Positions 1 to 64,000 of a stretch of DNA of 64,000 nt are shown in pieces. This DNA is from an uncultured Gammaproteobacteria bacterium. Lineage in GTDB: Bacteria > Patescibacteriota > Patescibacteriia > UBA9570 > JBBTWU01. Below the pieces are notes generated by a model. That model saw only the letters and a list, made by a program, of their open reading frames with translations, ran no database searches and had not been told where the DNA came from. Every line of letters starts with the position of its first letter. Positions within the stretch are counted from its first letter, which is position 1. The position numbers were made by a program, and so were the translations under genes. The stretch spans positions 17,436 through 81,435 of the forward strand of contig CAYIMB010000002.1 in NCBI GenBank assembly GCA_964364425.1, in the 5' to 3' direction.

Positions 1-227
1 TAGAAAAAATAAAAGACCTCTTACTTCAGTGGAAATCAATCATTGCGCGGGCCCAGCAAACAGAAACACCGGTGACTGGCTTTGAAGTGTTGCAAACTGA
101 GTTATCTAGCCTAGCCATTTTGTTTGCTGAGAATGCTTACATTAATGACCAGGGACTGGTGAAGTTAGAGTTGGCACCGCTGCCGGCAGGCAAGTCAGTG
201 CCGTTACCGGACAGACCTCTGGCATAA
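1..227 (+). CDS. Paralog family member (5'-truncated by window edge); C-terminus ...SVPLPDRPLA*
   Basis: Frame ending at TAA 225-227 translates cleanly. C-terminal tail and the junction DNA match the three downstream paralogs. Confidence 0.55.
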   Translation, partial: EKIKDLLLQWKSIIARAQQTETPVTGFEVLQTELSSLAILFAENAYINDQGLVKLELAPLPAGKSVPLPDRPLA

Positions 228-235
228 AAATCGAT

Positions 236-1099
236 ATGAAACTAGAACCACGACCAACACTGAGACGATCAGCTAAAGCCGCCGAGGTACTTGGAGCGCC
301 GACTGAACAACTTGATCTCTTGTTTGATGTAGAAAAAGAGGTGCCCTGTGATGAATTTGAAAAATATAAACGGTGGTTGGCTGGTAAGGAGCCAACTAGC
401 GAGCAAGAAAAGAAAAATGTGGTGGCCAGTGCTTGGTATGGTTTGTTGCATCCTGAGTACAGGGACTTGATGCGTCAGAGTCCCTGGTTAAAAGAATTTT
501 GGGTGAAGTTTTTTGCCAGTGACATGGAAAAAGCCGTTGGGGAGCGTCAAAAAGGAAATAGATATTTTCACATTAGGAATAGTTTCGAAATAGCTGCTCC
601 CTTTGGGCAAGTGTTTCCAGAAAGACGGGCAGATCTCAAGCTGACTGAACAAGCGTATGAATGGCTGCTAGAGAATTTCCCACCATCCAACGAATCCCAA
701 ATCTACAATACTGCTGTTATTTTATTGGAATTATGGCCGGAACGCCGGGAAATTATTCTGTCCACGTATTTTCCTGAAGGTGCGCCTACGGAATTAGGGA
801 AAATCACTGATAATTGGACACTAGGGACCCGCTTGTTACTTTTCCCTGAATTGAGGCCAGCAGCCAGGAGTCACCTCGCCCAAAAGCGAGAACAATATAC
901 AACTGAGATTAGTTATTGGCGGGAGCGCTTTGACAGTGGTGAGCAGGACGCAGCCGGAGCGTTCAACGACTATCTGAAGAACCTCGCTATTTTGAGTGCA
1001 GAACAAGCTTGGATTGATGAAACCGGTATGGAGCATATTGAAATGCCGAGACGGGGAATGAGGAGAGATGTACCGTTACCGGACAGACCTCACGTATAA
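236..1099 (+). CDS. Hypothetical protein, tandem paralog family (C-terminal VPLPDRPHV)
   Basis: 287-aa ORF. ATG lies inside the conserved junction TAAAAATCGATATGAAACTA. Family-typical C-terminus. Confidence 0.6.
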   Translation: MKLEPRPTLRRSAKAAEVLGAPTEQLDLLFDVEKEVPCDEFEKYKRWLAGKEPTSEQEKKNVVASAWYGLLHPEYRDLMRQSPWLKEFWVKFFASDMEKAVGERQKGNRYFHIRNSFEIAAPFGQVFPERRADLKLTEQAYEWLLENFPPSNESQIYNTAVILLELWPERREIILSTYFPEGAPTELGKITDNWTLGTRLLLFPELRPAARSHLAQKREQYTTEISYWRERFDSGEQDAAGAFNDYLKNLAILSAEQAWIDETGMEHIEMPRRGMRRDVPLPDRPHV

Positions 1100-1106
1100 A
1101 ATCGAT

Positions 1107-1976
1107 ATGAAACTACGCCACACACCAGAACGAAAATCCAAACCACGACCCGCAGAGCTTCTAGGTATGGCAGAAAGAGACTCGAGTGAAGAGCGCTTTG
1201 ATCCGTTCCGACATGGCCAACTAGAGGAATACAAACGGTTGTTCATGACCGAATTCAACGAGCAAAAAAGAACTGGCAGGTATGACCCTTTCTTCTGGGC
1301 CAACGACTTGGTTCCCACGTTGGTAGATACATCATGGGTTGAGCAACTAAGGAAAAATGCTGTGGTAAAAGTGGGGGTGGTCACTTTTGCCCAAACAGAG
1401 TTAGCGACCGAGTCAGTCAGTGACTTGTCAAATGATCATTTTCAGCTCTTGGCTAAATTAGCTCAAATATTTCCGGAAGTTAGAATTGACCCTGAAATTA
1501 GTCCGCGGGTGAGAAAGTATTATGACGGCAACGTGGACAGGTGGATTCATTTTTTAGGCGAACGTGGCCCCAAAGCTGAACGGGTGTGTCTGCCTAACTT
1601 AGCTGCGGCCATGCAGCTTGTTCCAGACCAGCAGTCACGGATTACCCAGAGGTTTTTAACCAAAGGCAAAGACAGAGTGCTGTTTTTAGTAAATACTTAT
1701 TTGCCTCAGGAACCCATTAAATCGTTATTAGTTGCAGCTAAGGCTTTACTCATTAACCCAGATATGAGAGCAGAAATTCAAGAACGGCTTGAGCCATATT
1801 GGCCGGAGATCAGAAAAGAAATCAGGGAAAAGAAAACCACTGCCTCATTTTTGGCTGGTTCAATTGTGGGCGCCAAGCAAGTTCAGGTAGACCATAAGGG
1901 AGAGCTGCATTTTGATTTTAGTCGGACAGAGGTATTGAAGGCTTCGTCTCCGTTACCGGAAAGACCTCACGTGTAA
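1107..1976 (+). CDS. Hypothetical protein, tandem paralog family (C-terminal SPLPERPHV)
   Basis: Internal ATG at 1107 (MKLRHTPE...) in the same junction context as the 236 start. Preferred over the 1068 TTG/ATG upstream start. Confidence 0.6.
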   Translation: MKLRHTPERKSKPRPAELLGMAERDSSEERFDPFRHGQLEEYKRLFMTEFNEQKRTGRYDPFFWANDLVPTLVDTSWVEQLRKNAVVKVGVVTFAQTELATESVSDLSNDHFQLLAKLAQIFPEVRIDPEISPRVRKYYDGNVDRWIHFLGERGPKAERVCLPNLAAAMQLVPDQQSRITQRFLTKGKDRVLFLVNTYLPQEPIKSLLVAAKALLINPDMRAEIQERLEPYWPEIRKEIREKKTTASFLAGSIVGAKQVQVDHKGELHFDFSRTEVLKASSPLPERPHV

Positions 1977-2007
1977 ATCGATTTTATTTTAGGGTATATT
2001 CTCATAT

Positions 2008-2202
2008 ATGACTAAAAAGAAACCAATTGTTCGCAAGTCTAAGCTCAAGCGAAAAGAGTTTGTTGATTTGTCTCAGCTCAAAATCACTGGAGGACCACAA
2101 AACCTCTCTAAAGATATAGATAAATATTTGTACGGTCGTTTGAGCCCAGATGTTGACACCCAAGCTCAATCTGGTATGATCGCGCCTGTTCCCTCGAACT
2201 GA
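2008..2202 (+). CDS. Small Lys-rich basic ORF (64 aa), unknown
   Basis: ORF only. Followed by a 7-bp hairpin plus T-run at about 2215-2245, just upstream of rpsL. Confidence 0.25.
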
Positions 2203-2261
2203 TATCGTCAGCCAAAACACCGAGTTGCATCCGTGTTTTAGCCCAACAAACTAGATTCGTT

Positions 2262-2681
2262 ATGCCAACCATGTCTCAGCTGATCCGCAAGGGTCGGAAA
2301 AGTCAGAAAACCAAGTCCAAGACCCCGGCGTTACAGAGTCGCCTCAACGCCCTCCGTCGCAAACGTTCTGAGTTGCCCATGGGCAGCCCATTTATGCGTG
2401 GTGTGTGTGTGAAGGTCACTACCATGACCCCAAAGAAACCAAACTCCGCTTTACGTAAAATTGCTCGTGTTCGTTTGTCTAACGGAATGGAAGTTACGGC
2501 TTACATTCCTGGTGAAGGACATAACTTGCAAGAACACTCTATTGTGTTGATCCGCGGCGGCAGGGTGAAAGATCTTCCAGGTGTGCGGTATCACATTGTG
2601 CGCGGTGTCTATGACACTCAAGGTGTTGACGGTCGCAAACGTGGTCGTAGTTTATATGGTGCCAAAAGCTCTAAGAAATAA
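2262..2681 (+). CDS. rpsL: 30S ribosomal protein S12
   Basis: Highly conserved S12 sequence (…KKPNSALRK…VRGG…). Confidence 0.95.
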
Positions 2682-2692
2682 CTCATACAGAT

Positions 2693-3157
2693 ATGAGAGG
2701 TAAATCAGCTCCAAAACGAAGTATTCTTCCAGATCCTCGGTACAAAAGCACATCCATGGCGAAGTTTATTAACTACATCATGGAACGGGGCAAGAAATCT
2801 GTAGCCCAAAAGATTGTCTACGGCGCGTTTGACATTATCAAAGAGAAGACCGGGAAAGAACCTATGGATGTGTATGATGCCGCTATGAAGAACATCACGC
2901 CGTCTGTGGAAGTGCGTGCCCGCCGGATTGGTGGCGCCAACTACCAAGTTCCAGTGGAAGTGAGTCCAGACCGCCGCTTCACCTTGGCCAGTCGTTGGCT
3001 CATTAACGCTGCTCGGGCGCGCAAAGGCCGCCCCATGGCAGAGAAGTTGGCCGCTGAGATTATGGATGCTCAAAACGAACAAGGTGACGCCTACAAAAAG
3101 AAAATGGATGTCCAACGCATGGCTGAAGCCAACCGTGCTTTTGCTCACTTTGCATAG
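2693..3157 (+). CDS. rpsG: 30S ribosomal protein S7
   Basis: S7 sequence. Follows rpsL as in the str operon. Confidence 0.95.
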
Positions 3158-3185
3158 GATTTAGTTCGATTTTCACAAAAAGTAG

Positions 3186-3268
3186 AGAAGGGCGACGGAA
3201 GCAGGGTCCGCGAGGCAGGGTGATTGAAGCTCCCGAACGAGCGGGCCCTGCTGAGTCGCCCTTTTGGT
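3186..3268 (+). ncRNA. Candidate structured RNA/structured repeat, copy A (homologous to 30992-31072)
   Basis: About 85% identical to copy B. Nested stems with compensatory substitutions between copies. Central loop GAAGCAGGGTGATTGAAGCTCCCG is identical in both. Confidence 0.4.
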
Positions 3269-3333
3269 TTCCATTAGTGAAAGTCGACAAAAAATGCTAT
3301 ACTCAAGGGCATAAGATCATTTATCCACAGCCT

Positions 3334-3732
3334 ATGAAAAAAGTCCTTGCTTTGGTGTCTGGTTGGGCGTTTGCTGCGTTTGCCCCAGTGGCAGCGTTAG
3401 CGCAAACAACCTCAGATTATAATTATAACTATGATTATAATTATAATTCCGGTGTGTCAGATGCCGCCGCCGCTGGCCTAGGAATTGGCCTCTTAATCTT
3501 CTGGGGCATCTTCATGATTATTGGCTTAGCCTTCTTGATCCTGTGGATCATGATGTTGGTTGATGCCATTAAACGCCAATGGCCAGAACGGACCACTTGG
3601 TTGATCATTTTGATCATCAGCTTCTTCCTGGGTTTGCACTGGTTGGCTGCTATCCTGTATTACTTCTTGGTCAAAAAGAAGAATGTGGGAACCAAATCTG
3701 GTGCCGCCGCTCCTATGGCTCCAGCAAAATAG
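3334..3732 (+). CDS. Small secreted/membrane protein (signal peptide, DYNYNYDYNYN repeat, 2-3 TM helices)
   Basis: ATG 3334 preferred over the 3220 start, which overlaps element A. Hydrophobic segments visible. Inserted between rpsG and fusA. Confidence 0.5.
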   Translation: MKKVLALVSGWAFAAFAPVAALAQTTSDYNYNYDYNYNSGVSDAAAAGLGIGLLIFWGIFMIIGLAFLILWIMMLVDAIKRQWPERTTWLIILIISFFLGLHWLAAILYYFLVKKKNVGTKSGAAAPMAPAK

Positions 3733-3864
3733 GTCGATTTTTTACAGACCACAAACACCCGGCCCCATGCCGGGTGTTTGCTTTTGTCTCATTTTGTCTA
3801 AAATGAAGAACCGACCGGAACTGCCTACAGGCAAGTCACGGTCGGTCCTCAGGGTGCAGGGGAA

Positions 3865-4404
3865 TCAGCCCCAGGGACCATTCCCGGGCTCCCAGTCGCA
3901 GGCCCGCTCCAGCCAGTTCTGGTTGTCCGGGTGGTGCCCAATCACTCCCTCCGCGGTGTGCAGCGGGGGCGGGATTTCCACACTGAGCTGCTCCGGCAGC
4001 TCGCGGTAGGCCTGGATCAGGGCGAGCCCCTGGCGCAGCTTGCCGGTCAACTCCATGGCCAGCCCCTGGCGGTAGTGGTACTGCCAGCTCGGCAAGTCCG
4101 GCATCTCTGACACCCTCCCGGACAGCTGGTCCAGGATGGTGTGGAAGCCGGCTTCCACCCGCTGGTCCTGGCAGGAGGTGCTCCCGCGGCCGTGCGTGAA
4201 GCACTCGTTGACCAGGTGCACTGAGATCTGGTGCAGGTCCACCAGGTCCAGCTCGTTGAGCATGCTGTCCACCCGCTGGGCCAGGTGGAACAGTCCGTGG
4301 GCCGCTGAGGCCCGTACTTGCATCATGTGCATCAGAACTCCTTGCCGCTTGGGAAAATAGCGGTCTAGTGCCCCTGTTTTACGCCCAATGGTATAAAAAG
4401 TCAA
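3865..4404 (-). CDS. Hypothetical protein, GC-rich foreign-looking gene (paralog of 4474-4935)
   Basis: 179-aa ORF with a TTG start directly after TAAATCGATTTA. GC-rich codon usage. Shares the W..H..L.GK...ALI.AYRELP.E block with the downstream gene. Confidence 0.5.
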   Translation of the reverse strand: MTFYTIGRKTGALDRYFPKRQGVLMHMMQVRASAAHGLFHLAQRVDSMLNELDLVDLHQISVHLVNECFTHGRGSTSCQDQRVEAGFHTILDQLSGRVSEMPDLPSWQYHYRQGLAMELTGKLRQGLALIQAYRELPEQLSVEIPPPLHTAEGVIGHHPDNQNWLERACDWEPGNGPWG

Positions 4405-4406
4405 TG

Positions 4407-4416
4407 TAAATCGATT
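4407..4416. repeat. AAATCGATTT palindrome (TAAATCGATTTA), 2 nt upstream of the minus-strand TTG start
   Basis: Exact 10-bp palindrome. Confidence 0.9.
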
Positions 4417-4424
4417 TACTCTTT

Positions 4425-4469
4425 TAAAAAAGAAGCGGCCGCTGGTCCCGAAAAGTGGAAACAGCGGCC
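4425..4469 (-). terminator. Rho-independent terminator for minus gene 4474-4935 (GGCCGCTG...CAGCGGCC + T-run)
   Basis: 8-bp inverted repeat followed on the minus strand by CTTCTTTTTT. Confidence 0.5.
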
Positions 4470-4473
4470 AACC

Positions 4474-4935
4474 TCAATGTGCGAAGGGGTCTACTGGGGC
4501 GGGGTGGAAGCCACCTCGCTGGCCTTGGCCGGGGGTTGCCATGAGGGGCCGCGGAGGACGCTTGCGCTCGGGCTCCGTTGGCAGCTCGCGGTAGGCCATG
4601 ATCAGGGCCTTGGCCTCCTTGACCTTGCCCTGGAGCTGCTCGAACTTGGCCACCCGGTGCATGCGCTCCCAGATCGCCAGGGTGGTGAATCCGGAGGAGT
4701 CCAGGTGACACTCGGTGAGCAGATGCTCCAGGCGGTTGACCTTGCTCTCCAGCGTGCCCAGCACAGACGAATCCTGCTGGAGCTGGAAGGCCAGGCTGAC
4801 CAGCTCACTGGCGAGCTGGGTGATGCCGTCCATCTCCTGCTCCCAGTTGGACAGAATGACGGTGTTGTTGACCTGCTGCAGCACCCCGGACAGAGCCAGG
4901 GCCGCGGTGAGCTTGATGTGGATGAGGCGTGCCAA
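4474..4935 (-). CDS. Hypothetical protein, GC-rich (paralog of 3865-4404)
   Basis: 153-aa ORF. GC-rich. Homologous C-terminal block to the neighbouring gene. Confidence 0.5.
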   Translation of the reverse strand: MARLIHIKLTAALALSGVLQQVNNTVILSNWEQEMDGITQLASELVSLAFQLQQDSSVLGTLESKVNRLEHLLTECHLDSSGFTTLAIWERMHRVAKFEQLQGKVKEAKALIMAYRELPTEPERKRPPRPLMATPGQGQRGGFHPAPVDPFAH

Positions 4936-4998
4936 ATGAAAACCCTCCTTATGGGCTTGCCTGTTCTACAGATTTTTTTTCGTTTCGTCAACCAGCTC

Positions 4999-5027
4999 TT
5001 GACGAACACCCTCATTTATCATATGTT
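4999..5027 (+). promoter_or_regulatory. Putative promoter TTGACG-17-TATGTT upstream of fusA
   Basis: Spacing and hexamers match the recurring promoter pattern in this window. The AAATCGATTT palindrome lies between the -10 and the fusA ATG. Confidence 0.4.
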
Positions 5028-5037
5028 CTAGGCCTGC

Positions 5038-5047
5038 AAATCGATTT
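5038..5047. repeat. AAATCGATTT palindrome, 13 nt upstream of the fusA ATG
   Basis: Exact 10-bp palindrome. Confidence 0.9.
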
Positions 5048-5059
5048 TTAATTTTTGTT

Positions 5060-7135
5060 ATGCCTCGAAAATATCCACTAGAAAAAACTCGCAACATTGG
5101 AATCATTGCGCATATTGATGCTGGGAAGACCACGGTATCTGAACGCGTGTTGTTTTACACCGGAAAAACCCACAAAATTGGTGAGGTGCATGAAGGTGAA
5201 GCCACTATGGATTGGATGGAACAAGAGCAAGAACGCGGGATTACCATCACTTCAGCGGCTACCACCTGTTTCTGGAAAGACTGCATGATCAACATCATTG
5301 ATACTCCAGGGCACGTGGATTTCACGGTGGAGGTGGAGCGGTCTTTGCGCGTGCTGGATGGTGGTGTGGTTATTTTTGATGGTGTGGCTGGGGTGGAACC
5401 TCAATCTGAAACAGTCTGGCACCAAGCGGATAAATACAACGTGCCTCGTATTTGTTTCATCAACAAAATGGATCGCACGGGTGCTGATTTTTACAAAGAC
5501 TTAGGCATGATTCATGACCGGTTGACCAAGAACGCACATCCCATTCAGTTACCAATTGGTGCTGAGGATAAATTTGAGGGGATGATTGACCTGCTCACAC
5601 GGAAAGCTTTCTACTACCGGGATGACATGGGTCAACAAGTGGAGGAGTTGGACGTGCCGGCTGACATGCAGGAGAAGGTAGAAAAGTACCGCGGACAGTT
5701 GATTGAAGCCATAGTAGAGCAAGATGAGAAAATGATGGAAGCGTACCTTGGTGGAACAGAGCCGAGTTTAGAAGAACTCAAGACAACGCTTCGTGCCGCG
5801 GTGGTGCAATTCAAAATCATTCCAGTCATGTGTGGTTCAGCTTTGAAGAACAAGGGCGTACAAAAAATGCTGGATGCTGTGGTGGATTACTTACCATCTC
5901 CGGTGGACACCCCAGCTATTGTAGGAACTGATCCAAACGACCCAGAGAAGAAAGTTGAACGTCATGCCAGTGATGAAGAACCAGTAGCCGCCTTGGCTTT
6001 CAAAGTAGCTTCTGACCCTTTTGTGGGTAAATTGACCTTCATCCGTGTGTACTCCGGTGTGTTGCAATCTGGTTCTTATGTGATGAACACCACCTCTGGT
6101 AAAAAGGAACGTATTTCCCGCTTGGTGAAATTACATGCCAACCACCGTGAAGATATTAGCGAGATCAGAGCAGGGGATATTGGCGCGGCGGTGGGTTTGA
6201 AAGAAACCAGGACTGGTGACACCTTGTGTGATGAAACCAACCCAGTGCAATTGGAAAACATTGTATTCCCAGAACCAGTTATTTCTATTGCTATTGAACC
6301 AAAGACCAAAGCTGACCAGGAAAAAATGGGTATTGCTTTGTCTAAACTATCTGAAGAAGACCCAACCTTCCGCGTACAATCTAACGAAGAAACTGGCCAG
6401 ACCTTAATCAGTGGTATGGGTGAGTTGCACCTGGAAATTATTGTGGACCGTATGAAACGTGAATTCTCTGTGGGCGCTAACGTGGGCGCTCCGCAAGTGG
6501 CGTATAAAGAAACCATTTCTCAACACGCTGAAGCTCAAGGAAAATATATCAAACAATCAGGTGGACGTGGTCAGTATGGAGACGCGTGGGTCAAGGTGGA
6601 TCCAAATCCAGGTAAGGGCTTTGAGTTTGTGGATGATGTGGTGGGCGGGGCTATCCCACGTGAATATATTCAGCCAGTGGGCAAAGGAGCCAAAGAAGCC
6701 CTGCTCAATGGTGTCTTGGCTGGCTACCCCATGGTAGATGTGATGGTGACGGTGTTTGATGGTTCTTACCATGAGGTTGACTCGTCTGAAGCGGCTTTCA
6801 AAGTAGCTGGTTCCATGGCTACTCAAGAAGCTTGTCGTAAAGCCAAGCCAGTGATTCTGGAACCGTTGATGAAAGTGGAAGTGATCACCCCAGAACAATT
6901 CATGGGTGATGTGATTGGTGACTTGAACTCCAAACGTGGACAAATTCAAGAGATGACTGACCGGGTGCAAATGAAAGTGGTGCGCGCAGAAGTGCCCTTG
7001 TCAGAAATGTTTGGCTACTCTACTTCACTCCGTTCCATGACCCAAGGCCGCGCTTCTTATTCCATGGAATTCCAAAAGTATGCCCCCGTGCCAAACAATG
7101 TAGCTACGCAGATTATAGAAGGCAAAAAGAAGTAA
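5060..7135 (+). CDS. fusA: Elongation factor G
   Basis: [17 protein letters not shown] and full-length EF-G homology (691 aa). Confidence 0.95.
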
Positions 7136-7140
7136 GGTCG

Positions 7141-7217
7141 ATTTTCACGCGCTCTGGAATGGCTCGGGACTCGCTTGCTCCGCGCTGACGCTTGTGCGCC
7201 TCGAGTCCCTGCGCCAC
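7141..7217. other. GC-rich extended imperfect inverted repeat (GCGCTCTGG...CCAGAGCGC, nested CTCGGGACTCG/CGAGTCCC) immediately after fusA
   Basis: Read directly: 9-bp perfect outer stem plus inner stems. Preceded by GTCGATTTTCAC. Confidence 0.5.
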
Positions 7218-7293
7218 CAGAGCGCTTCAATTACTCTCCTCCGCCATCTTCCGGCGCCTTTTGGTTATTTCAAACCAGTGCTAACATGCAGAC

Positions 7294-8160
7294 ATGAAAT
7301 TACGTTCAGAAGCACGCCGAACGTTCCAGAAATCAGCCGATGTTTTGCTTCCTCATGAAGAGTTGCAACCGCGGATTTTTGATCCGCGTTTAGATTTACC
7401 GGCCGGAGAATATGCAAAATTTCGTGACACTGTTAAACGAGACACCTCTTTTAAGGGACCTAAGAGATTTAAAATTCCCCATGTAGCTTGGATCAGTTGG
7501 TTTGACCCGTCTTATAGAGACGACTTGCGCGGTGTTGATAAATACAAAGAACAGCAGGTATCTGAACTGTTTATAAAAGCTAATCAAGTTCATGGCTTTG
7601 ACTCACAAATGAGAGTGTTAGAATTGAACCTTCAACTTGCCAGAGTGTTGCAACAATTTCCAGAGACTAGAAAAGAATTAAAAGAACTAACAGAAGTTTC
7701 ACGCTTAGAATATGTAATGGAATGGATTCGTGATGGCGTAGATCCACAAATGATTGTGAATTGGATTCAGATTTGGCCTGAACACAGGGCAAGAATTATG
7801 CAAGCAGCCTTTCCTAAAGGGTTGGAGGGTTTCTTGAAACAAGAAGAACAGAATTTATTTGACCCACCTAGCAATCAAGTCAATTATGCAGCCGACTTAA
7901 GTTTGCTTTTTCCAGAATCAAAAGCTTTTTTATTACAGCTGATCAAAGACGCACTCCCAAGAGAGCGAGCGAGACTAAGAGAATTGTCAAAAAGTATTAG
8001 TCCGGATGATTTTAAAACCTACCACCGTTTGATTGGAGACCTTACAATACTAGGTGCTGAGCAGGCTACCATTGATCAACACGGTCTGATTCAGGTTGAG
8101 CTACAACCTCTGCACAAACTCAGTGTCGTGCCACCATTACCGGACAGATCAACGTTATAA
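7294..8160 (+). CDS. Hypothetical protein, fourth member of the paralog family (C-terminal PPLPDRSTL)
   Basis: 288 aa. N-terminus MKLRSEARR.. and C-terminal region align with the 236 and 1107 genes. Stop lies inside TTATAAATCGATTTT. Confidence 0.6.
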   Translation: MKLRSEARRTFQKSADVLLPHEELQPRIFDPRLDLPAGEYAKFRDTVKRDTSFKGPKRFKIPHVAWISWFDPSYRDDLRGVDKYKEQQVSELFIKANQVHGFDSQMRVLELNLQLARVLQQFPETRKELKELTEVSRLEYVMEWIRDGVDPQMIVNWIQIWPEHRARIMQAAFPKGLEGFLKQEEQNLFDPPSNQVNYAADLSLLFPESKAFLLQLIKDALPRERARLRELSKSISPDDFKTYHRLIGDLTILGAEQATIDQHGLIQVELQPLHKLSVVPPLPDRSTL

Positions 8161-8168
8161 ATCGATTT
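8159..8168. repeat. AAATCGATTT palindrome between convergent genes
   Basis: Exact 10-bp palindrome. Confidence 0.9.
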
Positions 8169-8172
8169 TATT

Positions 8173-8463
8173 TCAAAATAACGGAACCGTTTGCGGGTGT
8201 TCTATTTTATTGATATGAGCATGTACTTCATTAAACCCAACGGCCACAATGCGGGCGAAATCTTCAACGCTTGTTTCAATGCGATGGTCCGTCCAATCGC
8301 GCATTGTATTGAACTCTTCTTTCACCCAAACCCTATCCTGCCGGCGGCCTTCAATAATAAATTCGCGTATTTCAGCGAAGTGTTTATTAGTAATAGACTG
8401 CTCGCCAGCTAGGCGCTGGTCAAGCAAGTCCATGAACCACTGTTTGTCTTCTTGCGTTAGCAT
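8173..8463 (-). CDS. Hypothetical protein (96 aa)
   Basis: ORF with the conserved TTGACT-16-TATGAT promoter 6 nt upstream of the ATG on the minus strand. Confidence 0.45.
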   Translation of the reverse strand: MLTQEDKQWFMDLLDQRLAGEQSITNKHFAEIREFIIEGRRQDRVWVKEEFNTMRDWTDHRIETSVEDFARIVAVGFNEVHAHINKIEHPQTVPLF

Positions 8464-8469
8464 GGATCA

Positions 8470-8498
8470 ATCATAGATCGCGGATTTGACCAGTCAAG
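8470..8498 (-). promoter_or_regulatory. Conserved promoter cassette TTGACT-16-TATGAT (copy 1), near-leaderless
   Basis: 26 of 29 nt identical to 63133-63161. -10 box ends 6 nt before the ATG. Confidence 0.5.
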
Positions 8499-8528
8499 TG
8501 GTATGTAGCGCCGTCTGTGGAAAAGTCT

Positions 8529-8601
8529 ATCTACTCACAGAATCAAATCGATTTTTACGGGATTTGATGCTCTGAGCAGAGGAGGATGGTTGGCGGTTCC
8601 A
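8529..8601 (+). repeat. Direct repeat R1 (73 nt; contains AAATCGATTT and an ATCAAATC/GATTTGAT hairpin)
   Basis: Matches 9387-9460 with one substitution and a 1-nt T indel. Confidence 0.85.
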
Positions 8602-8620
8602 TGAAAGTCAAGACCTAAAA

Positions 8621-8667
8621 ACAAAAAAATGGCTAACTTTAGCCATAAAAAACTGTGCGTACGCACA
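8621..8667 (-). terminator. Tandem hairpins downstream of the minus two-gene cassette: ATGGCTAAAGTTAGCCAT + T-run and CTGTGCGTACGCACAG
   Basis: Perfect 18-bp and 16-bp palindromes. T-run on the minus strand. Confidence 0.5.
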
Positions 8668-8682
8668 GATTTTTGTCTGAGA

Positions 8683-9000
8683 TTACACGCCTCGTTCTAG
8701 AGCCACCAATTTGGCAAATGGTTGTAAGAGTTGCCTCAGTTGACTGAGTGATACCCCGTATTCGCTTGTGTTTTGGCTCAAATCTGCAATCACTTCGTAC
8801 AACCGTCGCAGTTCTTTGCGTTGTTTTGCCGGTGCTCCACCAAAGGCGGAGAAACTGGCCAACTCCAACGCTCTAAATAGGCAGCTCTGGGCATGCTGTT
8901 GATCATTTTTTGCTTGCAAAGATTCCGCCCGCGCTAACTCACTCTCAATGTTCATGAGTTGTGTGGCCAAAGAAAACGTAGCCCAACGTTCAGCCGTCAT
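8683..9000 (-). CDS. Hypothetical helical protein (105 aa), second gene of the cassette
   Basis: ORF overlapping the upstream gene by ATGA (8997-9000). Confidence 0.45.
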   Translation of the reverse strand: MTAERWATFSLATQLMNIESELARAESLQAKNDQQHAQSCLFRALELASFSAFGGAPAKQRKELRRLYEVIADLSQNTSEYGVSLSQLRQLLQPFAKLVALERGV

Positions 9001-9344
9001 AACGCCAGCCGCTCAGTAATCACGGCCGCTACTTGCTGTTGAATAGCCGGATTTTGAATCAAGGTTTGTGTATTGCCTTGTTTGGGCCTGATGTTGATCA
9101 AAGACGTAAATTCCACCTGCTCTCCTTGAGGCCGCCCCGGAAAAATATTTGCTCCCCAGACATTTTTTTGTTTTGAACCTGAATCTAACAACACTGCCTC
9201 CGCATCTGCATGCAACTCACCACCAATGGCCAGAATTTTTTTATCAATATCCACTACCACCTTGACCATATCGCCGAAGGTGTCTTGAGCTAAGGCCAGA
9301 ACTTGTTCTTTTGGAAGTTTGTCGGTAACGATTTGAATTTCCAT
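8997..9344 (-). CDS. Hypothetical protein (115 aa; resembles conserved DUF-type small proteins, ...DMVKVVVDIDKKILAIGGELHADAE...)
   Basis: ORF. DUF-type family assignment is from memory only. Confidence 0.45.
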   Translation of the reverse strand: MEIQIVTDKLPKEQVLALAQDTFGDMVKVVVDIDKKILAIGGELHADAEAVLLDSGSKQKNVWGANIFPGRPQGEQVEFTSLINIRPKQGNTQTLIQNPAIQQQVAAVITERLAL

Positions 9345-9364
9345 GATTCCACTCTAGCAAAAAA

Positions 9365-9378
9365 GTGTGCACGTGCAC
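9365..9378. promoter_or_regulatory. TGTGCACGTGCACA palindrome upstream of the minus two-gene cassette
   Basis: Perfect palindrome. Related to CTGTGC-N4-GCACAG at 8652 and 49511. Confidence 0.4.
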
Positions 9379-9386
9379 AGGTGTAG

Positions 9387-9460
9387 TTCTACTCACAGAA
9401 TCAAATCGATTTTTACGGGATTTGATGCTCTGAGCAGAGGAGGATGGTTGGCGGTCCCAT
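9387..9460 (+). repeat. Direct repeat R2 (74 nt)
   Basis: See R1. Confidence 0.85.
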
Positions 9461-9476
9461 CACTCCCCGGAAGGTA

Positions 9477-10229
9477 CTACCGAACGGCCGTCCAGACCCC
9501 CATGTCGTCGCCGAAGGGCACGGCCAGGCCCACGTAGATCCGGCACGTGTCGCCGGAGCCGCTGCTGCTGGTCTTCTCGTAGAGGGTGACCGTGTGGTCG
9601 TCCGACGTGACGGTGAAGCCGCCGCAGTCGTCCGACCAGTTGGCGCCGGAAGACCACTCGGCCTGGATGTCCACCCACGAGTGGTCGCTCAGGTCCGTGG
9701 TGGACGGGCTGAACATCAGGGTGTCCGTGGACGCGGACACGCTGGCCGACGCGGAGCCGCCGGACCCGTACCAGGCCCAGATGGTGGCGGGGTAGGTGAG
9801 GCCGCCGCTTGCGTCGCGGGTGACCACAATCCTGAGGACCGTGGTAGCGCTGTCGCCCGTGTCCACGACCGCGGTGTCGGTCACGGAGGTGTCCGCGGTG
9901 TCGCCGGTGCCGTCGCAGTCGGTGTCCACGCCGTCGGTCGGATCCTCGGTCGCGCCGGGGTTCACCGTGGCGTCGCGGTCCGCGCAGTCGCCGCCGAACG
10001 GGGAGTACCCGCGGGGGCGCCGGGTGGCCCAGAGGTCGGAGCCGGGCGCGCCGTAGCCGTCGCGGTCGCCGTCCCACCAGTAGTGGGTGATGACGATCCG
10101 GCTGGTACGGGACAGCGCGGTGTTGCGGACTTCCATGGTCTCGGCGCGGTCGTTGGCGGGGGCCTTGGTCTCTACGACCGGGGCGGTGGAGCGGTCACAG
10201 GCCGCCAGAATCAGAAGCAGGGACGACAT
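9477..10229 (-). CDS. GC-rich lipoprotein with Asp-rich MopE-like putative metal-binding repeats
   Basis: Signal peptide plus lipobox LAAC. Motif DCADRD..VNPGATE..DG.DTDCDG. Foreign-looking GC-rich codon usage. Confidence 0.6.
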   Translation of the reverse strand: MSSLLLILAACDRSTAPVVETKAPANDRAETMEVRNTALSRTSRIVITHYWWDGDRDGYGAPGSDLWATRRPRGYSPFGGDCADRDATVNPGATEDPTDGVDTDCDGTGDTADTSVTDTAVVDTGDSATTVLRIVVTRDASGGLTYPATIWAWYGSGGSASASVSASTDTLMFSPSTTDLSDHSWVDIQAEWSSGANWSDDCGGFTVTSDDHTVTLYEKTSSSGSGDTCRIYVGLAVPFGDDMGVWTAVR

Positions 10230-10463
10230 GGGGTTCTCCCGGAGAATGAGTTTGGCCCTGAAGATGGCACCGAACTCAAGTGAAGGTCATTTCAAGCTGC
10301 GGTTGGCGTTTCTTAGGTACGTGTGAAACCTCCCCAAAAGCACTCAACACCCTTAGGGCAGGGCCAGCAAAAATACATGACAATCGAACCCTTGTCAATA
10401 ATGGGCCTTAATGCCAAAAACACTCAAAATTGGCTTGTCCTAAGGAAATCCACCCCAGTAGAC

Positions 10464-10491
10464 TTTACAAACTAAAAAATGTTGTTATAAT
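10464..10491 (+). promoter_or_regulatory. Putative tuf promoter TTTACA-16-TATAAT
   Basis: Hexamers read directly, about 60 nt upstream of the tuf ATG. Confidence 0.45.
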
Positions 10492-10550
10492 CAGCTTTGT
10501 GTTTCGAGATAATCGAAATTATTTTTACTTAATTCCTAAAGGGAACCTCA

Positions 10551-11741
10551 ATGGCTGACAAGTTTGACCGCTCAAAACCGCACGTCAACGTGGGTACCAT
10601 TGGTCACGTTGACCATGGAAAAACCACCACCACAGCTGCTATTTTAGCTGTGCTTAACGCTGTCGGCGGTAAGGCTCAACAGAAATCTGTTGACCAAATA
10701 GACGCTGCTCCAGAAGAAAAAGCACGTGGTATTACTATCAATACCGCTCACGTGGAGTATGAGACTGAAAAACGTCACTATGCTCACGTGGACTGTCCAG
10801 GTCACGCTGACTATGTGAAGAACATGATTACCGGTGCCGCCCAGATGGATGGGGCCATTTTAGTTGTGTCCGCCGCCGACGGTCCTATGCCTCAAACCCG
10901 TGAACACATCCTCTTGGCTCGCCAAGTCGGAGTGCCTTACATTGTGGTGTTCTTGAACAAAGTTGACCAAGTAGACGACCCAGAGTTGTTGGATTTAGTG
11001 GAAGTGGAAATTCGCGACTTGCTCAAGAAATATGAATTCCCAGGTGATGAAACACCAATGATCCGAGGGAGTGCCTTGAAAGCCTTGGAAAATCCAAAAG
11101 ATTCAGCGGCCAACAAGTGTATCTTGGACCTCATGAACGCCTTGGATACCTATATTCCAGAGCCAAAACGTGACGTAGACAAGCCTTTCTTAATGCCAAT
11201 TGAGGACATCTTCTCTATTGAAGGTCGTGGCACAGTGGTCACCGGACGGATTGAACGTGGCATGATCAAACTCAACGAAGAAGTGGAAATTGTGGGTTTG
11301 ACTCCAACCGCTAAAACAGTCGTGACCGGTATTGAAATGTTCAACAAACAGCTGGACGAAGGTCGTGCCGGTGATAACGCTGGTGTGTTGTTGCGTGGTA
11401 CCAAGAAAGAAGAAGTTCAACGTGGACAAGTCTTGGCAAAGACCGGAACCATCACTCCTCACACTGAATTTGAGACAGAAGTATATATTCTGTCCAAAGA
11501 AGAAGGCGGCCGTCACACTCCATTCCTAAAAGGCTATAAACCTCAATTCTACATGCGGACCACTGATGTCACAGGTGAGGTGATATTGCCAGAAGGAACT
11601 GAAATGGTGATGCCAGGTGACACCATGAAGCTCAGCGTTAAGTTGATTGCCCCAGTCGCCATGGAAGAACAACAACGCTTCGCCATCCGTGAGGGTGGTC
11701 ACACCGTAGGCGCCGGAGTTATTACTAAGATTCTCAAATAA
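10551..11741 (+). CDS. tuf: Elongation factor Tu
   Basis: GHVDHGKTT and DCPGHADY motifs. 396 aa. Confidence 0.95.
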
Positions 11742-11757
11742 CATAAGAACACTATAG

Positions 11758-11796
11758 CTTCGCCCCCGGTAGGGCAGAGAAAACCCGGGGGCGAAG
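11758..11796 (+). terminator. 12-bp GC hairpin after tuf (CTTCGCCCCCGG...CCGGGGGCGAAG), weak U-tract
   Basis: Perfect inverted repeat read from sequence. Confidence 0.4.
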
Positions 11797-11812
11797 TAGC
11801 ACTTTCAACACC

Positions 11813-12172
11813 ATGACCACTAAGACAGTCAAGAAGCCAACTGAAGTCAATGGAAATGAGGAGCCAAAGTCTCGTATTCGCGTGAAAATTCGCGCTTACG
11901 ACTCCAAGATCATTGATCAGTCCACCAAGACTATTATAGAAACGGCTTTACGCAGCGGAGCCACTATTGCAGGTCCAGTGCCGTTGCCTACAGAAAAGCA
12001 CCGCTACACTGTGCTCAAATCGACCTTTGTGCATAAGAACGCACGGGATCAGTTTGAAATGCGGGTACATAAGCGCTTGATTGATATAGTCAACCCAAAC
12101 GCCAAGACCATTGATGACCTGTCTCACCTGAACCTTCCCTCAGGTGTTGACGTGGAAATGAAAATGGTATAA
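11813..12172 (+). CDS. rpsJ: 30S ribosomal protein S10
   Basis: S10 homology. Confidence 0.9.
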   Translation: MTTKTVKKPTEVNGNEEPKSRIRVKIRAYDSKIIDQSTKTIIETALRSGATIAGPVPLPTEKHRYTVLKSTFVHKNARDQFEMRVHKRLIDIVNPNAKTIDDLSHLNLPSGVDVEMKMV

Positions 12173-12307
12173 TCTCCGTCTACTTCAGTCTGGTCCGGGA
12201 CCGGTGGTGCGGATCTAAGGGCTCTCAGCCCAAGGAAATCACCCACATGCCCAAAGCCAGAAAGGACAAATAATTACATATAAACCCAAACCATACCCCA
12301 AAAATAG

Positions 12308-12359
12308 CGGTGATCTACGTATATCAAACCATTGGCGTATGTAGACCACCGTTTTTCTT
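12308..12359 (+). terminator. Attenuator-like hairpin + GTTTTTCTTT, 10 nt upstream of rplC
   Basis: 13-bp stem with one mismatch followed by a T-run, in the 196-nt rpsJ-rplC spacer. Confidence 0.35.
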
Positions 12360-12368
12360 TACACCACT

Positions 12369-12986
12369 ATGAAAGGACTGATTGGCGAAAAATTGGACAT
12401 GACCCAGATCTTTGCGGAAGACGGCAATGCCTATGCCGTGACCCGTATTCAAGTTGGTCCATGTGTGGTGGCTCAGGTCAAAAACAAAGACAAAGATGGG
12501 TATACCGCTGTGCAGGTGGCTTGGGGGAACAGCAAAAACGTGTCAAAACCAAGAGCAGGGCAAACAAAAGACCTGAACGCTAATCGTGTTCTGCGTGAAT
12601 TTCGATTTGACGCAGACGACAAATCCTTTGGTGAAATTAAACGCGGTGACACTTGGACCGCTGAATTGTTTAAAGCGGGTGATGTGGTAGACGTGGTGGC
12701 CACTTCAAAAGGTAAAGGTTTTGCCGGTGTGATGAAACGTCACAACTTTCGGGGTGGGGCTGCTACTCATGGCCAACGGCATTCAGCTCGTGAACCTGGG
12801 TCTATTGCTTCTAAACGCCAAGGTCCAGTGGCTAAAGGGCAACGTATGGCAGGGCATATGGGCGTAGACCGCGTGACCATTAAAAATCTGAAAGTGATTC
12901 AAGTAGATGCAGCATCAAACGTGGTGTATGTCCTTGGATCAGTTCCTGGTGCCAGACACAGCGTAGTGCAAATTACTGCAGCCTAA
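12369..12986 (+). CDS. rplC: 50S ribosomal protein L3
   Basis: L3 homology. Confidence 0.9.
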   Translation: MKGLIGEKLDMTQIFAEDGNAYAVTRIQVGPCVVAQVKNKDKDGYTAVQVAWGNSKNVSKPRAGQTKDLNANRVLREFRFDADDKSFGEIKRGDTWTAELFKAGDVVDVVATSKGKGFAGVMKRHNFRGGAATHGQRHSAREPGSIASKRQGPVAKGQRMAGHMGVDRVTIKNLKVIQVDAASNVVYVLGSVPGARHSVVQITAA

Positions 12987-12990
12987 ACTT

Positions 12991-13623
12991 ATGGCAACAC
13001 TTACTGTATTCAATTTAGCTGGAAAAGAAACAGGCAAAGTGGAAGCTTCTGATAAAGTGTTTGGTGTCAAACCAAACAAAGACTTGTTGTATCAAGTGGT
13101 GTTGTGGTACCAAAACCAACGCCGCAAACCGTATGCTCATACAAAAACAAAAGGTGAGGTGCGTGGTGGTGGAGCCAAACCATGGGCCCAAAAGGGGACT
13201 GGTCGGGCCAGACACGGGTCTATCCGCGGTCCACAATGGCGCAAGGGTGGTGTTGTCCACGGTCCACGCAAAGAACGTGACTACACTTCCTCTTTATTGC
13301 CAGTGAAAATGCGGCGCAAAGCGTTGGCCATGTCCTTGTCAGACAAACTTTCCTCAGGAAATTTGGTGGTCGTAGATGATTTGAAACTTCCAGAGTTGAA
13401 AACCAAAGCTTTACTTCAGATTTTGGGTGCTCTCCCGGTGAAACATCACTCAGTCTTATTCGCTACTTCAAAGAAAGACGCAGTGGTAGAGAAAGCAGCC
13501 CGCAACTTGCCTAAAATAGACGTCTCAGTCGCCACTTCTTTAAATGCAGAGCAAGTCTTGCAAAAGAAGGTCTTGGTGTTGGATACTGCTGGTGTTGAAG
13601 CCTTAGTCAAACAACTTTCTTAA
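12991..13623 (+). CDS. rplD: 50S ribosomal protein L4
   Basis: L4 homology. Confidence 0.9.
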   Translation: MATLTVFNLAGKETGKVEASDKVFGVKPNKDLLYQVVLWYQNQRRKPYAHTKTKGEVRGGGAKPWAQKGTGRARHGSIRGPQWRKGGVVHGPRKERDYTSSLLPVKMRRKALAMSLSDKLSSGNLVVVDDLKLPELKTKALLQILGALPVKHHSVLFATSKKDAVVEKAARNLPKIDVSVATSLNAEQVLQKKVLVLDTAGVEALVKQLS

Positions 13624-13627
13624 TCAT

Positions 13628-14023
13628 ATGGCTATCAATTTTTGGAAGAGAAACAAGAAACCAGAGGTAGAAACTCCAGAGGAAACAAAGGAGAGAGCAG
13701 CTACCGCCGCTCCGGCCAAAGGAACACCAAAGGCAGCCTCTTCCACCGGCGACAGCAAAAATGCTCCTCAAGTGTTACTGCGTCCAATGTTGACTGAAAA
13801 GTCCACTCGGGCCGGGGTGTATTATTTCCAGATTCCAATTTCTGCCAACCGAGCTGAAGTGAAGAAGGCGGTGAAATCTGTATACGGTGTAACTCCAGAA
13901 AAAGTAAACATCATTAACCGCTTAGGCAAGAAAGTGACTTTTGGCGGACGTGGCGGATCTAGGTCTGACTGGAAGCGCGCCATTGTGATGCTCAAAAAAG
14001 GTGAATCAATCTCTGTAGAATAA
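13628..14023 (+). CDS. rplW: 50S ribosomal protein L23 (N-terminal ~40 aa extension)
   Basis: L23 core at the C-terminus. Position in operon. Confidence 0.85.
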   Translation: MAINFWKRNKKPEVETPEETKERAATAAPAKGTPKAASSTGDSKNAPQVLLRPMLTEKSTRAGVYYFQIPISANRAEVKKAVKSVYGVTPEKVNIINRLGKKVTFGGRGGSRSDWKRAIVMLKKGESISVE

Positions 14024-14025
14024 GT

Positions 14026-14877
14026 ATGGCTATCAAGATATTAAAACCAGTCACCGCCGGAACCCGCAACTCAAGCGTGCAGGATTTTTCTGATATCACC
14101 AAGTCCAAACCAACCAAGAGTTTGACGGTTTGGTTGAAAACCAAAGCCGGTCGCAACAACCAAGGTAAAATTACCACCCGTCATCATGGTTCTGGTGTGA
14201 AGCGCTTGTACCGCATGGTGGATTTCAAAATGCAAAAGTACGACCTACCTGCGAAGATTGAATCCGTTGAATATGACCCATACCGCAGTGCTCGCATCAT
14301 GCTGCTCAAATATCCAGACAGCTCAGTCACTTATGCACTTGCTCCTGTTGGCGTGAAGGTTGGAGAAACTATTATCTCTTTCTCTGGAGAAGGTGAAATC
14401 AAAACTGGTAACCGCTTGATGTTGAAACACATTCCAGTCGGAATGGCCGTTCACAACGTTGAGATGACTCCAGGTAAAGGTGGGGAAGTGGTTCGTTCCG
14501 CTGGTTCTCTGGCTACCATCATGGCCAAAGAGGGAACTATGGTCCAAATCAAAATGCCAAGTGGTGAAATTCGGAATTATATGGATACTTGCCGAGCATC
14601 TATTGGACAGGTTTCAAACGTAGAATGGAGAAACGTACGTTGGGGCAAGGCTGGTCGTAACCGTTTACGCGGTATCCGTCCTACCGTTCGTGGTAAAGCT
14701 CAGAATCCAGTTGACCACCCACACGGTGGAGGTGAAGGTAACCAACCAATTGGTTTGAAGCATCCAAAGACTCCATGGGGTAAACCAGCTTTGGGTGTGA
14801 TTACTCGTAAAGATCATAAGCGTTCAGATGCATTCATTGTACGTAGGCGTCCAAAACGTATTGGTAAGATTAAATAA
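14026..14877 (+). CDS. rplB: 50S ribosomal protein L2
   Basis: L2 homology. Confidence 0.95.
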
Positions 14878-14881
14878 GCAT

Positions 14882-15253
14882 ATGTCTAGATCTCTCAAAA
14901 AAGGACCATTTGTTGCAGACCATTTGTTAGCCAAGGTGAAAAAAGCCAAGGCCAGCAATTCACGTGCTCCAATTAAGACCTGGTCCCGTTCTTCTACCAT
15001 TACTCCTGACATGTTGGGCATGACCTTTGCTGTGCATAATGGACGTAAATTTTTGGACGTGTATGTGGTGGAAAATATGGTTGGTCATAAATTAGGTGAA
15101 TTTTCTCCAACCAGAACATTTAAGTCTCATGGTGGGAAGATTGCAAAAGAGCAGGCCAGTGCGGCCGCGGCTGCAGGAGCTCCAGGCGCTCCAGGCGCGG
15201 CAGCTCCCGGAGCAGCAGGCGCTGGCGCACCTGCTGTAGTAGCCAAAAAATAA
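14882..15253 (+). CDS. rpsS: 30S ribosomal protein S19 with Ala/Pro/Gly-rich C-terminal tail
   Basis: ATG 14882 ([10 protein letters not shown]..). The listed 14828 start is upstream read-through. Confidence 0.9.
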
Positions 15254-15256
15254 TCT

Positions 15257-15619
15257 ATGGAAGTAACAGTCACATTACGACATTTCCGTACCTCCCCAGA
15301 CAAAGTTCGTTTGGTGGCTGGTTTGATTCGCGGCAAAGATGCTGATGAAGCAGATGTTATCTTGACTCATACTCAAAAAGGTTCAGCTGGAGCATTACGC
15401 AAACTGTTGAAATCAGGTTTAGCGGATGCAGAGCATAACTACAAGTTGGATCCAAAAGACATGAAAGTCAAAGAAATTCGGGTAGATTCTGGTGTGACCA
15501 TGAAACGCTACCGCCCCCGGGCTTTTGGTCGGGCCGCTCCAATTCGCAAGAAAGCTTCTCATGTGACCTTAGTTTTGGCGGAGAAGACCAAAAAAGAATC
15601 AGGTAAAGACAAGAAATAA
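15257..15619 (+). CDS. rplV: 50S ribosomal protein L22
   Basis: L22 homology. Confidence 0.9.
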   Translation: MEVTVTLRHFRTSPDKVRLVAGLIRGKDADEADVILTHTQKGSAGALRKLLKSGLADAEHNYKLDPKDMKVKEIRVDSGVTMKRYRPRAFGRAAPIRKKASHVTLVLAEKTKKESGKDKK

Positions 15620-15624
15620 CCACT

Positions 15625-16419
15625 ATGGGACATAAAGTAAATCCACGTGTATACAGAATTGGAACGGTGTATCAACCCACCTCTCGTTGGTTTACCAAAA
15701 AACAAGACTTTCCAACCAAGTTGAAGGAAGACCTGGAAATTCGTGAAATTATCAAAACAAAGTTCCGTAACTCTGGGGTTGCTCGCGTAGATATAGAACG
15801 GTCTTCAGGCGCAGTCACCATTACCATGCATACCTCCAAACCGGGTGTGATTATTGGCCGTGGTGGATCTGGTATTGATGAATTGAAAAAGACCATCAAA
15901 AAAAATGTCTACGGTAGCACTAAGATTGTTATCAACATTTCTATTCAGGAAGTGGCCAAACCAGACACGAGCGCTGAGCTGATTGTGCAAAATATTGCTG
16001 AACAGTTAGAAAAACGTATCCCATTCCGTCGAGCTATGAAACGGGCTATTGAATCAAGTCGCCGCGCTGGAGCTGAAGGTGTACGCATCACTGTATCTGG
16101 ACGCTTAAACGGTGCTGAAATTGCCCGGACTGAAACACTGACGGAAGGGAGTCTGCCTTTGCACACCTTGCGCGCGAATATCGATTACTCCCGCGGGGTG
16201 GCTCGCACCATTTTTGGAGCTATTGGTATCAAAGTGTGGATCTACACCGGAGATGTGTTTGAAGGTGATGAAAAGAAAGAAGAAGCTGCTCCAGAAAAAC
16301 GTCGCACTTCATTCCGCCGTGGACCAGTTCGTAACGTGGCCGCAAAAGAGGGGACGACCGCGACTCCACGTCCACGCCGCAAAGCCAATGTTCCAACCCA
16401 ACCAGTCAAAGCTGATTAA
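15625..16419 (+). CDS. rpsC: 30S ribosomal protein S3 (C-terminal extension)
   Basis: S3 KH domain. Confidence 0.9.
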   Translation: MGHKVNPRVYRIGTVYQPTSRWFTKKQDFPTKLKEDLEIREIIKTKFRNSGVARVDIERSSGAVTITMHTSKPGVIIGRGGSGIDELKKTIKKNVYGSTKIVINISIQEVAKPDTSAELIVQNIAEQLEKRIPFRRAMKRAIESSRRAGAEGVRITVSGRLNGAEIARTETLTEGSLPLHTLRANIDYSRGVARTIFGAIGIKVWIYTGDVFEGDEKKEEAAPEKRRTSFRRGPVRNVAAKEGTTATPRPRRKANVPTQPVKAD

Positions 16420-16424
16420 CACCT

Positions 16425-16829
16425 ATGTTATTCCCAAAGAAAACCAAATACCGTAAAGGATTTAGACCACAAGTCAGAGGCAAGGCGTCACGCAAGTTGG
16501 AATTGGCCTTTGGATCTTTTGGTCTGAAGTCCTTGGAAGGTGCTTGGGTGACCTCTCGTCAACTGGAAGCTGCCAGACGCGCCATGACTCGGTTTGTAGC
16601 ACGCGGTGGAAAGATTTGGATTCGCGTGTTCCCTGACCGGCCAATCACCTTGAAAGGTGGAGAAATCCGCATGGGTGGTGGTAAGGGAGCCGTGTCTCAC
16701 TATGTAGCTGAGGTAAAAGCCGGTATGGTGTTGTTTGAGATTGATGGTGTGCCAGAGGATAAAGCCTTAGAAGCTTTACGCCTGGCTTCCCACAAGCTTC
16801 CTGTTTTAACCAGCGTTATTCGCCAATAA
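16425..16829 (+). CDS. rplP: 50S ribosomal protein L16
   Basis: L16 homology. Confidence 0.9.
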
Positions 16830-16833
16830 CAGT

Positions 16834-17025
16834 ATGGAAGTCAAAGACTTAAGAAATAAATCAGTTGAGGAGCTCCAAGCATTGTTGAAACAATGGCACG
16901 AGGATATCCGCCGCATGCGCTTTGAAGCAGCCTCAGGCTCTCTGAAATTGGTGCATCAAGTGGACATAGCCAAGAAGAATATTGCCAGAGCCCTCACCAT
17001 TTTGAACGACAAACAAGCAAAGTAA
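16834..17025 (+). CDS. rpmC: 50S ribosomal protein L29
   Basis: Size and position. Confidence 0.8.
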
Positions 17026-17029
17026 CCAT

Positions 17030-17299
17030 ATGACAGACACAACAACAAAACGCCTGACCGTTCACCGCAAACTCAGCGGTGTGGTGACGTCTGACAAAAT
17101 GGATAAAACCATTGTGGTGAAAGTAGAGCGCAGGGTACAACATCCAAAATACCGAAAGTTCTACATCCAATCTGAAAAATTCCATGTCCATGATGAAAAG
17201 AACCAGTTCAAAGTGGGGGATGTGGTGGAATTCTGTGAAACACGCCCACTGTCTAAGACCAAACGCTGGCGCGTGATCTATCCTAAGGCAACGGCATAA
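17030..17299 (+). CDS. rpsQ: 30S ribosomal protein S17
   Basis: S17 homology. Confidence 0.85.
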
Positions 17300-17304
17300 A
17301 TTAT

Positions 17305-17676
17305 ATGATTCAACTACGTAGCCGCCTCAAGGTGGCAGACAACACGGGAGCTAAGGAAGTCGAGTGCATTATGGTGCATGGCGGTTTTCAACGTCGATAT
17401 GCAGAATTAGGTGATGTGATTACCTGTGTGGTTAAAGTGGCAACACCTCACGGCATGATCAAGAAGTCTGAAGTTGGACATGCGGTGATTGTACGCCAAC
17501 GCAAAGAAGTTAGACGTAAAGACGGGACGGCTATCCGTTTTGATGACGCTGCAGTGGTGTTTGTAGACAAGAAAACTGGCGAACCACGGGGAACTCGTAT
17601 TTTTGGGCCGGTGGCCAGGGAAGTCAAAAACCGAGGATTCTCTAAGATCGCCTCATTAGCTACTGAAGTGCTGTAA
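17305..17676 (+). CDS. rplN: 50S ribosomal protein L14
   Basis: L14 homology. Confidence 0.9.
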
Positions 17677-17680
17677 ACCT

Positions 17681-18022
17681 ATGAAGACATCAACTAACAA
17701 AACAGCTATCCGCTTCCGCGTCGGTGACACCGTTAAGGTGATGACTGGCAAGGATAAAGGAAAGACCGGAAAAGTGACTCAAGTCATCCCATCTATTCAG
17801 CGCGTGGTGGTTGAAGGAGCGAATAAAATGGTGAAACACTTGCGTTCTCAGAAGGCCGGACAGGCTGGTCAACGAATTGAATTTGATGCTCCTCTTCCGG
17901 TTTCAAACTTGCAGTTGATGTGTCCAAAGTGCGGGAAAGTCACCAGAATTGGACATCAGCTGGGTAAAGAAAAAGCCGCCGGCAAAACCCGTGTGTGCGC
18001 AAAATGTAAGGAACCTATCTAA
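17681..18022 (+). CDS. rplX: 50S ribosomal protein L24 with C-terminal Cys4 zinc-ribbon-like tail
   Basis: KOW region. CPKC...CAKC tail. Confidence 0.85.
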   Translation: MKTSTNKTAIRFRVGDTVKVMTGKDKGKTGKVTQVIPSIQRVVVEGANKMVKHLRSQKAGQAGQRIEFDAPLPVSNLQLMCPKCGKVTRIGHQLGKEKAAGKTRVCAKCKEPI

Positions 18023-18032
18023 CCACACGAAC

Positions 18033-18590
18033 ATGAATAGATTACTCAAAAAATATAGAGAAGAAGTGGTACCAGAGCTGATCAAGCAAACTTGTGAGAC
18101 CAACGTGATGGCTATCCCCAAAATCGCCAAAGTGACCTTGAATGTTGGTGTAGGCAAAGCATTGCAGGCAGATCCAAAAATTGTAGAAACTGTGGTAGCT
18201 AACTTGGCTCGGGTGACTGGGCAACGTCCAGTGCAAACAAAGGCCAAGAAGAGCATTTCAAACTTTAAGAGCCGCCAAGGACAGACTATTGGTGTGGCTG
18301 TCACCCTCCGGGGGGAACGGATGTACGAATTTTTAGACAAGTTGGTTTCATCCACCCTCCCGCGTGTGCGTGATTTTCGTGGTATTTCACCCTTGAGCTT
18401 TGATGGACGCGGAAACTATTCCTTGGGCATGAATGAACACACGGTGTTTCCGGAAATCAAACATGATGAAGTGGAAAAGGTGCATGGGTTGGAAATCAAC
18501 ATTACCACTACAGCCAAAAATGATGAAGAGGGTCGTTTATTGTTGAAACTCATGGGCTTCCCATTTAATACTGATAAACTGAAGAAATAA
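18033..18590 (+). CDS. rplE: 50S ribosomal protein L5
   Basis: L5 homology from MNRLLKKY.. The listed 17949 start overlaps rplX. Confidence 0.9.
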
Positions 18591-18592
18591 GT

Positions 18593-18775
18593 ATGGCAAC
18601 AGCAGCACAAATTGCTAAATCCAAAAGGACCCCAAAGTTTTCAACGCGCAAAAACAGGCGTTGTACATTATGTGGTCGGAAAAGCCCAATTCGTGACTTT
18701 GGATTGTGCCGTATTTGTTTCAGAGAGAAGGCGACCAAAGGAGTGATCCCTGGAATTCATAAAGCAAGCTGGTAA
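18593..18775 (+). CDS. rpsN: 30S ribosomal protein S14 type Z (zinc-binding, 60 aa)
   Basis: CTLCGR...CRIC motif. Position. Confidence 0.9.
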
Positions 18776-18780
18776 ACACT

Positions 18781-19170
18781 ATGACAGACCCAATAGCAGA
18801 CATGTTAACTCGAATCCGGAACGCACAAGCTGTGCGCAAGGTTGAAGTGATCATTCCTCACTCCAAGCTAAAGTTGCGCTTGGCCGATATTTTGAAACAG
18901 GAAGGATATGTGCGTTCAGTGGATACGGTCAAAACCGGTAGCCTGAGTGAAATTAAAGTGGAATTGAAGTATGACAACAACGCTGGCGTAATCCGTGGAA
19001 TCAAACGTATTTCCAAACCAGGTCACCGTGTATACGTTGGGAGTAAAGAAATTCCACACGTGTTAAACGGATTAGGTTTGGCCGTGGTATCCACTTCTCA
19101 AGGCTTAATGACCAACAAAGAAGCACGTCAGAAAAAGTTGGGTGGAGAATTATTGTGTGAAATTTACTAA
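18781..19170 (+). CDS. rpsH: 30S ribosomal protein S8
   Basis: S8 homology. Confidence 0.9.
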   Translation: MTDPIADMLTRIRNAQAVRKVEVIIPHSKLKLRLADILKQEGYVRSVDTVKTGSLSEIKVELKYDNNAGVIRGIKRISKPGHRVYVGSKEIPHVLNGLGLAVVSTSQGLMTNKEARQKKLGGELLCEIY

Positions 19171-19176
19171 ACACCT

Positions 19177-19740
19177 ATGTCACGTATAGCAAAAAAACCA
19201 ATCGTGATACCTAGCGGAGTCACTGTAACGGTGAAGCCTGAAGGTTTGACGGTAAAAGGTCCAAAGGGAACGTTGACCAAGGTGATGCACCGGTATGTTG
19301 TTATTACTCCAGGTAAAGATGAGGCAGGGAAAGACACTCTCGCTGTAGGCGTAACTCAAACCACAGATAAATTTGCCCGTGCCATGTGGGGGACAGCTGC
19401 GTCTCACTTGAAGAACATGATCAAAGGGGTAACTGAAGGTTTCTCTAAAGAATTGAAAATTTCTGGTGTTGGTTATACTTGGACGTTAGAAGGTCAGAAG
19501 CTGACTATGAAGTTAGGGTTCTCTCACCCGGTAACCGTTACCTTGCCACAAGGGGTTGCGGGCAAAGTGGCAAAAAACAGCTTAGTTTTAGAATCTATTG
19601 ATAAAGAGCTGTTGGGCCAGACCGCCGCCAACATCCGTTCTCTGAAGAAACCCGAACCATATAAAGGAAAAGGCATTGCTTACTCAGACGAACACGTGAG
19701 GCGCAAGGCGGGTAAACAAGCTAAAGCAGCTGGAGCATAA
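19177..19740 (+). CDS. rplF: 50S ribosomal protein L6
   Basis: L6 homology. Confidence 0.9.
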
Positions 19741-19744
19741 ACCT

Positions 19745-20092
19745 ATGAATCAAAACAAGGCTAGAACAATTCGTTTGCAACGTCGGGCACAGCGCACCCG
19801 TTCTCAAATTTTTGGCACAGCTCAGCGACCTCGCTTAAGCGTGTTTCGCTCACTCAAACACGTTTCTGTTCAACTGATTGATGATGCGGCTCAAAAAACA
19901 CTGGCCGGTGCGACGGATGAAAAAATGAAAGGAACCAAGACAGAAAAGGCGCAAGCGGTCGGTAAACAAATTGCTGAGGCGGCCAAGAAATTGAAAATCG
20001 AAACAGTGGTGTTTGACCGCGGACCATACCTGTATCATGGCCGCGTGAAGGCAGTGGCTGAAGCGGCGCGTGAACAAGGATTGAAGTTTTAG
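19745..20092 (+). CDS. rplR: 50S ribosomal protein L18
   Basis: L18 homology. Confidence 0.85.
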
Positions 20093-20106
20093 AACTACAT
20101 ACCAAC

Positions 20107-20754
20107 ATGAACCCAGAAGAACAAACAAAACCAGACGTAGCTCCAACAACTGCTCCAGCAGGACTTGCACCTGAAGTACCAGCTGGCCCACGCGGGGGAG
20201 CTCGGTTCGCTGATCGTGGAAATAGAGGCTCACGCGGTGGAGGTGGCGGTGGTCGCGGCGGAAGGGACGGACGCGGTGGTCGCGGTGAAAAAGTAAAAGA
20301 TGAATTTGATTCCAAAATTGTAGATTTATCCCGCGTGACCCGCGTCATGGCCGGGGGTAAACGTATGCGTTTCCGTGCCTTAGTGGTGGTAGGGGACAAG
20401 AAAGGTCGCGTAGGCATGGCCGTGTCTAAAGGTGCTGACGTGACGTTGGCCGTGAATAAATCTACAGTCAAAGCCAAAAAGAATTTGTTACGCGTTCCAA
20501 TTGTGGAAGGTACTATTCCCCACGCGGTTGAAGTGAAGTATGGCGCCGCCCAGGTCTTGCTCAAACCAGCTCCTCAAGGTACCGGAGTTATTGCCGGCGG
20601 ACCAGTTCGTGCAGTCTTGGATTTAGCCGGAATTAAAAACGTGGTGTCTAAGATGAAAGGCTCCAAGAACAAAATAGCCAACGTCAGAGCAGTCATGCAA
20701 GCCTTGTCTCAACTCCGCACCAGAGAAGAATTAGAACGAATCCGCAAATCATAA
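20107..20754 (+). CDS. rpsE: 30S ribosomal protein S5 with Gly/Arg-rich N-terminal extension
   Basis: S5 core. RGG-rich N-terminus. Confidence 0.9.
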   Translation: MNPEEQTKPDVAPTTAPAGLAPEVPAGPRGGARFADRGNRGSRGGGGGGRGGRDGRGGRGEKVKDEFDSKIVDLSRVTRVMAGGKRMRFRALVVVGDKKGRVGMAVSKGADVTLAVNKSTVKAKKNLLRVPIVEGTIPHAVEVKYGAAQVLLKPAPQGTGVIAGGPVRAVLDLAGIKNVVSKMKGSKNKIANVRAVMQALSQLRTREELERIRKS

Positions 20755-20758
20755 GCCT

Positions 20759-21247
20759 ATGAATTTATCTCAACTACAACGCCCCAGAGTTCCTAAACCA
20801 AGAAAGCGCGTTGGTCGTGGTGCCGGATCCGGAAAAGGCACAACTGCTGCCCGCGGAACCAAAGGACAACGTGCCCGGACTGGCGGACGCGGTGGTTTGA
20901 AATTGATGGGTTTGAAAGTGACCGTGATGAAGTTACCTAAATTGGGCGGGTTCAAATCAAGGCATCCAAAAATGCAACCGGTGAATGTTGGCTTGGTAAA
21001 CAATGCGTTCAATGAAAATGATGAAGTGACCGCACGCGCTTTACACAAACGTGGTATGATTGCTGACGCTGGAGCTAAGGTCAAATTGTTAGGTGAAGGT
21101 AAATTGACCAAAAAATTACGATTTACCGTTCACGCCGCTTCCGCCTCAGCTCAAAAAGCGGTAGCTGCAGCTGGCGGAACCATCAGCTTGATTCCAAGGA
21201 GAAAAACCGGGAACCCGACTGAAGATAGAGCTCCAAAAGAGAAATAA
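20759..21247 (+). CDS. rplO: 50S ribosomal protein L15 (no L30 gene precedes it)
   Basis: L15 homology. Confidence 0.9.
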   Translation: MNLSQLQRPRVPKPRKRVGRGAGSGKGTTAARGTKGQRARTGGRGGLKLMGLKVTVMKLPKLGGFKSRHPKMQPVNVGLVNNAFNENDEVTARALHKRGMIADAGAKVKLLGEGKLTKKLRFTVHAASASAQKAVAAAGGTISLIPRRKTGNPTEDRAPKEK

Positions 21248-21258
21248 ATACACTCCAC

Positions 21259-22551
21259 ATGGAGGTTTGGAAATACATTAAGAAGATTTGGAACACGCCT
21301 GAGATCAGACGGAGTATTTTCTTTATTTTGGCTATGATGATTGTGGTGCGCGTGGCCGCTCACATTCCCATCCCCGGCATTGACGCTCAGGGATTATCCC
21401 AATTTTTTGAAAGTAACCAGTTTTTGGGATTGTTGAACGTATTTAGCGGGGGAGCGCTCTCCAACTTCTCCATTGTCATGTTGGGTCTGGGTCCCTACAT
21501 TACAGCCAGTATTATTTTTCAGTTGTTGGGCATGATTGTGCCTAAACTTGAAGAAATTCAAAAAGAAGGTGAGTCAGGACAAAAGCGTATTAACCAGTGG
21601 ACCCGCATGCTGACGGTACCTTTAGCCTTGCTTCAGGGGTTTGCCACCATTTCACTCTTACAACAATCTACCCAAGGCTTCAGCTTAGTACCTCAGCTGG
21701 ACATTTGGCACTGGGTAGTGGCGTTAGCCAGCGTGACAGCCGGCAGCATGTTCATGATGTGGCTGGGTGAGCTGATTACAGAGCGTAACTTGGGTAATGG
21801 CGTCAGCTTGTTGATTTTTGCCGGTATCATTGCAGAGTTGCCCACCAGTATCCAACAGTTCGTGGCCACGTATGATTCCAGCCAACTCCCTGTGATCATT
21901 GGCATTTTTGCGGTATCTATTGTGACCATTGCCGGTGTGGTATTTGTGACTGAAGCACAGAGAAAGATTCCGGTGTCCTATGCCAGACAAATGAGAGCCG
22001 GCGCGGCAACTGGCGGAGTAAAGTCGCACTTGCCGCTCAGGGTCAACCAGGCCGGCGTGATTCCTATCATCTTTGCTATTTCATTTGTGATTTTTCCGCC
22101 GCTGATAGCCCAATTTTTACAAGGCTACAACATTGCTTGGCTGAATCCAAGCTTGAATTTTATTATTGTTTGGTTCAACAACAACTGGGTCTACGGAGTT
22201 ATCTATTTTGTGTTAGTGGTTATTTTTACTTACTTTTATACGGCCGTGATTTTTAAACCAGATCAAGTAGCGGAAAACTTGCAAAAGAACGGTGCTTTTG
22301 TTCCAGGAATCCGTCCAGGTAAGCCAACCTCAGAATACCTACAGTTTGTATCCAGCCGTATTTTGTTAGCCGGCGCTTTGTTTTTGGGGGCTATTGCTGT
22401 GCTCCCCTTGGCCGTGCAAGGTGCTCTGGGTGGGAGCTTCCAATCCCTAGCCATTGGCGGAACCAGTTTGCTGATTGTGGTGTCTGTGGCTTTGGAAACT
22501 GTCAAACAAATTGAAGCGCAATTATCTGTGCGCGACTACGATAATTTGTAA
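21259..22551 (+). CDS. secY: Preprotein translocase SecY
   Basis: 10-TM SecY homology. Confidence 0.95.
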   Translation: MEVWKYIKKIWNTPEIRRSIFFILAMMIVVRVAAHIPIPGIDAQGLSQFFESNQFLGLLNVFSGGALSNFSIVMLGLGPYITASIIFQLLGMIVPKLEEIQKEGESGQKRINQWTRMLTVPLALLQGFATISLLQQSTQGFSLVPQLDIWHWVVALASVTAGSMFMMWLGELITERNLGNGVSLLIFAGIIAELPTSIQQFVATYDSSQLPVIIGIFAVSIVTIAGVVFVTEAQRKIPVSYARQMRAGAATGGVKSHLPLRVNQAGVIPIIFAISFVIFPPLIAQFLQGYNIAWLNPSLNFIIVWFNNNWVYGVIYFVLVVIFTYFYTAVIFKPDQVAENLQKNGAFVPGIRPGKPTSEYLQFVSSRILLAGALFLGAIAVLPLAVQGALGGSFQSLAIGGTSLLIVVSVALETVKQIEAQLSVRDYDNL

Positions 22552-22554
22552 TCC

Positions 22555-23205
22555 ATGTACAAGATTGCGTTGTTTGGTCCACAGGGCTCAGGCAAGGGAA
22601 CACAAGCTGAATTGCTGGCAGAAAAATATGGCCTGTTCCACTTTAGTCCGGGGGCACAGTACCGGACAGAAATCAAGGCCGGTAGTGCAATAGGGGAAAT
22701 TGCTGATCAGTATATAAACCGGGGCAACCTTGTTCCAGATGAAATCACCAACCAGTTGGTGGCGGATGTATTAAAACGTCCAGAAGCCCAAACAGGTTTC
22801 ATCTTGGATGGGTTCCCAAGAAACCTAGTGCAAGCAGACGCCTTGGATCAGATGAGTGAGCTCAGTCATGTGTTGTTAATTCATATACCTGAGGCAGAAT
22901 CTATTGAACGTATTTCAAACCGCCGCTCATGCCCGGTGGATGGTTCAACCTACCATTTAACATATAAACCTCCGGCCCAAGCCGCTCAGTGTGATCAATG
23001 CGGGACAGCCTTGGTGCAGCGCGAGGATGACTACCCAGAGTCAATCAAAAAACGGCTGTCCATTTACCGCGAGCAAACGTATCCGGTGTTAGAGCGCTAC
23101 AAACAACGTGGAATTTTTTTCCAGGTAGATGGACTACCCTCTATTCCTGAGGTCTTTGCCCAAGTCCAACAGATATTGACAGGAGAAAAGCACCAGGTAG
23201 CATAG
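22555..23205 (+). CDS. adk: Adenylate kinase (with zinc-lid Cys motif)
   Basis: GPQGSGKGTQ P-loop. Lid C..D....C....C. Confidence 0.9.
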   Translation: MYKIALFGPQGSGKGTQAELLAEKYGLFHFSPGAQYRTEIKAGSAIGEIADQYINRGNLVPDEITNQLVADVLKRPEAQTGFILDGFPRNLVQADALDQMSELSHVLLIHIPEAESIERISNRRSCPVDGSTYHLTYKPPAQAAQCDQCGTALVQREDDYPESIKKRLSIYREQTYPVLERYKQRGIFFQVDGLPSIPEVFAQVQQILTGEKHQVA

Positions 23206-23244
23206 GACTTCCCAGAATCTAACCCCTTTGGTATTGTAAAATCC

Positions 23245-23991
23245 ATGTCACTGGTGACCAAACCGAAAGATCTTGAAGCGCTCAAAAAGAGTGGACGAAT
23301 CTTGGCGCAAACCTTGCAAGCAGTAGCTCCATTAGTGGTTCCTGGTGTGACAACCTTGGAGTTAGATAAGGCTGTTGCCAAAATGATTAAGCAGGCCAAA
23401 GCCAAGCCGGCTTTTTTAGGCTATCAAGGTTATCCCAAGGTATTGTGTGCTTCTGTGAATGATGAGGTAGTGCATACCATCCCGTCAGACCGAGTGTTGA
23501 AAGAAGGGGATATCATAGGTTTAGATTTAGGCGTCAGTGTGGACGGAATGATCACTGATGCGGCTATCACGGTGATGGTGGGGAAAGTGAAACCAGAAGT
23601 GCAACGGTTGGTTGAGATGACAAAAATCAGTTTGGACAAGGGGATTGAAATGATTCGTCCGGACAACAGGATTGGTGATATCTCTCATGCCATTGAACAA
23701 ACCCTGGCGCCGTTTGGATACGGGATAGTCCATGCTTTAGTGGGACACGGCGTAGGGTACGCTTTACATGAAGACCCACGTATTCCAAATTATGGGCGGG
23801 CCGGAACCGGACTAAGCTTGAAACCCGGAATGGTGTTGGCGGTTGAACCCATGATTAACTTGGGTGAACCAGATGTTTTATTTGGAGATGACGGTTGGCG
23901 CGTGACCACGGCGGACGGTTCCTGGTCGGCTCATTTTGAACATACTATTTTAGTTACACAGAACGGACATGAAGTCCTTACCCGCATCTAA
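23245..23991 (+). CDS. map: Methionine aminopeptidase type I
   Basis: MAP homology. Confidence 0.9.
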   Translation: MSLVTKPKDLEALKKSGRILAQTLQAVAPLVVPGVTTLELDKAVAKMIKQAKAKPAFLGYQGYPKVLCASVNDEVVHTIPSDRVLKEGDIIGLDLGVSVDGMITDAAITVMVGKVKPEVQRLVEMTKISLDKGIEMIRPDNRIGDISHAIEQTLAPFGYGIVHALVGHGVGYALHEDPRIPNYGRAGTGLSLKPGMVLAVEPMINLGEPDVLFGDDGWRVTTADGSWSAHFEHTILVTQNGHEVLTRI

Positions 23992-23993
23992 CT

Positions 23994-24404
23994 ATGAAAA
24001 TATTAGCCATTGATTACGGTGAACAACGCTTAGGGTTAGCTGTCAGTGATGATAACCACACCATGGCCATGTCTAAAGGACTGCTGGAGGGCTTAAGTCA
24101 AACTAAGATCATTCAGAAAATTAAAGCCATAGTGAATTTGGAAAAAGTAGGCTTGCTTGTGGTGGGATTGCCCATTGGTATGGATAACCAGCCCACAGCT
24201 TGGACAGAAGAGGTCAAACGGTTTGCTGAAAAACTCCGTAGTCATCTAACTATTCCGGTCCAAATGGTGGATGAACGTCTGACTACCCAAATGGCCAAGA
24301 CGCTGCTGGCTGGTACGGGACAGACGAAACAAAAGAAAGACCAAGTGGCCGCACAGATTTTTTTGCAAGATTACTTGGATCAACAACGCAACGCTAAGAC
24401 ATAA
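23994..24404 (+). CDS. ruvX: Holliday junction resolvase-like RuvX/YqgF
   Basis: MKILAIDYGEQRLGLAVSD N-terminus. Confidence 0.8.
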   Translation: MKILAIDYGEQRLGLAVSDDNHTMAMSKGLLEGLSQTKIIQKIKAIVNLEKVGLLVVGLPIGMDNQPTAWTEEVKRFAEKLRSHLTIPVQMVDERLTTQMAKTLLAGTGQTKQKKDQVAAQIFLQDYLDQQRNAKT

Positions 24405-24406
24405 TT

Positions 24407-25507
24407 ATGAGCACGGCCTTTGTCTGGTTCCCACAACTGGCCGTTCTGACTCTGATCAGCTCAGCTGTATTGAGTTGGGCTTTGGCCGGACTGATTCGCC
24501 GTCTGGCCTTACGTCAGGGCTTTGTTGACCATCCAGAAGCAGCTCCTCAGCGCAAAGTTCACACCGCGCCGGTGCCGCTACTTGGCGGGTTAGCGCTGTT
24601 TGGCGGGTTTGCCCTGACCAGTGTATTTTTGTGGAATGTGTTAACCGCTGGGTACTTATTGCCCAAGCATTTACTCGGATTATTGTTGGCTGGAGCAGTC
24701 TTGATGATTGGCGGAGCTTGGGATGATATCAAAAACTTAAAACCGTCTCGGCAAATTTTGTTCCCTCTGCTCGCTTGTGTAATTGTAGTCGCTTCGGGGG
24801 TCGATATTCACGAGATCACCAACCCATTTGGGGATACTCTTTCACTGGAGACCATTTCCTGGATCATCTTTACTTGGCAGGACATCCCCTACCGTTTGGT
24901 CCTGTGGGCTGACCTGTTTGGTATCCTGTGGCTGCTTGCCACCACTTATGCCACCAAGTTTTTAGATGGCTTAGACGGCTTAGTTGCCGGCGTCACCGCC
25001 ATTGGAGCCAGTGCCATAGCTGTGTTGTCTTACCGGGCACCGGTTCTTCAACCGGAGACTGCTTTAGTCGCACTGTGTTTAGCTGGGGCAGCTGTAGGAT
25101 TTTTAATCTGGAACCGTCATCCGGCCAAAATATTTTTAGGCGAAAGTGGCAGTTTATTTTGCGGTTTTGCTCTGGGAGTTCTGGCCATTATCTCTGGAGG
25201 GAAAATAGCCATTGCTTTACTGGTGTTGGGTGTCCCACTGCTTGACGCGGCCTGGGTGATTTTTAAACGTCTCCGGTCCGGACACTCCCCGTTTGTAGGG
25301 GATAGTGAACACCTGCATCAACGTTTATTTAAACTGGGACTGACCCAACGCCAAGTGGCTTGGATACTCTACCTAGTTACTGCTGGTTTTGGATATGTGG
25401 GGTTATTTTTACAGGGCAAAGAAAAAGTTTGGGCTTTGGCAGTGCTTCTGCTTGTCCTCTTGCTGTTAGGTTGGATTGCTTTCAGATGGCAGCAAAAAAA
25501 AGTATGA
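24407..25507 (+). CDS. Glycosyltransferase family 4 polyprenyl-phosphate sugar-1-phosphate transferase (MraY/WecA-like)
   Basis: Multi-TM protein. GAWDD..NL motif. 366 aa. Confidence 0.6.
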   Translation: MSTAFVWFPQLAVLTLISSAVLSWALAGLIRRLALRQGFVDHPEAAPQRKVHTAPVPLLGGLALFGGFALTSVFLWNVLTAGYLLPKHLLGLLLAGAVLMIGGAWDDIKNLKPSRQILFPLLACVIVVASGVDIHEITNPFGDTLSLETISWIIFTWQDIPYRLVLWADLFGILWLLATTYATKFLDGLDGLVAGVTAIGASAIAVLSYRAPVLQPETALVALCLAGAAVGFLIWNRHPAKIFLGESGSLFCGFALGVLAIISGGKIAIALLVLGVPLLDAAWVIFKRLRSGHSPFVGDSEHLHQRLFKLGLTQRQVAWILYLVTAGFGYVGLFLQGKEKVWALAVLLLVLLLLGWIAFRWQQKKV

Positions 25508-25992
25508 AATGGCTGAAGCAGATTTCAGCCTGGCAGGTCGTTTTGGCGGCCAGCATGACGCTGGCGGTTGCCGCCACTATTTTTTTTTCAGCGCTGTGGG
25601 GGCCAGTAGATTTTGAGACGGGAACCATCACGTTTCCGGACGGATCAGTGGTGCCGGTTGAGGTGGCGGATAGTCCGGCTGAACAACGTCAGGGGTTGAT
25701 GAACCGTGAGCACATGGACCCGGAGAGCGGAATGTTGTTTGTGTTTTCAACCCCGGGCATATATGTATTTTGGATGAAGAATACGCAAGTAGATTTAGAT
25801 TTTATTTGGCTGTCTCAGGGCCGGGTGGTGGATCTCAGAATTCAAGTTCCGGCTGGCGCGGGGCTGCCCAGTGACCAGATTGCCCGCATTCAACCGTCAG
25901 TCACTGTGGATGCCGTGTTAGAAGTGCCCGCAGGCTTTGTAGACAGGCACCAGATTCAAATGGGCGACCAACTGGTCTACCATCTGCCCTAA
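25504..25992 (+). CDS. DUF192-family protein (secreted)
   Basis: ATG 25504 overlaps the previous stop. VFWMKNT..DLDFIW motif. Confidence 0.55.
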   Translation: MKWLKQISAWQVVLAASMTLAVAATIFFSALWGPVDFETGTITFPDGSVVPVEVADSPAEQRQGLMNREHMDPESGMLFVFSTPGIYVFWMKNTQVDLDFIWLSQGRVVDLRIQVPAGAGLPSDQIARIQPSVTVDAVLEVPAGFVDRHQIQMGDQLVYHLP

Positions 25993-26010
25993 ATGTGCTA
26001 TTCTGCAAGC

Positions 26011-26441
26011 ATGAAACGACTGGCGAGTGCCTTTTCCCTTGGCTCGTTTGTCCTGGCGGGTTGTACCCCCAGCAGTTTTGTCTCGGTTCAAAGTCCAGAA
26101 GCGGAATGGGTGTTGCAAACTCCTGACCTTTCCGCTACATTCTGGGAAGACCAGGGGAGCTGACGTTAAACGGGGGAGGTGCTGCGCCGTTGCAAATCGT
26201 TTTAGACACGCCAAACGGAGATTTGAATCTCATGCAGTCAGGGGGAGGCAACAGCTACGTGTCTACTATTCCGAACCAATTTTTAGGAATCCAATTTGAT
26301 CCAGTGGCCCAAGCAACCGTAGTGTTTTCTGGCACGGCCCAAACTTGGGGCCTGTTTCAAACTTCCATGTTTGGCCATCTGATGATGCAGGGGAGTAACG
26401 GTTGCGGTCTGTCTGTCCCGTTTACCTTAACTCATGTGTAG
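26011..26441 (+). pseudogene. Lipoprotein gene interrupted by an apparent -1 frameshift at a G-run (~26154-26162)
   Basis: Frame 1 (MKRLASAFSLGSFVLAGC..WEDQGS*) stops at 26161-63. Frame 0 continues ..GELTLNGGG.. through 26441. Confidence 0.4.
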
Positions 26442-26488
26442 CCCAAAAGCTTGACGAAAACAGCCTATTCTTTTAAGCTTCGGCCACT

Positions 26489-26797
26489 ATGATTGCTATT
26501 ATAAAAACCGGCGGGAAGCAGTATCTCGTCAAACCAAACCAGACCATCCAGATTGAAAAGATCCCGGGTAAAGAAGGGGAGGCTGTTGAATTTGAAGCGT
26601 TGTTGGTGGCAGAAGATGACGGGAAATCTGTAGAGATTGGCGCCCCCAGCGTGAAGGGAAAGAAGGTCAAAGGCAAAATCACTTCTCAGGGATTAGCTAA
26701 AAAAGTAGACGTGATCAAGTTCAAATCTAAAATTCGATATTCACGTAAATACGGACACCGTCAACCATTTACCAATGTTCTGATTGAATCCATTTAA
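26489..26797 (+). CDS. rplU: 50S ribosomal protein L21
   Basis: L21 homology. Confidence 0.9.
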   Translation: MIAIIKTGGKQYLVKPNQTIQIEKIPGKEGEAVEFEALLVAEDDGKSVEIGAPSVKGKKVKGKITSQGLAKKVDVIKFKSKIRYSRKYGHRQPFTNVLIESI

Positions 26798-26851
26798 GGT
26801 TCGGGGTGGTGGTCGACCACCATCCCTCACCTTCATTGTTTAACAAATCAA

Positions 26852-26878
26852 AACACCGGCCAAGCGCCGGTGTTTTTG
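26852..26878. terminator. Bidirectional rho-independent terminator (AACACCGGC-CAAGC-GCCGGTGTT + T-run) between rplU and recR
   Basis: 9-bp perfect stem. T-run on plus, A-run on the other side. Confidence 0.7.
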
Positions 26879-26893
26879 TGTCTCGGGAATAAA

Positions 26894-27496
26894 TTATTTT
26901 ATGTTGGTCCGGCCTTTGAGGGCGTTACTTAAGGTGACACTGTCCGCATACTCCACATCTCCACCCATGGGTAGTCCGCGGGCTATGCGAGTGATATGTA
27001 TTGGTACGCTACTCAAGGCTTGGGTGATAATCATGGCGGTGGTTTCACCCTCAACATCAGGATTAGTAGCCAAGATGACTTCTTTGACCACTCCGTCACT
27101 TGCTCTACGCACTAATTCTTCAATCCTTAATTCACTTGGTCCCACACCTTCAATCTGGTTCACTACGCCACCTAAGACGTGGTACAAGCCACTGTATTCA
27201 CCAGTTTGTTCTATAGCCCAAACCTCCGGCGCTTCAGCTGCCACACAAACCAAAGCCTGATCACGTCTAGGGTCAGAACAAATTCCGCACACGGCCGACT
27301 CACTAAAGTTATAACAACGGGAACACACCTGTACGGTATCCCTCAGTTGGCTGAAGCCTTGCATAAATTCAGTCATGATCTCTTTGGGTTGTTTGAGTAG
27401 CCAAAACACAAATCGTTCGCTGGTTTTGGTTCCAATTCCAGGTAAGCGATTAAATTGTTCCACCATCTGCTGTAAGCTGGCTGGGAATTTGGCCAT
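26894..27496 (-). CDS. recR: Recombination protein RecR
   Basis: C4 zinc finger plus Toprim homology. Confidence 0.9.
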   Translation of the reverse strand: MAKFPASLQQMVEQFNRLPGIGTKTSERFVFWLLKQPKEIMTEFMQGFSQLRDTVQVCSRCYNFSESAVCGICSDPRRDQALVCVAAEAPEVWAIEQTGEYSGLYHVLGGVVNQIEGVGPSELRIEELVRRASDGVVKEVILATNPDVEGETTAMIITQALSSVPIHITRIARGLPMGGDVEYADSVTLSNALKGRTNIK

Positions 27497-27504
27497 ACGC
27501 GAGG

Positions 27505-27810
27505 TTATTTTTTGCCCGGAAAATCCGGAACTTGAATTTCACCCTTTTGGATTTTTTGGGCCACTGATCTCTGCACTTTTTTCACACCTTCGCCCACTGC
27601 TTCTTTGATGGATTCTTCCAACTTTTGCTTGTTCTCCGGTTTCAAAACGTCCGCCTTTATATCCAAGGCCATAACGGCTTGGTTGCCGTCCATAATCATG
27701 GACACGTTCCCGCCCCAGGTTTCCACGTGGAAGGTTTCCGCGGATAGTTGTGTTTGCAGCTTTTTTGCTGAATCCCGCAAATCTTTGTACTGTTTGAGTT
27801 TTTGAAACAT
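27505..27810 (-). CDS. ybaB: Nucleoid-associated protein YbaB/EbfC
   Basis: Homology. Conserved recR neighbourhood. Confidence 0.8.
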   Translation of the reverse strand: MFQKLKQYKDLRDSAKKLQTQLSAETFHVETWGGNVSMIMDGNQAVMALDIKADVLKPENKQKLEESIKEAVGEGVKKVQRSVAQKIQKGEIQVPDFPGKK

Positions 27811-27871
27811 AACATTAATAAAGGATTACCCACTCACCTTACTCAAGTCGGACCGTTTTTGCAAATCCGAC

Positions 27872-29263
27872 TTACCCCTGACCCATCCCTGCGCTGGCAA
27901 AGGCCGGCGGAGGTAGAATACTAGAGTGTTTTTTATCCAAGTTGCGGAAGGAGGCCTTTTCAATATCAAAAAACATTTCCACTTGCCCGGTTGGACCGTT
28001 TCTGTGTTTGGCAATCAGAATATCTGAAATACCTTTACGCTCAGAATCTTTTTTATAGTACTCCTCACGGTAAATGAATAGAACTAAGTCAGAATCTTGC
28101 TCAATGCTGCCACTTTCGCGTAAGTGACTCAAACGCGGAATGGGAGGTTGTTGCATTTCCACCGCGCGGGAGAGCTGAGACAGGGCTAAGACCGGAATGT
28201 TCAACTCACGAGCCAAGCCTTTGAGCGAACGGGAGATCTCAGAAATTTCCTGCACCCGGTTGTCTGAGTTAGAAGAACGTCCTTCCATTAATTGCAAGTA
28301 GTCTAGAATCAAGAGACTCAAGCCGTGCTCCATCTGTAAACGCCGCGCCTTGGTCCTGATTTCCATAATGTTGGCGGACGGAGAGTCATCAATATAAATA
28401 GGTGCTTCAGCCAGTTGCCCCATGGCGTGACCAATACTGGTGAAGTCATGGTCGTTGGTGAGTTTCCCTGTGCGCATTTTCCATAAGTCTACATTGGCTT
28501 CTGCGCAGAGCAGACGGTCAACCAATTGATCTTTAGACATTTCTAAGCTGATAATGCCCACCGGATGTTTACTTTTGACCGCTACGTTACGGGCAATATC
28601 CAGAGCTAAGGACGTTTTACCCATGGAAGGACGTGCAGCCAAAATGATCAAATCTGATTTTTGTAATCCCCCTAGCTTATTATCCAAATCAGTGAAGCCA
28701 GTTGGAATGCCGCGCAGCTTGCCAGACTCCCGGTGCAATTCGTCTATGCGGTCAAAGGCCGCAGTCATAATGTCCTGCACTGGAACAAAGTTTTGTTTTA
28801 AGTAGGTGTGTGACACGGAGTACAGAGCTTTCTCTGCCCGGTCTAAACTGGTGGTTAAATCTTCATCCTCGTTATAGCCCTCGCGCACAATATCTTGTCC
28901 CGCCACAATTAAGCGCCGTAAGGTAGATTTCTTTTTTACAATCTCCGCATAGGACACAATGTTAGACGCCGTAGGGACGGTGTTGGCTAAAGACACCAAA
29001 TATGACCGGCCGCCAATCTGATCCAGCTGTCCTTTTTCTATCAAGCGGTTGGCTAGGGAGAGAATATCGATTGGCTCATGCTGGGCATACAAATCTAATA
29101 CGGACTCAAAAATCAACTGATGCTTGTTGACATAAAAATCATCAGCCTTCACTACATCTGCAATTTTAATCAAAGCATCCTTGTTAATGAGTAAACTGCC
29201 CAAAGTAGCCTGCTCAGCTTCTATGTTATGTGGGGGAATAACGCCTTTCGGGAGGGTGTCCAT
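27872..29263 (-). CDS. dnaB: Replicative DNA helicase DnaB
   Basis: Walker A GKTSLAL and DnaB N-domain. Confidence 0.9.
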   Translation of the reverse strand: MDTLPKGVIPPHNIEAEQATLGSLLINKDALIKIADVVKADDFYVNKHQLIFESVLDLYAQHEPIDILSLANRLIEKGQLDQIGGRSYLVSLANTVPTASNIVSYAEIVKKKSTLRRLIVAGQDIVREGYNEDEDLTTSLDRAEKALYSVSHTYLKQNFVPVQDIMTAAFDRIDELHRESGKLRGIPTGFTDLDNKLGGLQKSDLIILAARPSMGKTSLALDIARNVAVKSKHPVGIISLEMSKDQLVDRLLCAEANVDLWKMRTGKLTNDHDFTSIGHAMGQLAEAPIYIDDSPSANIMEIRTKARRLQMEHGLSLLILDYLQLMEGRSSNSDNRVQEISEISRSLKGLARELNIPVLALSQLSRAVEMQQPPIPRLSHLRESGSIEQDSDLVLFIYREEYYKKDSERKGISDILIAKHRNGPTGQVEMFFDIEKASFRNLDKKHSSILPPPAFASAGMGQG

Positions 29264-29300
29264 AGTCCGAGTATTTTACGCTGCTCCGCTGAAATTTGAT

Positions 29301-29310
29301 ATATCGATTT
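29301..29310. repeat. AAATCGATAT variant of the palindrome on the minus strand, 35 nt upstream of the dnaB ATG
   Basis: Same 10-mer as at the paralog junctions. Confidence 0.6.
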
Positions 29311-29340
29311 GCCCACAGGTTTTCCACCCCGGCAAAGTGA

Positions 29341-29369
29341 TTGACAGTCCCACTTAAAATCGGTATGTT
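29341..29369 (+). promoter_or_regulatory. Putative promoter TTGACA-17-TATGTT for tRNA-Lys
   Basis: Consensus hexamers 26 nt upstream of the tRNA. Confidence 0.5.
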
Positions 29370-29395
29370 ATTTTCGTTTTCCACGCTACCTCAAC

Positions 29396-29468
29396 GGGGC
29401 GGTAGCTCAGTCGGTAGAGCAGCAGCCTTTTAAGCTGATGGTCACAGGTTCGATCCCTGTCCGCCCCA
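29396..29468 (+). tRNA. tRNA-Lys (anticodon TTT)
   Basis: Cloverleaf derived by hand. Anticodon loop CTTTTAA. GTTCGATCC T-loop. No encoded CCA. Confidence 0.8.
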
Positions 29469-29469
29469 C

Positions 29470-29787
29470 ATGCTGAGTCTTTCAAATGGTTTGCTTGGAC
29501 TTCACCTGTTAGGGGCTGCCATCAGCTTTGGTCTGGTGCTTGGTGCCGGAGTTGCCTTAGTGCGCAGAGCAACCCAGCAGTATTTGTTTTGGATCCGCTC
29601 CATTGCCTTGGCCGCTGTATATCAGATAGTCACTGGAGTGGGATTGGCTTTGCTCATGGCGTTCCAAACCTCTGTACTTTCTGTCTGCGTTAGGCTGGCG
29701 GTTTATCTGGTTATAGTCTGCGGCGTTGAAACAGTTTTGGTGTACCGTTTGAAAAAAACGGAAGTCATTATACGACCTCGTACGTAG
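29470..29787 (+). CDS. Small membrane protein (3-4 TM)
   Basis: Hydrophobic ORF. Confidence 0.4.
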   Translation: MLSLSNGLLGLHLLGAAISFGLVLGAGVALVRRATQQYLFWIRSIALAAVYQIVTGVGLALLMAFQTSVLSVCVRLAVYLVIVCGVETVLVYRLKKTEVIIRPRT

Positions 29788-29886
29788 ACGTCCGCACCTT
29801 AGCCCATTTAGACCAGGAAAGTAAAAAGTCCCAGGTAGATTAATTTACACCTTGAATCCGACCAAAACGCATGGTACAGTCCAGCT

Positions 29887-30687
29887 ATGCCAGAAGGGAG
29901 AGATCCGCAAACTCAGGATTTGAAAGCGAAGGCTTTGGCCGAAGGTGTTTTTTGTTTGGTGGAAGAGTTGACCAGAAAAATAGCCCGCAATAGAAACACG
30001 GTGGCCCAGGATGGGCTAAGACAACAAACTGCGTTCCATTTAGAAAAAGTCCGGAAATATGCAATTGGTCCGGAGCGGGAGAAACTCAGCCCTGGAACAG
30101 CACGCCGCTTAACCGGGGAATACATGATGCGGGCTAACCAGTTGGAGGAAGCGTTGCTTGAGGCCGCAGTAGAAGAGAGTCCGGTGACTGGCAAGCTAGC
30201 TACACTCAAAGAAGCCTTCATGCCCATACCACGGAATAAGTTAGTTGAGTTCCAGTCACGGGTGTCCAGGCAGTTATCCAGGTTGCACGGCATAGATGAA
30301 GCCAGGGGAGAGGTGACAGATCCTGCTTTGACTATATTTTTTTATGCTGCAGCCATGAAATACTTGTCCATACCAAACTTTAACGGAGATGAATGGTACG
30401 GTGAAGTGATGAGTCAACGTGCACCCTTGCTGCGTAAGTTGGCTTTGCCGTTGGTGGCGCATGACATGCTTGAGCGGGCCGCTCAAGAACGGGCACGACC
30501 TATGCCCAACTCGGAAGTATTGGACAGCCACCACCACCGAGCAGTCAACGCCTTAGCTGAGCTGATTGAAGTGTGGGGCAAAGACATGCCGGCTGTGGCG
30601 GATAAATATCAGGCGGTGAAAGACACTCTTGACCAAGCACTCAGGAGTCTGACAGAATACTATCGTCAAGAAACCAGACTTCATTAG
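29887..30687 (+). CDS. Hypothetical protein
   Basis: ORF with typical codon usage. Confidence 0.45.
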   Translation: MPEGRDPQTQDLKAKALAEGVFCLVEELTRKIARNRNTVAQDGLRQQTAFHLEKVRKYAIGPEREKLSPGTARRLTGEYMMRANQLEEALLEAAVEESPVTGKLATLKEAFMPIPRNKLVEFQSRVSRQLSRLHGIDEARGEVTDPALTIFFYAAAMKYLSIPNFNGDEWYGEVMSQRAPLLRKLALPLVAHDMLERAAQERARPMPNSEVLDSHHHRAVNALAELIEVWGKDMPAVADKYQAVKDTLDQALRSLTEYYRQETRLH

Positions 30688-30688
30688 T

Positions 30689-30976
30689 ATGCCAAAATTA
30701 AAATTACCAGCAGATAATCTAGAACTTGATGTGCCAGAGGGCACTAACTTCCGTGAAGCCGTGCAAAACGGCGGCGGAACTATTTTGTTTGGCTGCGAAC
30801 AAGGGGTGTGCGGAACGTGTGTAGTCACGGTTGAAGAGGGGATTACGAATATTACGGATAAAACGGAACAAGAGGAACAGACATTACAAGTATTTTCAGC
30901 TGAAGACAATCAACGCCTGACGTGCCAATGCGCCATGAAAGGCCCGGGAGATGTGAGTATTCGGCCGGCACGCTAG
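30689..30976 (+). CDS. 2Fe-2S ferredoxin-like protein
   Basis: C....C..C...C pattern (CEQGVCGTC ... CQC). Confidence 0.55.
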   Translation: MPKLKLPADNLELDVPEGTNFREAVQNGGGTILFGCEQGVCGTCVVTVEEGITNITDKTEQEEQTLQVFSAEDNQRLTCQCAMKGPGDVSIRPAR

Positions 30977-30991
30977 GTGACTGCGTGAAGA

Positions 30992-31072
30992 AAGAGTGAC
31001 GGAAGCGGGGTCTGCGAAGCAGGGTGATTGAAGCTCCCGTATGAGCAGACCCCCGCTGAGTCACTATTTGGT
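30992..31072 (+). ncRNA. Candidate structured RNA/structured repeat, copy B (homologous to 3186-3268)
   Basis: See copy A. Lies between the ferredoxin stop and the TTGCAA-16-TATGTT box (31076-31103). Confidence 0.4.
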
Positions 31073-31111
31073 AATTTGCAAATCGGACTAAATGTGGTAT
31101 GTTCTTTGAGC

Positions 31112-32884
31112 ATGAAACCAAATCATTTGCGTTGGAAAATTGGCGGACAGGCCGGTTACGGCATCATGTCTATAGGTCAAACTATCAGCCGGGCGTTTAG
31201 CCGCGGCGGTTTTTTTGTGGTGGGGTATCCGGAGTATCCTTCCTTGATTCGTGGCGGACACAACACCACGGCCGTACGTATTTCTGAGGACCCAGTGTTT
31301 TCTGTTGACCACAAAGTTGAAGTCTTAGTTGCTTTAAATAAAGAAACAGTTGAGGTGGACTTACCCGAGGTGATTCCAGGTGGTGCAGTGATTTACGACC
31401 CAAGTGACTATACAGAAGATCCAATTAAATTACGTAGTGATGTGTTGTGGGTAGCTATACCAATGACGCAAATTGTGAAAGAACATACAGGTGAGCGCGT
31501 GATGCGGAATATGATTGCTACTGGTGCGACTATGGGTTTGGTGCACTACCCTTTTGAACGTTTGGAAACAGCTATTCGTGAAGGGTTTGCCAAAAAGGGT
31601 GAAGAAGTGATAGCTAAAAATGTGGAGATTGCCCGAATTGGATATGAGACCGCAAAGGAAAGTGCTATTGCCGGAAAATTTCCGTTGACCATGACGCCGG
31701 TTGAAAAGCCGCGGTCACATCTGTTCTTGGGTGGAAACTCTGCTATTGCTTTGGGTGCCTTGTCCGCTGGTGTGCAATTTGTGGCTGGGTACCCCATGAC
31801 ACCTTCTTCTTCTATTTTGATGGACATGGCCAAGGTAGAACAAAGGTATGGAGTGATTTTCAAACAAACTGAAGATGAGTTAGCTGCTATGAACATGATT
31901 TGTGGCGCCGCCTTTGCCGGTGCACGTGCCTTAACCGCCACAAGTGGTGGAGGTTTTAGTTTGATGGTAGAAGCGTTGGGTATGGCCGGCATTATGGAGT
32001 TACCGGTGGTGGTAGTGGAAGGACAACGGCCAGGACCATCAACTGGATTACCTACTTGGACGTCTCAAGGCGACTTACTGTTTGTTATTTCGGCCTCTCA
32101 GGGTGAGTCCCCACGCTTGGTCTTGGCCCCAGGTGATGTCAACGAATGTTACTATGAAACAGCTAAGGTATTTAACTTAGCTGACAAGTATCAGTTGCCG
32201 GTAATTCTGTTGATGGATAAACATATTGGTGAAACGTATGTGTCTGTTGAACCATTTGATCAAAATAAAGTACAGATTGAACGAGGACAACTGCTCAGTC
32301 CGGAACAGGCCTCCAAAATGATGCAGGACAAAGGCTGGACACAGTTTAAGCGGCATGAAGTCACGGATAGTGGAGTTTCTCCGCGGGTGATTCCGGGAAC
32401 ACCCGGTTCTCCGTATATCTGTTCTTCATATGAACATGATGAAACCGGTTGGACTACGGAAGAATCCGACAAAGTGAAAGCGCAATATGATAAACGCATG
32501 CGTAAACTGGAAGGTCTGTTACATGACATCCCGGGTCCAACATGGTTTGGTCCGGAAGATGCGCCACTCACTGTGGTGTGTTGGGGCTCTACTCGTACTG
32601 CGGCTTTGCAGGCTATGGAAGATTTAGCCGCTGATGGAATTATGCTGAATGTTCTTCATTTTACCTACCTCTTTCCGTTTAAAGCCGCGGAAACTATTAC
32701 TGCGCTACAGAAAACCCAGCAGGTGCTAAATGTGGAAGGAAACGCCACGGCGCAATTTGCACAACTCGTACGGACACACACCGGTATAGAATTTGAACAG
32801 CATTTGCTGAAATATGATGGTCGGCCGTTTTTTCCTGAGGATATAGTAAACAAGGTGAAAGACTTGTTGATTAAATCGAAATAA
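31112..32884 (+). CDS. korA: 2-oxoacid:ferredoxin oxidoreductase alpha subunit (fused gamma-alpha)
   Basis: Homology. ATG 31112 preferred because the 31028 start overlaps the structured element. Confidence 0.8.
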   Translation: MKPNHLRWKIGGQAGYGIMSIGQTISRAFSRGGFFVVGYPEYPSLIRGGHNTTAVRISEDPVFSVDHKVEVLVALNKETVEVDLPEVIPGGAVIYDPSDYTEDPIKLRSDVLWVAIPMTQIVKEHTGERVMRNMIATGATMGLVHYPFERLETAIREGFAKKGEEVIAKNVEIARIGYETAKESAIAGKFPLTMTPVEKPRSHLFLGGNSAIALGALSAGVQFVAGYPMTPSSSILMDMAKVEQRYGVIFKQTEDELAAMNMICGAAFAGARALTATSGGGFSLMVEALGMAGIMELPVVVVEGQRPGPSTGLPTWTSQGDLLFVISASQGESPRLVLAPGDVNECYYETAKVFNLADKYQLPVILLMDKHIGETYVSVEPFDQNKVQIERGQLLSPEQASKMMQDKGWTQFKRHEVTDSGVSPRVIPGTPGSPYICSSYEHDETGWTTEESDKVKAQYDKRMRKLEGLLHDIPGPTWFGPEDAPLTVVCWGSTRTAALQAMEDLAADGIMLNVLHFTYLFPFKAAETITALQKTQQVLNVEGNATAQFAQLVRTHTGIEFEQHLLKYDGRPFFPEDIVNKVKDLLIKSK

Positions 32885-32891
32885 AACAGAT

Positions 32892-33749
32892 ATGAAACCT
32901 TTAGATTACAACCAATCAGAACATGAGATCCAGTGGTGCCCGGGGTGCGGGGATTTTGGAATTTTGCTTGCGGCCAAAAATGCGTATGCCAATCTAGGCT
33001 TGAAACCGGAAAATATTGTGATGGTTTCAGGCATTGGATGTTCTGGAAAAATTCCACACTATGTGAAGACGTATGGGTTTGAGGGATTGCATGGGCGCGC
33101 TCTCCCGCCGGCGCAGGCCATAAAGTTGGTGAATAATGAATTAGAGGTTGTAGTGTTTGCCGGAGATGGTGATGGCTATGGTATTGGCATGGGGCACTTC
33201 ATCCACTCTATGCGCCGGAATATGGATATGTTGTACGTGGTGCATAACAACCAAGTGTATGGATTAACTAAGGGGCAAGCTTCGCCAACCACAGAAGTTG
33301 GCGCCAAAACAAGCTCTACGCCAAAAGGAGTGATTGAAGCACCTATCAATCCATTGCTCTTGGCTCTCTCCAGTAATGCCACCTGGATTGGTCGGGGATT
33401 TGCCGGAGACATTAAACACCTCACGTCTTTGATTGAGCAGGGGATTGCGCATAAAGGCTTTGCCTTGCTGGATGTGTTTCAGCCCTGTGTCACGTATAAC
33501 AAAATAAACACTTTCCAGTTTTTTCAACAGCGGGTGTATAAATTAGAGGAAGAGAAAGCATACGACCCAACCAACAAGTTGATGGCGTTTGAACGTATGC
33601 AGGAATGGGGAGAGAAAATACCAATTGGTGTCTTGTATAAAGAAGACAGACCTACGTATGAAGACCAGTTACCTCAACTCGCAAGCGGTCCCCTGATCAA
33701 ACAAAATCCAAAACGTGATATTTCTGAACTACTAAAAGCCTTTGCTTAA
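32892..33749 (+). CDS. korB: 2-oxoacid:ferredoxin oxidoreductase beta subunit (TPP-binding)
   Basis: CPGCGDF and GDGD..G.G motifs. Confidence 0.85.
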   Translation: MKPLDYNQSEHEIQWCPGCGDFGILLAAKNAYANLGLKPENIVMVSGIGCSGKIPHYVKTYGFEGLHGRALPPAQAIKLVNNELEVVVFAGDGDGYGIGMGHFIHSMRRNMDMLYVVHNNQVYGLTKGQASPTTEVGAKTSSTPKGVIEAPINPLLLALSSNATWIGRGFAGDIKHLTSLIEQGIAHKGFALLDVFQPCVTYNKINTFQFFQQRVYKLEEEKAYDPTNKLMAFERMQEWGEKIPIGVLYKEDRPTYEDQLPQLASGPLIKQNPKRDISELLKAFA

Positions 33750-33753
33750 ACAT

Positions 33754-35010
33754 ATGGCTGGTGGACAAGAAAGAACCATTCCTATGCCAAAAAAGTCGGC
33801 AACAAGCTCCGGTGAACAGGCGGTCATGCCAGTTATACGGAAGCCGTCACCACCGCCTGAACCATCACCCAGTCCGCGGAGTATAGAAGCAAGAAGGCAA
33901 ATGACCTCAGAAGAAGTGGAGGCGCTCAATCTGTTTGTGTCACGCTTAACGGAAAGTTCTGCAGCTGTTGAATCTGTGCGTGATCAAAGACGTTTGTTAT
34001 TTGATATAGGCAACGAATTAAAACGGCTAAAACCTGATAGCGCACAAGCTGCGGAGGCGTTGACGCAGATGAAAGGATTTCAAATCGAACTAGGTGGTCA
34101 TATGTATGTGGTTGAAGAATATTTGACCCGAGGCGCATTTGGAGCGACCTTTGTGGTGAGTGACTCTACAACGCAAGAAAAAGATGTGTTGAAGCTGTCA
34201 TTACCGTTTGACCGGACAGAAATGTTCGTTAAACCAGGCGCTTCTGTTAGAGATGTCCAGAAGGCTGAGGGGGTTCGTAATACCATTATGGAAGCCGCAG
34301 CCTTATCTCGTTTGTCACAGTATGACGTTCCTCCAGGTAAACCCAGACAGTGGCTTGAGCGCAAAGGCCCATTTCCTCCTTTTCCACTATTGAAGGCCGC
34401 TCAGTTTATTCCTCATCCGGATGATCCAGACAGAAGGAATCCAAGTCTACGGATTCAAGCCTTAGTGATGGAACGGATTGAAGGCAAAAGGTTGGATCAG
34501 TTTGTCCAACGACAGAATTTGGCCGCAGATGCTGAAGTCTTGAAACGGTTTGTGCGTGAGTTGCTGCAAGCTCTTCAGTATCTGCACCGCAGAGGAATTT
34601 TCCATAGTGACCTCAAACTTTCCAACATTATGGTAGATCAAGACTTGCACCCATATTTGATTGATTTTGGTTCAGCTACAGTGGCGGTTATAGAGGCTAA
34701 ACAACGTAAAAGCGGAACTGGAAAAGTCGTCTACGGTATAGTTGACAACATCTTTGCATCCAAAGACTACACTACCGGTTTTGAATACCCTTCAGCCCCA
34801 AGAGATGTGTATGCCTTAGGCGTGACTTTGAGAAAGATTATCCAAGGAAATCGTCTGAGAAGAAAGACGGATGAGTCTGAAAAAAGACACACAATTATAC
34901 CTTTGGTGGCTCAGCGGATAGGTGAAATGGCTGAGTTGATGGTGAAAACTGACCCAGCTGAACGTCCTACCATTGGGCAGCTGTTGAAGCAGCTTGAGTC
35001 TCTTGATTGA
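33754..35010 (+). CDS. Ser/Thr protein kinase-like protein
   Basis: HSDLKLSN catalytic loop and DFG. Confidence 0.65.
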   Translation: MAGGQERTIPMPKKSATSSGEQAVMPVIRKPSPPPEPSPSPRSIEARRQMTSEEVEALNLFVSRLTESSAAVESVRDQRRLLFDIGNELKRLKPDSAQAAEALTQMKGFQIELGGHMYVVEEYLTRGAFGATFVVSDSTTQEKDVLKLSLPFDRTEMFVKPGASVRDVQKAEGVRNTIMEAAALSRLSQYDVPPGKPRQWLERKGPFPPFPLLKAAQFIPHPDDPDRRNPSLRIQALVMERIEGKRLDQFVQRQNLAADAEVLKRFVRELLQALQYLHRRGIFHSDLKLSNIMVDQDLHPYLIDFGSATVAVIEAKQRKSGTGKVVYGIVDNIFASKDYTTGFEYPSAPRDVYALGVTLRKIIQGNRLRRKTDESEKRHTIIPLVAQRIGEMAELMVKTDPAERPTIGQLLKQLESLD

Positions 35011-35166
35011 TGTACGCCCGTTGCCTTTTTCTGGTATACTAAAGTGGTATGAAAGTAGTGCAACTGACGGTATGGCGCATAGCAAAACTAGCTACAGGAA
35101 CCATTCTGGGCATGGTTATCTTTGCCATTTTGCTACTCATTGGATTTGTCGTCTGGACTTTGTAGT

Positions 35167-37761
35167 ATGGAAAAGCTGACAGGCTTAACGCAGGCTGAGG
35201 CTGAGGGCAGGTTGTTGACGTATGGAAGGAACCGGCTGCCGGAAGAAAAAAAGGATCACTGGTGGTTGATTTTGTTGCGCCAGATCAACAGCGCCATGGT
35301 GTACGTATTGTTAGTGGCTTCAGTCGTGTCATTTGCCTTGGGGGATACGGTTGACGCCGGAGTGATCTTAGCTGCGGTGATTCTGAATGTGGGCGTGGGT
35401 TTTGCTCAGGAGTTTAAGGCTGAGCAGTCTTTGAATCGCCTGAAGACCCTGGTGGCAAAGATGGCCTTGGTGCTCAGACAGGGTAAGGAGAAATTGGTTA
35501 TTGCAGAAGAAATTGTTCCGGGGGATGTGTTGTTGCTCCGGGCTGGTGACCACGTGTCGGCTGATGCGCAGGTGATGTGGGCTGAGGCTTTTGAAGTTTT
35601 GGAGTCAGCGCTCACCGGTGAGTCTGAAGCCGTAGAAAAAAATACCAACCCAGTGGCTGAGACTGCCCCCCTGGGTGATAGGACCAATATGCTGTTTGCC
35701 GGCACAAGCGTAGTGAATGGACAGGGGAGGGCGCTAGTTACGGCTACGGGCGCTCAGACTGAACTAGGTAAGATTGCCAGCGCTTTACGTGAAACTTCTG
35801 AACGTCCAACTCCGTTGCAAAAACAGTTAAATCGATTTTCCCGCTTCTTGGCCGCCGTGATTGGGTTGTTAACCCTAGTTTTGTTTATTGTTGGCATAGT
35901 GGTTGGCCGGCCGTTGATAGAAACATTTACTTTAGCCGTAGCTATTGCCGTCAGCGCTTTGCCTGAAGGGTTGATTATAGGAGTCACGGTTATTTTAGCC
36001 ATAGGCATGAAGCGTATCTTGCAACACAAGGGCTTGGTACGCCGACTAGCTTCAGCTGAGACGCTTGGTTCCGTGACCGTGATTTGTACAGATAAAACCG
36101 GAACATTGACTGAAGGGAAAATGCGCGTAGACCATTGGGTTACTTGGGATCATGCCCTAAAGTTTCACCGTGAACATCCGGAGAAAGAGCTAGCTGAACT
36201 GTTCATGGTTATCACCATTGGTTTGCTCAATAATGATGCCAAGGTATTAAACCCTGAAGAAGAAGCGGAACATTGGGAAATTACTGGTAACTTAACTGAG
36301 CGGGCGTTATTGTTTGCCGGAGCAACGCTTGGGCTAGATCACCAGAAATTACAGGAGGAACATCCACGCGTGCATGCCGTCCCGTTCAACTCCACCAGTA
36401 AAATTATGGCTACGCTCCATACTACACCGGAGCATAAACGGAAGTTGTACGTCAAAGGAGCGCCGGAGCGAGTGTTGGACATGTGCAGCAATATCTATGT
36501 GAATGGAAAGTCAGTGGTGATGACCAAACAGCATAGAACACGTTTGACGGAAGATTTTTCCAACATGAGCATGCAAGGGTTGCGCGTGTTGGCCTTGGCT
36601 TATGCAGACCTACCTAAATCCGTTGAAAAGGTCACAGATGAAACTTTTGCTGATTTGGTGTTTGCCGGATTTTTAGGCATTAAAGACGGCTTACGTCCAG
36701 AAGCAAAATCCGCTCTGCAAGCGTGTGAAAAAGCTGGAATTACAGTCAAAATGATCACCGGAGACCACAGACTCACCGCTCAGGCCATAGCCCAAGAGCT
36801 AGGACTTCCCGCCGGCCAATCCCAGATCATTGACGGGGCTGAACTGGCTCAACTGAGTGAACCAAATTTGGTCAAACGAATTTTAGGTATTTCAGTCTTT
36901 GCCCGCGTCTCTCCGCAAGATAAGTTTCGGATTGTGAAAGCTTTGCAAAAGGCCGGCCAGGTGGTGGCCATGACCGGTGATGGCGTGAATGACGCTCCGG
37001 CGCTGAAAGCTTCTGATATAGGCGTGGCCTTGGGCAGCGGAACGGACGTAGCTAAAGATGCGGCTGATTTGATTATTTTGGATGATAATTTTCAAACTAT
37101 TGTCACCGCCGTCAGAGAAGGTCGGGTGATTTTTGATAACATCAAAAAGTCAGTCTTATATTTGGTCTCAGCTTCCTTTAGTGAAATTGTATTAGTCGCT
37201 TTGTCTATTCTGGTTGGACTTCCAGTCCCTTTAACAGCGGTTCAAATTTTATGGATTAACTTGGTGACGGATACCTTCCCTAATTTAGCCCTGACTCAAG
37301 AACCGCAGGAAAGCCAAGTCATGAATGAACCACCTCGTTCACCCAAAACTCGGATTGTGAACAAAGACTTAGCCAAAATGACTGCCCTTGTCTCCGGTGT
37401 GAGTGGTTTATCCTGCCTAGGTCTGTTTGTGCTGGCACTGTATAGTAGTGATTCAACTGATTACGCCCGCACCATTACCTTCGCTGCATTAAGTCTGGAA
37501 TCTTTACTCTTTGCGTTTTCCGTGAAGTCGCTCAGACTGCCCATTTGGAAATCGTCCTTTTTTAATAATAAGAGCCTACTGCTAGCTGTCGGTGTGGGCG
37601 TTCTCATTATTGTTTTGGCCACCACACTTGTTCCGTTGCAACGCATCCTGCATACTACCTCCATAGGAGCAGTGGAATGGGGGATGATTGCGGGTATTTC
37701 AATTCTAGCCCTAGGTTTAATAGAGGCACTCAAAATGATTTTTATTAAAAGACGCACATGA
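35167..37761 (+). CDS. Cation-transporting P-type ATPase (P2-type, Ca/Mg-like)
   Basis: CTDKTGTLT and MTGDGVNDAPAL. ATG 35167. Confidence 0.85.
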   Translation: MEKLTGLTQAEAEGRLLTYGRNRLPEEKKDHWWLILLRQINSAMVYVLLVASVVSFALGDTVDAGVILAAVILNVGVGFAQEFKAEQSLNRLKTLVAKMALVLRQGKEKLVIAEEIVPGDVLLLRAGDHVSADAQVMWAEAFEVLESALTGESEAVEKNTNPVAETAPLGDRTNMLFAGTSVVNGQGRALVTATGAQTELGKIASALRETSERPTPLQKQLNRFSRFLAAVIGLLTLVLFIVGIVVGRPLIETFTLAVAIAVSALPEGLIIGVTVILAIGMKRILQHKGLVRRLASAETLGSVTVICTDKTGTLTEGKMRVDHWVTWDHALKFHREHPEKELAELFMVITIGLLNNDAKVLNPEEEAEHWEITGNLTERALLFAGATLGLDHQKLQEEHPRVHAVPFNSTSKIMATLHTTPEHKRKLYVKGAPERVLDMCSNIYVNGKSVVMTKQHRTRLTEDFSNMSMQGLRVLALAYADLPKSVEKVTDETFADLVFAGFLGIKDGLRPEAKSALQACEKAGITVKMITGDHRLTAQAIAQELGLPAGQSQIIDGAELAQLSEPNLVKRILGISVFARVSPQDKFRIVKALQKAGQVVAMTGDGVNDAPALKASDIGVALGSGTDVAKDAADLIILDDNFQTIVTAVREGRVIFDNIKKSVLYLVSASFSEIVLVALSILVGLPVPLTAVQILWINLVTDTFPNLALTQEPQESQVMNEPPRSPKTRIVNKDLAKMTALVSGVSGLSCLGLFVLALYSSDSTDYARTITFAALSLESLLFAFSVKSLRLPIWKSSFFNNKSLLLAVGVGVLIIVLATTLVPLQRILHTTSIGAVEWGMIAGISILALGLIEALKMIFIKRRT

Positions 37762-38483
37762 CTCCGGAACAATTAATCAAAATGAAGACCCAGCTGCAAA
37801 CTGAAGTGGAAGAATGGGAGAAAAAGTTGCATGGGGTGATTCAAAAACAAAAAGAAGAAAAGCATGCGGAGAAGTTGGCACAGCTCATTTTACAGTATGA
37901 TCAGATTGAGCGAGAGATTGAAGACCGCTCGCATGTGTTTTCTGTGTTGAGTCAGCCGGAAGAGGCGCTGAATAGTCCTTACATAAAATCAGAATGGTAT
38001 TCATATATTGAAGCGGCGGAAACTGCTTCCCCAGAATTAGTGGATGCGGTGATGGACAGATTTGCCGTGGCCATCCGCCAAAGCATCACGTCTGGTGAAG
38101 ATGACACAGTCGATTTGATTCAGGCGGAGTATAAAGAATATTTGTTTCTAGGGCAGATTTTGTCCGGTCACTTTGAACGTGTGGATGGTCTGGTGATGGA
38201 GATGAATGCGGCTATTCTGAAGTTAGATCCGGCCTATGATGCTAAGCAATCTTCCGCTGCCGTGTTTTACGCTTTTCAAAAAGCTATTGATTCAAATGTA
38301 CGCATAGAACCTATTGCCGAAGCGGTGAAAGCGGGCACAGTGAAAAATTTGACGGTTGATCAGCGTAACCAACTTCTAGATAAATTAGAAGAACGAGCTG
38401 CGGTATTACGTTTTGAAATTACACGAAAACAAAACGTGGCTATGGAAAAGGCTGTGGAAAGATTAGAGAGCCAAGAGAAGTAA
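37758..38483 (+). CDS. Hypothetical coiled-coil protein
   Basis: ORF. Confidence 0.45.
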   Translation: MTPEQLIKMKTQLQTEVEEWEKKLHGVIQKQKEEKHAEKLAQLILQYDQIEREIEDRSHVFSVLSQPEEALNSPYIKSEWYSYIEAAETASPELVDAVMDRFAVAIRQSITSGEDDTVDLIQAEYKEYLFLGQILSGHFERVDGLVMEMNAAILKLDPAYDAKQSSAAVFYAFQKAIDSNVRIEPIAEAVKAGTVKNLTVDQRNQLLDKLEERAAVLRFEITRKQNVAMEKAVERLESQEK

Positions 38484-38646
38484 CATTTTAATACCAAGCT
38501 ACCTGTACACGCCCTTGCTTTTTTCCCTAAAAATAGAGTATATTTCTGTGTTCCCAAAGCCCTTTTGTTTGATGTAGCCATAAGTGCAGGATTAAAGTTA
38601 ATTTCCTGCCTTTCTGGCTACACCCATCACAAAAAGGAGGTGAGCG

Positions 38647-39093
38647 ATGCTGGCGACTGCACTGCCAACTGTGACCCTGAAGCCCCCCGCGGGTTTCGTC
38701 CACGATCAGCGTTCCCAGGGCTGGGAGCTCCTAGAAGAAGGCCCGAAGGTCGAAGGAGAGCCCATCCTGGACTTTCTAGGCTTCCTGCGGGAAGGCGAGA
38801 CCTACATCAACGGTGAGACCGTCCTTGCCCGCGCCCTCGAGATGGAAGGGACCGAGAGCGGTCAGCACCACCTCGAGCGGCTGCTCGCCCAGGCCGCCAG
38901 CATCCCCGCGGAGCTGCGCTCGTTCTACCTCGTCGCCACCGGCACCAAGTGGCGGTACCCCGACGGTTACGTGTGCGTCCCGTACCTGCGCTTCGTCGGC
39001 GGCCAGTGGGTCCTGCTCTTCTACGGGGTCGGCAACGACCGCTGGAGCGTCGGCGATCGGGTCGTCCGCGTCTGCAAGCAGCCTGGGTCCTAG
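38647..39093 (+). CDS. GC-rich small protein, cassette copy A (paralog of 50966-51400)
   Basis: Aligns along its whole length with copy B (…GW.L…GEP.L.F..FL..GET…MEG…H.ER.L…IP.ELR.FYLV..GT.WR…VP.L…). Consensus SD AAGGAGGTG. Confidence 0.6.
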   Translation: MLATALPTVTLKPPAGFVHDQRSQGWELLEEGPKVEGEPILDFLGFLREGETYINGETVLARALEMEGTESGQHHLERLLAQAASIPAELRSFYLVATGTKWRYPDGYVCVPYLRFVGGQWVLLFYGVGNDRWSVGDRVVRVCKQPGS

Positions 39094-39176
39094 GGTCTTC
39101 GGAGCCATGGAACTTTTGTTCCCTTTGGCTGCACGGGTCCCTTGGGTCCGTTCCGGCCGTTTTGCACATTCAACGC

Positions 39177-39244
39177 CCCTGTTTCGGAGGAACCTCTCCT
39201 GCGAGGTTCTTCTGGACAGGGGTGTTGTGTTTTCAGGGGGGCTT
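39177..39244 (+). terminator. Hairpin CCCCTGT...ACAGGGG + TGTTGTGTTTT in the conserved 3' tail of cassette A
   Basis: Tail 39094-39260 is homologous to 51401-51560. Confidence 0.45.
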
Positions 39245-39298
39245 TGCTACTTGGTGCAACAGACTGGTGGTGATACTGATGGGGAATCCCGCCTTGGT

Positions 39299-39308
39299 AA
39301 ATCGATTT
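39299..39308. repeat. AAATCGATTT palindrome (TAAATCGATTTA) between cassette A and asnS
   Basis: Exact palindrome. Confidence 0.9.
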
Positions 39309-39368
39309 ACAAGTAAGGAAACGGCTTTAACTAGACAAACTACGGCAAAATAGGCAGAATATGCAGGT

Positions 39369-40691
39369 ATGAACACAACTATTTCCGCTCTCCCAGAGTT
39401 GACTGGGAAAAGCGTTACTCTCCAAGGCTGGGTGTATAACTTCCGGAGTTCCGGTAAGATTTTTTTCTTGCAAGTGAGAGATGGGTCAGGTTTTGTGCAG
39501 GCTGTGGCCAGCAAGGCGGATATTTCTGCAGAATCCTGGGCGGCCTGTGAACAAGTCAGTATAGAAAGCTCAGTTGAAGTGACTGGTGTGGTGAAAGAAG
39601 ACACGCGCAGTGCTTCTGGTGTGGAGTTGGGCGTAACAGAAGTGAAGTTGATTCACGCCGGCCCAGAATGGCCCATTGGAAAAAAAGAACACGGGCCAGA
39701 ATTTTTGTTTGATAATCGAGATTTGTATTTGAGGTCTAAAACGCCCTGGGCTATCTTGCGCATTCGCGACCGAATATTTTTTTCTATAGAGCATTTTTTC
39801 CACGAAGAAGGATTTATCAGGTTTGATTCACCCATCATCCAACCCACGAGTTGTGAAGACACCACGCAACTCTTCACCGTGGACTATTACGGAACTCCTT
39901 CCTACTTATCCCAATCTGGTCAGCTCTACAGTGAAGCGGGGATTATGTCGTTTGGAAAAGTGTATGACTTTGGACCAGTCTTCCGCGCAGAAAAAAGTAA
40001 AACACGTCATCATTTGTCAGAATTGTGGATGATGGATGCTGAGATGGCATTCTTTGACCAACAGATGAACATGGATTTACAAGAAAAGATGGTGAAACGG
40101 ATTGTGAAAGATGTACTGGATCACTACAAAGTTGAACTGGCCATTCTAGAACGAGACACCACTATTCTGGAACGCCTAGTCAAAGAACCATTTGTACGCC
40201 TGACTCATGCAGAGGTCAAAAAGATGTTGAAAGACGAAGGGTTGGTTTCAGAGGTTGAACATACCGATGAAAATTACTGGGCAGATGATATGTCAACGGA
40301 AGCTGAGGTTGCTTTGGGCAACAAATATAAGCTTCCAGTGTTCATTCAAGATTATCCAGCCGCGGTCAAGTCGTTCTACATGAAAAAATACACAGATTCA
40401 GATGGAATGTTACGCGTTCGTTGTGCTGACTTGATAGCACCAGAAGAGGGGAGAGAAATCATTGGTGGCAGTCAACGTGAAGAAAGTTATGAACTGCTGA
40501 AACAAGAAATAATTGACCGCAAATATCCATTGAAAGAATACGAGTGGTACCTGAACACGCGCAAATTTGGAAGTGTCCCACACAGCGGATTCGGTATAGG
40601 ACTTGAGCGCACCGTTCGCTGGATCACCGGAACTCATCACATTCGTGAAACTATTCCGTTTCCTCGTATGCTTAACCGGATGAAACCCTAA
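39369..40691 (+). CDS. asnS: Asparagine--tRNA ligase
   Basis: FRAEKSKTRHHLSELWMMDAEMAF class II motif. 440 aa. Confidence 0.85.
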   Translation: MNTTISALPELTGKSVTLQGWVYNFRSSGKIFFLQVRDGSGFVQAVASKADISAESWAACEQVSIESSVEVTGVVKEDTRSASGVELGVTEVKLIHAGPEWPIGKKEHGPEFLFDNRDLYLRSKTPWAILRIRDRIFFSIEHFFHEEGFIRFDSPIIQPTSCEDTTQLFTVDYYGTPSYLSQSGQLYSEAGIMSFGKVYDFGPVFRAEKSKTRHHLSELWMMDAEMAFFDQQMNMDLQEKMVKRIVKDVLDHYKVELAILERDTTILERLVKEPFVRLTHAEVKKMLKDEGLVSEVEHTDENYWADDMSTEAEVALGNKYKLPVFIQDYPAAVKSFYMKKYTDSDGMLRVRCADLIAPEEGREIIGGSQREESYELLKQEIIDRKYPLKEYEWYLNTRKFGSVPHSGFGIGLERTVRWITGTHHIRETIPFPRMLNRMKP

Positions 40692-40695
40692 ACTT

Positions 40696-42441
40696 ATGCT
40701 CCGGACTCACACCTGTGGTGAATTAAGAAAAACACACCTTGGAAAAACCGTTCAACTTTCTGGCTGGGTCAACCGCGTCCGCAACTTAGGCGGCGTGTTG
40801 TTTTTGGAATTGCGTGACCGGTACGGTGAAACCCAAGTCTTGATTTCTCCAGAAAGAGATGAGGTTATGCACAAATTAGTTTTGGGCTTGTCACCAGAAT
40901 CTGTGATCCACGTTACCGGCACGGTAAAAGCCCGTGAAAAGCATGTGATAAATAAAGACATACCAACCGGTGAGATTGAAGTGGTTCCAGACCAGATAGA
41001 AGTGTTGAACTCCGCTAAGCCTATGCCGTTTGAAGTGAACGTGGAACGTGAACAGAGTGAAGATTTACGGTTGAAATATAGATATATTGATCTGCGTAGG
41101 CCTTCCATCCAGCGCAACATGATTGTGCGCTCTAACTTTATTAAAGCTATTCGTGATTTCATGCACGGCGAAGACTTTATAGAGGTGCAGACGCCTATCC
41201 TTACCGCGTCATCCCCAGAAGGCGCGCGTGACTTTGTAGTCCCTTCACGCATTCACCCAGGAAAATTTTACGCTTTGCCCCAAGCCCCACAGCAATACAA
41301 ACAACTCTTGATGGTGGCTGGGTTTGATAAGTACTACCAAATTGCTCCGTGCATGCGGGATGAAGACCCACGAGCTGACCGTTCACCCGGAGAGTTTTAT
41401 CAGCTGGATTTGGAAATGTCGTTTGTGGATGAAGAAGATGTGTGGGAAGTGGTTGAGCGCATGTCCCAATACGTAGTCAAAGAAGTGACGGATAAAAAAA
41501 TCTGGAAATTTCCGTTCCCTCGCTATTCATATGACGAAGTCATGTTGAAATATGGTTCAGATAAACCAGATTTGCGCTATGGTGTGGAAATTACAGATGT
41601 TACAGAGTTAGCCAAACAATCTGAATTTAAGATTTTCACCGCAGCAGAATGTATCCGTGCGTTGTCTGTCCCGGCAGAGTTAAGTCGTAAAGATGTTTCA
41701 GATTTAGAGTTAGTGGCCAAAGCCAACCACGCCAAAGGTTTGGCGTATGGAGTTCTCAAAGGAAAGACGTTTGAATCCAGTATTTCAAAATTCTTTACCC
41801 CAGGTCAGCAAGCTGAATTGATAGAAGTAGTAGGCGCCAAAGCAGGGGACACCCTGGTGTTTGTAGCAGATACTCCGGCTGTGTGCGCTAAAGCCTTGGG
41901 CGCAGTGCGTTTGGCTGTAGGCAAAAAATACCAGCTAGCTGATCCAAACGTTTTAGCCTTTGCTTGGGTGACAGACTTTCCATTCTTTGAATGGGGTGAC
42001 AGCGAAAACAAATTAGATTTCATGCACAATCCATTCTCAGCACCAGTTGGCGGTTTGCAAGCACTAAAAGAACAAGACCCGCTCACCATCAAAGCCAGGC
42101 AATATGACTGGATTTGTAACGGTTTAGAGTTGGCTTCTGGTGCTATCCGTAACCATGATCCAAAAGCATTGCTTAAAGCTTTTGAAATGGTGGGATATCC
42201 AGAGAAAGAAGTGCGAGCTAAGTTTGGTCATATGATGGAAGCCTTTGAGTTGGGTGCCCCTCCCCACGGCGGAATTGCCCCAGGCATAGACAGATTCCTC
42301 ATGGTTTGCTTTGGTTTTGAATACATTAGAGATGTGGTGCCATTCCCTAAGAATCAAAAAGCAGAAGATCCTATGATGGGAGCTCCGTCTGAGTTGAATG
42401 ACAAGCAGTTGAAAGACCTTCACATCAAACTGGAAAAATAA
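40696..42441 (+). CDS. aspS: Aspartate--tRNA ligase
   Basis: 581 aa AspRS homology. Confidence 0.9.
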   Translation: MLRTHTCGELRKTHLGKTVQLSGWVNRVRNLGGVLFLELRDRYGETQVLISPERDEVMHKLVLGLSPESVIHVTGTVKAREKHVINKDIPTGEIEVVPDQIEVLNSAKPMPFEVNVEREQSEDLRLKYRYIDLRRPSIQRNMIVRSNFIKAIRDFMHGEDFIEVQTPILTASSPEGARDFVVPSRIHPGKFYALPQAPQQYKQLLMVAGFDKYYQIAPCMRDEDPRADRSPGEFYQLDLEMSFVDEEDVWEVVERMSQYVVKEVTDKKIWKFPFPRYSYDEVMLKYGSDKPDLRYGVEITDVTELAKQSEFKIFTAAECIRALSVPAELSRKDVSDLELVAKANHAKGLAYGVLKGKTFESSISKFFTPGQQAELIEVVGAKAGDTLVFVADTPAVCAKALGAVRLAVGKKYQLADPNVLAFAWVTDFPFFEWGDSENKLDFMHNPFSAPVGGLQALKEQDPLTIKARQYDWICNGLELASGAIRNHDPKALLKAFEMVGYPEKEVRAKFGHMMEAFELGAPPHGGIAPGIDRFLMVCFGFEYIRDVVPFPKNQKAEDPMMGAPSELNDKQLKDLHIKLEK

Positions 42442-43145
42442 TGGGCGTAAGTTACAAACTGCAACAATTTGAAGGGCCCTTAGACGTGTTGTTGCGTTTG
42501 ATTGAAGATGAACAACTTACCATTACGGACGTAAGCCTGGCTCAAGTCACGGAACAGTTCATGCAATATCTCCAACAAATAGAACAAAGATACCCAGAAG
42601 AGCTGGCAGACTTTTTGGTGGTAGCGACCCGGCTCCTCCTGCTCAAATCCCAGGCTCTCCTGCCGTACTTAGTCATAGAAGAGGAAGAAGACCCAAACCA
42701 GCTCACGCGCCAACTCAAAATATACAAAGCCTACGTGGATGCCATGAAGTATGTAGCAGCCCGTCTAGCGTCTAAAGCGTTTTTGTATCAACGGACGTCC
42801 TCATTACTTTCTGGTATTGGTCCGGTATTTGCTCCACCGCCTGACACCAGCGCAGACGTTTTGCGCGAAGTATTTGAGCAAGTCCTAGACGAACTTGCTC
42901 CGGTGGTGCGTATTCCTAAAGCCGCCATAGAAAAAGTCGTCTCTCTGAGAGAAAAAATTTGTCATATCACCGACTTGATTGAAAAAGAAGCGCAACTCTC
43001 CTTCAAACATCTCATGTCCACGGCCGGATCTAAAACAGAGGTTGTGATAACCTTCCTAGCTCTGCTAGAATTGATCAAACAGCGCGTGGTCTGTGTGTCT
43101 CAAGATAAACCATTTTCCGACATAGTGATTCAAAAACCCGTATGA
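42441..43145 (+). CDS. scpA: Segregation and condensation protein A
   Basis: FEGPLDVLLRLI N-terminus. Confidence 0.8.
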   Translation: MGVSYKLQQFEGPLDVLLRLIEDEQLTITDVSLAQVTEQFMQYLQQIEQRYPEELADFLVVATRLLLLKSQALLPYLVIEEEEDPNQLTRQLKIYKAYVDAMKYVAARLASKAFLYQRTSSLLSGIGPVFAPPPDTSADVLREVFEQVLDELAPVVRIPKAAIEKVVSLREKICHITDLIEKEAQLSFKHLMSTAGSKTEVVITFLALLELIKQRVVCVSQDKPFSDIVIQKPV

Positions 43146-43732
43146 ACAATTTAACTCAAACCATAGAAAGTTTGCTCTTGGTGGAACCCAAAGGCTTCAG
43201 CTTAAAACGATTAGCAGGTTTAACTCAAGCCTCTGCAGATGAGGTGAGTGAAGCCGTAGCCGCTTTAGCCCAGCGTTACACGGAAATTCAATCCGGCTTG
43301 CGGTTAGTCCAAGACGGAAACCAAGTGCAACTGACCACCGGACCTGAATCCGCCGTTACCATTCAAGCCTATGTCAAAGATGAAACCTCAGGTGAGCTGA
43401 CCCGTCCATCACTTGAGACACTGACCATTATTGCCTACCGTGGCCCCATTCCAAAATCTGAACTTGAGCTGATCCGCGGGATTAACTGTTCACTGATCCT
43501 GCGCAATCTGTTGATCCGTGGGTTAGTTAGAGAAGAGGCGCAAAAGACCACAGGAGAATCCATCTACAGCGTCACCGTTGACTTCCTTCGTCTGCTGGGA
43601 CTCTCCTCTACCGCTGAGTTGCCAGAATTTGAGAAACTCAACCAAAATGTAGATCTGCAAACTCTGTTGGGTGAATCAGAACAAGAAAAAGATTTTTTCC
43701 TGGCCGGAAAACACCAGTCCAAACCAGAGTAA
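43142..43732 (+). CDS. scpB: Segregation and condensation protein B
   Basis: ScpB winged-helix homology. Operon with scpA. Confidence 0.75.
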   Translation: MNNLTQTIESLLLVEPKGFSLKRLAGLTQASADEVSEAVAALAQRYTEIQSGLRLVQDGNQVQLTTGPESAVTIQAYVKDETSGELTRPSLETLTIIAYRGPIPKSELELIRGINCSLILRNLLIRGLVREEAQKTTGESIYSVTVDFLRLLGLSSTAELPEFEKLNQNVDLQTLLGESEQEKDFFLAGKHQSKPE

Positions 43733-43754
43733 ATAAGTCTGTCTACCACCACGC

Positions 43755-44771
43755 ATGCTCAATCAATTTCTCATTAGTCTTACTTTGGCCGCGCATGTAT
43801 TAGGTTTAACTTTGCCCCAGGTTATTGAGGAAGGGGTGTATGTGGTACCTTCGCTCCTGACTCCAGCCACTGGTGATGTGACGGAACTCAGGGTATTACC
43901 CGCTGTGGTAGACGCCGTTTCACGTCAAGCAGAGCCAATTTCTTCGGTGGAATATCGATTTCTGCCGGTAAGCACCAACCGTCCACAACCTCCATACAAG
44001 GTAGGGACTTCCACCGGGCCTTTAGTGACTGCCAAGTCTGCCGTGTTGCTGGACCAGGCAACCGGAATGGTGCTGTGGCAAAAAAATCCCGACAGCGTGA
44101 GGCCCATTGCCTCCCTGACTAAATTAATGACGGCTGTGGTGTACTTGAAACACCAGCCCTTAGATGGAATGAATCATATTCACACCTTGGCTCCGGAAGA
44201 AAATGCCGTGATTGGGTACAACCTCACCTTTCCTTCCGGAACGCAACTCACCACCGGGTCTTTATTTGGCGCCATGTTGGTGGGCTCCTTAAATAACACC
44301 GCTCTGGCCTTGAATGGCGCGACTGGTTTATCTACAACAGAATTTATAGCCCAGATGAATCAGTTGGCAGAGGAGTTTGGAATGAGACGTACCACGTTTG
44401 TGGATCAGACTGGAGTGAATAACAAAAATGTGGCTACGGCCGGAGATGTGGCTGTGCTCGCTAAGCAAGCCTTTGCCGAGTCGGATATTAATCAGTTTGC
44501 GGATCAGACTTCACTTGAAGTGCGTGACGTGAGTGGTGAGAAGGTCCGCACCGTGCAAGCCACTAACCAGTTGGCCGGAAATACTGATGTTGAGTTGCAA
44601 GGGGCTAAGACTGGAACCACTGCAGAGGCCGGGTACTGTTATGTATTTCAGGTGGTGATAGAAGGTCATTCGGTGATAGGGGTGATTTTGGGTGCGACCT
44701 CGGATGAAAGTCGATTTTCAGATGCCATTAAGCTGATAGATTGGACTAGCCAACAATTTGATTGGAAATAA
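43755..44771 (+). CDS. D-alanyl-D-alanine carboxypeptidase (serine-type, S11 family)
   Basis: Signal peptide. SLTKLMT SxxK motif. Confidence 0.6.
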   Translation: MLNQFLISLTLAAHVLGLTLPQVIEEGVYVVPSLLTPATGDVTELRVLPAVVDAVSRQAEPISSVEYRFLPVSTNRPQPPYKVGTSTGPLVTAKSAVLLDQATGMVLWQKNPDSVRPIASLTKLMTAVVYLKHQPLDGMNHIHTLAPEENAVIGYNLTFPSGTQLTTGSLFGAMLVGSLNNTALALNGATGLSTTEFIAQMNQLAEEFGMRRTTFVDQTGVNNKNVATAGDVAVLAKQAFAESDINQFADQTSLEVRDVSGEKVRTVQATNQLAGNTDVELQGAKTGTTAEAGYCYVFQVVIEGHSVIGVILGATSDESRFSDAIKLIDWTSQQFDWK

Positions 44772-44815
44772 GTCCGTGAGCGGAGTATACTAGATGGAGA
44801 TTAATATTTTTTTAT

Positions 44816-45853
44816 ATGGCAAAAAAGATTCGCATTGCAATTAACGGGTTTGGACGAATTGGACGCACCACCTTTAAGGCGGCTTTGGAACATGAAAATG
44901 AAGTGGAAGTAGTAGCCTTGAATGATTTGGGTTCAGCGGAAAACATGGCCTACTTGTTGAAGTACGACACCAACTACGGGATATATGGACGTGAGATAGG
45001 ATTTGGTACAAATTTTTTGAGTGTGGACGGAAAAAAGTTTAGTTTGTACGCGGAGAAGGATCCTAAGAGGTTGCCCTGGAAAAAGCTCCAGGTGGATGTG
45101 GTGTTGGAATGTACCGGACGTTTTACCAACAAGGATGACGCCGGGAGGCATCTGACTGCCGGAGCTAAACAGGTGATTATTTCTGCGCCGGCTAAATCCG
45201 GAGGACCAATTGGTACGTTTGTGTTGGGCGTAAACGCTCACGCAGGCCGGGCTTGGAAAAAGGCCAAGGGAACAGAGGTGATCTCTAACGCCTCATGTAC
45301 CACTAACTGCATTGCTCCGGTGATGGCGGTGTTGGAGAGTGCCTTTGGAGTGAAGAAAGCACTCATGACCACGGTACATTCGTACACGGCGGATCAAAAC
45401 CTGGTAGATGGCCCACATACAGATTTCCGTCGCGGCCGTTCTGCCGGAGCCAACATAGTTCCTACTTCTACCGGGGCGGCTCTGGCCACTACAGAAACCA
45501 TCCCCAGCCTGAAAGGAAAATTTGATGGGATAGCCATTCGCGTTCCGTCCACTACAGGCTCTCTATCTGATATTACCGCCGTGGTGAAAAAGAAAGTGAC
45601 CGTTCAGTCAGTCAACGCTGCGTTCAAGAAAGCAGCTAAGAATCCGCTATTCAAAGGCATCTTAGCGGTGAGTGAAGAAGAGCTGGTGTCCAAAGATATT
45701 GTGGGTCGTCCGGAATCAGCGATTGTGGATTTGGCCTTGACCATGGTAGTAGGAGATGACCTGGTGAAAGTGTTTGCTTGGTATGATAACGAATGGGCGT
45801 ATTCGTTACGTTTGGTTGAAGAAGCCATCTTGGTGGGTAAGGCGGTTGCCTAA
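44816..45853 (+). CDS. gap: Glyceraldehyde-3-phosphate dehydrogenase
   Basis: NGFGRIGR and SCTTNC. Confidence 0.9.
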   Translation: MAKKIRIAINGFGRIGRTTFKAALEHENEVEVVALNDLGSAENMAYLLKYDTNYGIYGREIGFGTNFLSVDGKKFSLYAEKDPKRLPWKKLQVDVVLECTGRFTNKDDAGRHLTAGAKQVIISAPAKSGGPIGTFVLGVNAHAGRAWKKAKGTEVISNASCTTNCIAPVMAVLESAFGVKKALMTTVHSYTADQNLVDGPHTDFRRGRSAGANIVPTSTGAALATTETIPSLKGKFDGIAIRVPSTTGSLSDITAVVKKKVTVQSVNAAFKKAAKNPLFKGILAVSEEELVSKDIVGRPESAIVDLALTMVVGDDLVKVFAWYDNEWAYSLRLVEEAILVGKAVA

Positions 45854-45881
45854 TTTAGACAGGAGAGTACACTGGCGCGTT

Positions 45882-47489
45882 ATGGAAACTGAATTATCTA
45901 GACCCGGTATACCTAGACACAAACCCCAAGAGTTTGAGCATGTAGTCATGGTTGTGGTTCCAGAGGGAGCCATCCAAGCAGATTTGCAACAATTGGAGAA
46001 GCGCGGGGTGAAGGTGCGTGATCAAGTAGTCACGGTTGAATATGAATACGGAGATAACGACATGGCCCTGGCTGATTATCAGTTTTCAGACGGAGCGTTT
46101 TGTTTGGTGAAAAAGTATGATAGCAATGTGCATTGGCCGGATGTTGTGGCTGAAAAGAGCAAGGCACAAGAATGGGCCGGTGATGTTCCTTTTTTGGTCA
46201 AAAAGAAACCTGAGAGCATTTCAACTATCCCGTCTGAAGGCTCACGTTCGCCTGAACCGCCACCCCCTAGTCCGCCTCCAGCGCCGCCTCCTGAAACTCC
46301 ACCGGCCTCTCCCACCCCGCCTGAGTGGCCATCTTTTGAATCCGAGAGAGAGTGGGAGTTATTGCAAAGGTATTGGAGGTTAGTGGCTCAAATTGAAGAT
46401 GCCCAACTGAAGATAGAACAGGCAAAGATTACCGAACGGAGACAGGAAATTCCTATTCAAACACGACGTTTAGAGATTGGACAAAAAAATTTACAACAAT
46501 TTCTAGTTCATCATCCGGAGTACACAAACCTTCCCAAGCCTTTGGAGGTTGCCAGTATAGATTTAGCGAGCGTAGAGGGCAGGAGGCGAGCCAAGGCGTT
46601 GTTGTTAGATAGTGATTTATCTCCAGTCGAAGCGGGCAAGCGCATCATAGCCATTGAGAAGGCGGGAGCTAAAATCGAATTACATCATCCAAAGTTGGAA
46701 CAGGGAGTTGGCACCAGTGCTGTGCGGCCTCCGCTCAAAACGGTCATGACTGACTTGAAGGAGGCACAGTACCGTGTTGGCCGTTTGAATAGTTTAGGGT
46801 TGTTGAGTCAACTCCAACATGGGGACACCCGGCATAATAATTTGCTGCGCTTAAAATCCACACGCCAGAGTTTAGAATATATTTTAAAACGATTTTCACC
46901 TCCCCCTCACGCCGACTCCTCCCTTAGCCGAGATTTTTTAGCTTTGCTGCATGGAGTGGTGGACGCCGTGAAGAAGGTTGAACAAGGGACCCAAAAAAAC
47001 TTTTTGTCTCGCTGGTGGTCACAGAATGAACTGATTCAACAACACAGAAAAATTGGTCAGGGCTTAAAAAAGTTAGAACAATTTACCCAGGAACACAGGG
47101 AGTTTGTGTACGCTTGCGCCCAGATCGAATTTCAACTAAGGTGGGCCAACACTTGGAGTTTTCATGTTCTCCGTCACCGTCCAGCAGTTCTCCGCCTGGA
47201 ACATCCTGTACCTGTTCATGATCCTGCTCGGCACCCTGATCCTGCTGTCCGCGCTGGTCATCCAAGACTGGCTCTGGATGAACAGGGAGACCGGTGTCTC
47301 GGCAGGAACGGCAGTCATGAACTTGCGCTTCTGGCAGTTAGCCTCCTGCTTGGTGGGGATCTCCTCCGCCTACGGAGCAGTCCCGCCGGTGCTGTTTGTG
47401 ACCGTCCCGACCTGGTTCCTCCTGACCCGCATGGTCGGGATGCCCCTGAGCGCGGCCATGATCGCTGCGGCGTGGTATGTGGCGTGTAG
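45882..47489 (+). CDS. Hypothetical Pro-rich protein
   Basis: ATG 45882. After ~47160 the frame runs into GC-rich DNA and translates to Arg/Pro junk until a chance stop. Confidence 0.45.
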   Translation: METELSRPGIPRHKPQEFEHVVMVVVPEGAIQADLQQLEKRGVKVRDQVVTVEYEYGDNDMALADYQFSDGAFCLVKKYDSNVHWPDVVAEKSKAQEWAGDVPFLVKKKPESISTIPSEGSRSPEPPPPSPPPAPPPETPPASPTPPEWPSFESEREWELLQRYWRLVAQIEDAQLKIEQAKITERRQEIPIQTRRLEIGQKNLQQFLVHHPEYTNLPKPLEVASIDLASVEGRRRAKALLLDSDLSPVEAGKRIIAIEKAGAKIELHHPKLEQGVGTSAVRPPLKTVMTDLKEAQYRVGRLNSLGLLSQLQHGDTRHNNLLRLKSTRQSLEYILKRFSPPPHADSSLSRDFLALLHGVVDAVKKVEQGTQKNFLSRWWSQNELIQQHRKIGQGLKKLEQFTQEHREFVYACAQIEFQLRWANTWSFHVLRHRPAVLRLEHPVPVHDPARHPDPAVRAGHPRLALDEQGDRCLGRNGSHELALLAVSLLLGGDLLRLRSSPAGAVCDRPDLVPPDPHGRDAPERGHDRCGVVCGV

Positions 47490-47541
47490 CTTCGGCTACT
47501 TCTACTGCATCTACGCCCCGCGCAAGCTGCAGACTTTCTAG
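47164..47541 (+). CDS. GC-rich small membrane protein (4 TM)
   Basis: Convincing TM ORF in a different frame inside the GC-rich segment ~47160-47600. Confidence 0.5.
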   Translation: MFSVTVQQFSAWNILYLFMILLGTLILLSALVIQDWLWMNRETGVSAGTAVMNLRFWQLASCLVGISSAYGAVPPVLFVTVPTWFLLTRMVGMPLSAAMIAAAWYVACSFGYFYCIYAPRKLQTF

Positions 47542-47671
47542 GTCCGGGGAGCAGTTCGCACGTTTGAACGCGCCGAGATAGTAGGCAGTCAGCCTCTCTC
47601 GGTGCGTTCTTCAGTTTCAAAGTTTTTATGTTCACCAATCACCAGATTGGCCAGGTCCAAAAGTTATCCAT

Positions 47672-47695
47672 AAGACCGCGAAACGGTCTTTTTAC
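47672..47695 (+). terminator. Rho-independent terminator AAGACCG-CGAAA-CGGTCTT + TTT
   Basis: Read directly. Confidence 0.6.
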
Positions 47696-47707
47696 GTTTT
47701 TACCATG

Positions 47708-47717
47708 GTGACCCCAC
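47708..47717. repeat. GTGACCCCAC, 10-bp direct repeat of the tRNA-Glu 3' end (49368-49377)
   Basis: Exact 10-mer. Brackets the lower-GC AAA-ATPase segment. Confidence 0.4.
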
Positions 47718-47810
47718 TGCATGGTTTCCAGAACTAGTTAATCAAAGAGAGTATATATGGAGTTTGATTGAAAATCTACAGTCTGCGATGGTTGGAGGTA
47801 GTCAATAGTC

Positions 47811-47934
47811 CTATACAAAAAATACACTACTTTTATGCCTAAATTAGGCATTTTTATTGTGTAAATTATCTTTTGTATACTAGACTATACAAAAGATAAC
47901 ACTATCTGTATACTCTGTAGTATAAGGATAAAAT
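47811..47934. promoter_or_regulatory. AT-rich region with nested palindromes (TTATCTTTTGTATA-CTAGAC-TATACAAAAGATAA; GCCTAAATTAGGC; TATACT..AGTATA) upstream of the AAA ATPase gene
   Basis: Inverted repeats read directly. Operator-like. Confidence 0.45.
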
Positions 47935-49371
47935 ATGAATCAAATTCTACTGCAATATGTCCAAAACCAATTAGTTCGTGCCGGGCAGCGACTTAACGCG
48001 AATACTATTGATGCTCAGGGTAAAAAGTACCCACAACGCAATATCTACATCAAAATAAAAAAACACGTTGATGATTTTATAAGCGGAAAGTCATTAACGC
48101 GCTGGATAGTTATTCCGGGCCTGAGAGGTGTAGGGAAGACTACGGCTGTGTCTCAAATTTATTTTTACCTTACCCAAGATCAAAAAGTAAAAAGTAATAA
48201 TATCCTCTACACCTCACTAGATGAAGTCACAGATTTAGGTGGAAACCTACGAGAAGTTTTGGGAACATATGAGAAGGTACTTGGAAAGAGTTACGAGCAG
48301 CAGAATGAGCTCATTTTTATTTTACTTGATGAAGTGCAAGTTGACCCTAAGTGGGCATCAATACTTAAAATTCTTCACGAGAAATCAAAAAAAGTCTTTA
48401 TTATTTGTACTGGATCCTCTGCTGTAGAATTACAATCAAACGCCGATGCAGAACGACGAGCAATTTTTGAACGGTTATTTCCCATGAGTTTTACCGAATT
48501 TCAGATGGTGCAACGCGGCATATACCCCACAAAGGGACTGAAGTATGATTTACAACAAGCTTTGTATCAAGCATCTTCTGTAGAAGTAGCCTTTCAGAAA
48601 CTACAGGCATTAAACCAAGTAATCTTATCATACTGGTCAAAGGTTGATGAATTATCAGTTTCTGAATTTCTTAAAGTGGGGACACTCCCATTTGCGTTGA
48701 GCTATTCTGATGAATATCAGGTCTACCAAGCTATCAATCGTTTACTTGAACAGGTCATTGATAAAGATATCCGAGCACTTGGCAGTTTTAGTAATGAAAC
48801 GTTAAGTAAAATTAAACAGCTACTTTTTTTACTAGCAGATAGCAACGGTTCACTCGCTTTTTCAACCATCGCTAAGACTTTGGATATGCAACGACCAACT
48901 CTGAATAGCATCTTTGATGCCCTTGAAAAAACAGAGTTACTGATAAGAGCTTTACCACAAGGAGCAAACAATAAGCGAGTTACAAAACCATCTAAGTTTT
49001 TATTTATGAGCCCTGCTCTACGGTTAGCATTATTGAGTATTTCTGGACTCAAACAGACATTCGATACTCAACAAGGAGCTTTACTAGAAGATGTAGTAGC
49101 ATTGCATTACTATCGAGAGTTTGTAACAAAGCGTAAGGCTTCACTCATGTATGATGCAACTGAGGGTGGTGCAGACTTTATTGTGAATTTTATCCAACAC
49201 CGTAGGATTGTTGTTGAGGTTGGGATGGGGAGCAAAGATTCAAAACAAGTAGTGAAAACAATGAGTAAAGTTCAGAGTGATTATGGAGTAGTAATTAGCT
49301 CTACAGAACTAGGGGTTGATGAAATAAACAGAATAGTTTTTCTACCTATTAAGTTCTTTTTATTGATGTGA
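47935..49371 (+). CDS. AAA+ ATPase, COG1373/DUF4143-like
   Basis: Walker A GLRGVGKTT and Walker B LLDEVQ. Visibly AT-richer than its neighbours. Confidence 0.6.
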   Translation: MNQILLQYVQNQLVRAGQRLNANTIDAQGKKYPQRNIYIKIKKHVDDFISGKSLTRWIVIPGLRGVGKTTAVSQIYFYLTQDQKVKSNNILYTSLDEVTDLGGNLREVLGTYEKVLGKSYEQQNELIFILLDEVQVDPKWASILKILHEKSKKVFIICTGSSAVELQSNADAERRAIFERLFPMSFTEFQMVQRGIYPTKGLKYDLQQALYQASSVEVAFQKLQALNQVILSYWSKVDELSVSEFLKVGTLPFALSYSDEYQVYQAINRLLEQVIDKDIRALGSFSNETLSKIKQLLFLLADSNGSLAFSTIAKTLDMQRPTLNSIFDALEKTELLIRALPQGANNKRVTKPSKFLFMSPALRLALLSISGLKQTFDTQQGALLEDVVALHYYREFVTKRKASLMYDATEGGADFIVNFIQHRRIVVEVGMGSKDSKQVVKTMSKVQSDYGVVISSTELGVDEINRIVFLPIKFFLLM

Positions 49372-49440
49372 CCCCACCGGGAATCGAACCCGGATTTCAG
49401 CGTTGAGAACGCCGCGTCCTAACCGTTAGACGATAGGGCC
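49369..49440 (-). tRNA. tRNA-Glu (anticodon CTC)
   Basis: Cloverleaf folded by hand on the reverse complement. Anticodon loop TTCTCAA. T-arm CCGGGTTCGATTCCCGG. Confidence 0.75.
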
Positions 49441-49510
49441 ATGCCGCGCTAGACTATCCAAAAAGCTACCAACCGTCAAACCTGAACACTTAAATTCCTT
49501 AAGGATTTAG

Positions 49511-49526
49511 CTGTGCATACGCACAG
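49511..49526. promoter_or_regulatory. CTGTGCATACGCACAG palindrome (CTGT-N8-ACAG) upstream of rlmH
   Basis: Shares 22 nt with 8652-8670. Confidence 0.4.
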
Positions 49527-49544
49527 ATTACAACCAACAACTTT

Positions 49545-50018
49545 GTGTACTCATTTACCCTTCTCGTTGTCTCCGCTAGCAAGCCCGGTCCCTGGAAAGA
49601 CCTGGCGCAGGAATACCAGACGCGGCTGACTCCGTATGCCAAATGCAAATTGATTGAAATACCTCAAGCGGTTTTTTCTTCTGCAGCAGAGCGCCAGAAA
49701 GTGCAGGCGCAGGAGGCTGAGGTCTTAAGAAAATCGATCTCCAAGGGAGCATATACCGTAGCCTGTGATGAACGGGGGAAATTTTTCACCTCCACCCAGT
49801 TTGCGCAGCAACTCAAGACGTGGTCAGAACAAGAAACCAGAAACATCACGTTCCTCTTGGGCGGCCCGCTGGGCCTGCAACCTGCGTTGGTGCAAACGGT
49901 ACAGGCTAAGCTGGCCCTCTCCAGCTTTACTTTTCCACATGACCTGGCCCGGGTGGTTCTCCTAGAGCAACTCTACCGCGCTATGACCATCCTCAAAGGC
50001 AAAACCTATCATTACTAG
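49545..50018 (+). CDS. rlmH: 23S rRNA (pseudouridine1915-N3)-methyltransferase RlmH
   Basis: SPOUT family. C-terminal ...LEQLYRAMTILKGKTYH. Confidence 0.8.
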   Translation: MYSFTLLVVSASKPGPWKDLAQEYQTRLTPYAKCKLIEIPQAVFSSAAERQKVQAQEAEVLRKSISKGAYTVACDERGKFFTSTQFAQQLKTWSEQETRNITFLLGGPLGLQPALVQTVQAKLALSSFTFPHDLARVVLLEQLYRAMTILKGKTYHY

Positions 50019-50128
50019 CGGCGACTACGGTTGCGTTTGACAAAACAAAAAATAGAGAGCAGAACAAGCTTGGCGCAAACCTCTGCGCTCCTGGTCACAA
50101 GCCAGATTCTTACAACCCGGATCAACAG

Positions 50129-50653
50129 ATGTTGGCCCTGCTCCTGTCCGCCTGTTCCAAACTAGCGCTGGAGGACTGCACTGACCGCCACCACGAGCCC
50201 CGCAACTCCGACACGCACAGCACCTCCGACGGCATCTCGACCAACTCCACTCCGGCCGAGCAGGGTGCCCCCTGCCCTCAGCGCACTGACCAGCGCACGG
50301 GCAACGGGGCCATCACCCTGACCTTGGAGCTGGACAAGCCGGAAACCTTCACCCTGCGTCCGGTCACTGGCCTCACGGTGGAGGATACCTACACCGTCCC
50401 CAACACACACGTCCTGGGCTACAACCCGGAGACCGGGGCTGAGCTGTTCGTGGGGGAGCAGGCAGTGCTCTACTACTGCGACACTGACTTCTGGTTCTAC
50501 TGGGGCGATCTGGACGTGAACCACGTCATGGACTCGCGGGGGAGCGGCCTCTACCACAGCTCACAGCGGATGTACAACGAGGACAGCACCCTGCGTGAGA
50601 CCCGTCAGGTGGACTTCCGGATCCGCGTCACGGGCCTGGTGTTTCGCCAGTAG
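50129..50653 (+). CDS. GC-rich lipoprotein (lipobox LLSAC), unknown function
   Basis: Signal peptide plus Cys. GC-rich. Confidence 0.5.
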   Translation: MLALLLSACSKLALEDCTDRHHEPRNSDTHSTSDGISTNSTPAEQGAPCPQRTDQRTGNGAITLTLELDKPETFTLRPVTGLTVEDTYTVPNTHVLGYNPETGAELFVGEQAVLYYCDTDFWFYWGDLDVNHVMDSRGSGLYHSSQRMYNEDSTLRETRQVDFRIRVTGLVFRQ

Positions 50654-50965
50654 TTGCACCTTTGAGAGGACCTCCACTCTCAGTTCCATGTCGATTTTCA
50701 TGCGCAGAAAAATCGCCATAGAACTGTTCACCACTTGCTGGTGAATTACCGCCCAACGCTGAGTCTGCTGGATTGTGGTGCATGTAGTTTAGAATGTACG
50801 GTGATGCCCAAACTATGGACATTTCCTTCTGAACCTGCTATTATCCGGTGTCGCACTTTGATATTAAGCTATTTACAGTTGATTGCAGGCCTAAGGCCAT
50901 ATTTAACCCTATATAAGGGTTTTATGTGTATTTAGATCTGCAATCAAGCAGAAGGAGGTGTCCCC

Positions 50966-51400
50966 ATGAGCAGCCCCTTGGCGCTCCCTGGCATGAAGCT
51001 GAAGGCCCCCAAGGGCCTGATCTACGACAAGCGGAAGGAGGGATGGGCCCTCACCAAGGAGGGCGACCAGATCGAAGGTGAGCCCGACCTGGAGTTCGTG
51101 CCCTTCCTCCAAGGCGGCGAGACCGCCATCGTGGGAACCACCATGGTGGAACGCGCCGTCGCCATGGAGGGCCTCACCAGCCAGTACCACGCTGAGAGGA
51201 TGCTCCAGCAGCAGGACCAGATCCCGCCGGAGCTGCGGCCGTTCTACCTGGTCTTCGCCGGTACGGAATGGCGGGACTCCGACGGCGACCTCTGCGTCCC
51301 GTGCCTCTTCTGGTACGGCGACGAGTGGATCCTGTACTTCGACTGGCTCGCCCGCGGGAGCTGGGGCTCCCGCGCTCGGCTGGTTCGTCTCCGCAAGTAG
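50966..51400 (+). CDS. GC-rich small protein, cassette copy B (paralog of 38647-39093)
   Basis: See copy A. SD AAGGAGGTG. Homologous 3' tail 51401-51560. Confidence 0.6.
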   Translation: MSSPLALPGMKLKAPKGLIYDKRKEGWALTKEGDQIEGEPDLEFVPFLQGGETAIVGTTMVERAVAMEGLTSQYHAERMLQQQDQIPPELRPFYLVFAGTEWRDSDGDLCVPCLFWYGDEWILYFDWLARGSWGSRARLVRLRK

Positions 51401-51636
51401 CTTCGGCCCTTGGATCCTTTGGGAGTTGGCCCTTTTGGCTCCCTTGGATTCTTGGTCCGTTTTGTTCGCTTGCACCTTGGCTGTGCCCCCGTATGGACAG
51501 ATCTCACAAGGATCAGTTCAGCGGGGGTGTTGTCTTTTATATGAATATTGATACATAGGTGGGACTCCAACGATCGGCTGGTTTGTCTCCGCAACTCACT
51601 TCATTCTTCCGCCTCCATGGGCGGAGGTTTCAGGCG

Positions 51637-51666
51637 CTTGACACCGGGCAGGGGAGTTTTTATACT
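51637..51666 (+). promoter_or_regulatory. hrcA promoter TTGACA-18-TATACT
   Basis: Perfect -35. Immediately upstream of CIRCE. Confidence 0.55.
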
Positions 51667-51670
51667 GCAA

Positions 51671-51697
51671 TTAGCAGTCTCAAGCAGAGAGTGCTAA
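51671..51697 (+). promoter_or_regulatory. CIRCE operator TTAGCAGTC-N9-GAGTGCTAA
   Basis: 8/9 + 9/9 match to the HrcA-binding inverted repeat TTAGCACTC-N9-GAGTGCTAA. Confidence 0.8.
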
Positions 51698-51707
51698 CCA
51701 GAACACC

Positions 51708-52415
51708 ATGAATCCGCTTACAGACCGTCAAAAACAGCTATTTGGAGCCATTGTGGATGAATACGTATCCACAGCGCGGCCTATTGCCTCAGGGACCTTG
51801 GCTAAAGCGTATGGCTTGGATGTGAGTTCTGCCACGGTGCGGAATGATATGGCGGTGTTAGAAGACCAAGGTCTGATCCACCAGCCACATACCAGCGCAG
51901 GCAGAATTCCAACCGAGCAAGGGTACCAGTTTTATGTTGAGACTTTTGTGTCAGAGACTACTCTGTCAGCCGCTCAATTCAAAAAGTTAAGCGCATCTCT
52001 AGATGCTGAGGTAGAAGCCACCATCAAGCATATGGCTAAGACGGCTGCGGATTTATCCATGGAAGCGGTGTTCATGAGCGTTAAAACCGAATATACTTTT
52101 TATACTGGAATTTCAAATGTGTTGAAGCAACCGGAATTTATGGATAGAGCGCTATTGTTGTCGATTAGTTCAATTGTAGATTCCTTAGATGATGTGGTGT
52201 CTCAAATGGTGAGCAAAGTAACAAGTCATGTAGATGTGTTGATTGGTCGGGAAAACCCTTTTTCACCAGAGCTCTCAGTTATTATGACTGAGTATGAAAC
52301 AAAATCGGGTGCTACCGGCCTGATTGGACTCTTGGGTCCTATGCGAATGGAATATAAGCAAAATATAGCGGTCGTTAAATCTGTGCAAAAACTTTTAAAC
52401 ACTTATGAACAATAA
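51708..52415 (+). CDS. hrcA: Heat-inducible repressor HrcA (short form, 235 aa)
   Basis: N-terminal winged-helix homology. Confidence 0.8.
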   Translation: MNPLTDRQKQLFGAIVDEYVSTARPIASGTLAKAYGLDVSSATVRNDMAVLEDQGLIHQPHTSAGRIPTEQGYQFYVETFVSETTLSAAQFKKLSASLDAEVEATIKHMAKTAADLSMEAVFMSVKTEYTFYTGISNVLKQPEFMDRALLLSISSIVDSLDDVVSQMVSKVTSHVDVLIGRENPFSPELSVIMTEYETKSGATGLIGLLGPMRMEYKQNIAVVKSVQKLLNTYEQ

Positions 52416-52980
52416 ACCAGAACCGTTTGATGAGATGGACCAGGCTGCCAAAGGGCCAGTGGAAGAGCCGTCCAAGGCCGAACCAACAAAAGCCGAGCCA
52501 ACCCCTTCACCGTTTGGTGGGACTGACCAGCCGGACGCCTGGAAAGCTAAGGCTGCTGAATACTTAGCTGGTTGGAAGCGCGCACAAGCTGATTACCAGA
52601 ACTTGAGACGGTCAGTGGAGCAAGAGAAAGTTGGTATGGTGAAATACGCCAATGAAGCGTTGTTGCAAGACCTGCTCCCTCTGGTAGATCATTTCAACAT
52701 GGCGTTTAAAGCCGTTCCAGAAAAAGACAGAACATCTTCTTGGCTCAAAGGTGTGGAGCACATTTCAACCAACTTGAAACAGGTTTTGCAGGAATACGGA
52801 GTGACGGTCATGAATACCGTTGGACAGAAGTTTGATCCAACACAACATGAGTCAGTCGGGGAGATGCCAAGTGAACAACCAGAAGGTACGGTGGCAGAAG
52901 AAATGTCAGCCGGATTCCTCTTGCATGGAAAGGTGGTTCAACCCGCCAAAGTGAAGATCTCAACGGGAAAATCGAAATAA
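52405..52980 (+). CDS. grpE: Nucleotide exchange factor GrpE
   Basis: GrpE homology. Confidence 0.85.
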   Translation: MNNKPEPFDEMDQAAKGPVEEPSKAEPTKAEPTPSPFGGTDQPDAWKAKAAEYLAGWKRAQADYQNLRRSVEQEKVGMVKYANEALLQDLLPLVDHFNMAFKAVPEKDRTSSWLKGVEHISTNLKQVLQEYGVTVMNTVGQKFDPTQHESVGEMPSEQPEGTVAEEMSAGFLLHGKVVQPAKVKISTGKSK

Positions 52981-52997
52981 ATAATTAACATAAACGT

Positions 52998-53408
52998 ATG
53001 TCAATTATCAAATGGGTTCCAGATTCCGAACCAATTGATTTAGAAAAATGGTTTTTTGGTGAAGCGCCCATGCGTGCCATGACTCCGGCGGTGGATGTGT
53101 ATGAGAAGGATGGAGCTGTGGTTGTGGAAGCGCCAATTCCAGGCTTTGATCCGGAGAAGGTGAACATTCAGTTTGAAGATGGTGTGTTGATGATTTCAGG
53201 TGAGTCAGAGAAGCGGAAAGAGGTGGATGACAAAAACTATTATCGCAAGGAAGTGCGCACAGGTAAGTTTGCTCGCACAGTAACCTTGCCGGTAGCAGTG
53301 GATGGAGGACGCGCTGAGGCTGAGTATCACAACGGCGTGTTGAAAATCACCATTCCAAAGAGGGAGGAAAAGAAAGCTAAGTCCATTAAAATTAATGTTA
53401 AGAGGTAA
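52998..53408 (+). CDS. Hsp20/alpha-crystallin small heat shock protein
   Basis: ACD homology (AVDVYE.., GVL.I.IPK). Confidence 0.85.
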   Translation: MSIIKWVPDSEPIDLEKWFFGEAPMRAMTPAVDVYEKDGAVVVEAPIPGFDPEKVNIQFEDGVLMISGESEKRKEVDDKNYYRKEVRTGKFARTVTLPVAVDGGRAEAEYHNGVLKITIPKREEKKAKSIKINVKR

Positions 53409-53420
53409 CTCAAGAACACC

Positions 53421-55382
53421 ATGGGAAAAATATTAGGTATAGATTTAGGAACAACCAACTCTTGTATGGCCGTGTTTGAAGGCGGTCAGCCACGTGTGTT
53501 GGAAAATAAAGAAGGGGCACGAACCACGCCATCTATGGTGGCTATGTCCAAAACAGGGGAGCGCCTAGTTGGCGCTCTGGCCAAACGTCAAGCCATTACC
53601 AACCCCAAGAGCACGTTATTCAGCATTAAGCGGTTAATGGGACGCCGGTTTGAGGATGCGGAAGTGCAGCGTGATGTGAAAATCATGCCATATGAGATTA
53701 TTCGTGATGGAGACCGGGTCAAAGTGAAGATGGGTGACAAAGAACACACTCCACAGGAAATTTCGGCCATGATTTTGCAAAAGTTGAAAGCTGATGCAGA
53801 GGAGAAATTAGGAGAGAAGATTACAGAAGCAGTGATTACGGTGCCGGCTTACTTTGATGATGCTCAACGCCAAGCCACTAAAGATGCGGGAAGGATTGCC
53901 GGGTTGGATGTGAAACGGATCATTAACGAACCAACTGCCGCTGCGTTAGCTTATGGGTTTGATAAAAAGAAAGAACAGAAAATTTTGGTTTACGACTTAG
54001 GCGGCGGAACGTTTGATGTGTCTGTGTTGGAAATTAGCGGAGACACGGTGGAAGTGAAAGCCACTAGCGGTGATACGCACTTGGGTGGTGATGACTTTGA
54101 TCAGATCATTATCAAATGGATGTTGGATGAATTCAAGAAATCTGAAGGCATGGATTTGAGCAAAGACGTGTTGGCTTTGCAGCGCTTTAAAGATGCTGCA
54201 GAAAAAGCCAAGATTGAGTTGTCCACGGCTCAAGAAACAGAAATCAACCAACCATTTATTGCCAATGATCCTTCAAGCGGGCCAAAGCACATGGTGGTGA
54301 AGTTGACTCGTTCCAAGTTGGAAGAGTTGATAGGTGGTTTAGTGGAAAAGACCATTGGACCGGTGAAGCAAGCCTTGGCAGATGCTAAGTTGCAGCCAGG
54401 TGACATTAACGAGATTGTGATGGTGGGCGGTATGACTCGTATGCCGTTGGTCATTTCTACGGTTGAGAAATACTTTGGAAAGAAACTAAACGCTTCTGTG
54501 AACCCAGATGAAGTGGTGGCCATAGGTGCCGCGGTGCAAGCTGGTGTTCTAGGTGGAGAAGCTAAGGACATTCTGTTGTTGGATGTGATCCCTCTGTCTT
54601 TGGGCTTGGAAACCTTGGGCGGCGTGGGTACCAAGCTCATCACCAAAAATACCACCATCCCTACCTCAAAATCACAGATCTTCTCTACGGCTTCAGACAA
54701 CCAAACTTCTGTGGAGATTCATGTGGTGCAAGGTGAACGTGAAATGGCGTCTGATAACAAATCTTTGGGTCGATTTATCTTAAGTGGTCTTCCACCAGCT
54801 CCCCGCGGCATGCCGCAAGTGGAAGTGACCTTTGACATAGATGCCAACGGTATCTTAAACGTGAAGGCGCGCGATAAAGCCACGGGCAAAGAACAGTCTA
54901 TCCGTATAGAAGCTTCTAGCGGTTTGAGCGAAGAAGAAATCAAGCGTATGGAAGCTGATGCCGCGGCGCACGCAGAGGATGACCGCAAGAAGAAAGAATT
55001 AATTGAAGCTAGGAACGTGGGTGAGACGTTGATCTACACCACGGAGAAGGCTCTCAAGGACGCTGGAGACAAAGTGAATGCTGAACAAAAGAAACCAATT
55101 GAAGAAGCTGTGGAAGGGTTGAAGAAAGTCAAAGACGGTGAGGACTTGGAGTCTATCAAGAAGGCTAGCGAGGCGTTGAGCCAAGCGGTGCAGAAGATTG
55201 GGGAGATCTTGTATAAAACGGCGGAGCAAAGCGGAGCCGGAACTGTCGGCACACAAGGCGCGGCTGCTGGGGCGGAAGGAGGAGCTACAGGGGCCGAAGG
55301 TGCTCAGGGTGAGACGAAGGCAGGGGAAGAGAAAAAGGAAGAGGAGAAGAAGCCGGAAGAGCCTGAAGGGGAGAAGAAATAA
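53421..55382 (+). CDS. dnaK: Chaperone DnaK
   Basis: Hsp70 signatures. 653 aa. Confidence 0.95.
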
Positions 55383-55391
55383 ACAGTATTA

Positions 55392-55423
55392 AGTTGGCGG
55401 GCGGTTTAGGCCGTCCGCCAACT
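55392..55423 (+). terminator. 13-bp hairpin after dnaK (AGTTGGCGGGCGG...CCGTCCGCCAACT), no strong U-tract
   Basis: Read directly. Confidence 0.4.
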
Positions 55424-55439
55424 TCTAGGTCAAACTAAA

Positions 55440-55865
55440 ATGTCTAAAAATCAACTGGGATTTGATAGGTATAAGAATGTAGTCTTCACATTTTTGGTTT
55501 TTAACCAAATGCTAGAAAATTCGATCGATGATTTTTGTGAAGAAATTTTTTCTAAGGCTGAATCAGATAAAATCAAAACAATGTCACTCGGAGGAAAGCT
55601 ATTTTTTTTGGATAAGAAAAAAATTATTCTTAAATCCAAGAATAAAAAACTTATCAAATATATTGACAGTAGGAATGAAGTGCTACACGAAGACGTTTTC
55701 AATACTTGGAAAGTTTTTGCAGCAGGAACTGATAATCCGAACACAAGTGGAAGGTTAGAGCAGAGAATTTTGTTTATTCGTGATCTTTGGAAGGAAGCGC
55801 AGGTGTTTATTGGAACATTTCAGATGTTGCATGCCGAAGCTTACTCTAAGAAATTAGGAAATTAA
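55440..55865 (+). CDS. Hypothetical AT-rich gene inserted between dnaK and dnaJ
   Basis: 141-aa ORF, clearly AT-richer than the flanks. Stop abuts the dnaJ ATG. Confidence 0.45.
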   Translation: MSKNQLGFDRYKNVVFTFLVFNQMLENSIDDFCEEIFSKAESDKIKTMSLGGKLFFLDKKKIILKSKNKKLIKYIDSRNEVLHEDVFNTWKVFAAGTDNPNTSGRLEQRILFIRDLWKEAQVFIGTFQMLHAEAYSKKLGN

Positions 55866-57005
55866 ATGCCCAAAGACTACTACTCACTCCTCGGCGTCTC
55901 CAAGTCCGCATCTCAAGATGAGATCAAGCAGGCGTTTCGTAAATTGGCGCATCAATACCACCCGGACAAAAAGTCTGGAGATGAGGCTAAATTCAAAGAA
56001 ATCAACCAGGCGTACCAAGTCTTAGGCGACGCACAAAAACGCCAACAGTACGACCAGTTTGGTAGTGCAGACGGTCCGCAAGGCTTTGGTGGTGGTCACG
56101 GCCACGGCGGCGGGATGGGCGGTATGAGTTGGGAAGACATCATGCGCCAAACCCAAGCCCAGGGTGGGGGATTCCAGCAAGGTGGTGTGGAATTTGATAT
56201 GGGTGACTTGGGTGATATGTTTTCTGGTATGTTTGGTGGCGGCAGGCAACGCACGCGCGTCAAAAAAGGTGCCAACTTGGCTACGGACATGAAGATCGAA
56301 TTTAAAGAAGCCGCAACCGGTGTTAACAAGGATCTTAACTTATACAAAACCGTGGCGTGCAGTGAGTGCTCCGGCAAAGGCGCTAAGTCAGACTCAGATG
56401 TGAGCAAGTGCACCACGTGTAACGGTTCTGGTTCTGTGGAGTCCATTCAGCGCACCATCTTGGGTGCCATGCGCACGCGGTCCACCTGTCAGACGTGTGA
56501 TGGGCAGGGACAGATGATTAAACATCCATGTGGCAAGTGTAAGGGCATGGGTGTGGTCAAAGACAACACCACCATTTCCGTGCACGTGCCGGCGGGCATA
56601 GAAGACGGCATGACCATGCGCGTAGAAGGCGGGGGAGAGCAGGGGTTGCGCGGCGCCCCGGCCGGTGATTTGTTGATCACCATTCATATCAACGCAGATA
56701 ATCGATTTTCACGCGAAGGCGACAACGTGCATTTCCGCCAAGAGATTTCCTTTTCTCAAGCCGCGCTGGGCACCAAAGTCACTGTACCAACGCTTTTAGG
56801 TGAAGAGTTGCTGAAAATTCCAGCCGGCACACAAAGCGGAACGGTGTTTACGTTACGTTCAAAAGGGTTTCCACACTTACAACAACGCGGAACAGGGGAC
56901 CAGTTGGTGGAAGTGGTGGTGAAAACACCCCACAAGGTGAGCGGCAAGGTGAAGTCTTTGTTGAAAGAGTTGTCACAACTTGAGGGGTCGGAGACGGACG
57001 AATAA
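55866..57005 (+). CDS. dnaJ: Chaperone DnaJ
   Basis: J domain HPD. Four CxxCxGxG repeats. Confidence 0.95.
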   Translation: MPKDYYSLLGVSKSASQDEIKQAFRKLAHQYHPDKKSGDEAKFKEINQAYQVLGDAQKRQQYDQFGSADGPQGFGGGHGHGGGMGGMSWEDIMRQTQAQGGGFQQGGVEFDMGDLGDMFSGMFGGGRQRTRVKKGANLATDMKIEFKEAATGVNKDLNLYKTVACSECSGKGAKSDSDVSKCTTCNGSGSVESIQRTILGAMRTRSTCQTCDGQGQMIKHPCGKCKGMGVVKDNTTISVHVPAGIEDGMTMRVEGGGEQGLRGAPAGDLLITIHINADNRFSREGDNVHFRQEISFSQAALGTKVTVPTLLGEELLKIPAGTQSGTVFTLRSKGFPHLQQRGTGDQLVEVVVKTPHKVSGKVKSLLKELSQLEGSETDE

Positions 57006-57304
57006 CTACATAGCCAATGACCGTTCAGGTAGGGGATGGTTGGTAAACTTTTTTGGTTTCGCAATTTGTATTTCTCCGTTGGGTGTAAACTCCACCGTTT
57101 CCGCCAGCATGATTTTGAAGGCAGCATAGCAGGCGAGTTTGAATCTGGGCTCTGATACGTCAGCTATTCGTAGTTTGATCCGGGATTCAGCTGCCAGGAC
57201 CTTCTGGTGCAAGGCCTCATATTTGGTTGGGTCGTATCTTGAGTACCAGTAAGCCCGGGTATAGTAGCATATTCTTCTGGCATATGGTATAATTTTTCCT
57301 GTCT

Positions 57305-57994
57305 ATGGAGGACGCATCAACACATTCCTTTGTGGCAGTTGAATATAAGATTGCTGTCAAGGAAAAAAAGAACAAGAAACAGGAGCAAACGACTGGTACC
57401 ACAGATACTACAGCTACTGATACTACTGTCACCACCACTGATCCGGCCGCGGTGGCCACGCAAGCTCTCTCCGCCGCTCCCCCAGCGGTTCAACAATATA
57501 TCAACTTCCAAAATCCCACTTGGGACACCTTTTTGTTTGTCTTTTTCTTGGTGGCCGCACTCCTTTACGGCGTTTCCCTGGGTCGCGACCGGATCATAGT
57601 CATCTTGATTAGTATCTACATGGCCTTGGCTGTAGTGCAGGCCATTCCTGATTTTGTCCTCAGCATTACCATCAATCAAAACTTTGCTTTTCAAATGACG
57701 GCCTTCATTGCGTTGTTTGTGGTGTTGTTTTTCTTGTTTTCACGTTCCGCTTTAATCAACACGTTGGGCGAGGGGCGTCACCGCGGCGGGATTATGGAAG
57801 TGGTGGTGTTTAGTTTCCTCCATGTGGGTTTGCTCATTTCCATTGCCATGGGTTTCTTGCCCGCAGACTTTGTCTCCAAATTTTCACCCCTCACCATAAC
57901 AATCTTCACCAACGAATGGGCCAAGCTCATTTGGATTGTAGCGCCTATAGCTGCCATGATTGTGCTGGGCAGGAGAGACGAAGACGACGACTAG
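57305..57994 (+). CDS. Membrane protein with Thr-rich N-terminal region
   Basis: TGGTATAAT extended -10 at 57283-57291. Hydrophobic ORF. Confidence 0.5.
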   Translation: MEDASTHSFVAVEYKIAVKEKKNKKQEQTTGTTDTTATDTTVTTTDPAAVATQALSAAPPAVQQYINFQNPTWDTFLFVFFLVAALLYGVSLGRDRIIVILISIYMALAVVQAIPDFVLSITINQNFAFQMTAFIALFVVLFFLFSRSALINTLGEGRHRGGIMEVVVFSFLHVGLLISIAMGFLPADFVSKFSPLTITIFTNEWAKLIWIVAPIAAMIVLGRRDEDDD

Positions 57995-59385
57995 GCTATT
58001 TTCCTCAACCGTGTTCCCTCTGGTGTATCCATAATGTTGAACCCGGTGTGTTTAATTTCATCCCGTAAGGAATCTGCCACGGCAAATCGTTTTTCAGTCC
58101 GGGCTAAGTCACGTTCTTTTACCAAACCCACCACTTTTTCAGGAATATGTTTGCGCTCTTGTCTAATCCGTTCAGCTTGGCGCGCAATATCTAACCCCAA
58201 GACCTCATCAAATTTTAACAAAGATTCAAGCTTGGCTGAATCAGGGTAATCAGATTTCACCAACTTCCACACCACCGCCAAAGCTTGTGGCATATTTAAG
58301 TCATCATTCACGGCGTCCATAAACTGTTGCTCAAATTCAGCGCAACCTATTTTTGGTTCATCCCAGTCAGCGGCCAGTTCCAACAATCGGTCATAGGCAG
58401 ATTGCGCCGCTTGCAACGCTTCCCAAGAAAAAGATAACTTACTCCGCCAGTGCGCAGAGAAGGTGAAATACCGGTAACCAAGAGGGGAGACCTGATGTTC
58501 TGCCAAGTTCTTCAAGGTAATAAACCCGCCACTACTTTTAGCCATCTTGCCACCATCCATCAGCAAAAACTCCCCATGACACCACATCTGGGCAAATGGT
58601 TTGCCAGTCGCTGTCTCACTTTGCGCAATTTCATTCGTGTGATGAATGGGCGCATGATCCACGCCACCACAGTGAATATCAAACGTCTTACCCAAATATT
58701 TCATGGCCATGGCCGAACATTCCAAATGCCATCCCGGAAAGCCAACTCCCCAAGGTGATTCCCATTCCATATCTCGCTTGCTTCCCTCTGGTGAAAATTT
58801 CCACAGCGCAAAATCCGTTGGATGCTTTTTTCCTTTGACCATGTCTACTCGCGCACCGGCCTTCAAGCCTTTGGCTTTGAGTCCCACCAACTTGCCGTAG
58901 TCTTTGACTTTGCTGGTGTCCATGTAAACTCCATCCGCAATTTTGTAGGTGACACCTTTTTTCTCTAACGCCTGAATCAGATCGATCTGCTCTTGAATAT
59001 GCTCCGTTGCGCGCACTAATTTGGAAGCCGGCAGAATATTCAACACCACTAAATCCTGTTTGAACGCCTGCGTATAAAACTCAGCCACCTCCCATGCCGT
59101 CTTGCCTTCACGCCGGGCACCCTTTTCCAGCTTATCTTCACCCTCGTCTGCATCTGAAACCAAATGCCCAACATCAGTGATGTTCATCACGTGGTTCACC
59201 TGGTAGCCATCAGCCAACAGAACACGTTTCAAAATATCTTCAAACAGAAATGTGCGGTAATTTCCAATGTGTTGAAAGTCATACACGGTTGGACCACAGG
59301 TATATAACCCCACTTGCTTGGTCTTCAGGGGGACAAATGGTTCTACTTTCCGCGTGAGTGTGTTGTACAGGTGAAGTTGGTTCAT
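57991..59385 (-). CDS. cysS: Cysteine--tRNA ligase
   Basis: HIGN and KMAKS motifs. Confidence 0.9.
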   Translation of the reverse strand: MNQLHLYNTLTRKVEPFVPLKTKQVGLYTCGPTVYDFQHIGNYRTFLFEDILKRVLLADGYQVNHVMNITDVGHLVSDADEGEDKLEKGARREGKTAWEVAEFYTQAFKQDLVVLNILPASKLVRATEHIQEQIDLIQALEKKGVTYKIADGVYMDTSKVKDYGKLVGLKAKGLKAGARVDMVKGKKHPTDFALWKFSPEGSKRDMEWESPWGVGFPGWHLECSAMAMKYLGKTFDIHCGGVDHAPIHHTNEIAQSETATGKPFAQMWCHGEFLLMDGGKMAKSSGGFITLKNLAEHQVSPLGYRYFTFSAHWRSKLSFSWEALQAAQSAYDRLLELAADWDEPKIGCAEFEQQFMDAVNDDLNMPQALAVVWKLVKSDYPDSAKLESLLKFDEVLGLDIARQAERIRQERKHIPEKVVGLVKERDLARTEKRFAVADSLRDEIKHTGFNIMDTPEGTRLRKIA

Positions 59386-59452
59386 AGGGACATTGTATCT
59401 GGGTCGGAGGCGCGTTGCAAGAAAGTCAAAAAAATGCTATATTCATAGAATC

Positions 59453-60247
59453 ATGAACGCCAACCAACCAAATATAAAACCGTTAGAGCCGGTGAGTTTT
59501 GATGATCTGGAACCGGAGGTGCTTGAAGTGCCTGCTGAGTTACCCACACCTGAAGGAGGCTCGCTCAAAGACAGAATCCTGGAGCAAGCAAAAAAAGAAG
59601 AGGCAGATGCCGCAGCCATAGAGGCGGCTAAGGAGGAGGTGACGGTGGATAAGTCACTGGATCAGCCGGTGGCTGTTCCGGCTCAACCGGAGACAGCGCC
59701 AGCCGTACCTGTTGTAGCACCTGAAACAGCGGCCCTGCCTGAAGCAGTATCGGCTGAAGCCACGCCGGCTGAAGCACCTGCCCCTCTGCCGGAATTACCC
59801 CCAGTGCCGGAACTTCCGCCTGTACCTGAGGCTGCGCCTACGGAAACCGAACAACCAAAACCAAGCAAACCACAAGCGCAAGTGCCGGCTCAACCGGTTA
59901 CACCTCCTCCTGCTGAGGCGCTGGTGCAGACTCAAACAGAGAAGACGGAGACGCGCAAGCAAATCGAATCAATTCTGCAAGAAGGGTTGGCACCCATGTT
60001 TTTACAAATGGATCAACAGGAACGGCAGGTATTTACAGCCGCAGCTAATGAGACCGCTTCCAAGTTGGAGTTGTTGGTGACACAATTTAAGGCGTCAGCC
60101 AAAGAGGTGTTGCGTTTGATCAAGGCTTGGCTGACAAAAATTCCAAAGATCAACAAGTATTTCTTGGAACAAGCAAGCAAAATAAAGACGGATGAAATTT
60201 TACTGATGCAAACGCAAAAGAAAAAGGAATCACGTTTACTTCATTAG
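59453..60247 (+). CDS. Pro/Ala-rich hypothetical protein
   Basis: ATG 59453 (MNANQPNIK). The upstream 59393 start is poor. Confidence 0.45.
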   Translation: MNANQPNIKPLEPVSFDDLEPEVLEVPAELPTPEGGSLKDRILEQAKKEEADAAAIEAAKEEVTVDKSLDQPVAVPAQPETAPAVPVVAPETAALPEAVSAEATPAEAPAPLPELPPVPELPPVPEAAPTETEQPKPSKPQAQVPAQPVTPPPAEALVQTQTEKTETRKQIESILQEGLAPMFLQMDQQERQVFTAAANETASKLELLVTQFKASAKEVLRLIKAWLTKIPKINKYFLEQASKIKTDEILLMQTQKKKESRLLH

Positions 60248-60252
60248 TAAGT

Positions 60253-62769
60253 ATGTTGTTTAACTACATCATTTACATTGCTGCCTACGTACTCAGTTCT
60301 TTTGCTGTCGTCTGGTTGGGTGTACATATTGTCCGCAAGATGTTGCGCACGCATGCTGAGAAAAGTGAGTCATTCAAGAAAATTATTTTGATGATCACTG
60401 TTCCAAAAGGGGAGAAGGCGGATGAATCTCAAAATATAGACTCCATAGACGCTATCCGTGAAAAGATTTCAGTGGCCAACACCTTTTTCTCTACTTTGGG
60501 TGGCATGAAGGCGCAAAAAGGCTGGCGGGCCTTTTGGTTTGGCCGCAACGACGACTTTAGCTTGGAGATTGTGGCAGATAAGGACCAGTTGATTTCTTTT
60601 TACGCCGCGGTGCCAAGAGCCATGCACCGCTACTTTGAACAACAGCTGCATGCTCAGTTTAAAGATGCACAAATTCATGAGGTAGAGGATTACAATATTT
60701 TTGAACCAAACGGAGTGACCGTGGCTGCAGTCTTGAGTTTAAAGCGCAAATACCTATTTCCTATCCAGACGTATGACAAGATTGAAGGGGATCCGTTGAA
60801 TGCCATTACTAACGCTCTGTCCAAGATGGAGAAGAATGAAGGCGCGGCTATTCAGTACGTTCTGCGTTCTGCTACTCCGGAATGGCACCGCACTCCGGCC
60901 CAAGTGGCGCAAACCATGCAACAAGGGAAAAAGTTAGAGCGCGCCATGAAAGAAGTGACGGGAAATATATTTACCAAAACATTTATTTTTTTAGGACGGA
61001 TGTGGGGGAAGAAGAGGAAAGCAGGTCAAGGGATTGATGCGGTGACTGAACGTGAATATCGTTTAAGTCCCATGGAAGAAGAGGTGGTAAAGTCCTTGGA
61101 AGATAAAACCTCACATGCCGGATTTAATGTGAGTATTCGTGTGGTGGTGGATGCACCAACCAAAGAGCAGGCCATGCGCAAAGCGGATAATGTTTTACAT
61201 GCCTTCACGCAGTATGCCACCTACCAATTTGGCAACAGTTTTAGTTTTTCTAAACCCAAACAGGATGCGCATGAGATAGAAAAGTTTATTTACCGCCAAT
61301 TTGATGTGAAGCACCAGATGTTGTTGAACTCCAAGGAAATGGCTTCTTTGTGGCATCCGCCGTTGCGCATTACAGAAACACCAAACATTCGTTGGCTACT
61401 GGCTAAGAAAGCCGTCCCTCCGGCTAATATGCCTAAAGACGGAATTATTTTGGGTGAAGTGGAATACCGCGGGGTCAAACAGTTGGTGCGGATTAAAGCG
61501 GAAGACAGGTTTAGACATATGTACATTATTGGTAAGTCTGGTTCCGGTAAGTCCGTGTTGCTGACTCAGATGGCCATTCAAGATATTCAGAATGGTGAAG
61601 GGGTGGCTGTGATAGATCCGCATGGAGACCTGATTGACGACATTTTGCCCCATATTCCTAAGGAGCGGGCGGATGATGTGGTTATTTTCAACCCAGCTGA
61701 TACTGATAGGCCACTGGGACTGAACATGTTGGAATTTGAAACAGACGAGCAAAAAGATTTTGCCGCCCAGGAAATGATAGCCATTTTTTACAAGTTATTT
61801 GGACAGGAGATGATTGGTCCTATGTTTGAGCATTATATGCGTAATGCCATGTTGGCTTTGATGGATGATAAGGAGGCGGGTGCAACTATTATAGAAATTC
61901 CGCGTATGTTTACGGATGAAAAATTCCGCAAAGACAAATTGAAAAAGGTACGTAACTTGATTGTGAAAAACTTTTGGGAACAAGAGTATGAGCAAAGTCA
62001 GGCCGGACAACAGGCGGCTGATATGTTGTCTTACGTTATTTCCAAGATTGGCCGTTTCCTGACTAACGACATGATGCGCAACATCATGGGCCAACAGAAA
62101 TCCGGTTTTGATTTCAAGGATGTCATGAACAACCGCAAGATCTTGTTGTGTAATTTGTCCAAAGGTACCACAGGTGAAGTGAACTCTAGCTTGTTGGGTT
62201 TGATTATTGTGAGCAAACTCCAAATGGCCGCCATGGCTCGCGCTTCCATGCCAAAATCTGAACGGAAGAACTTCTACCTATACGCTGATGAGTTCCAAAA
62301 TTTTATTACAGACTCCATTGCTACTATTTTGTCTGAAGCCCGTAAATATCGATTTTCCATGGTGATGGCTCACCAATATGTCACTCAGTTAGTGGTCAAC
62401 AATGACACTAAGGTGCGTGACGCTGTGTTTGGTAACGTTGGTACCATGATTGCTTTCCGGATTGGTGTGGAAGATGCTGAAGTGATTGCTAAGGAGTTTG
62501 CCCCGGTGTTTGACCAAAATGATGTGGTCAACGTGGAACAATTTACTGCCAACATCAAATTGTTGATAGACAACACGGCTTGTAAAGCGTTCAACATGAA
62601 GACTATCATGCCGCCACAGGGGAATCTGAAGATGGCCTCAACCTTGAAACAGTTATCTCGTCTGAAATATGGCCGTGACCGCGCTTTAGTGGAGGCTGAA
62701 ATTAAAGAACGTGCTCGTTTGGGTGAGCTAGGTGGCGGAGGACAGACCGCGCCAGATAGCTTCTTCTAA
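60253..62769 (+). CDS. Membrane-anchored P-loop ATPase, VirB4/TraC/HerA (DUF87)-like
   Basis: N-terminal TM helix. Walker A GKSGSGKS followed by VIDPHGD. 838 aa. Confidence 0.45.
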   Translation: MLFNYIIYIAAYVLSSFAVVWLGVHIVRKMLRTHAEKSESFKKIILMITVPKGEKADESQNIDSIDAIREKISVANTFFSTLGGMKAQKGWRAFWFGRNDDFSLEIVADKDQLISFYAAVPRAMHRYFEQQLHAQFKDAQIHEVEDYNIFEPNGVTVAAVLSLKRKYLFPIQTYDKIEGDPLNAITNALSKMEKNEGAAIQYVLRSATPEWHRTPAQVAQTMQQGKKLERAMKEVTGNIFTKTFIFLGRMWGKKRKAGQGIDAVTEREYRLSPMEEEVVKSLEDKTSHAGFNVSIRVVVDAPTKEQAMRKADNVLHAFTQYATYQFGNSFSFSKPKQDAHEIEKFIYRQFDVKHQMLLNSKEMASLWHPPLRITETPNIRWLLAKKAVPPANMPKDGIILGEVEYRGVKQLVRIKAEDRFRHMYIIGKSGSGKSVLLTQMAIQDIQNGEGVAVIDPHGDLIDDILPHIPKERADDVVIFNPADTDRPLGLNMLEFETDEQKDFAAQEMIAIFYKLFGQEMIGPMFEHYMRNAMLALMDDKEAGATIIEIPRMFTDEKFRKDKLKKVRNLIVKNFWEQEYEQSQAGQQAADMLSYVISKIGRFLTNDMMRNIMGQQKSGFDFKDVMNNRKILLCNLSKGTTGEVNSSLLGLIIVSKLQMAAMARASMPKSERKNFYLYADEFQNFITDSIATILSEARKYRFSMVMAHQYVTQLVVNNDTKVRDAVFGNVGTMIAFRIGVEDAEVIAKEFAPVFDQNDVVNVEQFTANIKLLIDNTACKAFNMKTIMPPQGNLKMASTLKQLSRLKYGRDRALVEAEIKERARLGELGGGGQTAPDSFF

Positions 62770-62773
62770 AGGA

Positions 62774-63124
62774 TTATTTGTTTGGTAAGACTACTTCTTC
62801 TAATTTAGTTGTTCTAGATTCCAGATTATTATAGTTGAAATGAATTGAGGCGGATTCAGCCATAAAGGTTTCATAGCTTTTAGTGACTTTATCCGCCATA
62901 CCTTGAATGATATTGATGGTTTTATCTAGTTTATCGTCCATGGTGTCAAAGCGCTCGTCATGTTCCATGAGCTTTTTGAATACAAATTCAAAGTTTTTAT
63001 TGTAATGTTTGAATTTTTGGCGAAGCTCTGAACAAAAGGTATCAAATTCATGCTTAAAAACTCCTAATTCTTGGTTTAAATATCCTTTAGTCACCAATTC
63101 ACCTTGATGTTGCTTGTTTTTCAT
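62774..63124 (-). CDS. Hypothetical AT-rich small protein
   Basis: ATG at 63124. Conserved TTGACC-16-TATGAT promoter 8 nt upstream. Confidence 0.45.
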   Translation of the reverse strand: MKNKQHQGELVTKGYLNQELGVFKHEFDTFCSELRQKFKHYNKNFEFVFKKLMEHDERFDTMDDKLDKTINIIQGMADKVTKSYETFMAESASIHFNYNNLESRTTKLEEVVLPNK

Positions 63125-63132
63125 ACACAGCA

Positions 63133-63161
63133 ATCATAGATCGCGGATTTCACAGGTCAAG
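63133..63161 (-). promoter_or_regulatory. Conserved promoter cassette (copy 2) TTGACC-16-TATGAT
   Basis: 26/29 identity with 8470-8498. Confidence 0.5.
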
Positions 63162-63309
63162 AGCACACTTCAGCGCCCCCTGTGGATAATTCTTGCCCGG
63201 GCAGGAGTTTTCCACCCCCCCAATGCTTAAACGATCTGATCTTCTCAACCCCGTTTTATTCGTGTATACTACAGTGAGTAGTCAAAAAGTCGTTAAAACA
63301 AACAACAAC

Positions 63310-64000
63310 ATGCAAGACAAAATCCAAGAACTCAGCGCGCTTATTGAATCCATGCAAACTCAGATTGCACGGGCTAGATTGTTGTTAACAGACATGGGTG
63401 CAGCCCGTGAAGCTATTTTGTCTGGTGGTCCATCCGTTCTCCCAACAGCTAACCCAGTGGCCTCGCCGGTGGTTGCACCGGTGGCCGTTCCAAGTATGGA
63501 TACACCAGCTGCTACGGAACCCATTCCGTATGCACAGGTCGCTATTCCGCCATTGCACTCTGGTGTGCCGGTGATTCAAGAGGCGGGCGGCCAGGTGGTG
63601 GAAGGATTGTTTGATGGACAAAACATGGCGGGCCCAGACGGTAAGGTGTACAACGTACCTGCGAACTACGCGAGTAAATCGAAATTAGTGGAGGGAGATC
63701 AGATGAAGCTGACCATTTCACGTGACGGTTCATTTTTGTATAAACAAATTGGTCCAGTGGAACGCACGCGCGTGAAGGGAACACTCACGCGGGAAGATGG
63801 CGGCAACGGATATGTGATGAAGACGGAGAGCGGTCGGGCGTACAAAGTGTTGCTGGCGAGCGTGACGTATTTTAAAGGACAGGTGGGAGATATGGCGGTG
63901 GCGTTTATGCCGGAGCATGGACAAAGTGCTTGGGCGGCTGTGGAACATATTATTCCTAAGGATCAAGTCACACCTGAACTCATGTCAGAAATGATGGAAG
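63310..64000 (+). CDS. Hypothetical protein, 3'-truncated by window edge
   Basis: Open frame from ATG 63310 to the end (230 codons). Not in the ORF track because no stop falls in the window. Confidence 0.4.
   Translation, partial: MQDKIQELSALIESMQTQIARARLLLTDMGAAREAILSGGPSVLPTANPVASPVVAPVAVPSMDTPAATEPIPYAQVAIPPLHSGVPVIQEAGGQVVEGLFDGQNMAGPDGKVYNVPANYASKSKLVEGDQMKLTISRDGSFLYKQIGPVERTRVKGTLTREDGGNGYVMKTESGRAYKVLLASVTYFKGQVGDMAVAFMPEHGQSAWAAVEHIIPKDQVTPELMSEMME

Follow-up and report, generated by a model that had tools for sequence, protein, structure and literature searches.

A conserved promoter-like module, predicted to give leaderless transcripts, upstream of two unrelated small genes in a groundwater patescibacterium

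Two small genes on the minus strand of the same genome are preceded by nearly the same sequence, and we asked what this shared sequence is, whether it is maintained and what it would do. The window, i.e., the whole stretch of DNA analyzed (64,000 nt; GC content 47.9%), is from an uncultured Patescibacteria (CPR) bacterium known as a MAG from Hainich groundwater. Patescibacteria are uncultured and have tiny genomes with few recognizable regulators. To our knowledge, almost nothing is known of transcriptional regulation in this group, and our search of the literature on CPR promoters and leaderless genes found nothing specific. An earlier note on this DNA had proposed a shared 29-mer as a promoter cassette for leaderless or nearly leaderless transcripts of the two genes, which lie where it had placed them:

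8173 to 8463, minus strand: P1, 96-aa orphan helical protein, ATG at 8461-8463
62774 to 63124, minus strand: P2, 116-aa orphan protein, predicted single long helix, ATG at 63122-63124

Two copies of a 62-nt module

The 29-mers at 8470-8498 and 63133-63161 were identical at 26 of 29 positions, in agreement with the earlier note. A search of the window allowing up to three mismatches returned exactly these 2 sites (expected number 0.00 in 100 dinucleotide shuffles), and the exact 18-mer AAATCCGCGATCTATGAT was also confined to them within the window. The 29-mer is real, but the shared unit is larger: similarity covered approximately 62 nt and included a second block, TCCACAGnnGGCGCT (block A). 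Over the whole unit, the two copies were 75% identical (46/61) with one 2-nt indel, and the 31-nt core alone reached 90% identity. Read on the minus strand, the module consists of block A, 8-10 nt, CTTGAC(T/C), a 16-nt spacer with a conserved G, ATCC and mostly GATC, then TATGAT, 6 nt and ATG. Its parts are as follows:

8464 to 8525, minus strand: complete unit of module copy 1, preceding P1 (alignments and PWM)
8507 to 8521, minus strand: block A of copy 1, TCCACAGACGGCGCT, candidate site for a transcription factor, at approximately -58 to -44 relative to the ATG (conservation)
8492 to 8497, minus strand: -35 hexamer TTGACT of copy 1 (consensus match and alignment)
8476 to 8491, minus strand: 16-nt spacer of copy 1, GGTCAAATCCGCGATC, candidate operator (conserved G, ATCC, GATC)
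8470 to 8475, minus strand: -10 hexamer TATGAT of copy 1 (consensus match and alignment)
8629 to 8668, minus strand: pair of tandem hairpins resembling intrinsic terminators, behind the 105-aa gene upstream of P1
63125 to 63189, minus strand: complete unit of module copy 2, preceding P2 (alignments and PWM)
63172 to 63186, minus strand: block A of copy 2, TCCACAGGGGGCGCT
63155 to 63160, minus strand: -35 hexamer TTGACC of copy 2 (consensus match and alignment)
63139 to 63154, minus strand: 16-nt spacer of copy 2, TGTGAAATCCGCGATC (alignment)
63133 to 63138, minus strand: -10 hexamer TATGAT of copy 2 (consensus match and alignment)

The proposed reading of TTGAC(T/C)-16-TATGAT followed closely by an ATG was confirmed. 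The copies read TTGACT-16-TATGAT and TTGACC-16-TATGAT, respectively, and each matched the sigma-70 consensus at 10 of 12 positions, i.e., 5/6 in the -35 hexamer relative to TTGACA and 5/6 in the -10 hexamer relative to TATAAT, including the A at position 2 and the T at position 6. The end of the -10 hexamer was separated from the ATG by 6 nt at P1 and 8 nt at P2; only TGATCC or TGCTGTGT lies in between, with no Shine-Dalgarno (SD) sequence. The missing SD sequence is not a special mark of P1 and P2, as GGAGG was also absent upstream of the ribosomal-protein genes in the window; the genome generally lacks SD sequences, and their absence at P1 and P2 is therefore no evidence for leaderless status.

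In a position weight matrix (PWM) search, copy 1 scored 48.8 bits and copy 2 scored 46.4 bits, whereas shuffled sequences did not exceed 14 and the next-best match in the 64 kb reached 5.7 bits. That is, the module is distinct from a generic promoter of this genome. PWM and mismatch searches found no third copy, weaker ones included, in approximately 73 kb of this genome (the window, 8 kb to its left in L027 and roughly 1 kb to its right in L012) or in any contig of the relatives; the sub-motifs TTGACNNGTCAA and CAGACGGCGC gave no additional intergenic sites. Among GTDB species representatives, the exact 18-mer had eight single matches, close to the chance estimate, all of them in unrelated taxa such as Prevotella, Paenibacillus and Planctomycetaceae; neither this genome nor a close relative is thus matched in that set. 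A degenerate core pattern with 18 specified bases had three matches in JGI metagenomes, and these were judged to be chance because all of them lacked block A and the ATG.

Conservation of the module and unrelatedness of its genes

The start codons from which the module is measured are well defined. The P1 start is fixed because an in-frame TGA lies two codons upstream and synonymous-type changes appear from codon 2 on; the P2 ATG is fixed because a possible TTG start is out of frame in the relatives. Both genes had been described as AT-rich, which holds for P2 (32.5% GC) but not for P1, whose GC content of 45.0% is close to that of the window.

P1 and P2 are lineage-restricted orphans. Pfam gave no match above threshold for either protein (sub-threshold SWIRM and DUF1664 only), PHROGs gave none for either, a PDB sequence search with P1 was negative, and an exhaustive profile search with P1 recovered three representative clusters only. 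In line with the earlier note, which called them unrelated, the two genes show no detectable homology: BLASTP between them gave E = 0.1 over 14 residues, and the profile-profile comparison (hhalign) gave a probability of 0.1%. We considered whether they could be ancient paralogues that were duplicated together with their promoter and whose coding parts then diverged, an account that concerns origin only and is compatible with promoter function. Both are small all-helical orphans of equally narrow distribution, and their C-termini are vaguely similar (KIEHPQTVPLF and KLEEVVLPNK). However, the homology searches above argue against this account, and the predicted architectures differ, since the AlphaFold model of P2 is one 107-residue helix and that of P1 has four helices at low confidence (pLDDT 55.7, too poor for a fold search). 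The upstream neighbors of the two genes are also non-homologous (E = 26), and no paralogy was found between the divergent neighbor of P2 and the convergent neighbor of P1. We consider common ancestry of P1 and P2 unlikely.

In each of the relatives retrieved, the module preceded the orthologue; these relatives represent 7 lineages for P1 and 4 for P2. Orthologous modules were 76-90% identical; in the same orthologue comparisons, codon positions 1 and 2 were 78-91% identical and third positions 43-75% identical (binomial P from 4e-3 to 2e-7). The remaining intergenic DNA of P2 was 35-36% identical. Judged from these alignments, purifying selection maintains the module at P1 and at P2 in the lineages compared. 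P1 modules were 70-85% identical to P2 modules, yet locus-specific bases persisted, with TTGACT in the P1 copies and TTGACC in 3 of 4 P2 copies, indicating parallel constraint rather than recent gene conversion.

The predicted core elements and their spacing were conserved. TTGAC was invariant in the 11 lineage copies (TGAC in the 5'-truncated L017 copy), the -10 hexamer was TATGAT or TATGCT in 11/11, the spacer was 16 nt in 11/11, and the distance from the -10 hexamer to the ATG was 6 nt in 10/11, P2 of the window being the exception with 8 nt. The start codon was ATG in all copies. Block A was kept in all P1 and P2 lineages whose sequence extends that far, at a distance from the -35 hexamer of 9 nt for P1 and 10-11 nt for P2.

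The surroundings of the module are rich in repeats, and AAATCGATTT palindromes are enriched there. A 73-nt repeat adjoins module copy 1 (8530-8602 and 9388-9460; 72/73 identical). Such a neighborhood might suggest that the unit is itself a mobile or generic repeat (a MITE, a transposon end or a recombination site) that lies near two gene starts by accident. The module occurs just twice in approximately 73 kb, has neither terminal inverted repeats nor target duplications, and had 0 matches in IMG/VR; the 73-nt repeat is missing from orthologous loci that retain the module. Moreover, at syntenic loci in 11 lineages, its position relative to the ATG is base-exact. The earlier note had asked whether the 29-mer belongs to a larger generic repeat unrelated to gene starts; a larger unit was indeed found, but it was locked to the start codon in every copy. 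That the unit is a mobile or generic repeat is highly improbable.

A predicted leaderless promoter and its putative regulator

Conservation upstream of a start codon could also reflect function as RNA. In this case, the unit would be a 5'-UTR or intercistronic element on longer transcripts, serving as a protein-binding site, processing site or translational operator, and the hexamers would be coincidental. Read-through is conceivable, as P1 in the relatives lies only 66 nt behind a co-directional gene, and window copy 2 alone folded better than shuffled sequences (z = -3.1). In contrast, copy 1 did not stand out (z = -0.95), the two window copies folded differently, none of the 8 pairs in the RNAalifold consensus fold (-1.1 kcal/mol) covaried, and Rfam had no match at the gathering score or at E<=1. 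The predicted hairpins at 8629-8668 would insulate P1 from read-through of the upstream gene. Copy 2 is located in a divergent intergenic region, which must contain a promoter. Finally, the invariant bases are exactly those of -35 and -10 hexamers that are always 16 nt apart. An RNA element is therefore quite improbable.

The promoter reading can take two forms, depending on what recognizes the bases outside the hexamers. Block A and the spacer might be read by the polymerase itself, either through an alternative sigma factor or as a holoenzyme with unusually strict sequence demands. Nearly all of the region from -58 to -7 is conserved with no discrete palindrome, the dyads are imperfect, and the motif is unlike the other promoter-like sites of the window, all of which would fit. 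However, TTGAC, TATGAT and a 16-nt spacer are canonical housekeeping signals, and known alternative-sigma motifs are different. Block A lies at a variable distance of 9 to 11 nt from the -35 hexamer, which fits a separate binder better than a rigid holoenzyme contact. Recognition by such a polymerase appears rather unlikely.

Taken as a whole, the module is probably a sigma-70/sigma-A-type promoter with conserved operator or activator sites that produces leaderless mRNAs for two unrelated genes. Of the components of this reading, promoter activity is likely, leaderless transcripts of P1 and P2 are fairly likely, and we give about an even chance to a dedicated regulator. The earlier proposal of a leaderless or nearly leaderless promoter cassette is supported by everything computed, namely the hexamers, the spacer, the distance to the ATG, the conservation, the terminator-like hairpins ahead of copy 1, the lack of a shared RNA fold and the lack of homology between the two proteins; the transcription start itself is predicted. 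With 6 nt between the -10 hexamer and the ATG, RNA polymerase is expected to begin at the first base (A) of the start codon or no more than about 2 nt away, and a canonical start at window copy 2, with its 8 nt, would leave a leader of approximately 2 nt. Ribosomes would then load at the 5'-terminal AUG.

Conservation in excess of promoter requirements most likely reflects binding sites of one putative transcription factor. One candidate site is block A, which reads C[A/C]CAG-ACGG-CGC and is centered near -51 (-58 to -44, approximately); the others are the spacer bases G and ATCC, a partial dyad TTGAC-N2-GTCAA that spans the -35 hexamer with TTGAC as its left arm, and (R)ATC-N3-GATC. The dyads are not preserved in every lineage: L013 and L016 have a decayed right arm (GACCG or GACAG in place of GTCAA), and L026 has lost the second GATC. 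The putative factor could repress by occlusion at the spacer and -35 hexamer or activate from about -51, and under either sign P1 and P2 would form a small regulon. That is, the module most likely marks a small co-regulated gene set, with "regulon" resting on two genes because only two copies were seen in approximately 73 kb.

The earlier note had read the spacer as a split version of the AAATCGAT palindrome, which was not supported. The AAATC half reads CGATC or AGATC in 4/11 lineage copies, and the conserved bases are ATCC and mostly GATC. Relative to the AAATCGATTT family, with half-sites AAATC and GATTT, the right half in the module is GATCT, and 3 nt separate the half-sites where the family has 0; therefore, one dimeric binder for both the palindrome and the module does not fit.

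A more specific version is that an undescribed CPR-specific regulator, or a methylation-sensitive switch, coordinates leaderless expression of small coiled-coil orphans, possibly tied to an episymbiotic lifestyle. The switch was proposed because of the clustered (R)ATC-N3-GATC and of a third GATC next to the -10 hexamer in most P1 loci, and the episymbiotic tie because P2 is syntenic with a TraD/VirD4-like coupling ATPase. We regard this version as speculative and, as it stands, improbable.

Relation to known systems and meaning

Leaderless mRNAs are frequent in Actinobacteria and Deinococcus. In D. deserti, 60% of mRNAs are leaderless (PMC6300522). The module resembles leaderless sigma-70/sigma-A promoters in that its -35 and -10 hexamers are 16 nt apart, the 6 nt between the -10 hexamer and the ATG cannot accommodate a ribosome-binding site, and the products are small. 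It differs in being conserved over approximately 55 nt, far past the hexamers, and in its host, a patescibacterium whose genome lacks SD sequences throughout, and its leaderless status is a prediction; the other window genes inspected, though not systematically, did not have this geometry.

CIRCE/HrcA is similar in that one non-coding motif lies at promoters of non-homologous genes, overlaps core elements and is selected across species. However, the module is unrelated in sequence, forms no clean palindrome and has two known targets. The CIRCE inverted repeat TTAGCACTC-N9-GAGTGCTAA was absent from the module, its sole match in the window being the operator at 51671-51697 upstream of hrcA. The dnaK operon is nearby in the window; a heat-shock link of the module through this operon was rejected because the operon has its own CIRCE/HrcA system. 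Deinococcus RDRM/DdrO, an operator system on leaderless stress genes, may be a further parallel, as a motif shared by promoters of non-homologous genes.

Putative Mobile Promoters are upstream regions of at least 50 nt at >=80% identity within one genome (Matus-Garcia, Nijveen & van Passel 2012; PMC3488235), and their screen sampled -150 to -50 (PMC3488235). The module shares with them homologous upstream sequence next to coding sequences that are non-homologous both downstream and upstream in one genome. In contrast, its 75% identity is below the threshold, its position is -62 to -1, and the pair is old and conserved, with no recent mobilization. The sequence has not been seen before. As a promoter-operator arrangement is ordinary in kind, the module adds local knowledge and establishes no new principle.

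For this lineage, the finding means that two unrelated genes specific to it share a 62-nt non-coding module that is held as tightly as codon positions 1 and 2. The module is a testable handle: it predicts exact transcription starts and provides a motif with which to seek the remaining regulon in complete genomes and a bait for the binding protein. In an organism without SD sequences, how ribosomes choose the start codon, both on leaderless mRNAs and on others, becomes an approachable question. If the CPR-specific regulator or the methylation switch were true, Patescibacteria would have a first transcription-factor regulon to be defined, or an epigenetic promoter switch.

The shared upstream module and its two genes

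The window is part of a metagenome-assembled genome (GCA_038062635.1; ENA ERZ1292631) that was recovered from Hainich groundwater and belongs to the Patescibacteria (CPR). Its gene content includes the str/S10/spc ribosomal operons, EF-Tu, EF-G, an hrcA-grpE-hsp20-dnaK-dnaJ cluster and a TraD/VirD4-like ATPase. Two small orphan genes, P1 and P2, are each preceded by one copy of a shared module.

Features of the two loci
8173-8463, minus strand: P1, orphan, 96 aa
62774-63124, minus strand: P2, orphan, 116 aa
8464-8525, minus strand: copy 1 of the module, before P1, TTGACT-16 nt-TATGAT-6 nt-ATG
63125-63189, minus strand: copy 2 of the module, before P2, TTGACC-16 nt-TATGAT-8 nt-ATG
8507-8521 and 63172-63186: block A, TCCACAGnnGGCGCT, the upstream conserved part of the module, 8-10 nt upstream of CTTGAC (flank alignment)

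The earlier note described two 29-mers (8470-8498 and 63133-63161), and we found them as described, identical at 26/29 positions. A search of the window allowing up to three mismatches returned these two sites only, with 0 matches in 100 dinucleotide-preserving shuffles; both sites contain the exact 18-mer AAATCCGCGATCTATGAT, which has no further occurrence in the window. Both sites matched a sigma-70-like consensus at 10/12 positions in a consensus scanner. Flank alignment extended the repeat beyond the reported length to a unit of ~62 nt, in which the two copies share 46/61 positions and differ by one 2-nt indel. A PWM from eight aligned copies gave the two sites 46-49 bits and no other position in the 64 kb more than 5.7 bits, indicating that the motif is more than the generic promoter of this genome.

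Relatives of P1 fell into 5 clusters and those of P2 into 4 among 5.8 billion clustered proteins, and an exhaustive profile search with P1 returned just 3 representative clusters. Neither protein matched Pfam above threshold or PHROG, and P1 had no match among PDB sequences. One long helix was predicted for P2 (pLDDT 78.7) and four helices, at low confidence, for P1 (pLDDT 55.7). Homology between P1 and P2 was undetected (BLASTP E = 0.1 over 14 residues; profile-profile probability 0.1%). Both genes had been called AT-rich, which holds for P2 (32.5% GC) but not for P1 (45.0% GC; window 47.9%).

Conservation across relatives and alternative readings

We retrieved the contigs encoding every homologue found, for P1 (L013-L017, L025 and L026) and for P2 (L018-L021). 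A DUF5674 gene and a 105-aa gene always precede P1, and a ~290-aa gene is convergent to it; a TraD-like gene is always convergent to P2, and an orthologous gene is divergent wherever the upstream sequence was recovered. The module lies directly before the start codon at every homologue locus retrieved.

Module elements in the 11 lineage copies
Block A: C[A/C]CAG[A/G][C/G]GG[A/C]GC[C/T]
Gap from block A to -35: 9 nt at P1 loci and 10-11 nt at P2 loci
-35 hexamer: TTGAC[T/C]
Spacer: 16 nt in 11/11; G and ATCC invariant, GATC near-invariant
-10 hexamer: TATG[A/C]T
-10 to ATG: 6 nt in 10/11; 8 nt in the window's P2 alone, via a GT slip

This rigid architecture is under selection. Between orthologous loci the module was 76-90% identical, and the downstream gene was 78-91% identical at codon positions 1+2 and 43-75% at third positions; the remaining P2 intergenic region reached 35-36%. 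Comparison of module with third-position identity gave binomial tail probabilities of 4e-3 to 2e-7. P1 modules were 70-85% identical to P2 modules. All P1 copies carry TTGACT and 3/4 P2 copies TTGACC (L018 has TTGACT); these locus-specific bases are kept, as is the differing block A spacing. The likeness of the P1 and P2 modules therefore reflects an old pair held under parallel constraint over the long term, not recent copying or gene conversion.

A mobile or generic repeat is very unlikely, as only two copies occur in the window plus ~9 kb of extra flank. No extra copies were found in the relatives' contigs and none in IMG/VR, and GTDB representatives and JGI metagenomes gave chance matches only. 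Every lineage copy sits at a start codon, which speaks against a generic repeat unrelated to gene starts, an outcome that the earlier note had named as fatal to its proposal. An RNA element was rejected: RNAalifold gave -1.1 kcal/mol, 0/8 predicted pairs covary, and copies 1 and 2 adopt different folds. An Rfam search of the module gave no match at gathering score nor at E<=1. Heat-shock control was discarded because the dnaK cluster is served by a CIRCE operator of its own, TTAGCAGTC-N9-GAGTGCTAA (1 mismatch; 51671-51697), unrelated in sequence to the module. This operator lies directly upstream of a short hrcA (235 aa) and heads the cluster hrcA-grpE-hsp20-dnaK-(141-aa ORF)-dnaJ. The suggestion that the spacer holds a split AAATCGAT palindrome was not supported: 4/11 lineage copies have CGATC or AGATC in place of its AAATC half, conservation falls on ATCC and GATC, and the half-sites are spaced differently.

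Other repeats and genes in the window were recorded separately. A 73-nt direct repeat (8530-8602 and 9388-9460, 72/73 identical) flanks the DUF5674 and 105-aa gene pair; it lies next to copy 1 and is missing at relatives' orthologous loci that retain the module, which marks it as a recent insertion or duplication specific to this genome. Its minus strand folds into a strong, extended hairpin, ATCAAATC-N11-GATTTGAT (-23.2 kcal/mol, z = -3.4), and it includes the 10-nt palindrome AAATCGATTT. This palindrome occurs 8 times (0.11 expected), mostly at gene ends or starts (1975-1984, 4408-4417, 5038-5047, 8159-8168, 8545-8554, 9403-9412, 35829-35838 and 39299-39308), with shorter versions upstream of several start codons; it is possibly a protein-binding or terminator-associated signal. 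This abundance contrasts with a strong avoidance of the tetranucleotide TCGA across the window (observed/expected ratio 0.27, against 7.9 for AATCGATT). A paralogous orphan family of ~290 aa (236-1099, 1068-1976 and 7294-8160, with further members leftward in L027, the contig left of the window) includes P1's conserved convergent neighbour and shares a conserved 3' end, CCGTTACCGGACAGACCTC then AAATCGAT (198-229, 1070-1101, 1947-1978 and 8131-8162). A 61-nt GC-rich repeat (3188-3248 and 30992-31052, 85% identical) carries a hairpin-like GGGTCCGC...GCGGGCCC and overlaps the 5' ends of two non-ATG ORFs, 3220-3732 (GTG) and 31028-32884 (TTG). Its first copy is inside an unusual insertion between rpsG (S7) and fusA (EF-G) that holds three ORFs without a Pfam match. 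A GC-rich island (~60%; 9477-10229, minus) encodes a MopE-like putative metal-binding lipoprotein (Pfam PF11617) opposite a long spurious ORF (9444-10283, plus), and its composition differs from that of neighbouring genes.

Predicted promoter geometry, translation context and a putative regulator

The assigned start codons of P1 and P2 are correct. An in-frame TGA lies two codons upstream of the P1 start, changes among orthologues are mostly synonymous third-position from codon 2 onward, and the next Met is unconserved among them. For P2, the window's alternative in-frame TTG is out of frame in relatives, and no further Met occurs before residue 54. Placing the -10 hexamer at -12 to -7 puts the A of ATG at +1. 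The module thus has the predicted geometry of a leaderless mRNA, and we infer the transcription start from this geometry alone. Shine-Dalgarno motifs are absent genome-wide, so their absence at P1 and P2 is uninformative for leaderless status. The sequence before ribosomal-protein genes is TAA(A/C)C(A/C)(C/T)T-ATG; window-wide (e.g., 12369-26000), these and other genes have A/C-rich pre-ATG contexts, not GGAGG. This organism appears to initiate translation independently of Shine-Dalgarno motifs.

Independent observations support a promoter role. Copy 2 occupies a divergent intergenic region of 185 nt. In the window, copy 1 is separated from the upstream gene by two intrinsic-terminator-like hairpins (8653-8668 and 8629-8646, minus), so P1 needs its own promoter. 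We likewise infer promoter activity and a regulator: the module would be a housekeeping-type promoter yielding leaderless transcripts, and the conserved positions outside both hexamers are most likely binding sites for a shared putative regulator. Candidate contacts are block A, centred near -51; the spacer G and ATCC; a partial dyad, TTGAC-N2-GTCAA, across the -35 hexamer; and (R)ATC-N3-GATC. The gap between block A and the -35 hexamer varies by locus (9-11 nt), which suits contact by a separate protein better than contact by the holoenzyme. In three P2 relatives (L019, 2265-2320; L020; L021), a second partial block A (GACGGCGCAC) lies ~30 nt upstream of the main one (CAGACGGCGCT), which is within an inverted repeat, CCCCAG-N6-CTGGGG; this arrangement is absent from the window and may represent two binding sites.

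Comparison with known systems

The module would work like leaderless-gene promoters of Actinobacteria and Deinococcus (60% of mRNAs are leaderless in D. deserti; PMC6300522) and like regulon operators embedded within core promoters. Like the 'putative mobile promoters' of Matus-Garcia et al. (PMC3488235), it is a homologous sequence upstream of non-homologous genes. Those authors required at least 50 nt aligned at >=80% identity, which the module misses at 75%, and, unlike recently mobilised promoters, the pair is old. We found no CPR promoter motifs of this kind in the literature. The module is real: a cis-regulatory unit maintained by selection, whose sequence motif is new but familiar in kind. 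Although unsurprising in principle, it is useful as one of the few concrete entry points to how CPR bacteria start transcription and translation.

Follow-up and report, generated by a model that had tools for sequence, protein, structure and literature searches.

Three SOS-box-like palindromes in a Patescibacteria genome resemble short hairpin and terminator modules

REP elements and their RAYT transposases are known from Enterobacteria and Pseudomonas, and terminators made of inverted pairs of DNA-uptake sequences occur in Neisseria and Haemophilus. Rho-independent terminators combine a GC-rich hairpin with a U-tract behind a gene that is transcribed toward the site. The gammaproteobacterial LexA box, as in E. 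coli, has the outline CTGT-N8-ACAG (PMC8565304); a Patescibacteria LexA study is grouped with cases of LexA having evolved to recognise a direct repeat in place of the canonical palindrome (PMC7739468). In a 64,000-nucleotide stretch of DNA (the window), whose source genome is a groundwater Patescibacteria MAG (Hainich), an earlier note had described three palindromes with this SOS-box-like geometry and proposed that they were operators or, alternatively, stable RNA hairpins.

All three palindromes were found: P1 (perfect, 16 bp, CTGTGCGTACGCACAG; 8653-8668, − strand), P2 (perfect, 14 bp, TGTGCACGTGCACA; 9366-9379, − strand) and P3 (CTGTGCATACGCACAG; 49511-49526, + strand). P3 lies exactly where the earlier note had placed it, and P1 and P2 were off by one base. 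Their settings are as described there, with P1 located 3′ of an operon, P2 located 5′ of a DUF5674 gene and P3 located between tRNA-Glu and rlmH. The CTGT-N8-ACAG geometry attributed to all three holds for P1 and P3 but not for P2, whose 16-mer reads GTGT...ACAG; likewise, a 6-bp stem with a 4-nt loop describes P1 and P3 but not P2, which has a 5-bp stem. The reported 22 nt common to P1 and P3 shrank to 19 nt, CTGTGC[G/A]TACGCACAGATT, with one mismatch, so that the two sites are 18/19 identical even though their loci are unlinked and 41 kb apart.

The CTGT-N8-ACAG pattern alone occurred in the window at chance level (2 observed versus 1.06 expected, with at least two in 27 of 100 shuffles). 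The motif common to all three sites is TGTGC-N4-GCACA, for which three exact matches were observed against an expectation of ~0.09, and the palindrome count summed over seven spacings was 3 versus 0.74 expected. A further copy of the P1 16-mer at no more than three mismatches is expected 0.14 times, and two such copies appeared in 0 of 100 shuffles. The resemblance among P1, P2 and P3 is thus non-random and well above chance. The arms of the three hairpins recall DNA-uptake-sequence terminators in having a common sequence across the genome, but the half-sites are depleted rather than over-represented (TGTGCA, 22 versus 50 expected; GTGCAC, 8 versus 18 expected).

P2 and P1 bracket a two-gene operon on the − strand (8683-9344), which consists of the DUF5674 gene (8997-9344, ATG at 9344) followed by a gene for a lineage-specific helical protein of 105 aa (8683-9000). 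The synteny of this operon is kept in the relatives L132, L133, L134 and L139. A MopE-motif gene lies upstream of P2 on the same strand (9477-10229). Both palindromes are therefore 3′ of − strand genes transcribed toward them, and because a U-run follows each on that coding strand, both are terminator-shaped. P1 is located 14 nt 3′ of the stop codon of the 105-aa gene (8683-8685); TTTTTT (8647-8652) comes next on the − strand and ATTTTTG on the + strand, and these A/T runs on both sides give P1 the shape of a bidirectional terminator. Its folding energy is −10.9 / −12.7 kcal/mol with A/U flanks. P2 comes about 100 nt after the MopE-motif stop codon; a C and TTTTTT (9359-9364) trail it on the − strand, and its stem is short and weak (−5.9 kcal/mol). 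A terminator scan called P1 on both strands and, on the − strand, both P2 and a second hairpin directly downstream of P1 (ATGGCTAAAGTTAGCCAT + TTTTTTT; 8629-8646, −8.2 kcal/mol). Judged by this anatomy, two of the three hairpins, P1 and P2, look like ordinary transcription terminators, as the hairpin alternative of the earlier note had allowed. They differ from Rho-independent terminators in their very short stems (5-6 bp in the P family), in the fusion of P2 to the −35/spacer region of the next promoter, and in a sequence shared across unlinked loci, which ordinary terminators do not need. Terminator function does not in itself explain the 18/19 identity of P1 and P3.

P2 also occupies a promoter position, the other placement that had been proposed for one of the sites. 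It sits 21 nt 5′ of the DUF5674 ATG, and an extended −10 element, TGcTAGAGT (9351-9358, − strand), is located 6 nt upstream of this start codon. Because the −10 box is only 6 nt before the ATG, a leaderless transcript is implied. TAGAGT or TAGACT was present exactly 6 nt 5′ of the ATG in the window and in L132, L133, L134 and L139. Exactly 17 nt 5′ of the −10 box are the first six − strand bases of P2, TGTGCA (9379-9374), and this distance is the same in all four lineages with the P2 element. P2 overlaps the −35/spacer region of this conserved leaderless promoter of the DUF5674 operon, and its centre falls at about −28, a classical repressor position.

When orthologous loci were compared, every palindrome was found to sit in a lineage-specific insertion. 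P1 was present in the window only, and the stretch of about 150 nt that carries it together with the hairpin at 8629-8646 and one copy of a 73-nt repeat (8530-8682) is missing from the orthologous spacers in L132, L133 and L139. P2 is identical in L133. In L132 and L139 its right arm has decayed, with left arm, T-run and promoter all retained, and the constraint conserved there may bear on the promoter instead of the hairpin. L139 carries an extra perfect copy of P2 in tandem, and in L134 P2 is missing, with TTGATT-16-TAGAGT in its place.

The spacer that holds P3 separates tRNA-Glu(ctc) (− strand) from rlmH (+ strand); the palindrome precedes the rlmH GTG by 18 nt and is about 70 nt 5′ of the tRNA-Glu gene. 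It folds into a 6-bp stem capped by an AUAC loop (−10.5 kcal/mol), has a U-run on neither strand and was not listed in the terminator scan. Termination therefore cannot be the role of P3; the sole + strand gene upstream of it, encoding an AAA_14 ATPase, is 140 nt distant, with the antisense tRNA in between. P3 is carried by a lineage-specific spacer insertion of 65 nt (49480-49544, + strand), which also holds a small palindrome, TCCTTAAGGA (49496-49505, + strand). The tRNA-Glu promoter, TTGACG (49479-49474) and TAGTCT (49456-49451) separated by 17 nt (49451-49479, − strand), has been conserved in every relative and defines the ancestral border of the spacer. P3 is missing in L124-L127 (71-78% RlmH identity), where the tRNA-Glu promoter region directly abuts the rlmH ATG. 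In L123 (83% RlmH identity) the closest P3 ortholog, CCGTGCATGTGCACGG, reads CCGTGC-ATGT-GCACGG, in which both CTGT and ACAG are lost and pairing is kept through a U:A to C:G change.

We lean toward the interpretation that P1, P2 and P3 are copied hairpin/terminator modules that act in the transcript and are not protein operators. They would form a small family of short GC-rich stem-loops with the core GUGC-N4-GCAC that reached the intergenic spacers of this genome, by insertion or copying, no further back than a few tens of percent of protein divergence. P2, with its hairpin and U6, would end the MopE-motif transcript directly before the leaderless DUF5674 promoter, and the inserted stretch would also provide the T-rich spacer and the TG extended −10 of that promoter. 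P1, with its hairpin and U6 and backed by the second hairpin with U7, would bring the DUF5674/105-aa transcript to an end ahead of the next promoter. P3 would be the same hairpin without a U-tract, placed in the spacer or leader before rlmH, and is probably neutral or at most a stabiliser of an mRNA end. We infer from the sequence anatomy that termination takes place at P1 and P2; its benefit would be to insulate a leaderless gene without a Shine-Dalgarno sequence from read-through, and the family resemblance would be due to copying of the hairpin modules.

Other hairpins in the window also share sequence with one another. The 73-nt repeat occurs in two copies that are 72/73 identical, one within the P1 insertion (8530-8602, − strand; a long imperfect hairpin, z −3.4) and one that forms a long hairpin 17 nt past the stop of the MopE-motif gene (9388-9460, − strand) and is kept at the same place in relatives. 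A sequence relative of the hairpin at 8629-8646 was found in the terminator-like hairpin ATGCCTAAATTAGGCAT + TTTTT (47835-47851, + strand), the two aligning over 31 nt, with a G:C swapped to C:G. Besides the P sites, the window holds two look-alike pairs of terminator hairpins (8629 with 47835, and 3752 with 26850), and the P1 insertion can be seen as a mosaic of three hairpins with relatives elsewhere in the window. The modules of the ~150-nt insertion may be a P3-like, a 47835-like and the 73-nt hairpin. That low-copy, "portable" families of terminator hairpins are copied between spacers in this way is a tentative idea, to which we assign a low probability. If true, it would amount to a REP-like process in a tiny, leaderless-rich genome of the Candidate Phyla Radiation (CPR) without Shine-Dalgarno sequences, and could quickly remodel the ends of transcripts and, given that P2 provides both a spacer and an extended −10, even promoters. 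In searches with Rfam covariance models, only two tRNAs in the window reached the gathering score, and no credible match was obtained around P1/P2 or P3 at E ≤ 10.

A related explanation is that the palindromes belong to a true REP-like mobile family with many genome copies, mobilised in trans by, for example, a Y1/RAYT-type transposase, with terminator or stabiliser roles being secondary. Like REP elements, the three sites are extragenic, form hairpins, are similar at unlinked loci (P1 and P3 above all), are placed between genes of the same strand, a location from which mRNA could be terminated or stabilised, and sit in insertions that vary among close relatives; the tandem second copy in L139 and the other hairpin families in the window are also consistent with mobility. 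However, at 14-16 nt the P elements are far shorter than known REPs, about half their length, and only three copies were found in about 73 kb of the source genome (the window plus L135/L137). Across the relatives, about 45 kb of DNA showed the motif at orthologous positions only, and a motif search of genome contigs gave no CPR genome with multiple copies among the matches listed. In addition, the sites have no conserved flanking tetranucleotide and no common flank beyond ATT, and neither RAYT nor another transposase was found among the window ORFs scanned. We regard this explanation as rather unlikely.

Unlikely, too, is the proposal that the sites are operators of a dimeric regulator other than LexA, which would recognise GTGC-N4-GCAC and repress the DUF5674 operon and rlmH. 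In its favour are the position of P2 on its promoter, the centring of P3 at about −26 relative to the start codon of rlmH, the enrichment of the exact motif and an arm spacing of 10 bp, which suits a dimer. Nevertheless, the sites are absent from the orthologous promoters of slightly more distant relatives that still have the genes, P1 is 3′ of its operon and has no promoter close by, and no −10 box was found downstream of P3. Degenerate sites were absent from the window (27 matches at no more than two mismatches versus 35 expected), unlike what is usual for a regulon motif. HrcA is the sole recognisable regulator encoded in the window, and it has a CIRCE operator of its own (51671-51697). As judged from structure models, neither protein of the operon looks like a DNA binder or has a DNA-binding fold; the DUF5674 model (pLDDT 96.6) had no fold match in the PDB, and the 105-aa protein was modelled as a helical bundle.

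It is also conceivable, with a small probability, that the palindromes are functionless debris, left in fast-evolving spacers when replication went wrong locally (template switching or slippage), and that they persist only because they are recent. Their presence/absence and decay among close relatives would fit, as would the additional small palindrome in the P3 insertion and the lack of significant covariation (one true compensatory pair; the observed score was reached in 116 of 500 shuffles). On the other hand, independent local errors would not yield 18/19 identity 41 kb apart, the stem in L123 survived a two-sided change, and a U-run is present in the correct orientation at both P1 and P2.

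LexA/SOS boxes at P1-P3, the operator type first suggested, can be practically discounted: P1 and P3 share the 16-bp length and the CTGT/ACAG ends of the gammaproteobacterial box (PMC8565304), but these belong to another phylum, the pattern occurs at chance frequency, P2 misfits, the spacers inside CTGT/ACAG of P1 and P3 (GCGTACGC and GCATACGC) are GC-rich where the proposed box type calls for an AT-rich one, the ends are replaced by CCGT/ACGG in the L123 ortholog, the orthologous spacers of L124-L127 (P3) and L134 (P2) have no site, and the neighbours (DUF5674, the 105-aa ORFan, rlmH and tRNA-Glu) are not SOS genes. No such site was found at recR, ybaB, dnaB or ruvX in the window, and the scanned window ORFs, including their precomputed Pfam assignments, yielded no LexA-type protein or domain. 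Because the "SOS boxes" are short hairpins, two of them terminator-like, they should not be used as a starting point for predicting a LexA regulon in a CPR genome.

The finding is mostly a correction of the SOS-box reading. Its modest positive side concerns the gain, copying and loss of terminators and a promoter between very closely related members of a Patescibacteria lineage. Proof of a copying mechanism would make it a new, though small, case of REP-like dynamics in the CPR. Read-through insulation of each gene may matter in a leaderless lineage without Shine-Dalgarno sequences. The lineage appears to be reliant on such genes, and many other genes in the window have a −10 box 6-7 nt 5′ of the ATG and no Shine-Dalgarno sequence.

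The three GC-rich palindromes were all intergenic: P1 (CTGTGCGTACGCACAG) at 8653-8668, P2 (TGTGCACGTGCACA) at 9366-9379 and P3 (CTGTGCATACGCACAG) at 49511-49526. Their presence agreed with the earlier note, which had placed P1 and P2 one base low. The CTGT-N8-ACAG pattern it had assigned to all three fitted P1 and P3 but not P2, and it occurred at chance frequency (2 found versus 1.06 expected). The motif common to P1-P3 is TGTGC-N4-GCACA, for which 3 exact sites were found in the window versus ~0.09 expected, indicating that its occurrence was non-random. The reported likeness of P1 and P3 also stood, over 19 nt with one mismatch rather than 22 nt; because a second 16-mer with ≤3 mismatches had an expectation of 0.14, their near-identity is non-random. 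When 1-2 mismatches were allowed, the window showed no excess of degenerate sites (27 versus 35 expected).

In the fusA-tuf interval, all elements relevant to P1 and P2 were on the - strand. In the direction of transcription, the MopE-motif gene (10229 to 9477) was followed by the upstream copy of a 73-nt repeat (9460 to 9388), which formed a long imperfect hairpin (z -3.4), and by P2, which ran into C + U6. Next came the DUF5674 promoter (TGc-TAGAGT, 6 nt, then ATG), the DUF5674 gene (9344 to 8997) and the overlapping 105-aa gene (9000 to 8683). P1 was located 14 nt past the 105-aa gene and was followed by U6. Downstream of it were a second hairpin (ATGGCUAAAGUUAGCCAU, 8629-8646) with U7, the downstream copy of the 73-nt repeat (8602 to 8530; a direct repeat, 72/73 identical to the upstream copy) and a TTGACT-16-TATGAT promoter leading into a 96-aa gene. 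Three hairpins scored as terminator-like on the - strand in a consensus scan: P1, P2 and the second hairpin. A 1240-bp contig from another sample ended at 9380, just short of the upstream 73-nt copy (9388).

To compare orthologous loci, close relatives were recovered via RlmH and DUF5674 homologs. In 5/5 lineages, the DUF5674 operon was kept and its -10 box preceded the ATG by exactly 6 nt. The P2 palindrome was identical in the window and in the DUF5674 locus of one relative (L133). In two others (L132 and L139), the left arm TGTGCA remained at a distance of exactly 17 nt to the -10 box, the T-run and the TG of the extended -10 were also kept, and the right arm had decayed; 12 nt upstream, L139 had one more perfect GTGCACGTGCAC. 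L134 (68%) lacked the palindrome and had a canonical promoter, TTGATT-16-TAGAGT, instead. On the other side of the operon, the stop codon of the 105-aa gene in L132, L133 and L139 was followed after 3 nt by sequence that was delayed by ~150 nt in the window. This window-specific stretch consisted of P1, the second hairpin and one copy of the 73-nt hairpin. Four relatives kept the upstream 73-nt copy behind the MopE-motif gene, whereas the downstream copy occurred in the window lineage only. Because these four relatives share the synteny with a single repeat copy, the DUF5674 operon is not a recent insertion; the proposed mobile "repeat-flanked cassette" thus reduces to the 150 nt downstream of it, the only new part.

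Other hairpins of the window had look-alikes as well. The second hairpin and one at 47835-47851 formed a terminator-like pair whose resemblance included the flanks, with a G:C to C:G swap, and hairpins at 3752-3780 and 26850-26876 were a further such pair. Since each of its three hairpins has a relative elsewhere in the window, the P1 insertion is a mosaic. The tails of the look-alike pairs were similar (TTTTGTCTC), and the + strand tail of P1 was the same (ATTTTTGTCT).

P3 lies between tRNA-Glu (- strand; promoter TTGACG-17-TAGTCT, 49479-49451) and rlmH (GTG at 49545), and had no U-run on either side. At the rlmH loci L124-L127 (71-78% RlmH identity), the palindrome was absent and the tRNA-Glu promoter region directly abutted the rlmH ATG. 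The closer locus L123 (83% RlmH identity) contained a 32-nt insertion with CCGTGC-AUGU-GCACGG, versus a 65-nt insertion with P3 in the window. The second stem pair differed on both sides (U:A to C:G), so that the pairing was kept (-10.4 versus -10.5 kcal/mol) and CTGT/ACAG was destroyed. Covariation, tested over 8 family members, did not reach significance and rested on this single two-sided change. By analogy with P2, we searched for an rlmH promoter downstream of P3 and found none. Within the tRNA-Glu promoter, CTAGACTA (49450-49456) can be read as a -10 hexamer in either direction (- strand TAGTCT, + strand TAGACT) and may double as a divergent rlmH promoter, no other promoter being recognisable for this gene; in the relatives, the rlmH ATG abuts the -35 of the tRNA-Glu promoter. 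The 3′ end of tRNA-Glu is overlapped by that of an AAA_14/DUF4143 ATPase gene (47935-49371), just upstream of which is a near-perfect 34-bp palindrome, TTATCTTTTGTATAC-TAGACT-ATACAAAAGATAA (47866-47899). Because a different gene occupies this place in L125, the ATPase gene appears to have been inserted beside tRNA-Glu.

The presence and absence of P1, P2 and P3 in the orthologous spacers of relatives place each of them in a lineage-specific insertion. On balance, we lean towards reading them as copied hairpin modules. P1 and P2 would act as intrinsic terminators on both sides of a leaderless DUF5674 operon, insulating it, with P2 additionally fused to the operon promoter; P3 would be a copy lacking the U-run, located in the spacer or leader of rlmH and of little or no function.

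A true REP-like mobile family, which could likewise place near-identical palindromes in lineage-specific insertions, seems to us unlikely. A further 9 kb of this genome contained no additional copy, and a candidate fourth copy at 24350 (family D18) was a chance match inside the ruvX coding sequence. The 16-mer CTGTGCRTACGCACAG matched at least 118 stretches of the genome contig collection; the matches listed, uninformative as to copy number, included scattered chance matches, a repeat family of an Acutalibacteraceae MAG that is unrelated to the palindromes, and two CPR matches (L017, L033) in or adjoining ORFs and non-homologous to the window. The viral contig collection yielded 3 matches, all by chance. 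In the JGI metagenome collection, which is without this lineage, the tRNA-Glu promoter 23-mer had 0 matches and the P2 plus promoter pattern had 4, none of them adjoining a DUF5674 gene.

An operator for a regulator other than LexA appears less probable still. No HTH protein besides HrcA was found in the window, and HrcA was rejected as a binder of P1-P3 on the strength of its own CIRCE operator: a CIRCE-like TTAGCAGTC-N9-GAGTGCTAA at 51671-51697, with 1 mismatch to the consensus, precedes hrcA (51708-52415) by 11 nt and thereby also lies ahead of grpE-hsp20-dnaK-dnaJ. Autoregulation by the operon proteins was discarded because their structure models contained no DNA-binding fold. The DUF5674 model (pLDDT 96.6) had no PDB fold match, and the alignment showed invariant H/D/E residues; the 105-aa protein had only six homologs and was modelled as a helical bundle. 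Comparison of both with PDB sequences, NCBIfam and Pfam found nothing, and neither looks like a repressor. LexA boxes, as suggested in the earlier note, are essentially excluded: no LexA-type protein was found in the window, and none of its DNA repair or replication genes had a P1-P3-type site. CTGT-N8-ACAG is the E. coli LexA motif (PMC8565304), and PMC7739468 cites the Patescibacteria LexA study as one of the cases in which LexA came to bind a direct repeat in place of the canonical palindrome.

Two further candidates failed. Alternating pyrimidine-purine tracts of 14 nt, suggestive of Z-DNA, were present in all palindromes, but tracts ≥14 nt were at expectation (3 versus 3.8). A DNA-uptake sequence was rejected because half-sites were depleted rather than enriched. 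Across the window, TGTGCA occurred 22 times versus 50 expected and GTGCAC 8 versus 18, which may reflect restriction-site avoidance; the only two TGTGCAC in 64 kb were the arms of P2.

The 10-bp palindrome AAATCGATTT was enriched far above the motif of the earlier note, with 8 exact sites versus 0.11 expected (1975, 4408, 5038, 8159, 8545, 9403, 35829 and 39299) and A[AT]ATCGAT[AT]T variants at 228, 1099, 29301, 43952 and 62346. Sites in front of genes included those in the divergent spacer 4404/4477 (GTAAATCGATTTAC), 22 nt ahead of the fusA ATG and ahead of asnS (GTAAATCGATTTAC), and dnaB had a variant upstream. Other copies were located at the 3′ ends of members of a paralogous family and within the apical loop of the 73-nt hairpin; in that loop, an ATCGAT core was kept in L132, L133 and L139. 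ATCGAT alone was not enriched (19 versus ~17), and nearly every copy was A/T-flanked. AAATCGATTT may be the site of a regulator or a motif related to methylation.

Contigs identical in sequence came from Hainich groundwater 0.2-µm metagenomes, and NCBI labels the identical proteins "Patescibacteria group bacterium". Genes of the window include rpsL, rpsG, fusA, tuf, the ribosomal protein gene rplU, adk, map, tRNA synthetase genes, ruvX, recR, ybaB, dnaB, a TraG-like gene and those for a PFOR, scpAB, gap and hrcA-grpE-dnaK-dnaJ. Shine-Dalgarno motifs were practically missing from the A/C-rich regions upstream of its start codons, and -10-like hexamers preceded many ATGs by 6-7 nt (e.g. rpsL, map, cysS and the 96-aa gene); together, these features suggest that leaderless mRNAs are frequent in this CPR genome. 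The promoter module TTGACTGGTCAAATCCGCGATCTATGATTG (8468-8498), whose -10 box precedes the ATG of the 96-aa gene by 6 nt, was kept in L132, L133 and L139 and repeated at 63131-63161 upstream of another small - strand ORF. The TraG/VirD4-like coupling protein (838 aa; DUF8128, TrwB_AAD_bind; 60253-62769) adjoins core genes. Three paralogous ORFs of ~290 aa (236-1099, 1068-1976 and 7294-8160) had no Pfam match and shared conserved 3′ ends (CCGTTACCGGACAGACCTC...TAAAATCGAT), and more paralogs were present upstream, in further DNA of the same genome (L137).

What the first reader, a model, noticed from the sequence alone, without database searches (positions are those of the whole stretch)
38647..51560. 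Two copies of a GC-rich gene cassette (gene + ~160-nt structured 3' tail), present in a lower-GC genome
38647-39093 and 50966-51400 encode proteins that align along their whole length. Both are visibly GC-rich with GC-ending codons, unlike the host. Both carry a consensus AAGGAGGTG Shine-Dalgarno, which host genes largely lack. Both are followed by homologous tails (39094-39260 vs 51401-51560) that contain a conserved hairpin + T-run (CCCCTG..CAGGGG TGTTGT(G/C)TTTT). Upstream regions are rich in inverted repeats (GCAGGA..TCCTGC; GATTGCAG..CTGCAATC; GGCCTAAGGCC; AACCCTATATAAGGGTT). Two compositionally foreign copies that retain a conserved non-coding tail suggest a recently mobile or horizontally acquired cassette of unknown function.
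Basis: seen in the sequence. Interest (0 to 1): 0.8.

Follow-up and report, generated by a model that had tools for sequence, protein, structure and literature searches.

The report
Two orphaned DGR variable-protein genes
The two GC-rich "cassettes" are paralogous target genes of diversity-generating retroelements (the reverse-transcriptase systems that hypermutate a binding protein), stranded in a Patescibacteria genome after their reverse transcriptase and most of their template were lost. This is a known kind of element, with an unexplained GC-rich composition.

Summary
ORF A (38647-39093) and ORF B (50966-51400) are 49% identical. Both are 66-67% GC (GC3 0.85/0.91), against a host background of 45.6% (GC3 0.48). 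Both have AAGGAGGTG Shine-Dalgarno sites that host genes lack, and both have structured, A-poor 3' tails.

They are not of unknown function. They belong to a large Patescibacteria family (1,538 clusters, no Pfam model). In 13 related loci the family gene is followed by a DGR reverse transcriptase. Twelve of those were tested for repeats, and each has a 124-138-nt template/variable repeat pair whose mismatches fall almost only on template adenines. One locus was checked for Avd and has it.

The last ~130 nt of each window ORF is the variable region. The tail is a segmented hairpin built from CTTGG repeats, followed by an intrinsic terminator. The same tail layout follows the gene in most related loci.

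The window has no reverse transcriptase or Avd. It does keep debris: the 3' end of a template repeat with its hairpin after tail B (51560-51630), and a leader motif after tail A (39246-39257).

Best reading: two decayed DGRs whose target genes survive. One point remains unexplained: the target gene is a GC island in nearly all relatives, while the adjacent reverse transcriptase and Avd are AT-rich.

The parts
38511..38646 (+). Cassette A 5' region (promoter/5'UTR). It contains the inverted repeat GCAGGA(38587-38592)...TCCTGC(38604-38609) inside a longer hairpin at about 38573-38621, and the SD AAGGAGGTG at 38634-38642.
   Evidence: Homology with L004 begins at 38511 although the neighbouring genes differ. 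The hairpin is kept in L004 with one-sided changes only. The region is 41% GC.
38647..39093 (+). ORF A, 148 aa: a DGR variable (target) protein family member. The ancestral TAG stop has become CAG (39083-39085), which adds 4 codons.
38948..39082 (+). Variable region (VR) of ORF A.
   Evidence: The nhmmer profile of TR regions from 12 complete DGRs aligns here, E = 2.7e-6. Adenine content is 10%. Hypervariable NNC-type codons are seen against relatives.
39094..39233 (+). Tail A: A-poor region with a segmented hairpin (about 39101-39132), then a long terminator hairpin CCCCTG(39176-39181)...CAGGGG(39217-39222) followed by TGTTGTGTTTT (39223-39233).
   Evidence: Folding z = -5.3. 11% A. The same two-module layout occurs in relatives.
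39246..39257 (+). GCTACTTGGTGC, a remnant of the conserved leader that lies about 100 nt upstream of the TR in complete DGRs.
   Evidence: It is the only exact copy in the window. The degenerate motif occurs exactly once, on the + strand, in 11 loci with a complete DGR and in L042, and nowhere else in the fetched loci apart from L003, the window's own contig. The weak nhmmer hit (E = 1.8) falls at the expected profile position.
50816..50965 (+). Cassette B 5' region. Promoter-like TGGACA-17-TATTAT (50816-50844). 5'UTR with nested inverted repeats GATTGCAG(50881-50888)/CTGCAATC(50938-50945), GGCCTAAGGCC(50888-50898) and AACCCTATATAAGGGTT(50905-50921). SD at 50952-50960.
   Evidence: Promoter scan. 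The region is conserved in L043 and L044, which sit in other genomic contexts. It is 41% GC.
50966..51400 (+). ORF B, 144 aa: paralogue of ORF A and member of the same DGR variable-protein family.
   Evidence: GC 66.4%, GC3 0.91.
51268..51397 (+). Variable region (VR) of ORF B.
   Evidence: nhmmer TR-region profile E = 5.3e-16 over 51262-51405. Differences from L043 cluster as codon doublets between invariant scaffold codons. 10% A.
51401..51538 (+). Tail B: CTTGG-repeat segmented hairpin (about 51404-51459), then terminator hairpin CCCCCG(51486-51491)...CGGGGG(51522-51527) followed by TGTTGTCTTTT (51528-51538).
   Evidence: Folding z = -3.4. 94% identical to the L043 tail, against 85% for the gene. 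10% A.
51560..51630 (+). Truncated template repeat: the last ~40 nt of the TR, which keeps the template adenines (TGGGACTCCAACGATCGG...GCAAC), plus the post-TR hairpin (CCGCCTCCatggGCGGAGG).
   Evidence: nhmmer E = 3.9e-10 to profile positions 305-377. 80% identical to the last 46 nt of ORF B; 4 of the 5 mismatches ahead of the shared GCAA end are at TR adenines. It matches the TR end and hairpin of complete DGR L045.

Best explanation
Each cassette is what remains of a Patescibacteria-type diversity-generating retroelement (DGR).

**How the intact element works, as seen in relatives.** The layout is: target gene, tail, promoter, conserved leader, template repeat (TR), hairpin, avd on the opposite strand, reverse transcriptase (RT). 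The TR transcript is reverse-transcribed with errors at adenines. The cDNA then overwrites the last ~130 nt of the target gene, the variable region (VR). This re-randomises a set of NNC codons on the C-terminal face of a small binding protein.

**What the tail is.** It consists of (i) an A-poor, CTTGG-repeat segmented hairpin just after the stop codon, and (ii) a strong intrinsic terminator. I take the hairpin to be the counterpart of the inverted repeat next to the IMH (the homing-initiation sequence at the VR's 3' end), which marks a VR as the homing target. The terminator separates the target mRNA from the TR transcription unit.

**State of the window.**
- RT and avd are gone.
- The TR of B is cut down to its last ~40 nt plus its hairpin.
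- Only a leader motif survives at A.
- The two intact ORFs are therefore probably frozen variants that can no longer be diversified from their own loci.

**Shown:**
- family membership;
- TR/VR/RT in relatives, and Avd in the one locus checked;
- the TR remnant;
- absence of RT and Avd from the window.

**Inferred:**
- the role of the hairpin;
- that diversification has stopped;
- that the proteins bind ligands.
For: - **Large family.** A profile search finds 1,538 cluster representatives. 35 loci were recovered from species-representative genomes, nearly all Patescibacteria.
- **RT in relatives.** 12 of those 35 loci have an RT with GNLTSQ...YADD lying 0.2-1 kb downstream on the same strand.
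- **TR/VR pairs.** All 12 have a TR/VR pair of 124-138 nt at 80-87% identity. 15-24 of 18-25 mismatches fall on TR adenines.
- **A complete relative.** L045 (46% identical to B) has RVT_1 plus bAvd/DivGenRetAVD on the opposite strand.
- **The window's VRs match the TR profile.** E = 5e-16 for B and 3e-6 for A. Positions 51560-51630 match the TR 3' end plus hairpin at E = 4e-10.
- **Leader motif at 39246-39257.** It is otherwise found once per locus, only in 11 loci with a complete DGR and in L042.
- **Independent decay.** L043 (78% identical to B) keeps the promoter and leader after an almost identical tail, but has lost the TR.
- **Tail architecture.** It is shared by most related loci. CTTG[GA] occurs 43 times in the first 60 nt of 26 tails, against 10.7 +/- 3.1 in shuffles.
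- **Variation pattern.** VR differences between B and L043 are codon doublets between invariant scaffold codons.
Against: - No RT, Avd or full TR lies in the 64 kb. The DGR assignment therefore rests on homology and remnants, not on a working element here.
- The rest of the genome could not be searched. The RT search returned 8,000 or more hits without usable locus tags.
- The remnant at A is only a 12-mer, with a non-significant profile hit (E = 1.8).
- The GC richness of the whole gene is not explained by DGR mutagenesis. A3 and T3 are depleted about equally in the non-VR part.
Confidence: 0.75

Rival explanations
1. A and/or B are still active remote targets. A complete DGR elsewhere in the same genome would supply RT, Avd and a matching TR in trans and keep diversifying them.
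For: - Both ORFs are full length, with intact VR ends and an intact tail hairpin and terminator.
- Remote targets exist in this family. The single TR of L011 matches the VRs of L018, L019 and L041 in the same MAG, with 19/21, 19/20 and 13/15 mismatches at adenines.
- Tail B is more conserved than the gene. That would fit a cis element still in use.
Against: - VR-A and VR-B are only 68% identical, and they differ at many scaffold positions. One TR could not serve both.
- Each locus carries debris of its own TR unit. This indicates two originally self-contained DGRs.
- No RT lies within 64 kb.
- Wu et al. [quoted passage not shown]
Confidence: 0.18
2. This is the first reader's reading: a recently acquired foreign GC-rich cassette of unknown function, imported from a GC-rich donor. 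The tail would be part of a new mobile unit.
For: - GC3 of 0.85-0.91, and strong SD sites in a host that does not use SD.
- Different flanking genes in relatives.
- Several other unrelated GC-rich ORFs lie in the same window.
Against: - The function class is identified.
- No homologue was found in a clearly GC-rich lineage outside Patescibacteria-type contexts. The family gene exceeds its flanks in all 35 loci, by a mean of 12 points, whatever the host.
- In complete elements RT and avd are AT-rich (L045: target 62%, avd 37%, RT 33%, flank 35%).
- The cassettes' own 5' regions are 41% GC.
- No terminal repeats, target duplications or recombinase were seen.
Confidence: 0.05
3. An integron-like gene cassette, with the tail acting as an attC-type recombination site.
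For: The unit is a promoter-proximal small ORF followed by an imperfect inverted repeat of roughly attC size.
Against: - No integrase was seen among the ORFs examined.
- The cassettes are single and are not arranged in an array.
- The tail ends in a T-run terminator.
- In relatives the tail is followed by TR and RT rather than by another cassette.
Confidence: 0.01

Closest known systems
Patescibacteria (CPR) diversity-generating retroelements, architecture B3 [target - TR - (avd, reverse strand) - RT] of Wu et al. 2018 (PMC5758913); DGR clade 2 of Roux et al. 2021 (PMC8144416)
   Same: - Relatives of ORFs A and B sit in this architecture. L045 has a reverse-strand avd, and 13 loci have the RT downstream of the target gene on the same strand.
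- The VR lies at the 3' end of a small target gene.
- TR/VR mismatches are adenine-specific.
- The VR end differs from the TR end just before the stop codon, as IMH and IMH* do.
- An inverted repeat lies downstream of the VR.
   Different: - In the window the RT, avd and nearly all of the TR are missing, so only the target modules and debris remain.
- The inverted repeat is a long segmented hairpin built from CTTGG repeats with many G-U pairs. It is not a short GC-only stem.
- The target family has no Pfam or NCBIfam model.
DGR variable proteins with a C-type-lectin fold (Mtd of Bordetella phage BPP-1, TvpA of Treponema denticola)
   Different: - There is no detectable sequence similarity.
- Foldseek is not significant.
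- At 144-148 aa the protein is only a single domain.
- No signal peptide or anchor is evident.
Remote (non-adjacent) DGR targets, e.g. Treponema denticola (Wu et al. 2018, PMC5758913)
   Same: A target gene far from any RT. This is demonstrated within this family for one MAG: L011 with L018, L019 and L041.
   Different: In the window each gene keeps remnants of its own TR unit, and the two VRs could not share one TR.

Membership tests
DGR variable (target) protein family | Sequence homology to proteins whose 3' end is a VR paired with a TR | tested here: met
   Family HMM against ORF A gives E = 1e-75 and against ORF B 5e-65. 12 homologous loci have TR/VR pairs with adenine-specific mismatches. 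L045 has a full TR-region profile match (E = 3.5e-105), a reverse transcriptase and Avd.
DGR variable (target) protein family | VR at the 3' end with hypervariable codons of NNC type between invariant scaffold codons | tested here: met
   The family alignment shows hypervariable columns. Differences between B and L043, and between A and L004, are codon doublets. VR adenine content is 10%. The TR profile aligns to both VRs.
Complete (autonomous) DGR | DGR-clade reverse transcriptase gene (GxxxSQ ... YxDD) in the locus | tested here: not met
   No motif-bearing ORF in the window. No RVT_1 among the large ORFs. tblastn with 11 RTs gives a best E of 0.32.
Complete (autonomous) DGR | Full-length template repeat matching the VR except at adenines | tested here: not met
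   Neither blastn nor an adenine-aware scan finds a full TR. Only a 3' TR fragment of about 40 nt is present at 51560-51598.
Complete (autonomous) DGR | Accessory protein Avd | tested here: not met
   tblastn with the L045 Avd gives a best E of 5.9.
Complete (autonomous) DGR | VR-end element (IMH, the homing-initiation sequence) followed by an inverted repeat | tested here: inconclusive
   The VR and TR ends diverge just before the stop codon (GCAAG-TAG against GCAAC-TCA). A hairpin follows in 19 of 26 tails at z < -2. An unbiased alignment gave no consensus structure, and function is untested.
Active remote DGR target | An RT and a matching TR elsewhere in the same genome | not testable with these tools
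   Only this contig of GCA_038062635.1 was reachable. The RT homologue search was saturated at 8,000 hits.
C-type-lectin fold | Significant structural similarity of a confident model to CLec domains | tested here: inconclusive
Integron gene cassette | attC site plus IntI integrase and a cassette array | not tested
   No attC model was run. No recombinase appeared among the ORFs examined. The architecture in relatives argues against it.

The most novel reading that the evidence does not exclude
The GC island that coincides with the target ORF is present in 32 of 39 loci, and is usually the only island within +/-8 kb. The RT and avd of the same element are AT-rich. The A-poor CTTGG-repeat hairpin is more conserved than the gene. 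Together these could reflect an undescribed, target-specific feature of Patescibacteria DGRs. One possibility is homing-linked GC-biased conversion, or selection on the target mRNA. Another is a new VR-recognition element that also lets RT-less target modules persist and spread as stand-alone cassettes.
Probability: 0.2. Interest if true: 0.6.

Novelty: new member of a known kind. Interest (0 to 1): 0.35.

Why it matters
- **It resolves the oddity.** A striking compositional feature turns out to belong to a known system. DGRs are abundant in Patescibacteria, and these are two decayed examples.
- **It gives an annotation handle.** The family has at least 1,500 clusters of small hypothetical proteins and no Pfam model. 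It can be recognised by the pattern YLVFPGTxWR...RLVRxRK followed by a TAG stop and a CTTGG tail.
- **It gives concrete examples of how DGRs die.** Independent deletions removed the TR, RT and avd, while the target gene and its 3' element were kept.
- **The open point.** The target gene is 8-27 GC points above both its host and its own RT. This may say something about how homing or expression constrains these genes, and it can be tested on existing DGR catalogues.

Tried and rejected
- **Pfam and NCBIfam** on ORFs A and B gave nothing.
- **Rfam** on the whole window and on both cassettes found only two tRNAs and chance-level hits.
- **First genome-contig scan** with the narrow alignment A3 found nothing. 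The broad alignment A4 was too diverse to make search patterns. Subfamily alignment A5 worked.
- **Viral contigs:** no relative found, so there is no sign of phage carriage.
- **Metagenome scan:** one extra locus only.
- **Adenine-aware scan for a full TR** in the window found none.
My reading of compensatory changes in that hairpin comes from individual folds and is not a formal covariation test.
- **RT search** meant to find an RT of the same MAG was saturated and uninformative.
- **Foldseek against PDB** was not significant.
- **Adenine-specific erosion of the whole gene** (RT copying the target mRNA) was rejected as the cause of GC richness. A3 and T3 are about equally depleted outside the VR.
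- **Amino-acid composition** was rejected as the cause. The excess is mainly at GC3 (+0.185), against +0.02 at GC2.
- **Chimeric assembly** was rejected. The same architecture recurs in independent assemblies.


Full report
**1. Origin of the window.** The window is identical to part of contig JBBTWU010000023 of a Patescibacteria MAG, GCA_038062635.1. It carries core genes:
- the rpsL-rpsG-fusA-tuf and ribosomal-protein operons;
- AsnRS, AspRS, ScpAB and GAPDH;
- hrcA-grpE-dnaK, among others.

Background GC is 45.6%.

**2. Check of the observation.**
- ORF A (38647-39093, 148 aa) and ORF B (50966-51400, 144 aa) are 49% identical over their whole length, E = 1e-45.
- Both sit in GC islands of 62%.
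- The ORFs are 66.7% and 66.4% GC, with GC3 0.85 and 0.91. Eight host genes have GC3 0.48.
- Both have AAGGAGGTG 5-6 nt before the ATG. Only about 3 of 50 host ORFs show any SD-like motif.
- The tails align to each other at 51% identity, with conserved blocks.
- Both tails fold much better than shuffles, z = -5.3 and -3.4.
- The upstream inverted repeats exist and are conserved in homologous cassettes.

The terminal stem differs between the copies (CCCCTG/CAGGGG against CCCCCG/CGGGGG). That is a compensatory change.

**3. What the genes are.**
- Neither protein matches Pfam or NCBIfam.
- A word-indexed search found only 13 close relatives, all metagenomic.
- A full profile search found 1,538 cluster representatives at E <= 1e-3. 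Many have an extra N-terminal stretch of about 50 aa, and some are tandem fusions.
- The family alignment shows a conserved core (W-L-E..., GQxHAE, IPxExR, YLVFPGTxW). The last ~45 residues alternate invariant scaffold positions with hypervariable columns filled by Y/D/H/R/G/N/S/C/F. These are the residues coded by NNC.
- Foldseek against PDB is not significant, so the fold call is tentative.

**4. The decisive evidence comes from relatives.**
- A scan of species-representative genomes returned 35 loci, nearly all Patescibacteria MAGs.
- In 12 of them an ORF with the DGR reverse-transcriptase hallmarks GNLTSQ...YADD lies 0.2-1 kb downstream on the same strand.
- In all 12 the last 124-138 nt of the family gene has an 80-87% identical repeat between the gene and the RT. 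15-24 of the 18-25 mismatches fall on adenines of the downstream copy. This is the template repeat / variable region (TR/VR) signature of diversity-generating retroelements.
- A further relative, L045 (46% identical to B), has RVT_1 and an Avd gene on the opposite strand between TR and RT. Pfam bAvd scores 59 bits against a cut-off of 40. NCBIfam DivGenRetAVD scores 75.5 against 80.
- This is the TR-(avd)-RT "B3" architecture. Wu et al. 2018 report it for 90% of CPR DGRs (PMC5758913). Roux et al. 2021 describe a DGR clade restricted to Patescibacteria (PMC8144416).
- The RT clade is very large: 8,000 or more homologues at E <= 1e-30.

**5. What the tail is.** In most related loci the sequence after the stop codon (TAG in most) has two parts:
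- (i) An A-poor stretch rich in CTTGG/CTTGA.
- (ii) A strong hairpin followed by a T-run.

After the T-run, complete elements continue with a promoter-like AT-rich stretch, a conserved leader (...GGATAGTAGGY......AATGAAGCTACTTGGTGC...), the TR, and a short hairpin.

Points on the CTTGG stretch:
- CTTG[GA] occurs 43 times in the first 60 nt of 26 tails, against 10.7 +/- 3.1 in dinucleotide shuffles (maximum 23 in 1,000 shuffles).
- In many loci the repeats form a segmented hairpin: GG...CC helices separated by T-rich bulges.
- The helix sequences differ between loci while pairing is kept. For example the outer stem is GGATCC/GGATCC, GGAGCC/GGCTGC or GGGGCT/AGCCCC.
- 19 of 26 post-stop 62-mers fold with z < -2.
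- An unbiased MAFFT/RNAalifold test failed because of the repeats. The covariation is therefore my reading of individual folds, not a formal result.

By position, this hairpin corresponds to the inverted repeat downstream of the IMH (the homing-initiation sequence at the VR's 3' end). That repeat promotes homing in the Bordetella and Legionella DGRs (Wu et al. 2018, PMC5758913). This is an inference.

The second module is an ordinary intrinsic terminator. It ends the target transcript ahead of the TR unit.

Tail B is 94% identical to the tail of L043, whereas the genes are 85% identical and the 5' regions 83%. The tail is therefore under constraint.

**6. State of the two loci in the window.**
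- There is no RT, Avd or full TR.
- A profile built from the TR regions of the 12 complete elements hits VR-B (51262-51405, E = 5e-16) and VR-A (38948-39082, E = 3e-6).
- It also hits 51560-51630 (E = 4e-10), aligned to the last ~40 nt of the TR plus the post-TR hairpin.
- That fragment keeps the template adenines (TGG GAC TCC AAC GAT CGG...). VR-B has other bases at those positions (TGG GGC TCC CGC GCT CGG...). It lies just before the hrcA promoter and CIRCE element.
- After tail A, GCTACTTGGTGC (39246-39257) is an exact copy of the leader motif. The degenerate form of that motif occurs once per locus, and only in 11 loci with a complete DGR and in L042.
- L043, a close relative of B in a different genomic context, keeps the promoter and leader after the tail but has no TR. 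This is an independent decay path.

So both loci are remains of once self-contained DGRs. The ORFs are intact and full length. ORF A has read through its ancestral TAG, now CAG, by four codons.

**7. Are they still diversified in trans?**
- Remote targets are real in this family. One TR (L011) matches three other VRs of the same MAG with adenine-only mismatches.
- However, VR-A and VR-B are 68% identical and differ at scaffold positions, so one TR could not serve both.
- I could not search the rest of the genome. This remains the main rival.

**8. Mobility.**
- Homology between A and L004 starts 136 nt upstream of the ATG and ends in the tail, yet the neighbouring genes differ.
- B and L043 share the 5' region and the tail in different contexts.
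- The dprA/Rieske/DUF5671 locus holds an A-type gene in L001 and L005 and a B-type gene in L044.
- I saw no terminal repeats or recombinase.
- The modules have clearly been exchanged or relocated, by an unknown route.

**9. The unexplained part: GC richness.**
- The family gene is GC-richer than its flanks in all 35 loci. The mean excess is 12.2 points, Wilcoxon p = 2e-7, and gene GC correlates with host GC at r = 0.62.
- In 32 of 39 loci the gene forms a GC island. Other islands make up only 2.5% of 432 kb of flanking sequence.
- The excess is mostly at third codon positions: +0.185, against +0.10 at GC1 and +0.02 at GC2.
- Outside the VR, A3 and T3 are depleted about equally. This rules out adenine mutagenesis as the cause.
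- In the window the island starts at the ATG, and the cassettes' 5' regions are 41% GC.
- RT and avd of the same elements are at or below host GC. In L045 the target is 62%, avd 37%, RT 33% and flank 35%.
- Simple import from a GC-rich donor does not fit these facts.
- Candidate causes are recombination-linked GC-biased conversion or selection on the coding mRNA. I could not discriminate between them.
- I found no description of this in the papers consulted. Wu et al. mention only GC-rich segments flanking the mutagenic part of the TR/VR, and atypical GC of whole DGRs.

**10. Verdict.** The finding is real and is explained by a known system: two orphaned DGR target genes of the Patescibacteria type, each with vestiges of its template unit. 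It is a new, unannotated member family of a known kind. The GC-island property and the CTTGG tail are modestly interesting side results that can be checked on existing catalogues.

Noticed in passing
window 3187-3266 (+) and 30991-31070 (+): A structured element of about 78 nt occurs twice, in the 5' regions of a small membrane-protein ORF and of the pyruvate:ferredoxin oxidoreductase alpha gene. The copies are 85% identical. Of 26 predicted pairs, 5 show compensatory double changes between the copies. The apical sequence GCAGGGTGATTGAAGCTCCCG is invariant. There is no Rfam match. It is a candidate new cis-regulatory RNA.
   Followed up: partly
window 1975, 4408, 5038, 8159, 8545, 9403, 35829, 39299: The palindrome AAATCGATTT occurs 8 times exactly, against 0.11 expected. 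With up to 1 mismatch it occurs 20 times, against 3.0 expected. Most copies are intergenic and next to accessory or GC-rich genes. One lies at the distal end of cassette A. A similar CAAATCGTTTAAC follows the tails in L005 and L044.
   Followed up: partly
window 3865-4404 (-), 4474-4935 (-), 9477-10229 (-), 50129-50653 (+), 47154-47619: Further GC-rich islands (60-67% GC, GC3 up to 0.88) are unrelated to the DGR family. They include two paralogous ORFs between rpsG and fusA, a lipoprotein-like ORF with a MopE metal-binding motif between fusA and tuf, and a lipoprotein-like ORF just upstream of cassette B. Some have strong SD sites. Their origin is unknown.
   Followed up: partly
window 2262-11741: The normally compact rpsL-rpsG-fusA-tuf operon is interrupted by about 1.9 kb and about 3.4 kb of inserted accessory genes. 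These include a member of a three-copy paralogue family (236-1099, 1068-1976, 7294-8160) whose proteins end in a conserved PLPDR-type motif (PLPDRPHV / PLPERPHV / PLPDRSTL).
   Followed up: no
window 8530-8602 and 9388-9460: A 73-nt direct repeat, 99% identical, brackets two small minus-strand genes (8683-9344). It contains the AAATCGATTT palindrome. It may be a duplication or an insertion boundary.
   Followed up: no
whole window: Host genes almost never have a Shine-Dalgarno sequence. Many starts are preceded by A-rich ...AAACAC(C/T)-like sequences. The DGR target genes here have strong SD sites, as do several target genes in other Patescibacteria loci.
   Followed up: partly
window 47935-49440: A low-GC (37%) AAA_14/DUF4143 ATPase gene abuts a tRNA gene on the minus strand (49369-49440). 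It lies between a GC-rich segment (47154-47619) and the GC-rich ORFs upstream of cassette B, so this stretch is a compositional patchwork.
   Followed up: no
L001, L002, L004, L008, L044 (contig ends): Several independent assemblies break within or just after the tail of the family gene. This would be expected if VR/TR repeats or VR population heterogeneity fragment the assembly graph.
   Followed up: no

Follow-up and report, generated by a model that had tools for sequence, protein, structure and literature searches.

Probable one-base stop loss extends a proline-rich protein gene into the shadow frame of a GC-rich membrane-protein gene in a groundwater Patescibacteria lineage

In the window (the whole 64,000-nt stretch of DNA that was analyzed), the open reading frame of a Pro-rich protein remains open from 45774/45882 through 47489 and overlaps a GC-rich gene for a small membrane protein. 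Very probably, the Pro-rich gene is a complete gene of 409 codons, its long tail results from loss of the stop codon by a change of one base, and the GC-rich stretch that follows is an independent gene. A preliminary description made from the letters alone had reported a frame open from 45882 to 47489, GC-rich DNA from about 47160, and a four-helix protein encoded at 47164-47541, all of which were confirmed, with the GC rise placed at about 47155. The overlap, given there as about 325 nt, was measured as 326 nt (47164-47489). The features of the region are collected in Table 1.

Table 1. Features of the region between the Pro-rich protein gene and tRNA-Glu (window coordinates)
Feature	Position	Strand	Basis
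Native CDS of the lineage-specific Pro-rich protein, 409 codons	45882..47108	+	End-to-end alignment with P0002, P0003, and P0004
TAC at the ancestral stop position; variable base 47111 (C here, A in L004)	47109..47111	+	L004 and relatives
Intergenic spacer with Shine-Dalgarno GGAG (47155-47158), 5 nt 5' of the membrane-gene ATG	47112..47163	+	Direct sequence reading
Non-native read-through tail, 125 further codons plus TAG; shadow frame of the membrane gene	47112..47489	+	Composition; orthologues without tail
Gene for 125-aa orphan membrane protein, four predicted helices, GC3 0.90	47164..47541	+	Composition, hydropathy, AlphaFold2
Intrinsic-terminator-like hairpin and T-run, 3' of the membrane gene	47672..47700	+	Conserved in L001 directly before tRNA-Glu
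Left copy of 10-bp direct repeat GTGACCCCAC, displaced tRNA-Glu 3' fragment, left edge of AT-rich insert	47708..47717	.	
AT-rich insert (GC about 0.37) in the 3' end of tRNA-Glu; contains an AAA_14/DUF4143 ATPase gene (47935-49371)	47718..49367	+	
tRNA-Glu (CUC), conserved right-hand anchor of the slot	49368..49440	-	ARAGORN and Rfam

The native end of the Pro-rich protein was located by comparison with three orthologues, P0002 (413 aa), P0003 (417 aa), and P0004 (405 aa), which are 62 to 83% identical to the window protein. All three terminate after ...QEHREFV/QFA, and ...EHREFV corresponds to window codon 409 (47106-47108). None of the three carries the C-terminal 126 residues of the window frame, in keeping with the earlier view that the tail is foreign to this protein; a matching C-terminal extension in orthologues, named at that time as what would refute that view, was not found. 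The native C terminus is thus complete at codon 409, and the Pro-rich gene has not been truncated. The gene order GAPDH followed by the Pro-rich gene is retained in the closest sampled relative (L001) and in two further relatives without the GC-rich block (L002 and L003); an alignment-based scan of GTDB genomes and JGI metagenomes returned no further orthologous loci. The protein consists of a beta-rich N-terminal region, a Pro-rich linker at about aa 125 to 155, and a helical C-terminal half. No match was found in Pfam, NCBIfam, PHROG, PADLOC, or the PDB, the best hit of the PDB profile search having an E value of 0.096, which is noise, and the AlphaFold2 model built from four sequences reached a pLDDT of 51 and a pTM of 0.29. 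RecA_C and PsbM were chance-level domain hits for the two focal proteins, and nothing was significant.

The codon aligned with the window TAC is TAA in L001, L002, and L004 and TAG in L003. L004 is an independent assembly (ERZ1292636) from the same groundwater aquifer well as the window, and it reproduces window positions 46824-48800 over 1977 bp with a sole mismatch at 47111, where the window has C and L004 has A. An ancestral stop, a point substitution, and otherwise identical flanks, the marks of a stop loss, were thus all observed. In the proposed course of events, an A-to-C substitution at the third base would have turned TAA into TAC (Tyr), and reading would continue past codon 409. The in-frame triplets then traverse the 52-nt spacer, which is free of stops in the window lineage, and enter the membrane gene with their first position on that gene's third position, so that the frame runs for 126 codons and ends at TAG 47487-47489. 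Ribosomes reading through in this way would presumably pass over the start site of the membrane gene.

The composition of the tail mirrors that of the gene it crosses. Its GC content by codon position is 0.83/0.52/0.47, against 0.50/0.45/0.90 in the membrane frame, a shadow-frame signature, and Leu, Arg, Ala, Pro, Val, Gly, Asp, and His abound in its translation. What keeps the frame open is that its first position coincides with the third position of the membrane gene, which is 90% G/C (C62, G50, A7, and T6 in 125 codons), and stop codons need T at their first position. When the synonymous codons of the membrane gene were permuted, the frame remained open for at least 107 codons in 90% of permutations, but in only 21% when the gene was recoded with host codon usage; an open frame of this length is thus no surprise. 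The tail frame runs into a stop in each of L001, L002, L003, and L004; in L001 it meets two TAA codons, the second of which aligns with window CAA 47133-47135. The tail is no domain but an extension that arose by accident in a shadow frame, and it presumably has no function. The apparent fusion of the Pro-rich gene to its GC-rich neighbor is an ordinary stop loss.

The GC content rises from 0.465 at 47000-47199 to 0.55 to 0.645 across 47100-47599 (200-nt windows), and a 150-nt scan flagged 47154-47619 at a GC of 0.60, compared with a mean of 0.479 for the whole window. The GC3 of the membrane gene lies about 7.5 standard deviations above the 58 other window ORFs, mostly background genes, whose GC3 is 0.46 ± 0.06. 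Hydropathy analysis of the 125-aa protein gave one strong and three moderate hydrophobic segments, and the helices of its low-confidence AlphaFold2 model span residues 6 to 43, 47 to 69, 74 to 91, and 98 to 117. Searches of 5.8 billion clusters and of 1.84 billion representative proteins (the latter covered by a full HMMER scan) recovered the protein itself and nothing else; it had nothing significant in Pfam, NCBIfam, PHROGs, or PADLOC, and showed no homology to the GC3-rich membrane proteins of L002. Three assemblies, L004, L005, and L006, carry its gene without any difference; of these, L005, a Logan contig, begins at 47122, outside the stop-codon site. From its composition, its signals, and one partial relative, the GC-rich stretch appears to be a gene in its own right, as the preliminary description had said, and this gene has a Shine-Dalgarno sequence and a terminator (47672-47690) to itself.

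That partial relative, L001, shares the spacer (GC 0.50; 83% identity, with 9 of 52 nt differing), the ATG, and the first 52 codons of the block, and its copy of the membrane gene has been shortened by a deletion of about 250 nt; the gene thus seems to be decaying there. Third-position divergence from L001 is 0.24 in the flanking genes versus 0.08 inside the block, a threefold difference (P = 0.002). The block already stood behind an intact stop codon before the window lineage split from this relative.

The slot that the membrane gene occupies, from the Pro-rich gene to tRNA-Glu, is variable. The block is missing in L002 and L003 and partial in L001, with the flanking genes syntenic, and the region behind the Pro-rich gene accordingly has the accessory character that was first suspected. 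No direct or inverted repeats flank 47112-47700, and no mobility gene was found in the GC-rich block. A second and separate element, the AT-rich insert, lies farther downstream. The other copy of its 10-bp repeat GTGACCCCAC is located at 49368-49377, and its ATPase gene matched Pfam AAA_14 (7e-24), DUF4143 (2e-11), and the PADLOC candidate system PDC-S01 (2e-29). The insert is missing in L001, where terminator and tRNA-Glu are contiguous, and in L002; in L003 it is bigger and is followed by an AEP-TOTE primase-helicase. The tRNA-Glu is also present in L002 and L003, and it was the only RNA family found in 45500-51800.

Three other explanations of the long frame were weighed. The preliminary description favored an insertion of GC-rich DNA at about 47160 that cost the Pro-rich gene its native 3' end and stop, by removal or displacement, and left it truncated or fused. 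The climb in GC at about 47155-47164, the absence of the block from L002 and L003, and the drop in third-position divergence inside it, which could mean a separate history, all fit such an event. However, the native C terminus is intact to codon 409, L004 and L001 carry the same block and 52-nt spacer behind an intact TAA, the point change that opens the frame sits 52 nt upstream of the GC rise, and the block has no flanking repeats; the insertion is thus very unlikely to be the cause. As for its supposed boundary at the membrane-gene ATG, the GC rise and the divergence drop do occur there, but homology with the block-free relatives already ends at the stop codon, 52 nt 5' of the ATG, leaving the ATG a doubtful edge. 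Least credible of all, to the point of being nearly negligible, is a genuine overlap under selection, whether as a gene pair or as a functional C-terminal extension, in which both frames are translated and kept. In its favor, the deposited genome has the frame open and the NCBI annotation includes the 535-aa product (MEK7539830.1), but the extension occurs in no relative, the tail has the composition of a shadow frame and lacks a coding-like pattern, and the frame is interrupted by two stops in L001 and by one in the sister assembly L004. On these comparisons, the overlap is not an evolved two-gene arrangement.

The stop loss would be a young allele or else an error of a low-coverage consensus. 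In the latter case the organism's own codon is TAA and the 535-aa ORF is confined to databases, which we consider a minority prospect, though one to be taken seriously. The coverage stated in the contig names is just 5x for the TAC contig (cov_5; the 35-kb ENA contig) and 2x for the TAA contig (cov_2), position 47111 is the sole difference between two otherwise identical 1977-bp assemblies, and every relative has a stop here. Against this, the 535-aa product, and hence TAC, is recorded on two contigs of different length, 35,042 bp (ENA) and 83,838 bp (NCBI), which may share overlapping read sets; an Illumina error at 5x would require several concordant miscalls; and a stop-loss single-nucleotide polymorphism segregating in a natural population is nothing remarkable. 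An exact look-up of the full-length TAA allele (the 409-aa form) in the protein collection did not find it. We infer that TAC is probably a real derived allele in the aquifer population rather than an error of a consensus at about 5x.

At least seven genes of the window, the membrane gene among them, have a GC3 of 0.85 to 0.95. The sibling GC3-rich families are confined to Patescibacteria, with GC3 values of 0.79 to 0.91 in hosts of 36 to 48% GC. One of them, a 144-aa family, is a target of a diversity-generating retroelement (DGR): its relative in L008 is accompanied by a reverse transcriptase and template/variable repeats with mismatches at template adenines, and this GC-rich target sits in an active-looking DGR whose reverse transcriptase has a host-like GC3 of 0.30. 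For the 125-aa gene, a search for a DGR showed that nothing in 47100-47650 is repeated elsewhere in the window, which contains no reverse transcriptase and retains just a 46-nt template-repeat remnant (51557-51602). Divergence in the GC3-rich genes is equal at all three codon positions with GC3 still high, even between paralogues 48% identical, and a 174-aa and a 197-aa protein are only 22 to 28% identical inside flanks that are about 84% identical. No boundary repeats are common to the GC-rich islands; the palindrome GTAAATCGATTTAC adjoins two of them but also occurs elsewhere, and it is not near the block of the 125-aa gene. A sibling island gene at 9477-10229, encoding a lipoprotein, carries a MopE motif with matches of 35 to 50% over about 70 aa, mostly in Myxococcota or Deltaproteobacteria and some in Candidatus Uhrbacteria; these matches were rejected as the donor of that island because they are at motif level only. 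A literature search on GC-rich islands or GC3-rich orphans in CPR/Patescibacteria and on GC-rich DGR targets found nothing pertinent.

For the origin of the block, a recent horizontal import from a high-GC donor (host bacterium, plasmid, or phage), now slowly decaying to host composition, is a substantial candidate that falls a little short of an even chance. The contrast between its GC3 and that of the background, the variation of GC among its codon positions, similar to that of genes in high-GC genomes, the absence of the block from L002 and L003, its truncation in L001, and the mainly Myxococcota or Deltaproteobacteria reference-genome matches of the MopE-motif sibling are in its favor. However, no donor homologue was detected in the 1.84 billion representatives, IMG/VR viral contigs, or PHROGs, nor in JGI metagenome DNA (26-nt exact pattern); the block has neither a mobility gene nor an att-like repeat; the sibling families keep their high GC3 in Patescibacteria only; and one sibling belongs to the DGR with the host-like reverse transcriptase. 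In genomic-island tests, atypical composition and patchy presence were likewise found, and mobility signatures and donor homologues were not. The block could alternatively be one of a class of lineage-restricted, fast-evolving small genes of GC3 0.79 to 0.99 whose high GC3 is held in situ and which are not recent imports, a reading we put forward as speculative and, on balance, unlikely. The lack of a donor for the two families tested (the 125-aa protein and the 144-aa family), the equal divergence at the three codon positions, the pairing of a GC-rich DGR target with an AT-rich reverse transcriptase, the 174-aa/197-aa pair, and the threefold lower third-position divergence of the 125-aa gene point toward it. 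Such a class may include membrane proteins, lipoproteins, and DGR-target proteins, and the force may be selection on synonymous sites or, in hypervariable slots prone to recombination, GC-biased repair or conversion.

The 535-aa protein on deposit, MEK7539830.1, is a 409-aa protein with an accidental tail, the gene for a 125-aa membrane protein being hidden beneath it and apparently missing from the GenBank annotation. More generally, next to a compositionally foreign neighbor the loss of a stop through one base can yield an extension of 126 residues, which gene callers favor. The region also indicates that, in this groundwater Patescibacteria lineage, the slots between housekeeping genes contain numerous small, rapidly evolving genes of extremely high GC3, with DGR targets making up at least one family. 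Should that composition be maintained in place and not imported, genome evolution in ultra-small symbiotic bacteria would have a new feature, which could also mark proteins of the symbiont-host interface.

Compared with known systems, the long frame resembles nonstop mutations, in which a single base change in a stop codon (here TAA to TAC) extends the product to the first chance stop, and its tail is of low complexity and rich in Arg, Pro, Ala, Gly, and Leu, as in such extensions. Unlike the usual stop loss, it does not end in intergenic DNA but overlaps a real neighboring gene by 326 nt, and it is long only because that neighbor is compositionally foreign to a 48% GC genome. The tail also behaves like the shadow ORFs of high-GC3 genes, which remain open off frame where T is rare at the third position of the neighbor. 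In composition the block is atypical, as small genomic islets are, and it shares with them its patchy presence, a slot bounded by conserved genes and by a tRNA gene, decay in a sister lineage, and the lack of a known function. It differs from them in having no integrase, flanking repeats, or identifiable donor; the tRNA-linked repeat is that of the neighboring AT-rich AAA_14 insert, not of the GC-rich block. A GC3 of 0.90 in an ORFan without a homologue among about 15 billion proteins is unusual. The record further resembles cases in which gene callers suppress a short gene in favor of a longer overlapping ORF: GenBank names the 535-aa ORF, and the protein accessions and locus tags run on consecutively there, with no place among them for the 125-aa gene; the ENA and Logan calls include that gene on contigs that have the intact stop or start 3' of it. 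In contrast to a pure annotation artifact, however, the caller is not the sole cause here; the cause lies in the sequence, where the stop codon is changed.

The 535-aa product of the Pro-rich gene (45882–47489) is recorded in GenBank as MEK7539830.1, and its source MAG is a groundwater Patescibacteria. DNA identical to the region is contained in ENA assemblies named Hain_H32, which we take to denote well H32 of the Hainich Critical Zone Exploratory, a site from which CPR genomes have reportedly been described in a published study. The window has a mean GC of 0.479, and its typical genes have a GC3 of ~0.46 ± 0.06. The reading frame was found to be open from the ATG at 45882 to a first stop, TAG, at 47487–47489, and the rise in GC noted in the preliminary description was real, from 0.465 to 0.55–0.645 across 47100–47600 in 200-nt windows, with a fall to 0.31–0.37 in the next gene downstream; a 150-nt scan gave a segment of GC 0.60 at 47154–47619. 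The second frame described there, 47164–47541, indeed encodes 125 residues with one strong and three moderate hydrophobic segments by hydropathy, and it overlaps the Pro-rich ORF by 326 nt. The observation was thus confirmed, and its interpretation proved partly right.

The native end of the Pro-rich protein was located by ortholog comparison, as had been proposed. Among 5.8 billion protein clusters, only three relatives besides itself were found, P0002, P0003, and P0004 (83%, 62%, and 63% identical; 413, 417, and 405 aa; query coverage, 70 to 76%). All three end at window residue 409, with QEHREFV in the alignment (QFA in one of the three), and none carries an extension aligning with residues 410 to 535. 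Synteny between the ortholog contigs and the window extends over a P-type ATPase, a 241-aa protein, two class II aminoacyl-tRNA synthetases, ScpA, ScpB, an S11 peptidase, GAPDH, and the Pro-rich gene, which in the relative's locus L002 is followed in order by tRNA-Glu, rlmH, hrcA, grpE, hsp20, and dnaK. The codon after GTG 47106–47108 is TAC in the window, TAA in L002 and in the closest relative, L001, and TAG in a third relative, L003.

A 1977-bp contig, L004, from a separate assembly of the same well (ENA ERZ1292636, Hain_PNK108_H32) differed from window positions 46824–48800 by a single mismatch, A rather than C at 47111. It therefore carries TAA, where its Pro-rich gene call stops, with the 125-aa gene called separately. 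With no other difference between the two, the fusion comes down to the loss of a stop codon through one base change. Since TAA is the ancestral state, an error in L004 is very unlikely. TAC is probably a derived allele within the same population: it is also carried by L006, a 35-kb ENA contig (cov_5) identical to the window, and the 535-aa protein is also recorded on an 83.8-kb NCBI contig. That TAC is instead a low-coverage consensus error is less likely.

From the TAC on, the frame runs for 126 codons; it traverses a 52-nt spacer and then enters the membrane gene, its first codon position coinciding with the third position of that gene. In the spacer, triplet 47133–47135 is CAA in the window and L004, and an in-frame TAA, a second stop, in L001. 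Third positions in the 125 codons of the membrane gene are C (62), G (50), A (7), and T (6); since stop codons begin with T, they are rare in the tail register, with one stop in the tail frame versus nine in the other off-frame within 47164–47541. Shuffling synonymous codons within the membrane gene 5000 times left the tail frame open for 107 codons (the observed length) or more in 90% of permutations, compared with 21% when the protein was recoded with host codon usage. The tail (47112–47489) has a GC by codon position of 0.83/0.52/0.47, a shadow-frame signature that accounts for its residues being mostly Leu, Arg, Ala, Pro, Val, Gly, Asp, and His. The tail is a compositional accident rather than a domain.

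The ORF at 47164–47541, in turn, shows the codon-position GC (0.50/0.45/0.90) of a genuine gene with a high-GC background, with GGAG 5 bases upstream of its ATG and a T-run and terminator-like hairpin at 47672–47700. A single-sequence AlphaFold2 model placed helices at residues 6 to 43, 47 to 69, 74 to 91, and 98 to 117 with a low pLDDT of 59, and the product is most likely a small integral membrane protein. The 125-aa protein matched only itself in the 5.8-billion-cluster index and again when all 1.84 billion representatives were scanned with HMMER, the five other matches of that scan being hydrophobic-segment noise in very large proteins; nothing was found in viral contigs, JGI metagenomes (26-nt DNA probe), Pfam, NCBIfam, PHROGs, or PADLOC. 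No repeats flanking the block were found, and it contains no mobility gene. The block is an accessory ORFan.

L001 (~85% nucleotide identity) likewise has the block, spacer, and ATG, and the first 52 codons of its membrane gene show 85% protein identity. Homology then skips from ~47345 to 47584, a deletion of ~250 nt that removes helices 2 to 4 and the stop codon; beyond it, the L001 sequence runs directly into tRNA-Glu. The gene is therefore older than the lineage split and is decaying in one lineage. L002 and L003 lack the block; in both, homology to the window ends exactly at the Pro-rich stop codon. Third-position divergence between the window and L001 was 0.077 in the 125-aa gene (47164–47340 versus L001 1445–1605) and 0.24 to 0.26 in the neighboring genes for the Pro-rich protein and GAPDH (binomial p = 0.002), with first and second positions equally diverged. 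This suggests either that synonymous sites are constrained or that the block has been shared for a shorter time.

The earlier reading that the tail is foreign to the Pro-rich protein was therefore upheld, but a GC-rich insertion did not cause the fusion, since the stop is intact ahead of the block in L004 and L001. The alternative of an evolved overlap of two genes was rejected; the cause is the one-base stop loss. The region's recognizable insertion is a distinct AT-rich segment of 1.65 kb (47718–49367; GC, ~0.37) directly downstream, with a copy of a 10-bp direct repeat, GTGACCCCAC, on either side (47708–47717 and 49368–49377, the latter at the tRNA-Glu 3' end). It is absent from L001, where the terminator adjoins the tRNA, and from L002. 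Its gene encodes an AAA_14/DUF4143 ATPase matching the PADLOC candidate defense family PDC-S01 (2e-29); the L003 version is larger and adds an AEP-TOTE primase-helicase.

The GenBank annotation runs from MEK7539830 (locus tag 01130, Pro-rich) through the AAA_14 ATPase, tRNA-Glu, rlmH, and a 174-aa protein to MEK7539834 (locus tag 01155, a 135-aa call of 50966–51400). Because this numbering leaves no slot for it, the 125-aa gene appears to be absent, presumably displaced by the longer read-through ORF. Taken alone, the locus is unremarkable and matters chiefly for annotation.

At least seven window genes, the membrane gene among them, have a GC3 of 0.85 to 0.95.

GC3-rich genes in the window and in L002, a relative's locus
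Locus	Coordinates	Strand	Description
Window	3865–4404	-	paralog of 4474–4935
Window	4474–4935	-	paralog of 3865–4404
Window	9477–10229	-	lipoprotein, MopE motif
Window	38647–39093	+	paralog of 50966–51400, 48% identical
Window	47164–47541	+	125-aa membrane gene
Window	50129–50653	+	lipoprotein-like
Window	50966–51400	+	paralog of 38647–39093
L002	2065–2754, 2889–3323	-	
L002	13806–14444	+	

Those of L002 encode membrane proteins (GC3, 0.92 and 0.99) and a secreted protein (0.78); L003 has none. Such small genes (GC3, 0.78 to 0.99; genome GC3, ~0.45) occupy variable slots amid conserved housekeeping genes, and most encode membrane, lipoprotein, or secreted proteins. Apart from the MopE motif, those of the window matched no curated family. 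Beside the MopE-motif gene, a 61-nt direct repeat (8542–8602 and 9400–9460, 98% identical) encloses two small minus-strand ORFs, 8683–9000 and 8997–9344, overlapping by 4 nt. A 14-nt perfect palindrome, GTAAATCGATTTAC, has four window sites versus 0.23 expected (4406–4419 and 39297–39310, exact; 1973–1986 and 35827–35840, two mismatches), with others at L002 2771 and 3415 and five in L007, a locus with a relative of the 144-aa family (the 38647–39093 and 50966–51400 paralogs). In the window and L002, an aminoacyl-tRNA synthetase gene begins just downstream of it, and synteny resumes there past a GC-rich island; it may act as an operator or as a site of recombination.

Between window 50035–50746 and L002 13820–14550, flanks of ~75 nt upstream and ~95 nt downstream are 83 to 84% identical, whereas the enclosed GC3-rich genes (174 aa in the window, 197 aa in L002) share 22 to 28% protein identity and differ in start site, a contrast that points either to very rapid divergence or to the replacement of alleles between conserved flanks. 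Import of the GC3-rich genes from an unsampled high-GC pool is a tentative reading, put at somewhat under an even chance. The 144-aa family had only four database matches, none from a named high-GC organism. Divergence of GC3-rich genes between the window and L007 was near-equal by codon position (0.15/0.13/0.15), while their housekeeping neighbors showed the usual third-position excess. These patterns, with the low identity of the 174- and 197-aa proteins and the low third-position divergence of the 125-aa gene, would fit simple recent import and decay rather poorly. In-situ maintenance, the more novel alternative, is rather improbable. These recurrent, fast-evolving, GC3-extreme small genes are the part of the lineage that merits more study, beyond the locus itself.

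A ~780-bp cassette with its flanks (50774–51553) is 87.5% identical in L007, in a different genomic context. In another locus, L008, a contig of 35.6% GC, the 144-aa family member has a GC3 of 0.79 and serves as target for a canonical diversity-generating retroelement (L008 10001–12323), with a variable repeat at 10300–10429, a template repeat at 10805–10934 (85% identical, core mismatches all at template adenines), and, after these, an RVT_1 reverse transcriptase of host-like GC3 (0.30). No reverse transcriptase was found in the window, where 51557–51602 is a 46-nt remnant of the template repeat 3' end.
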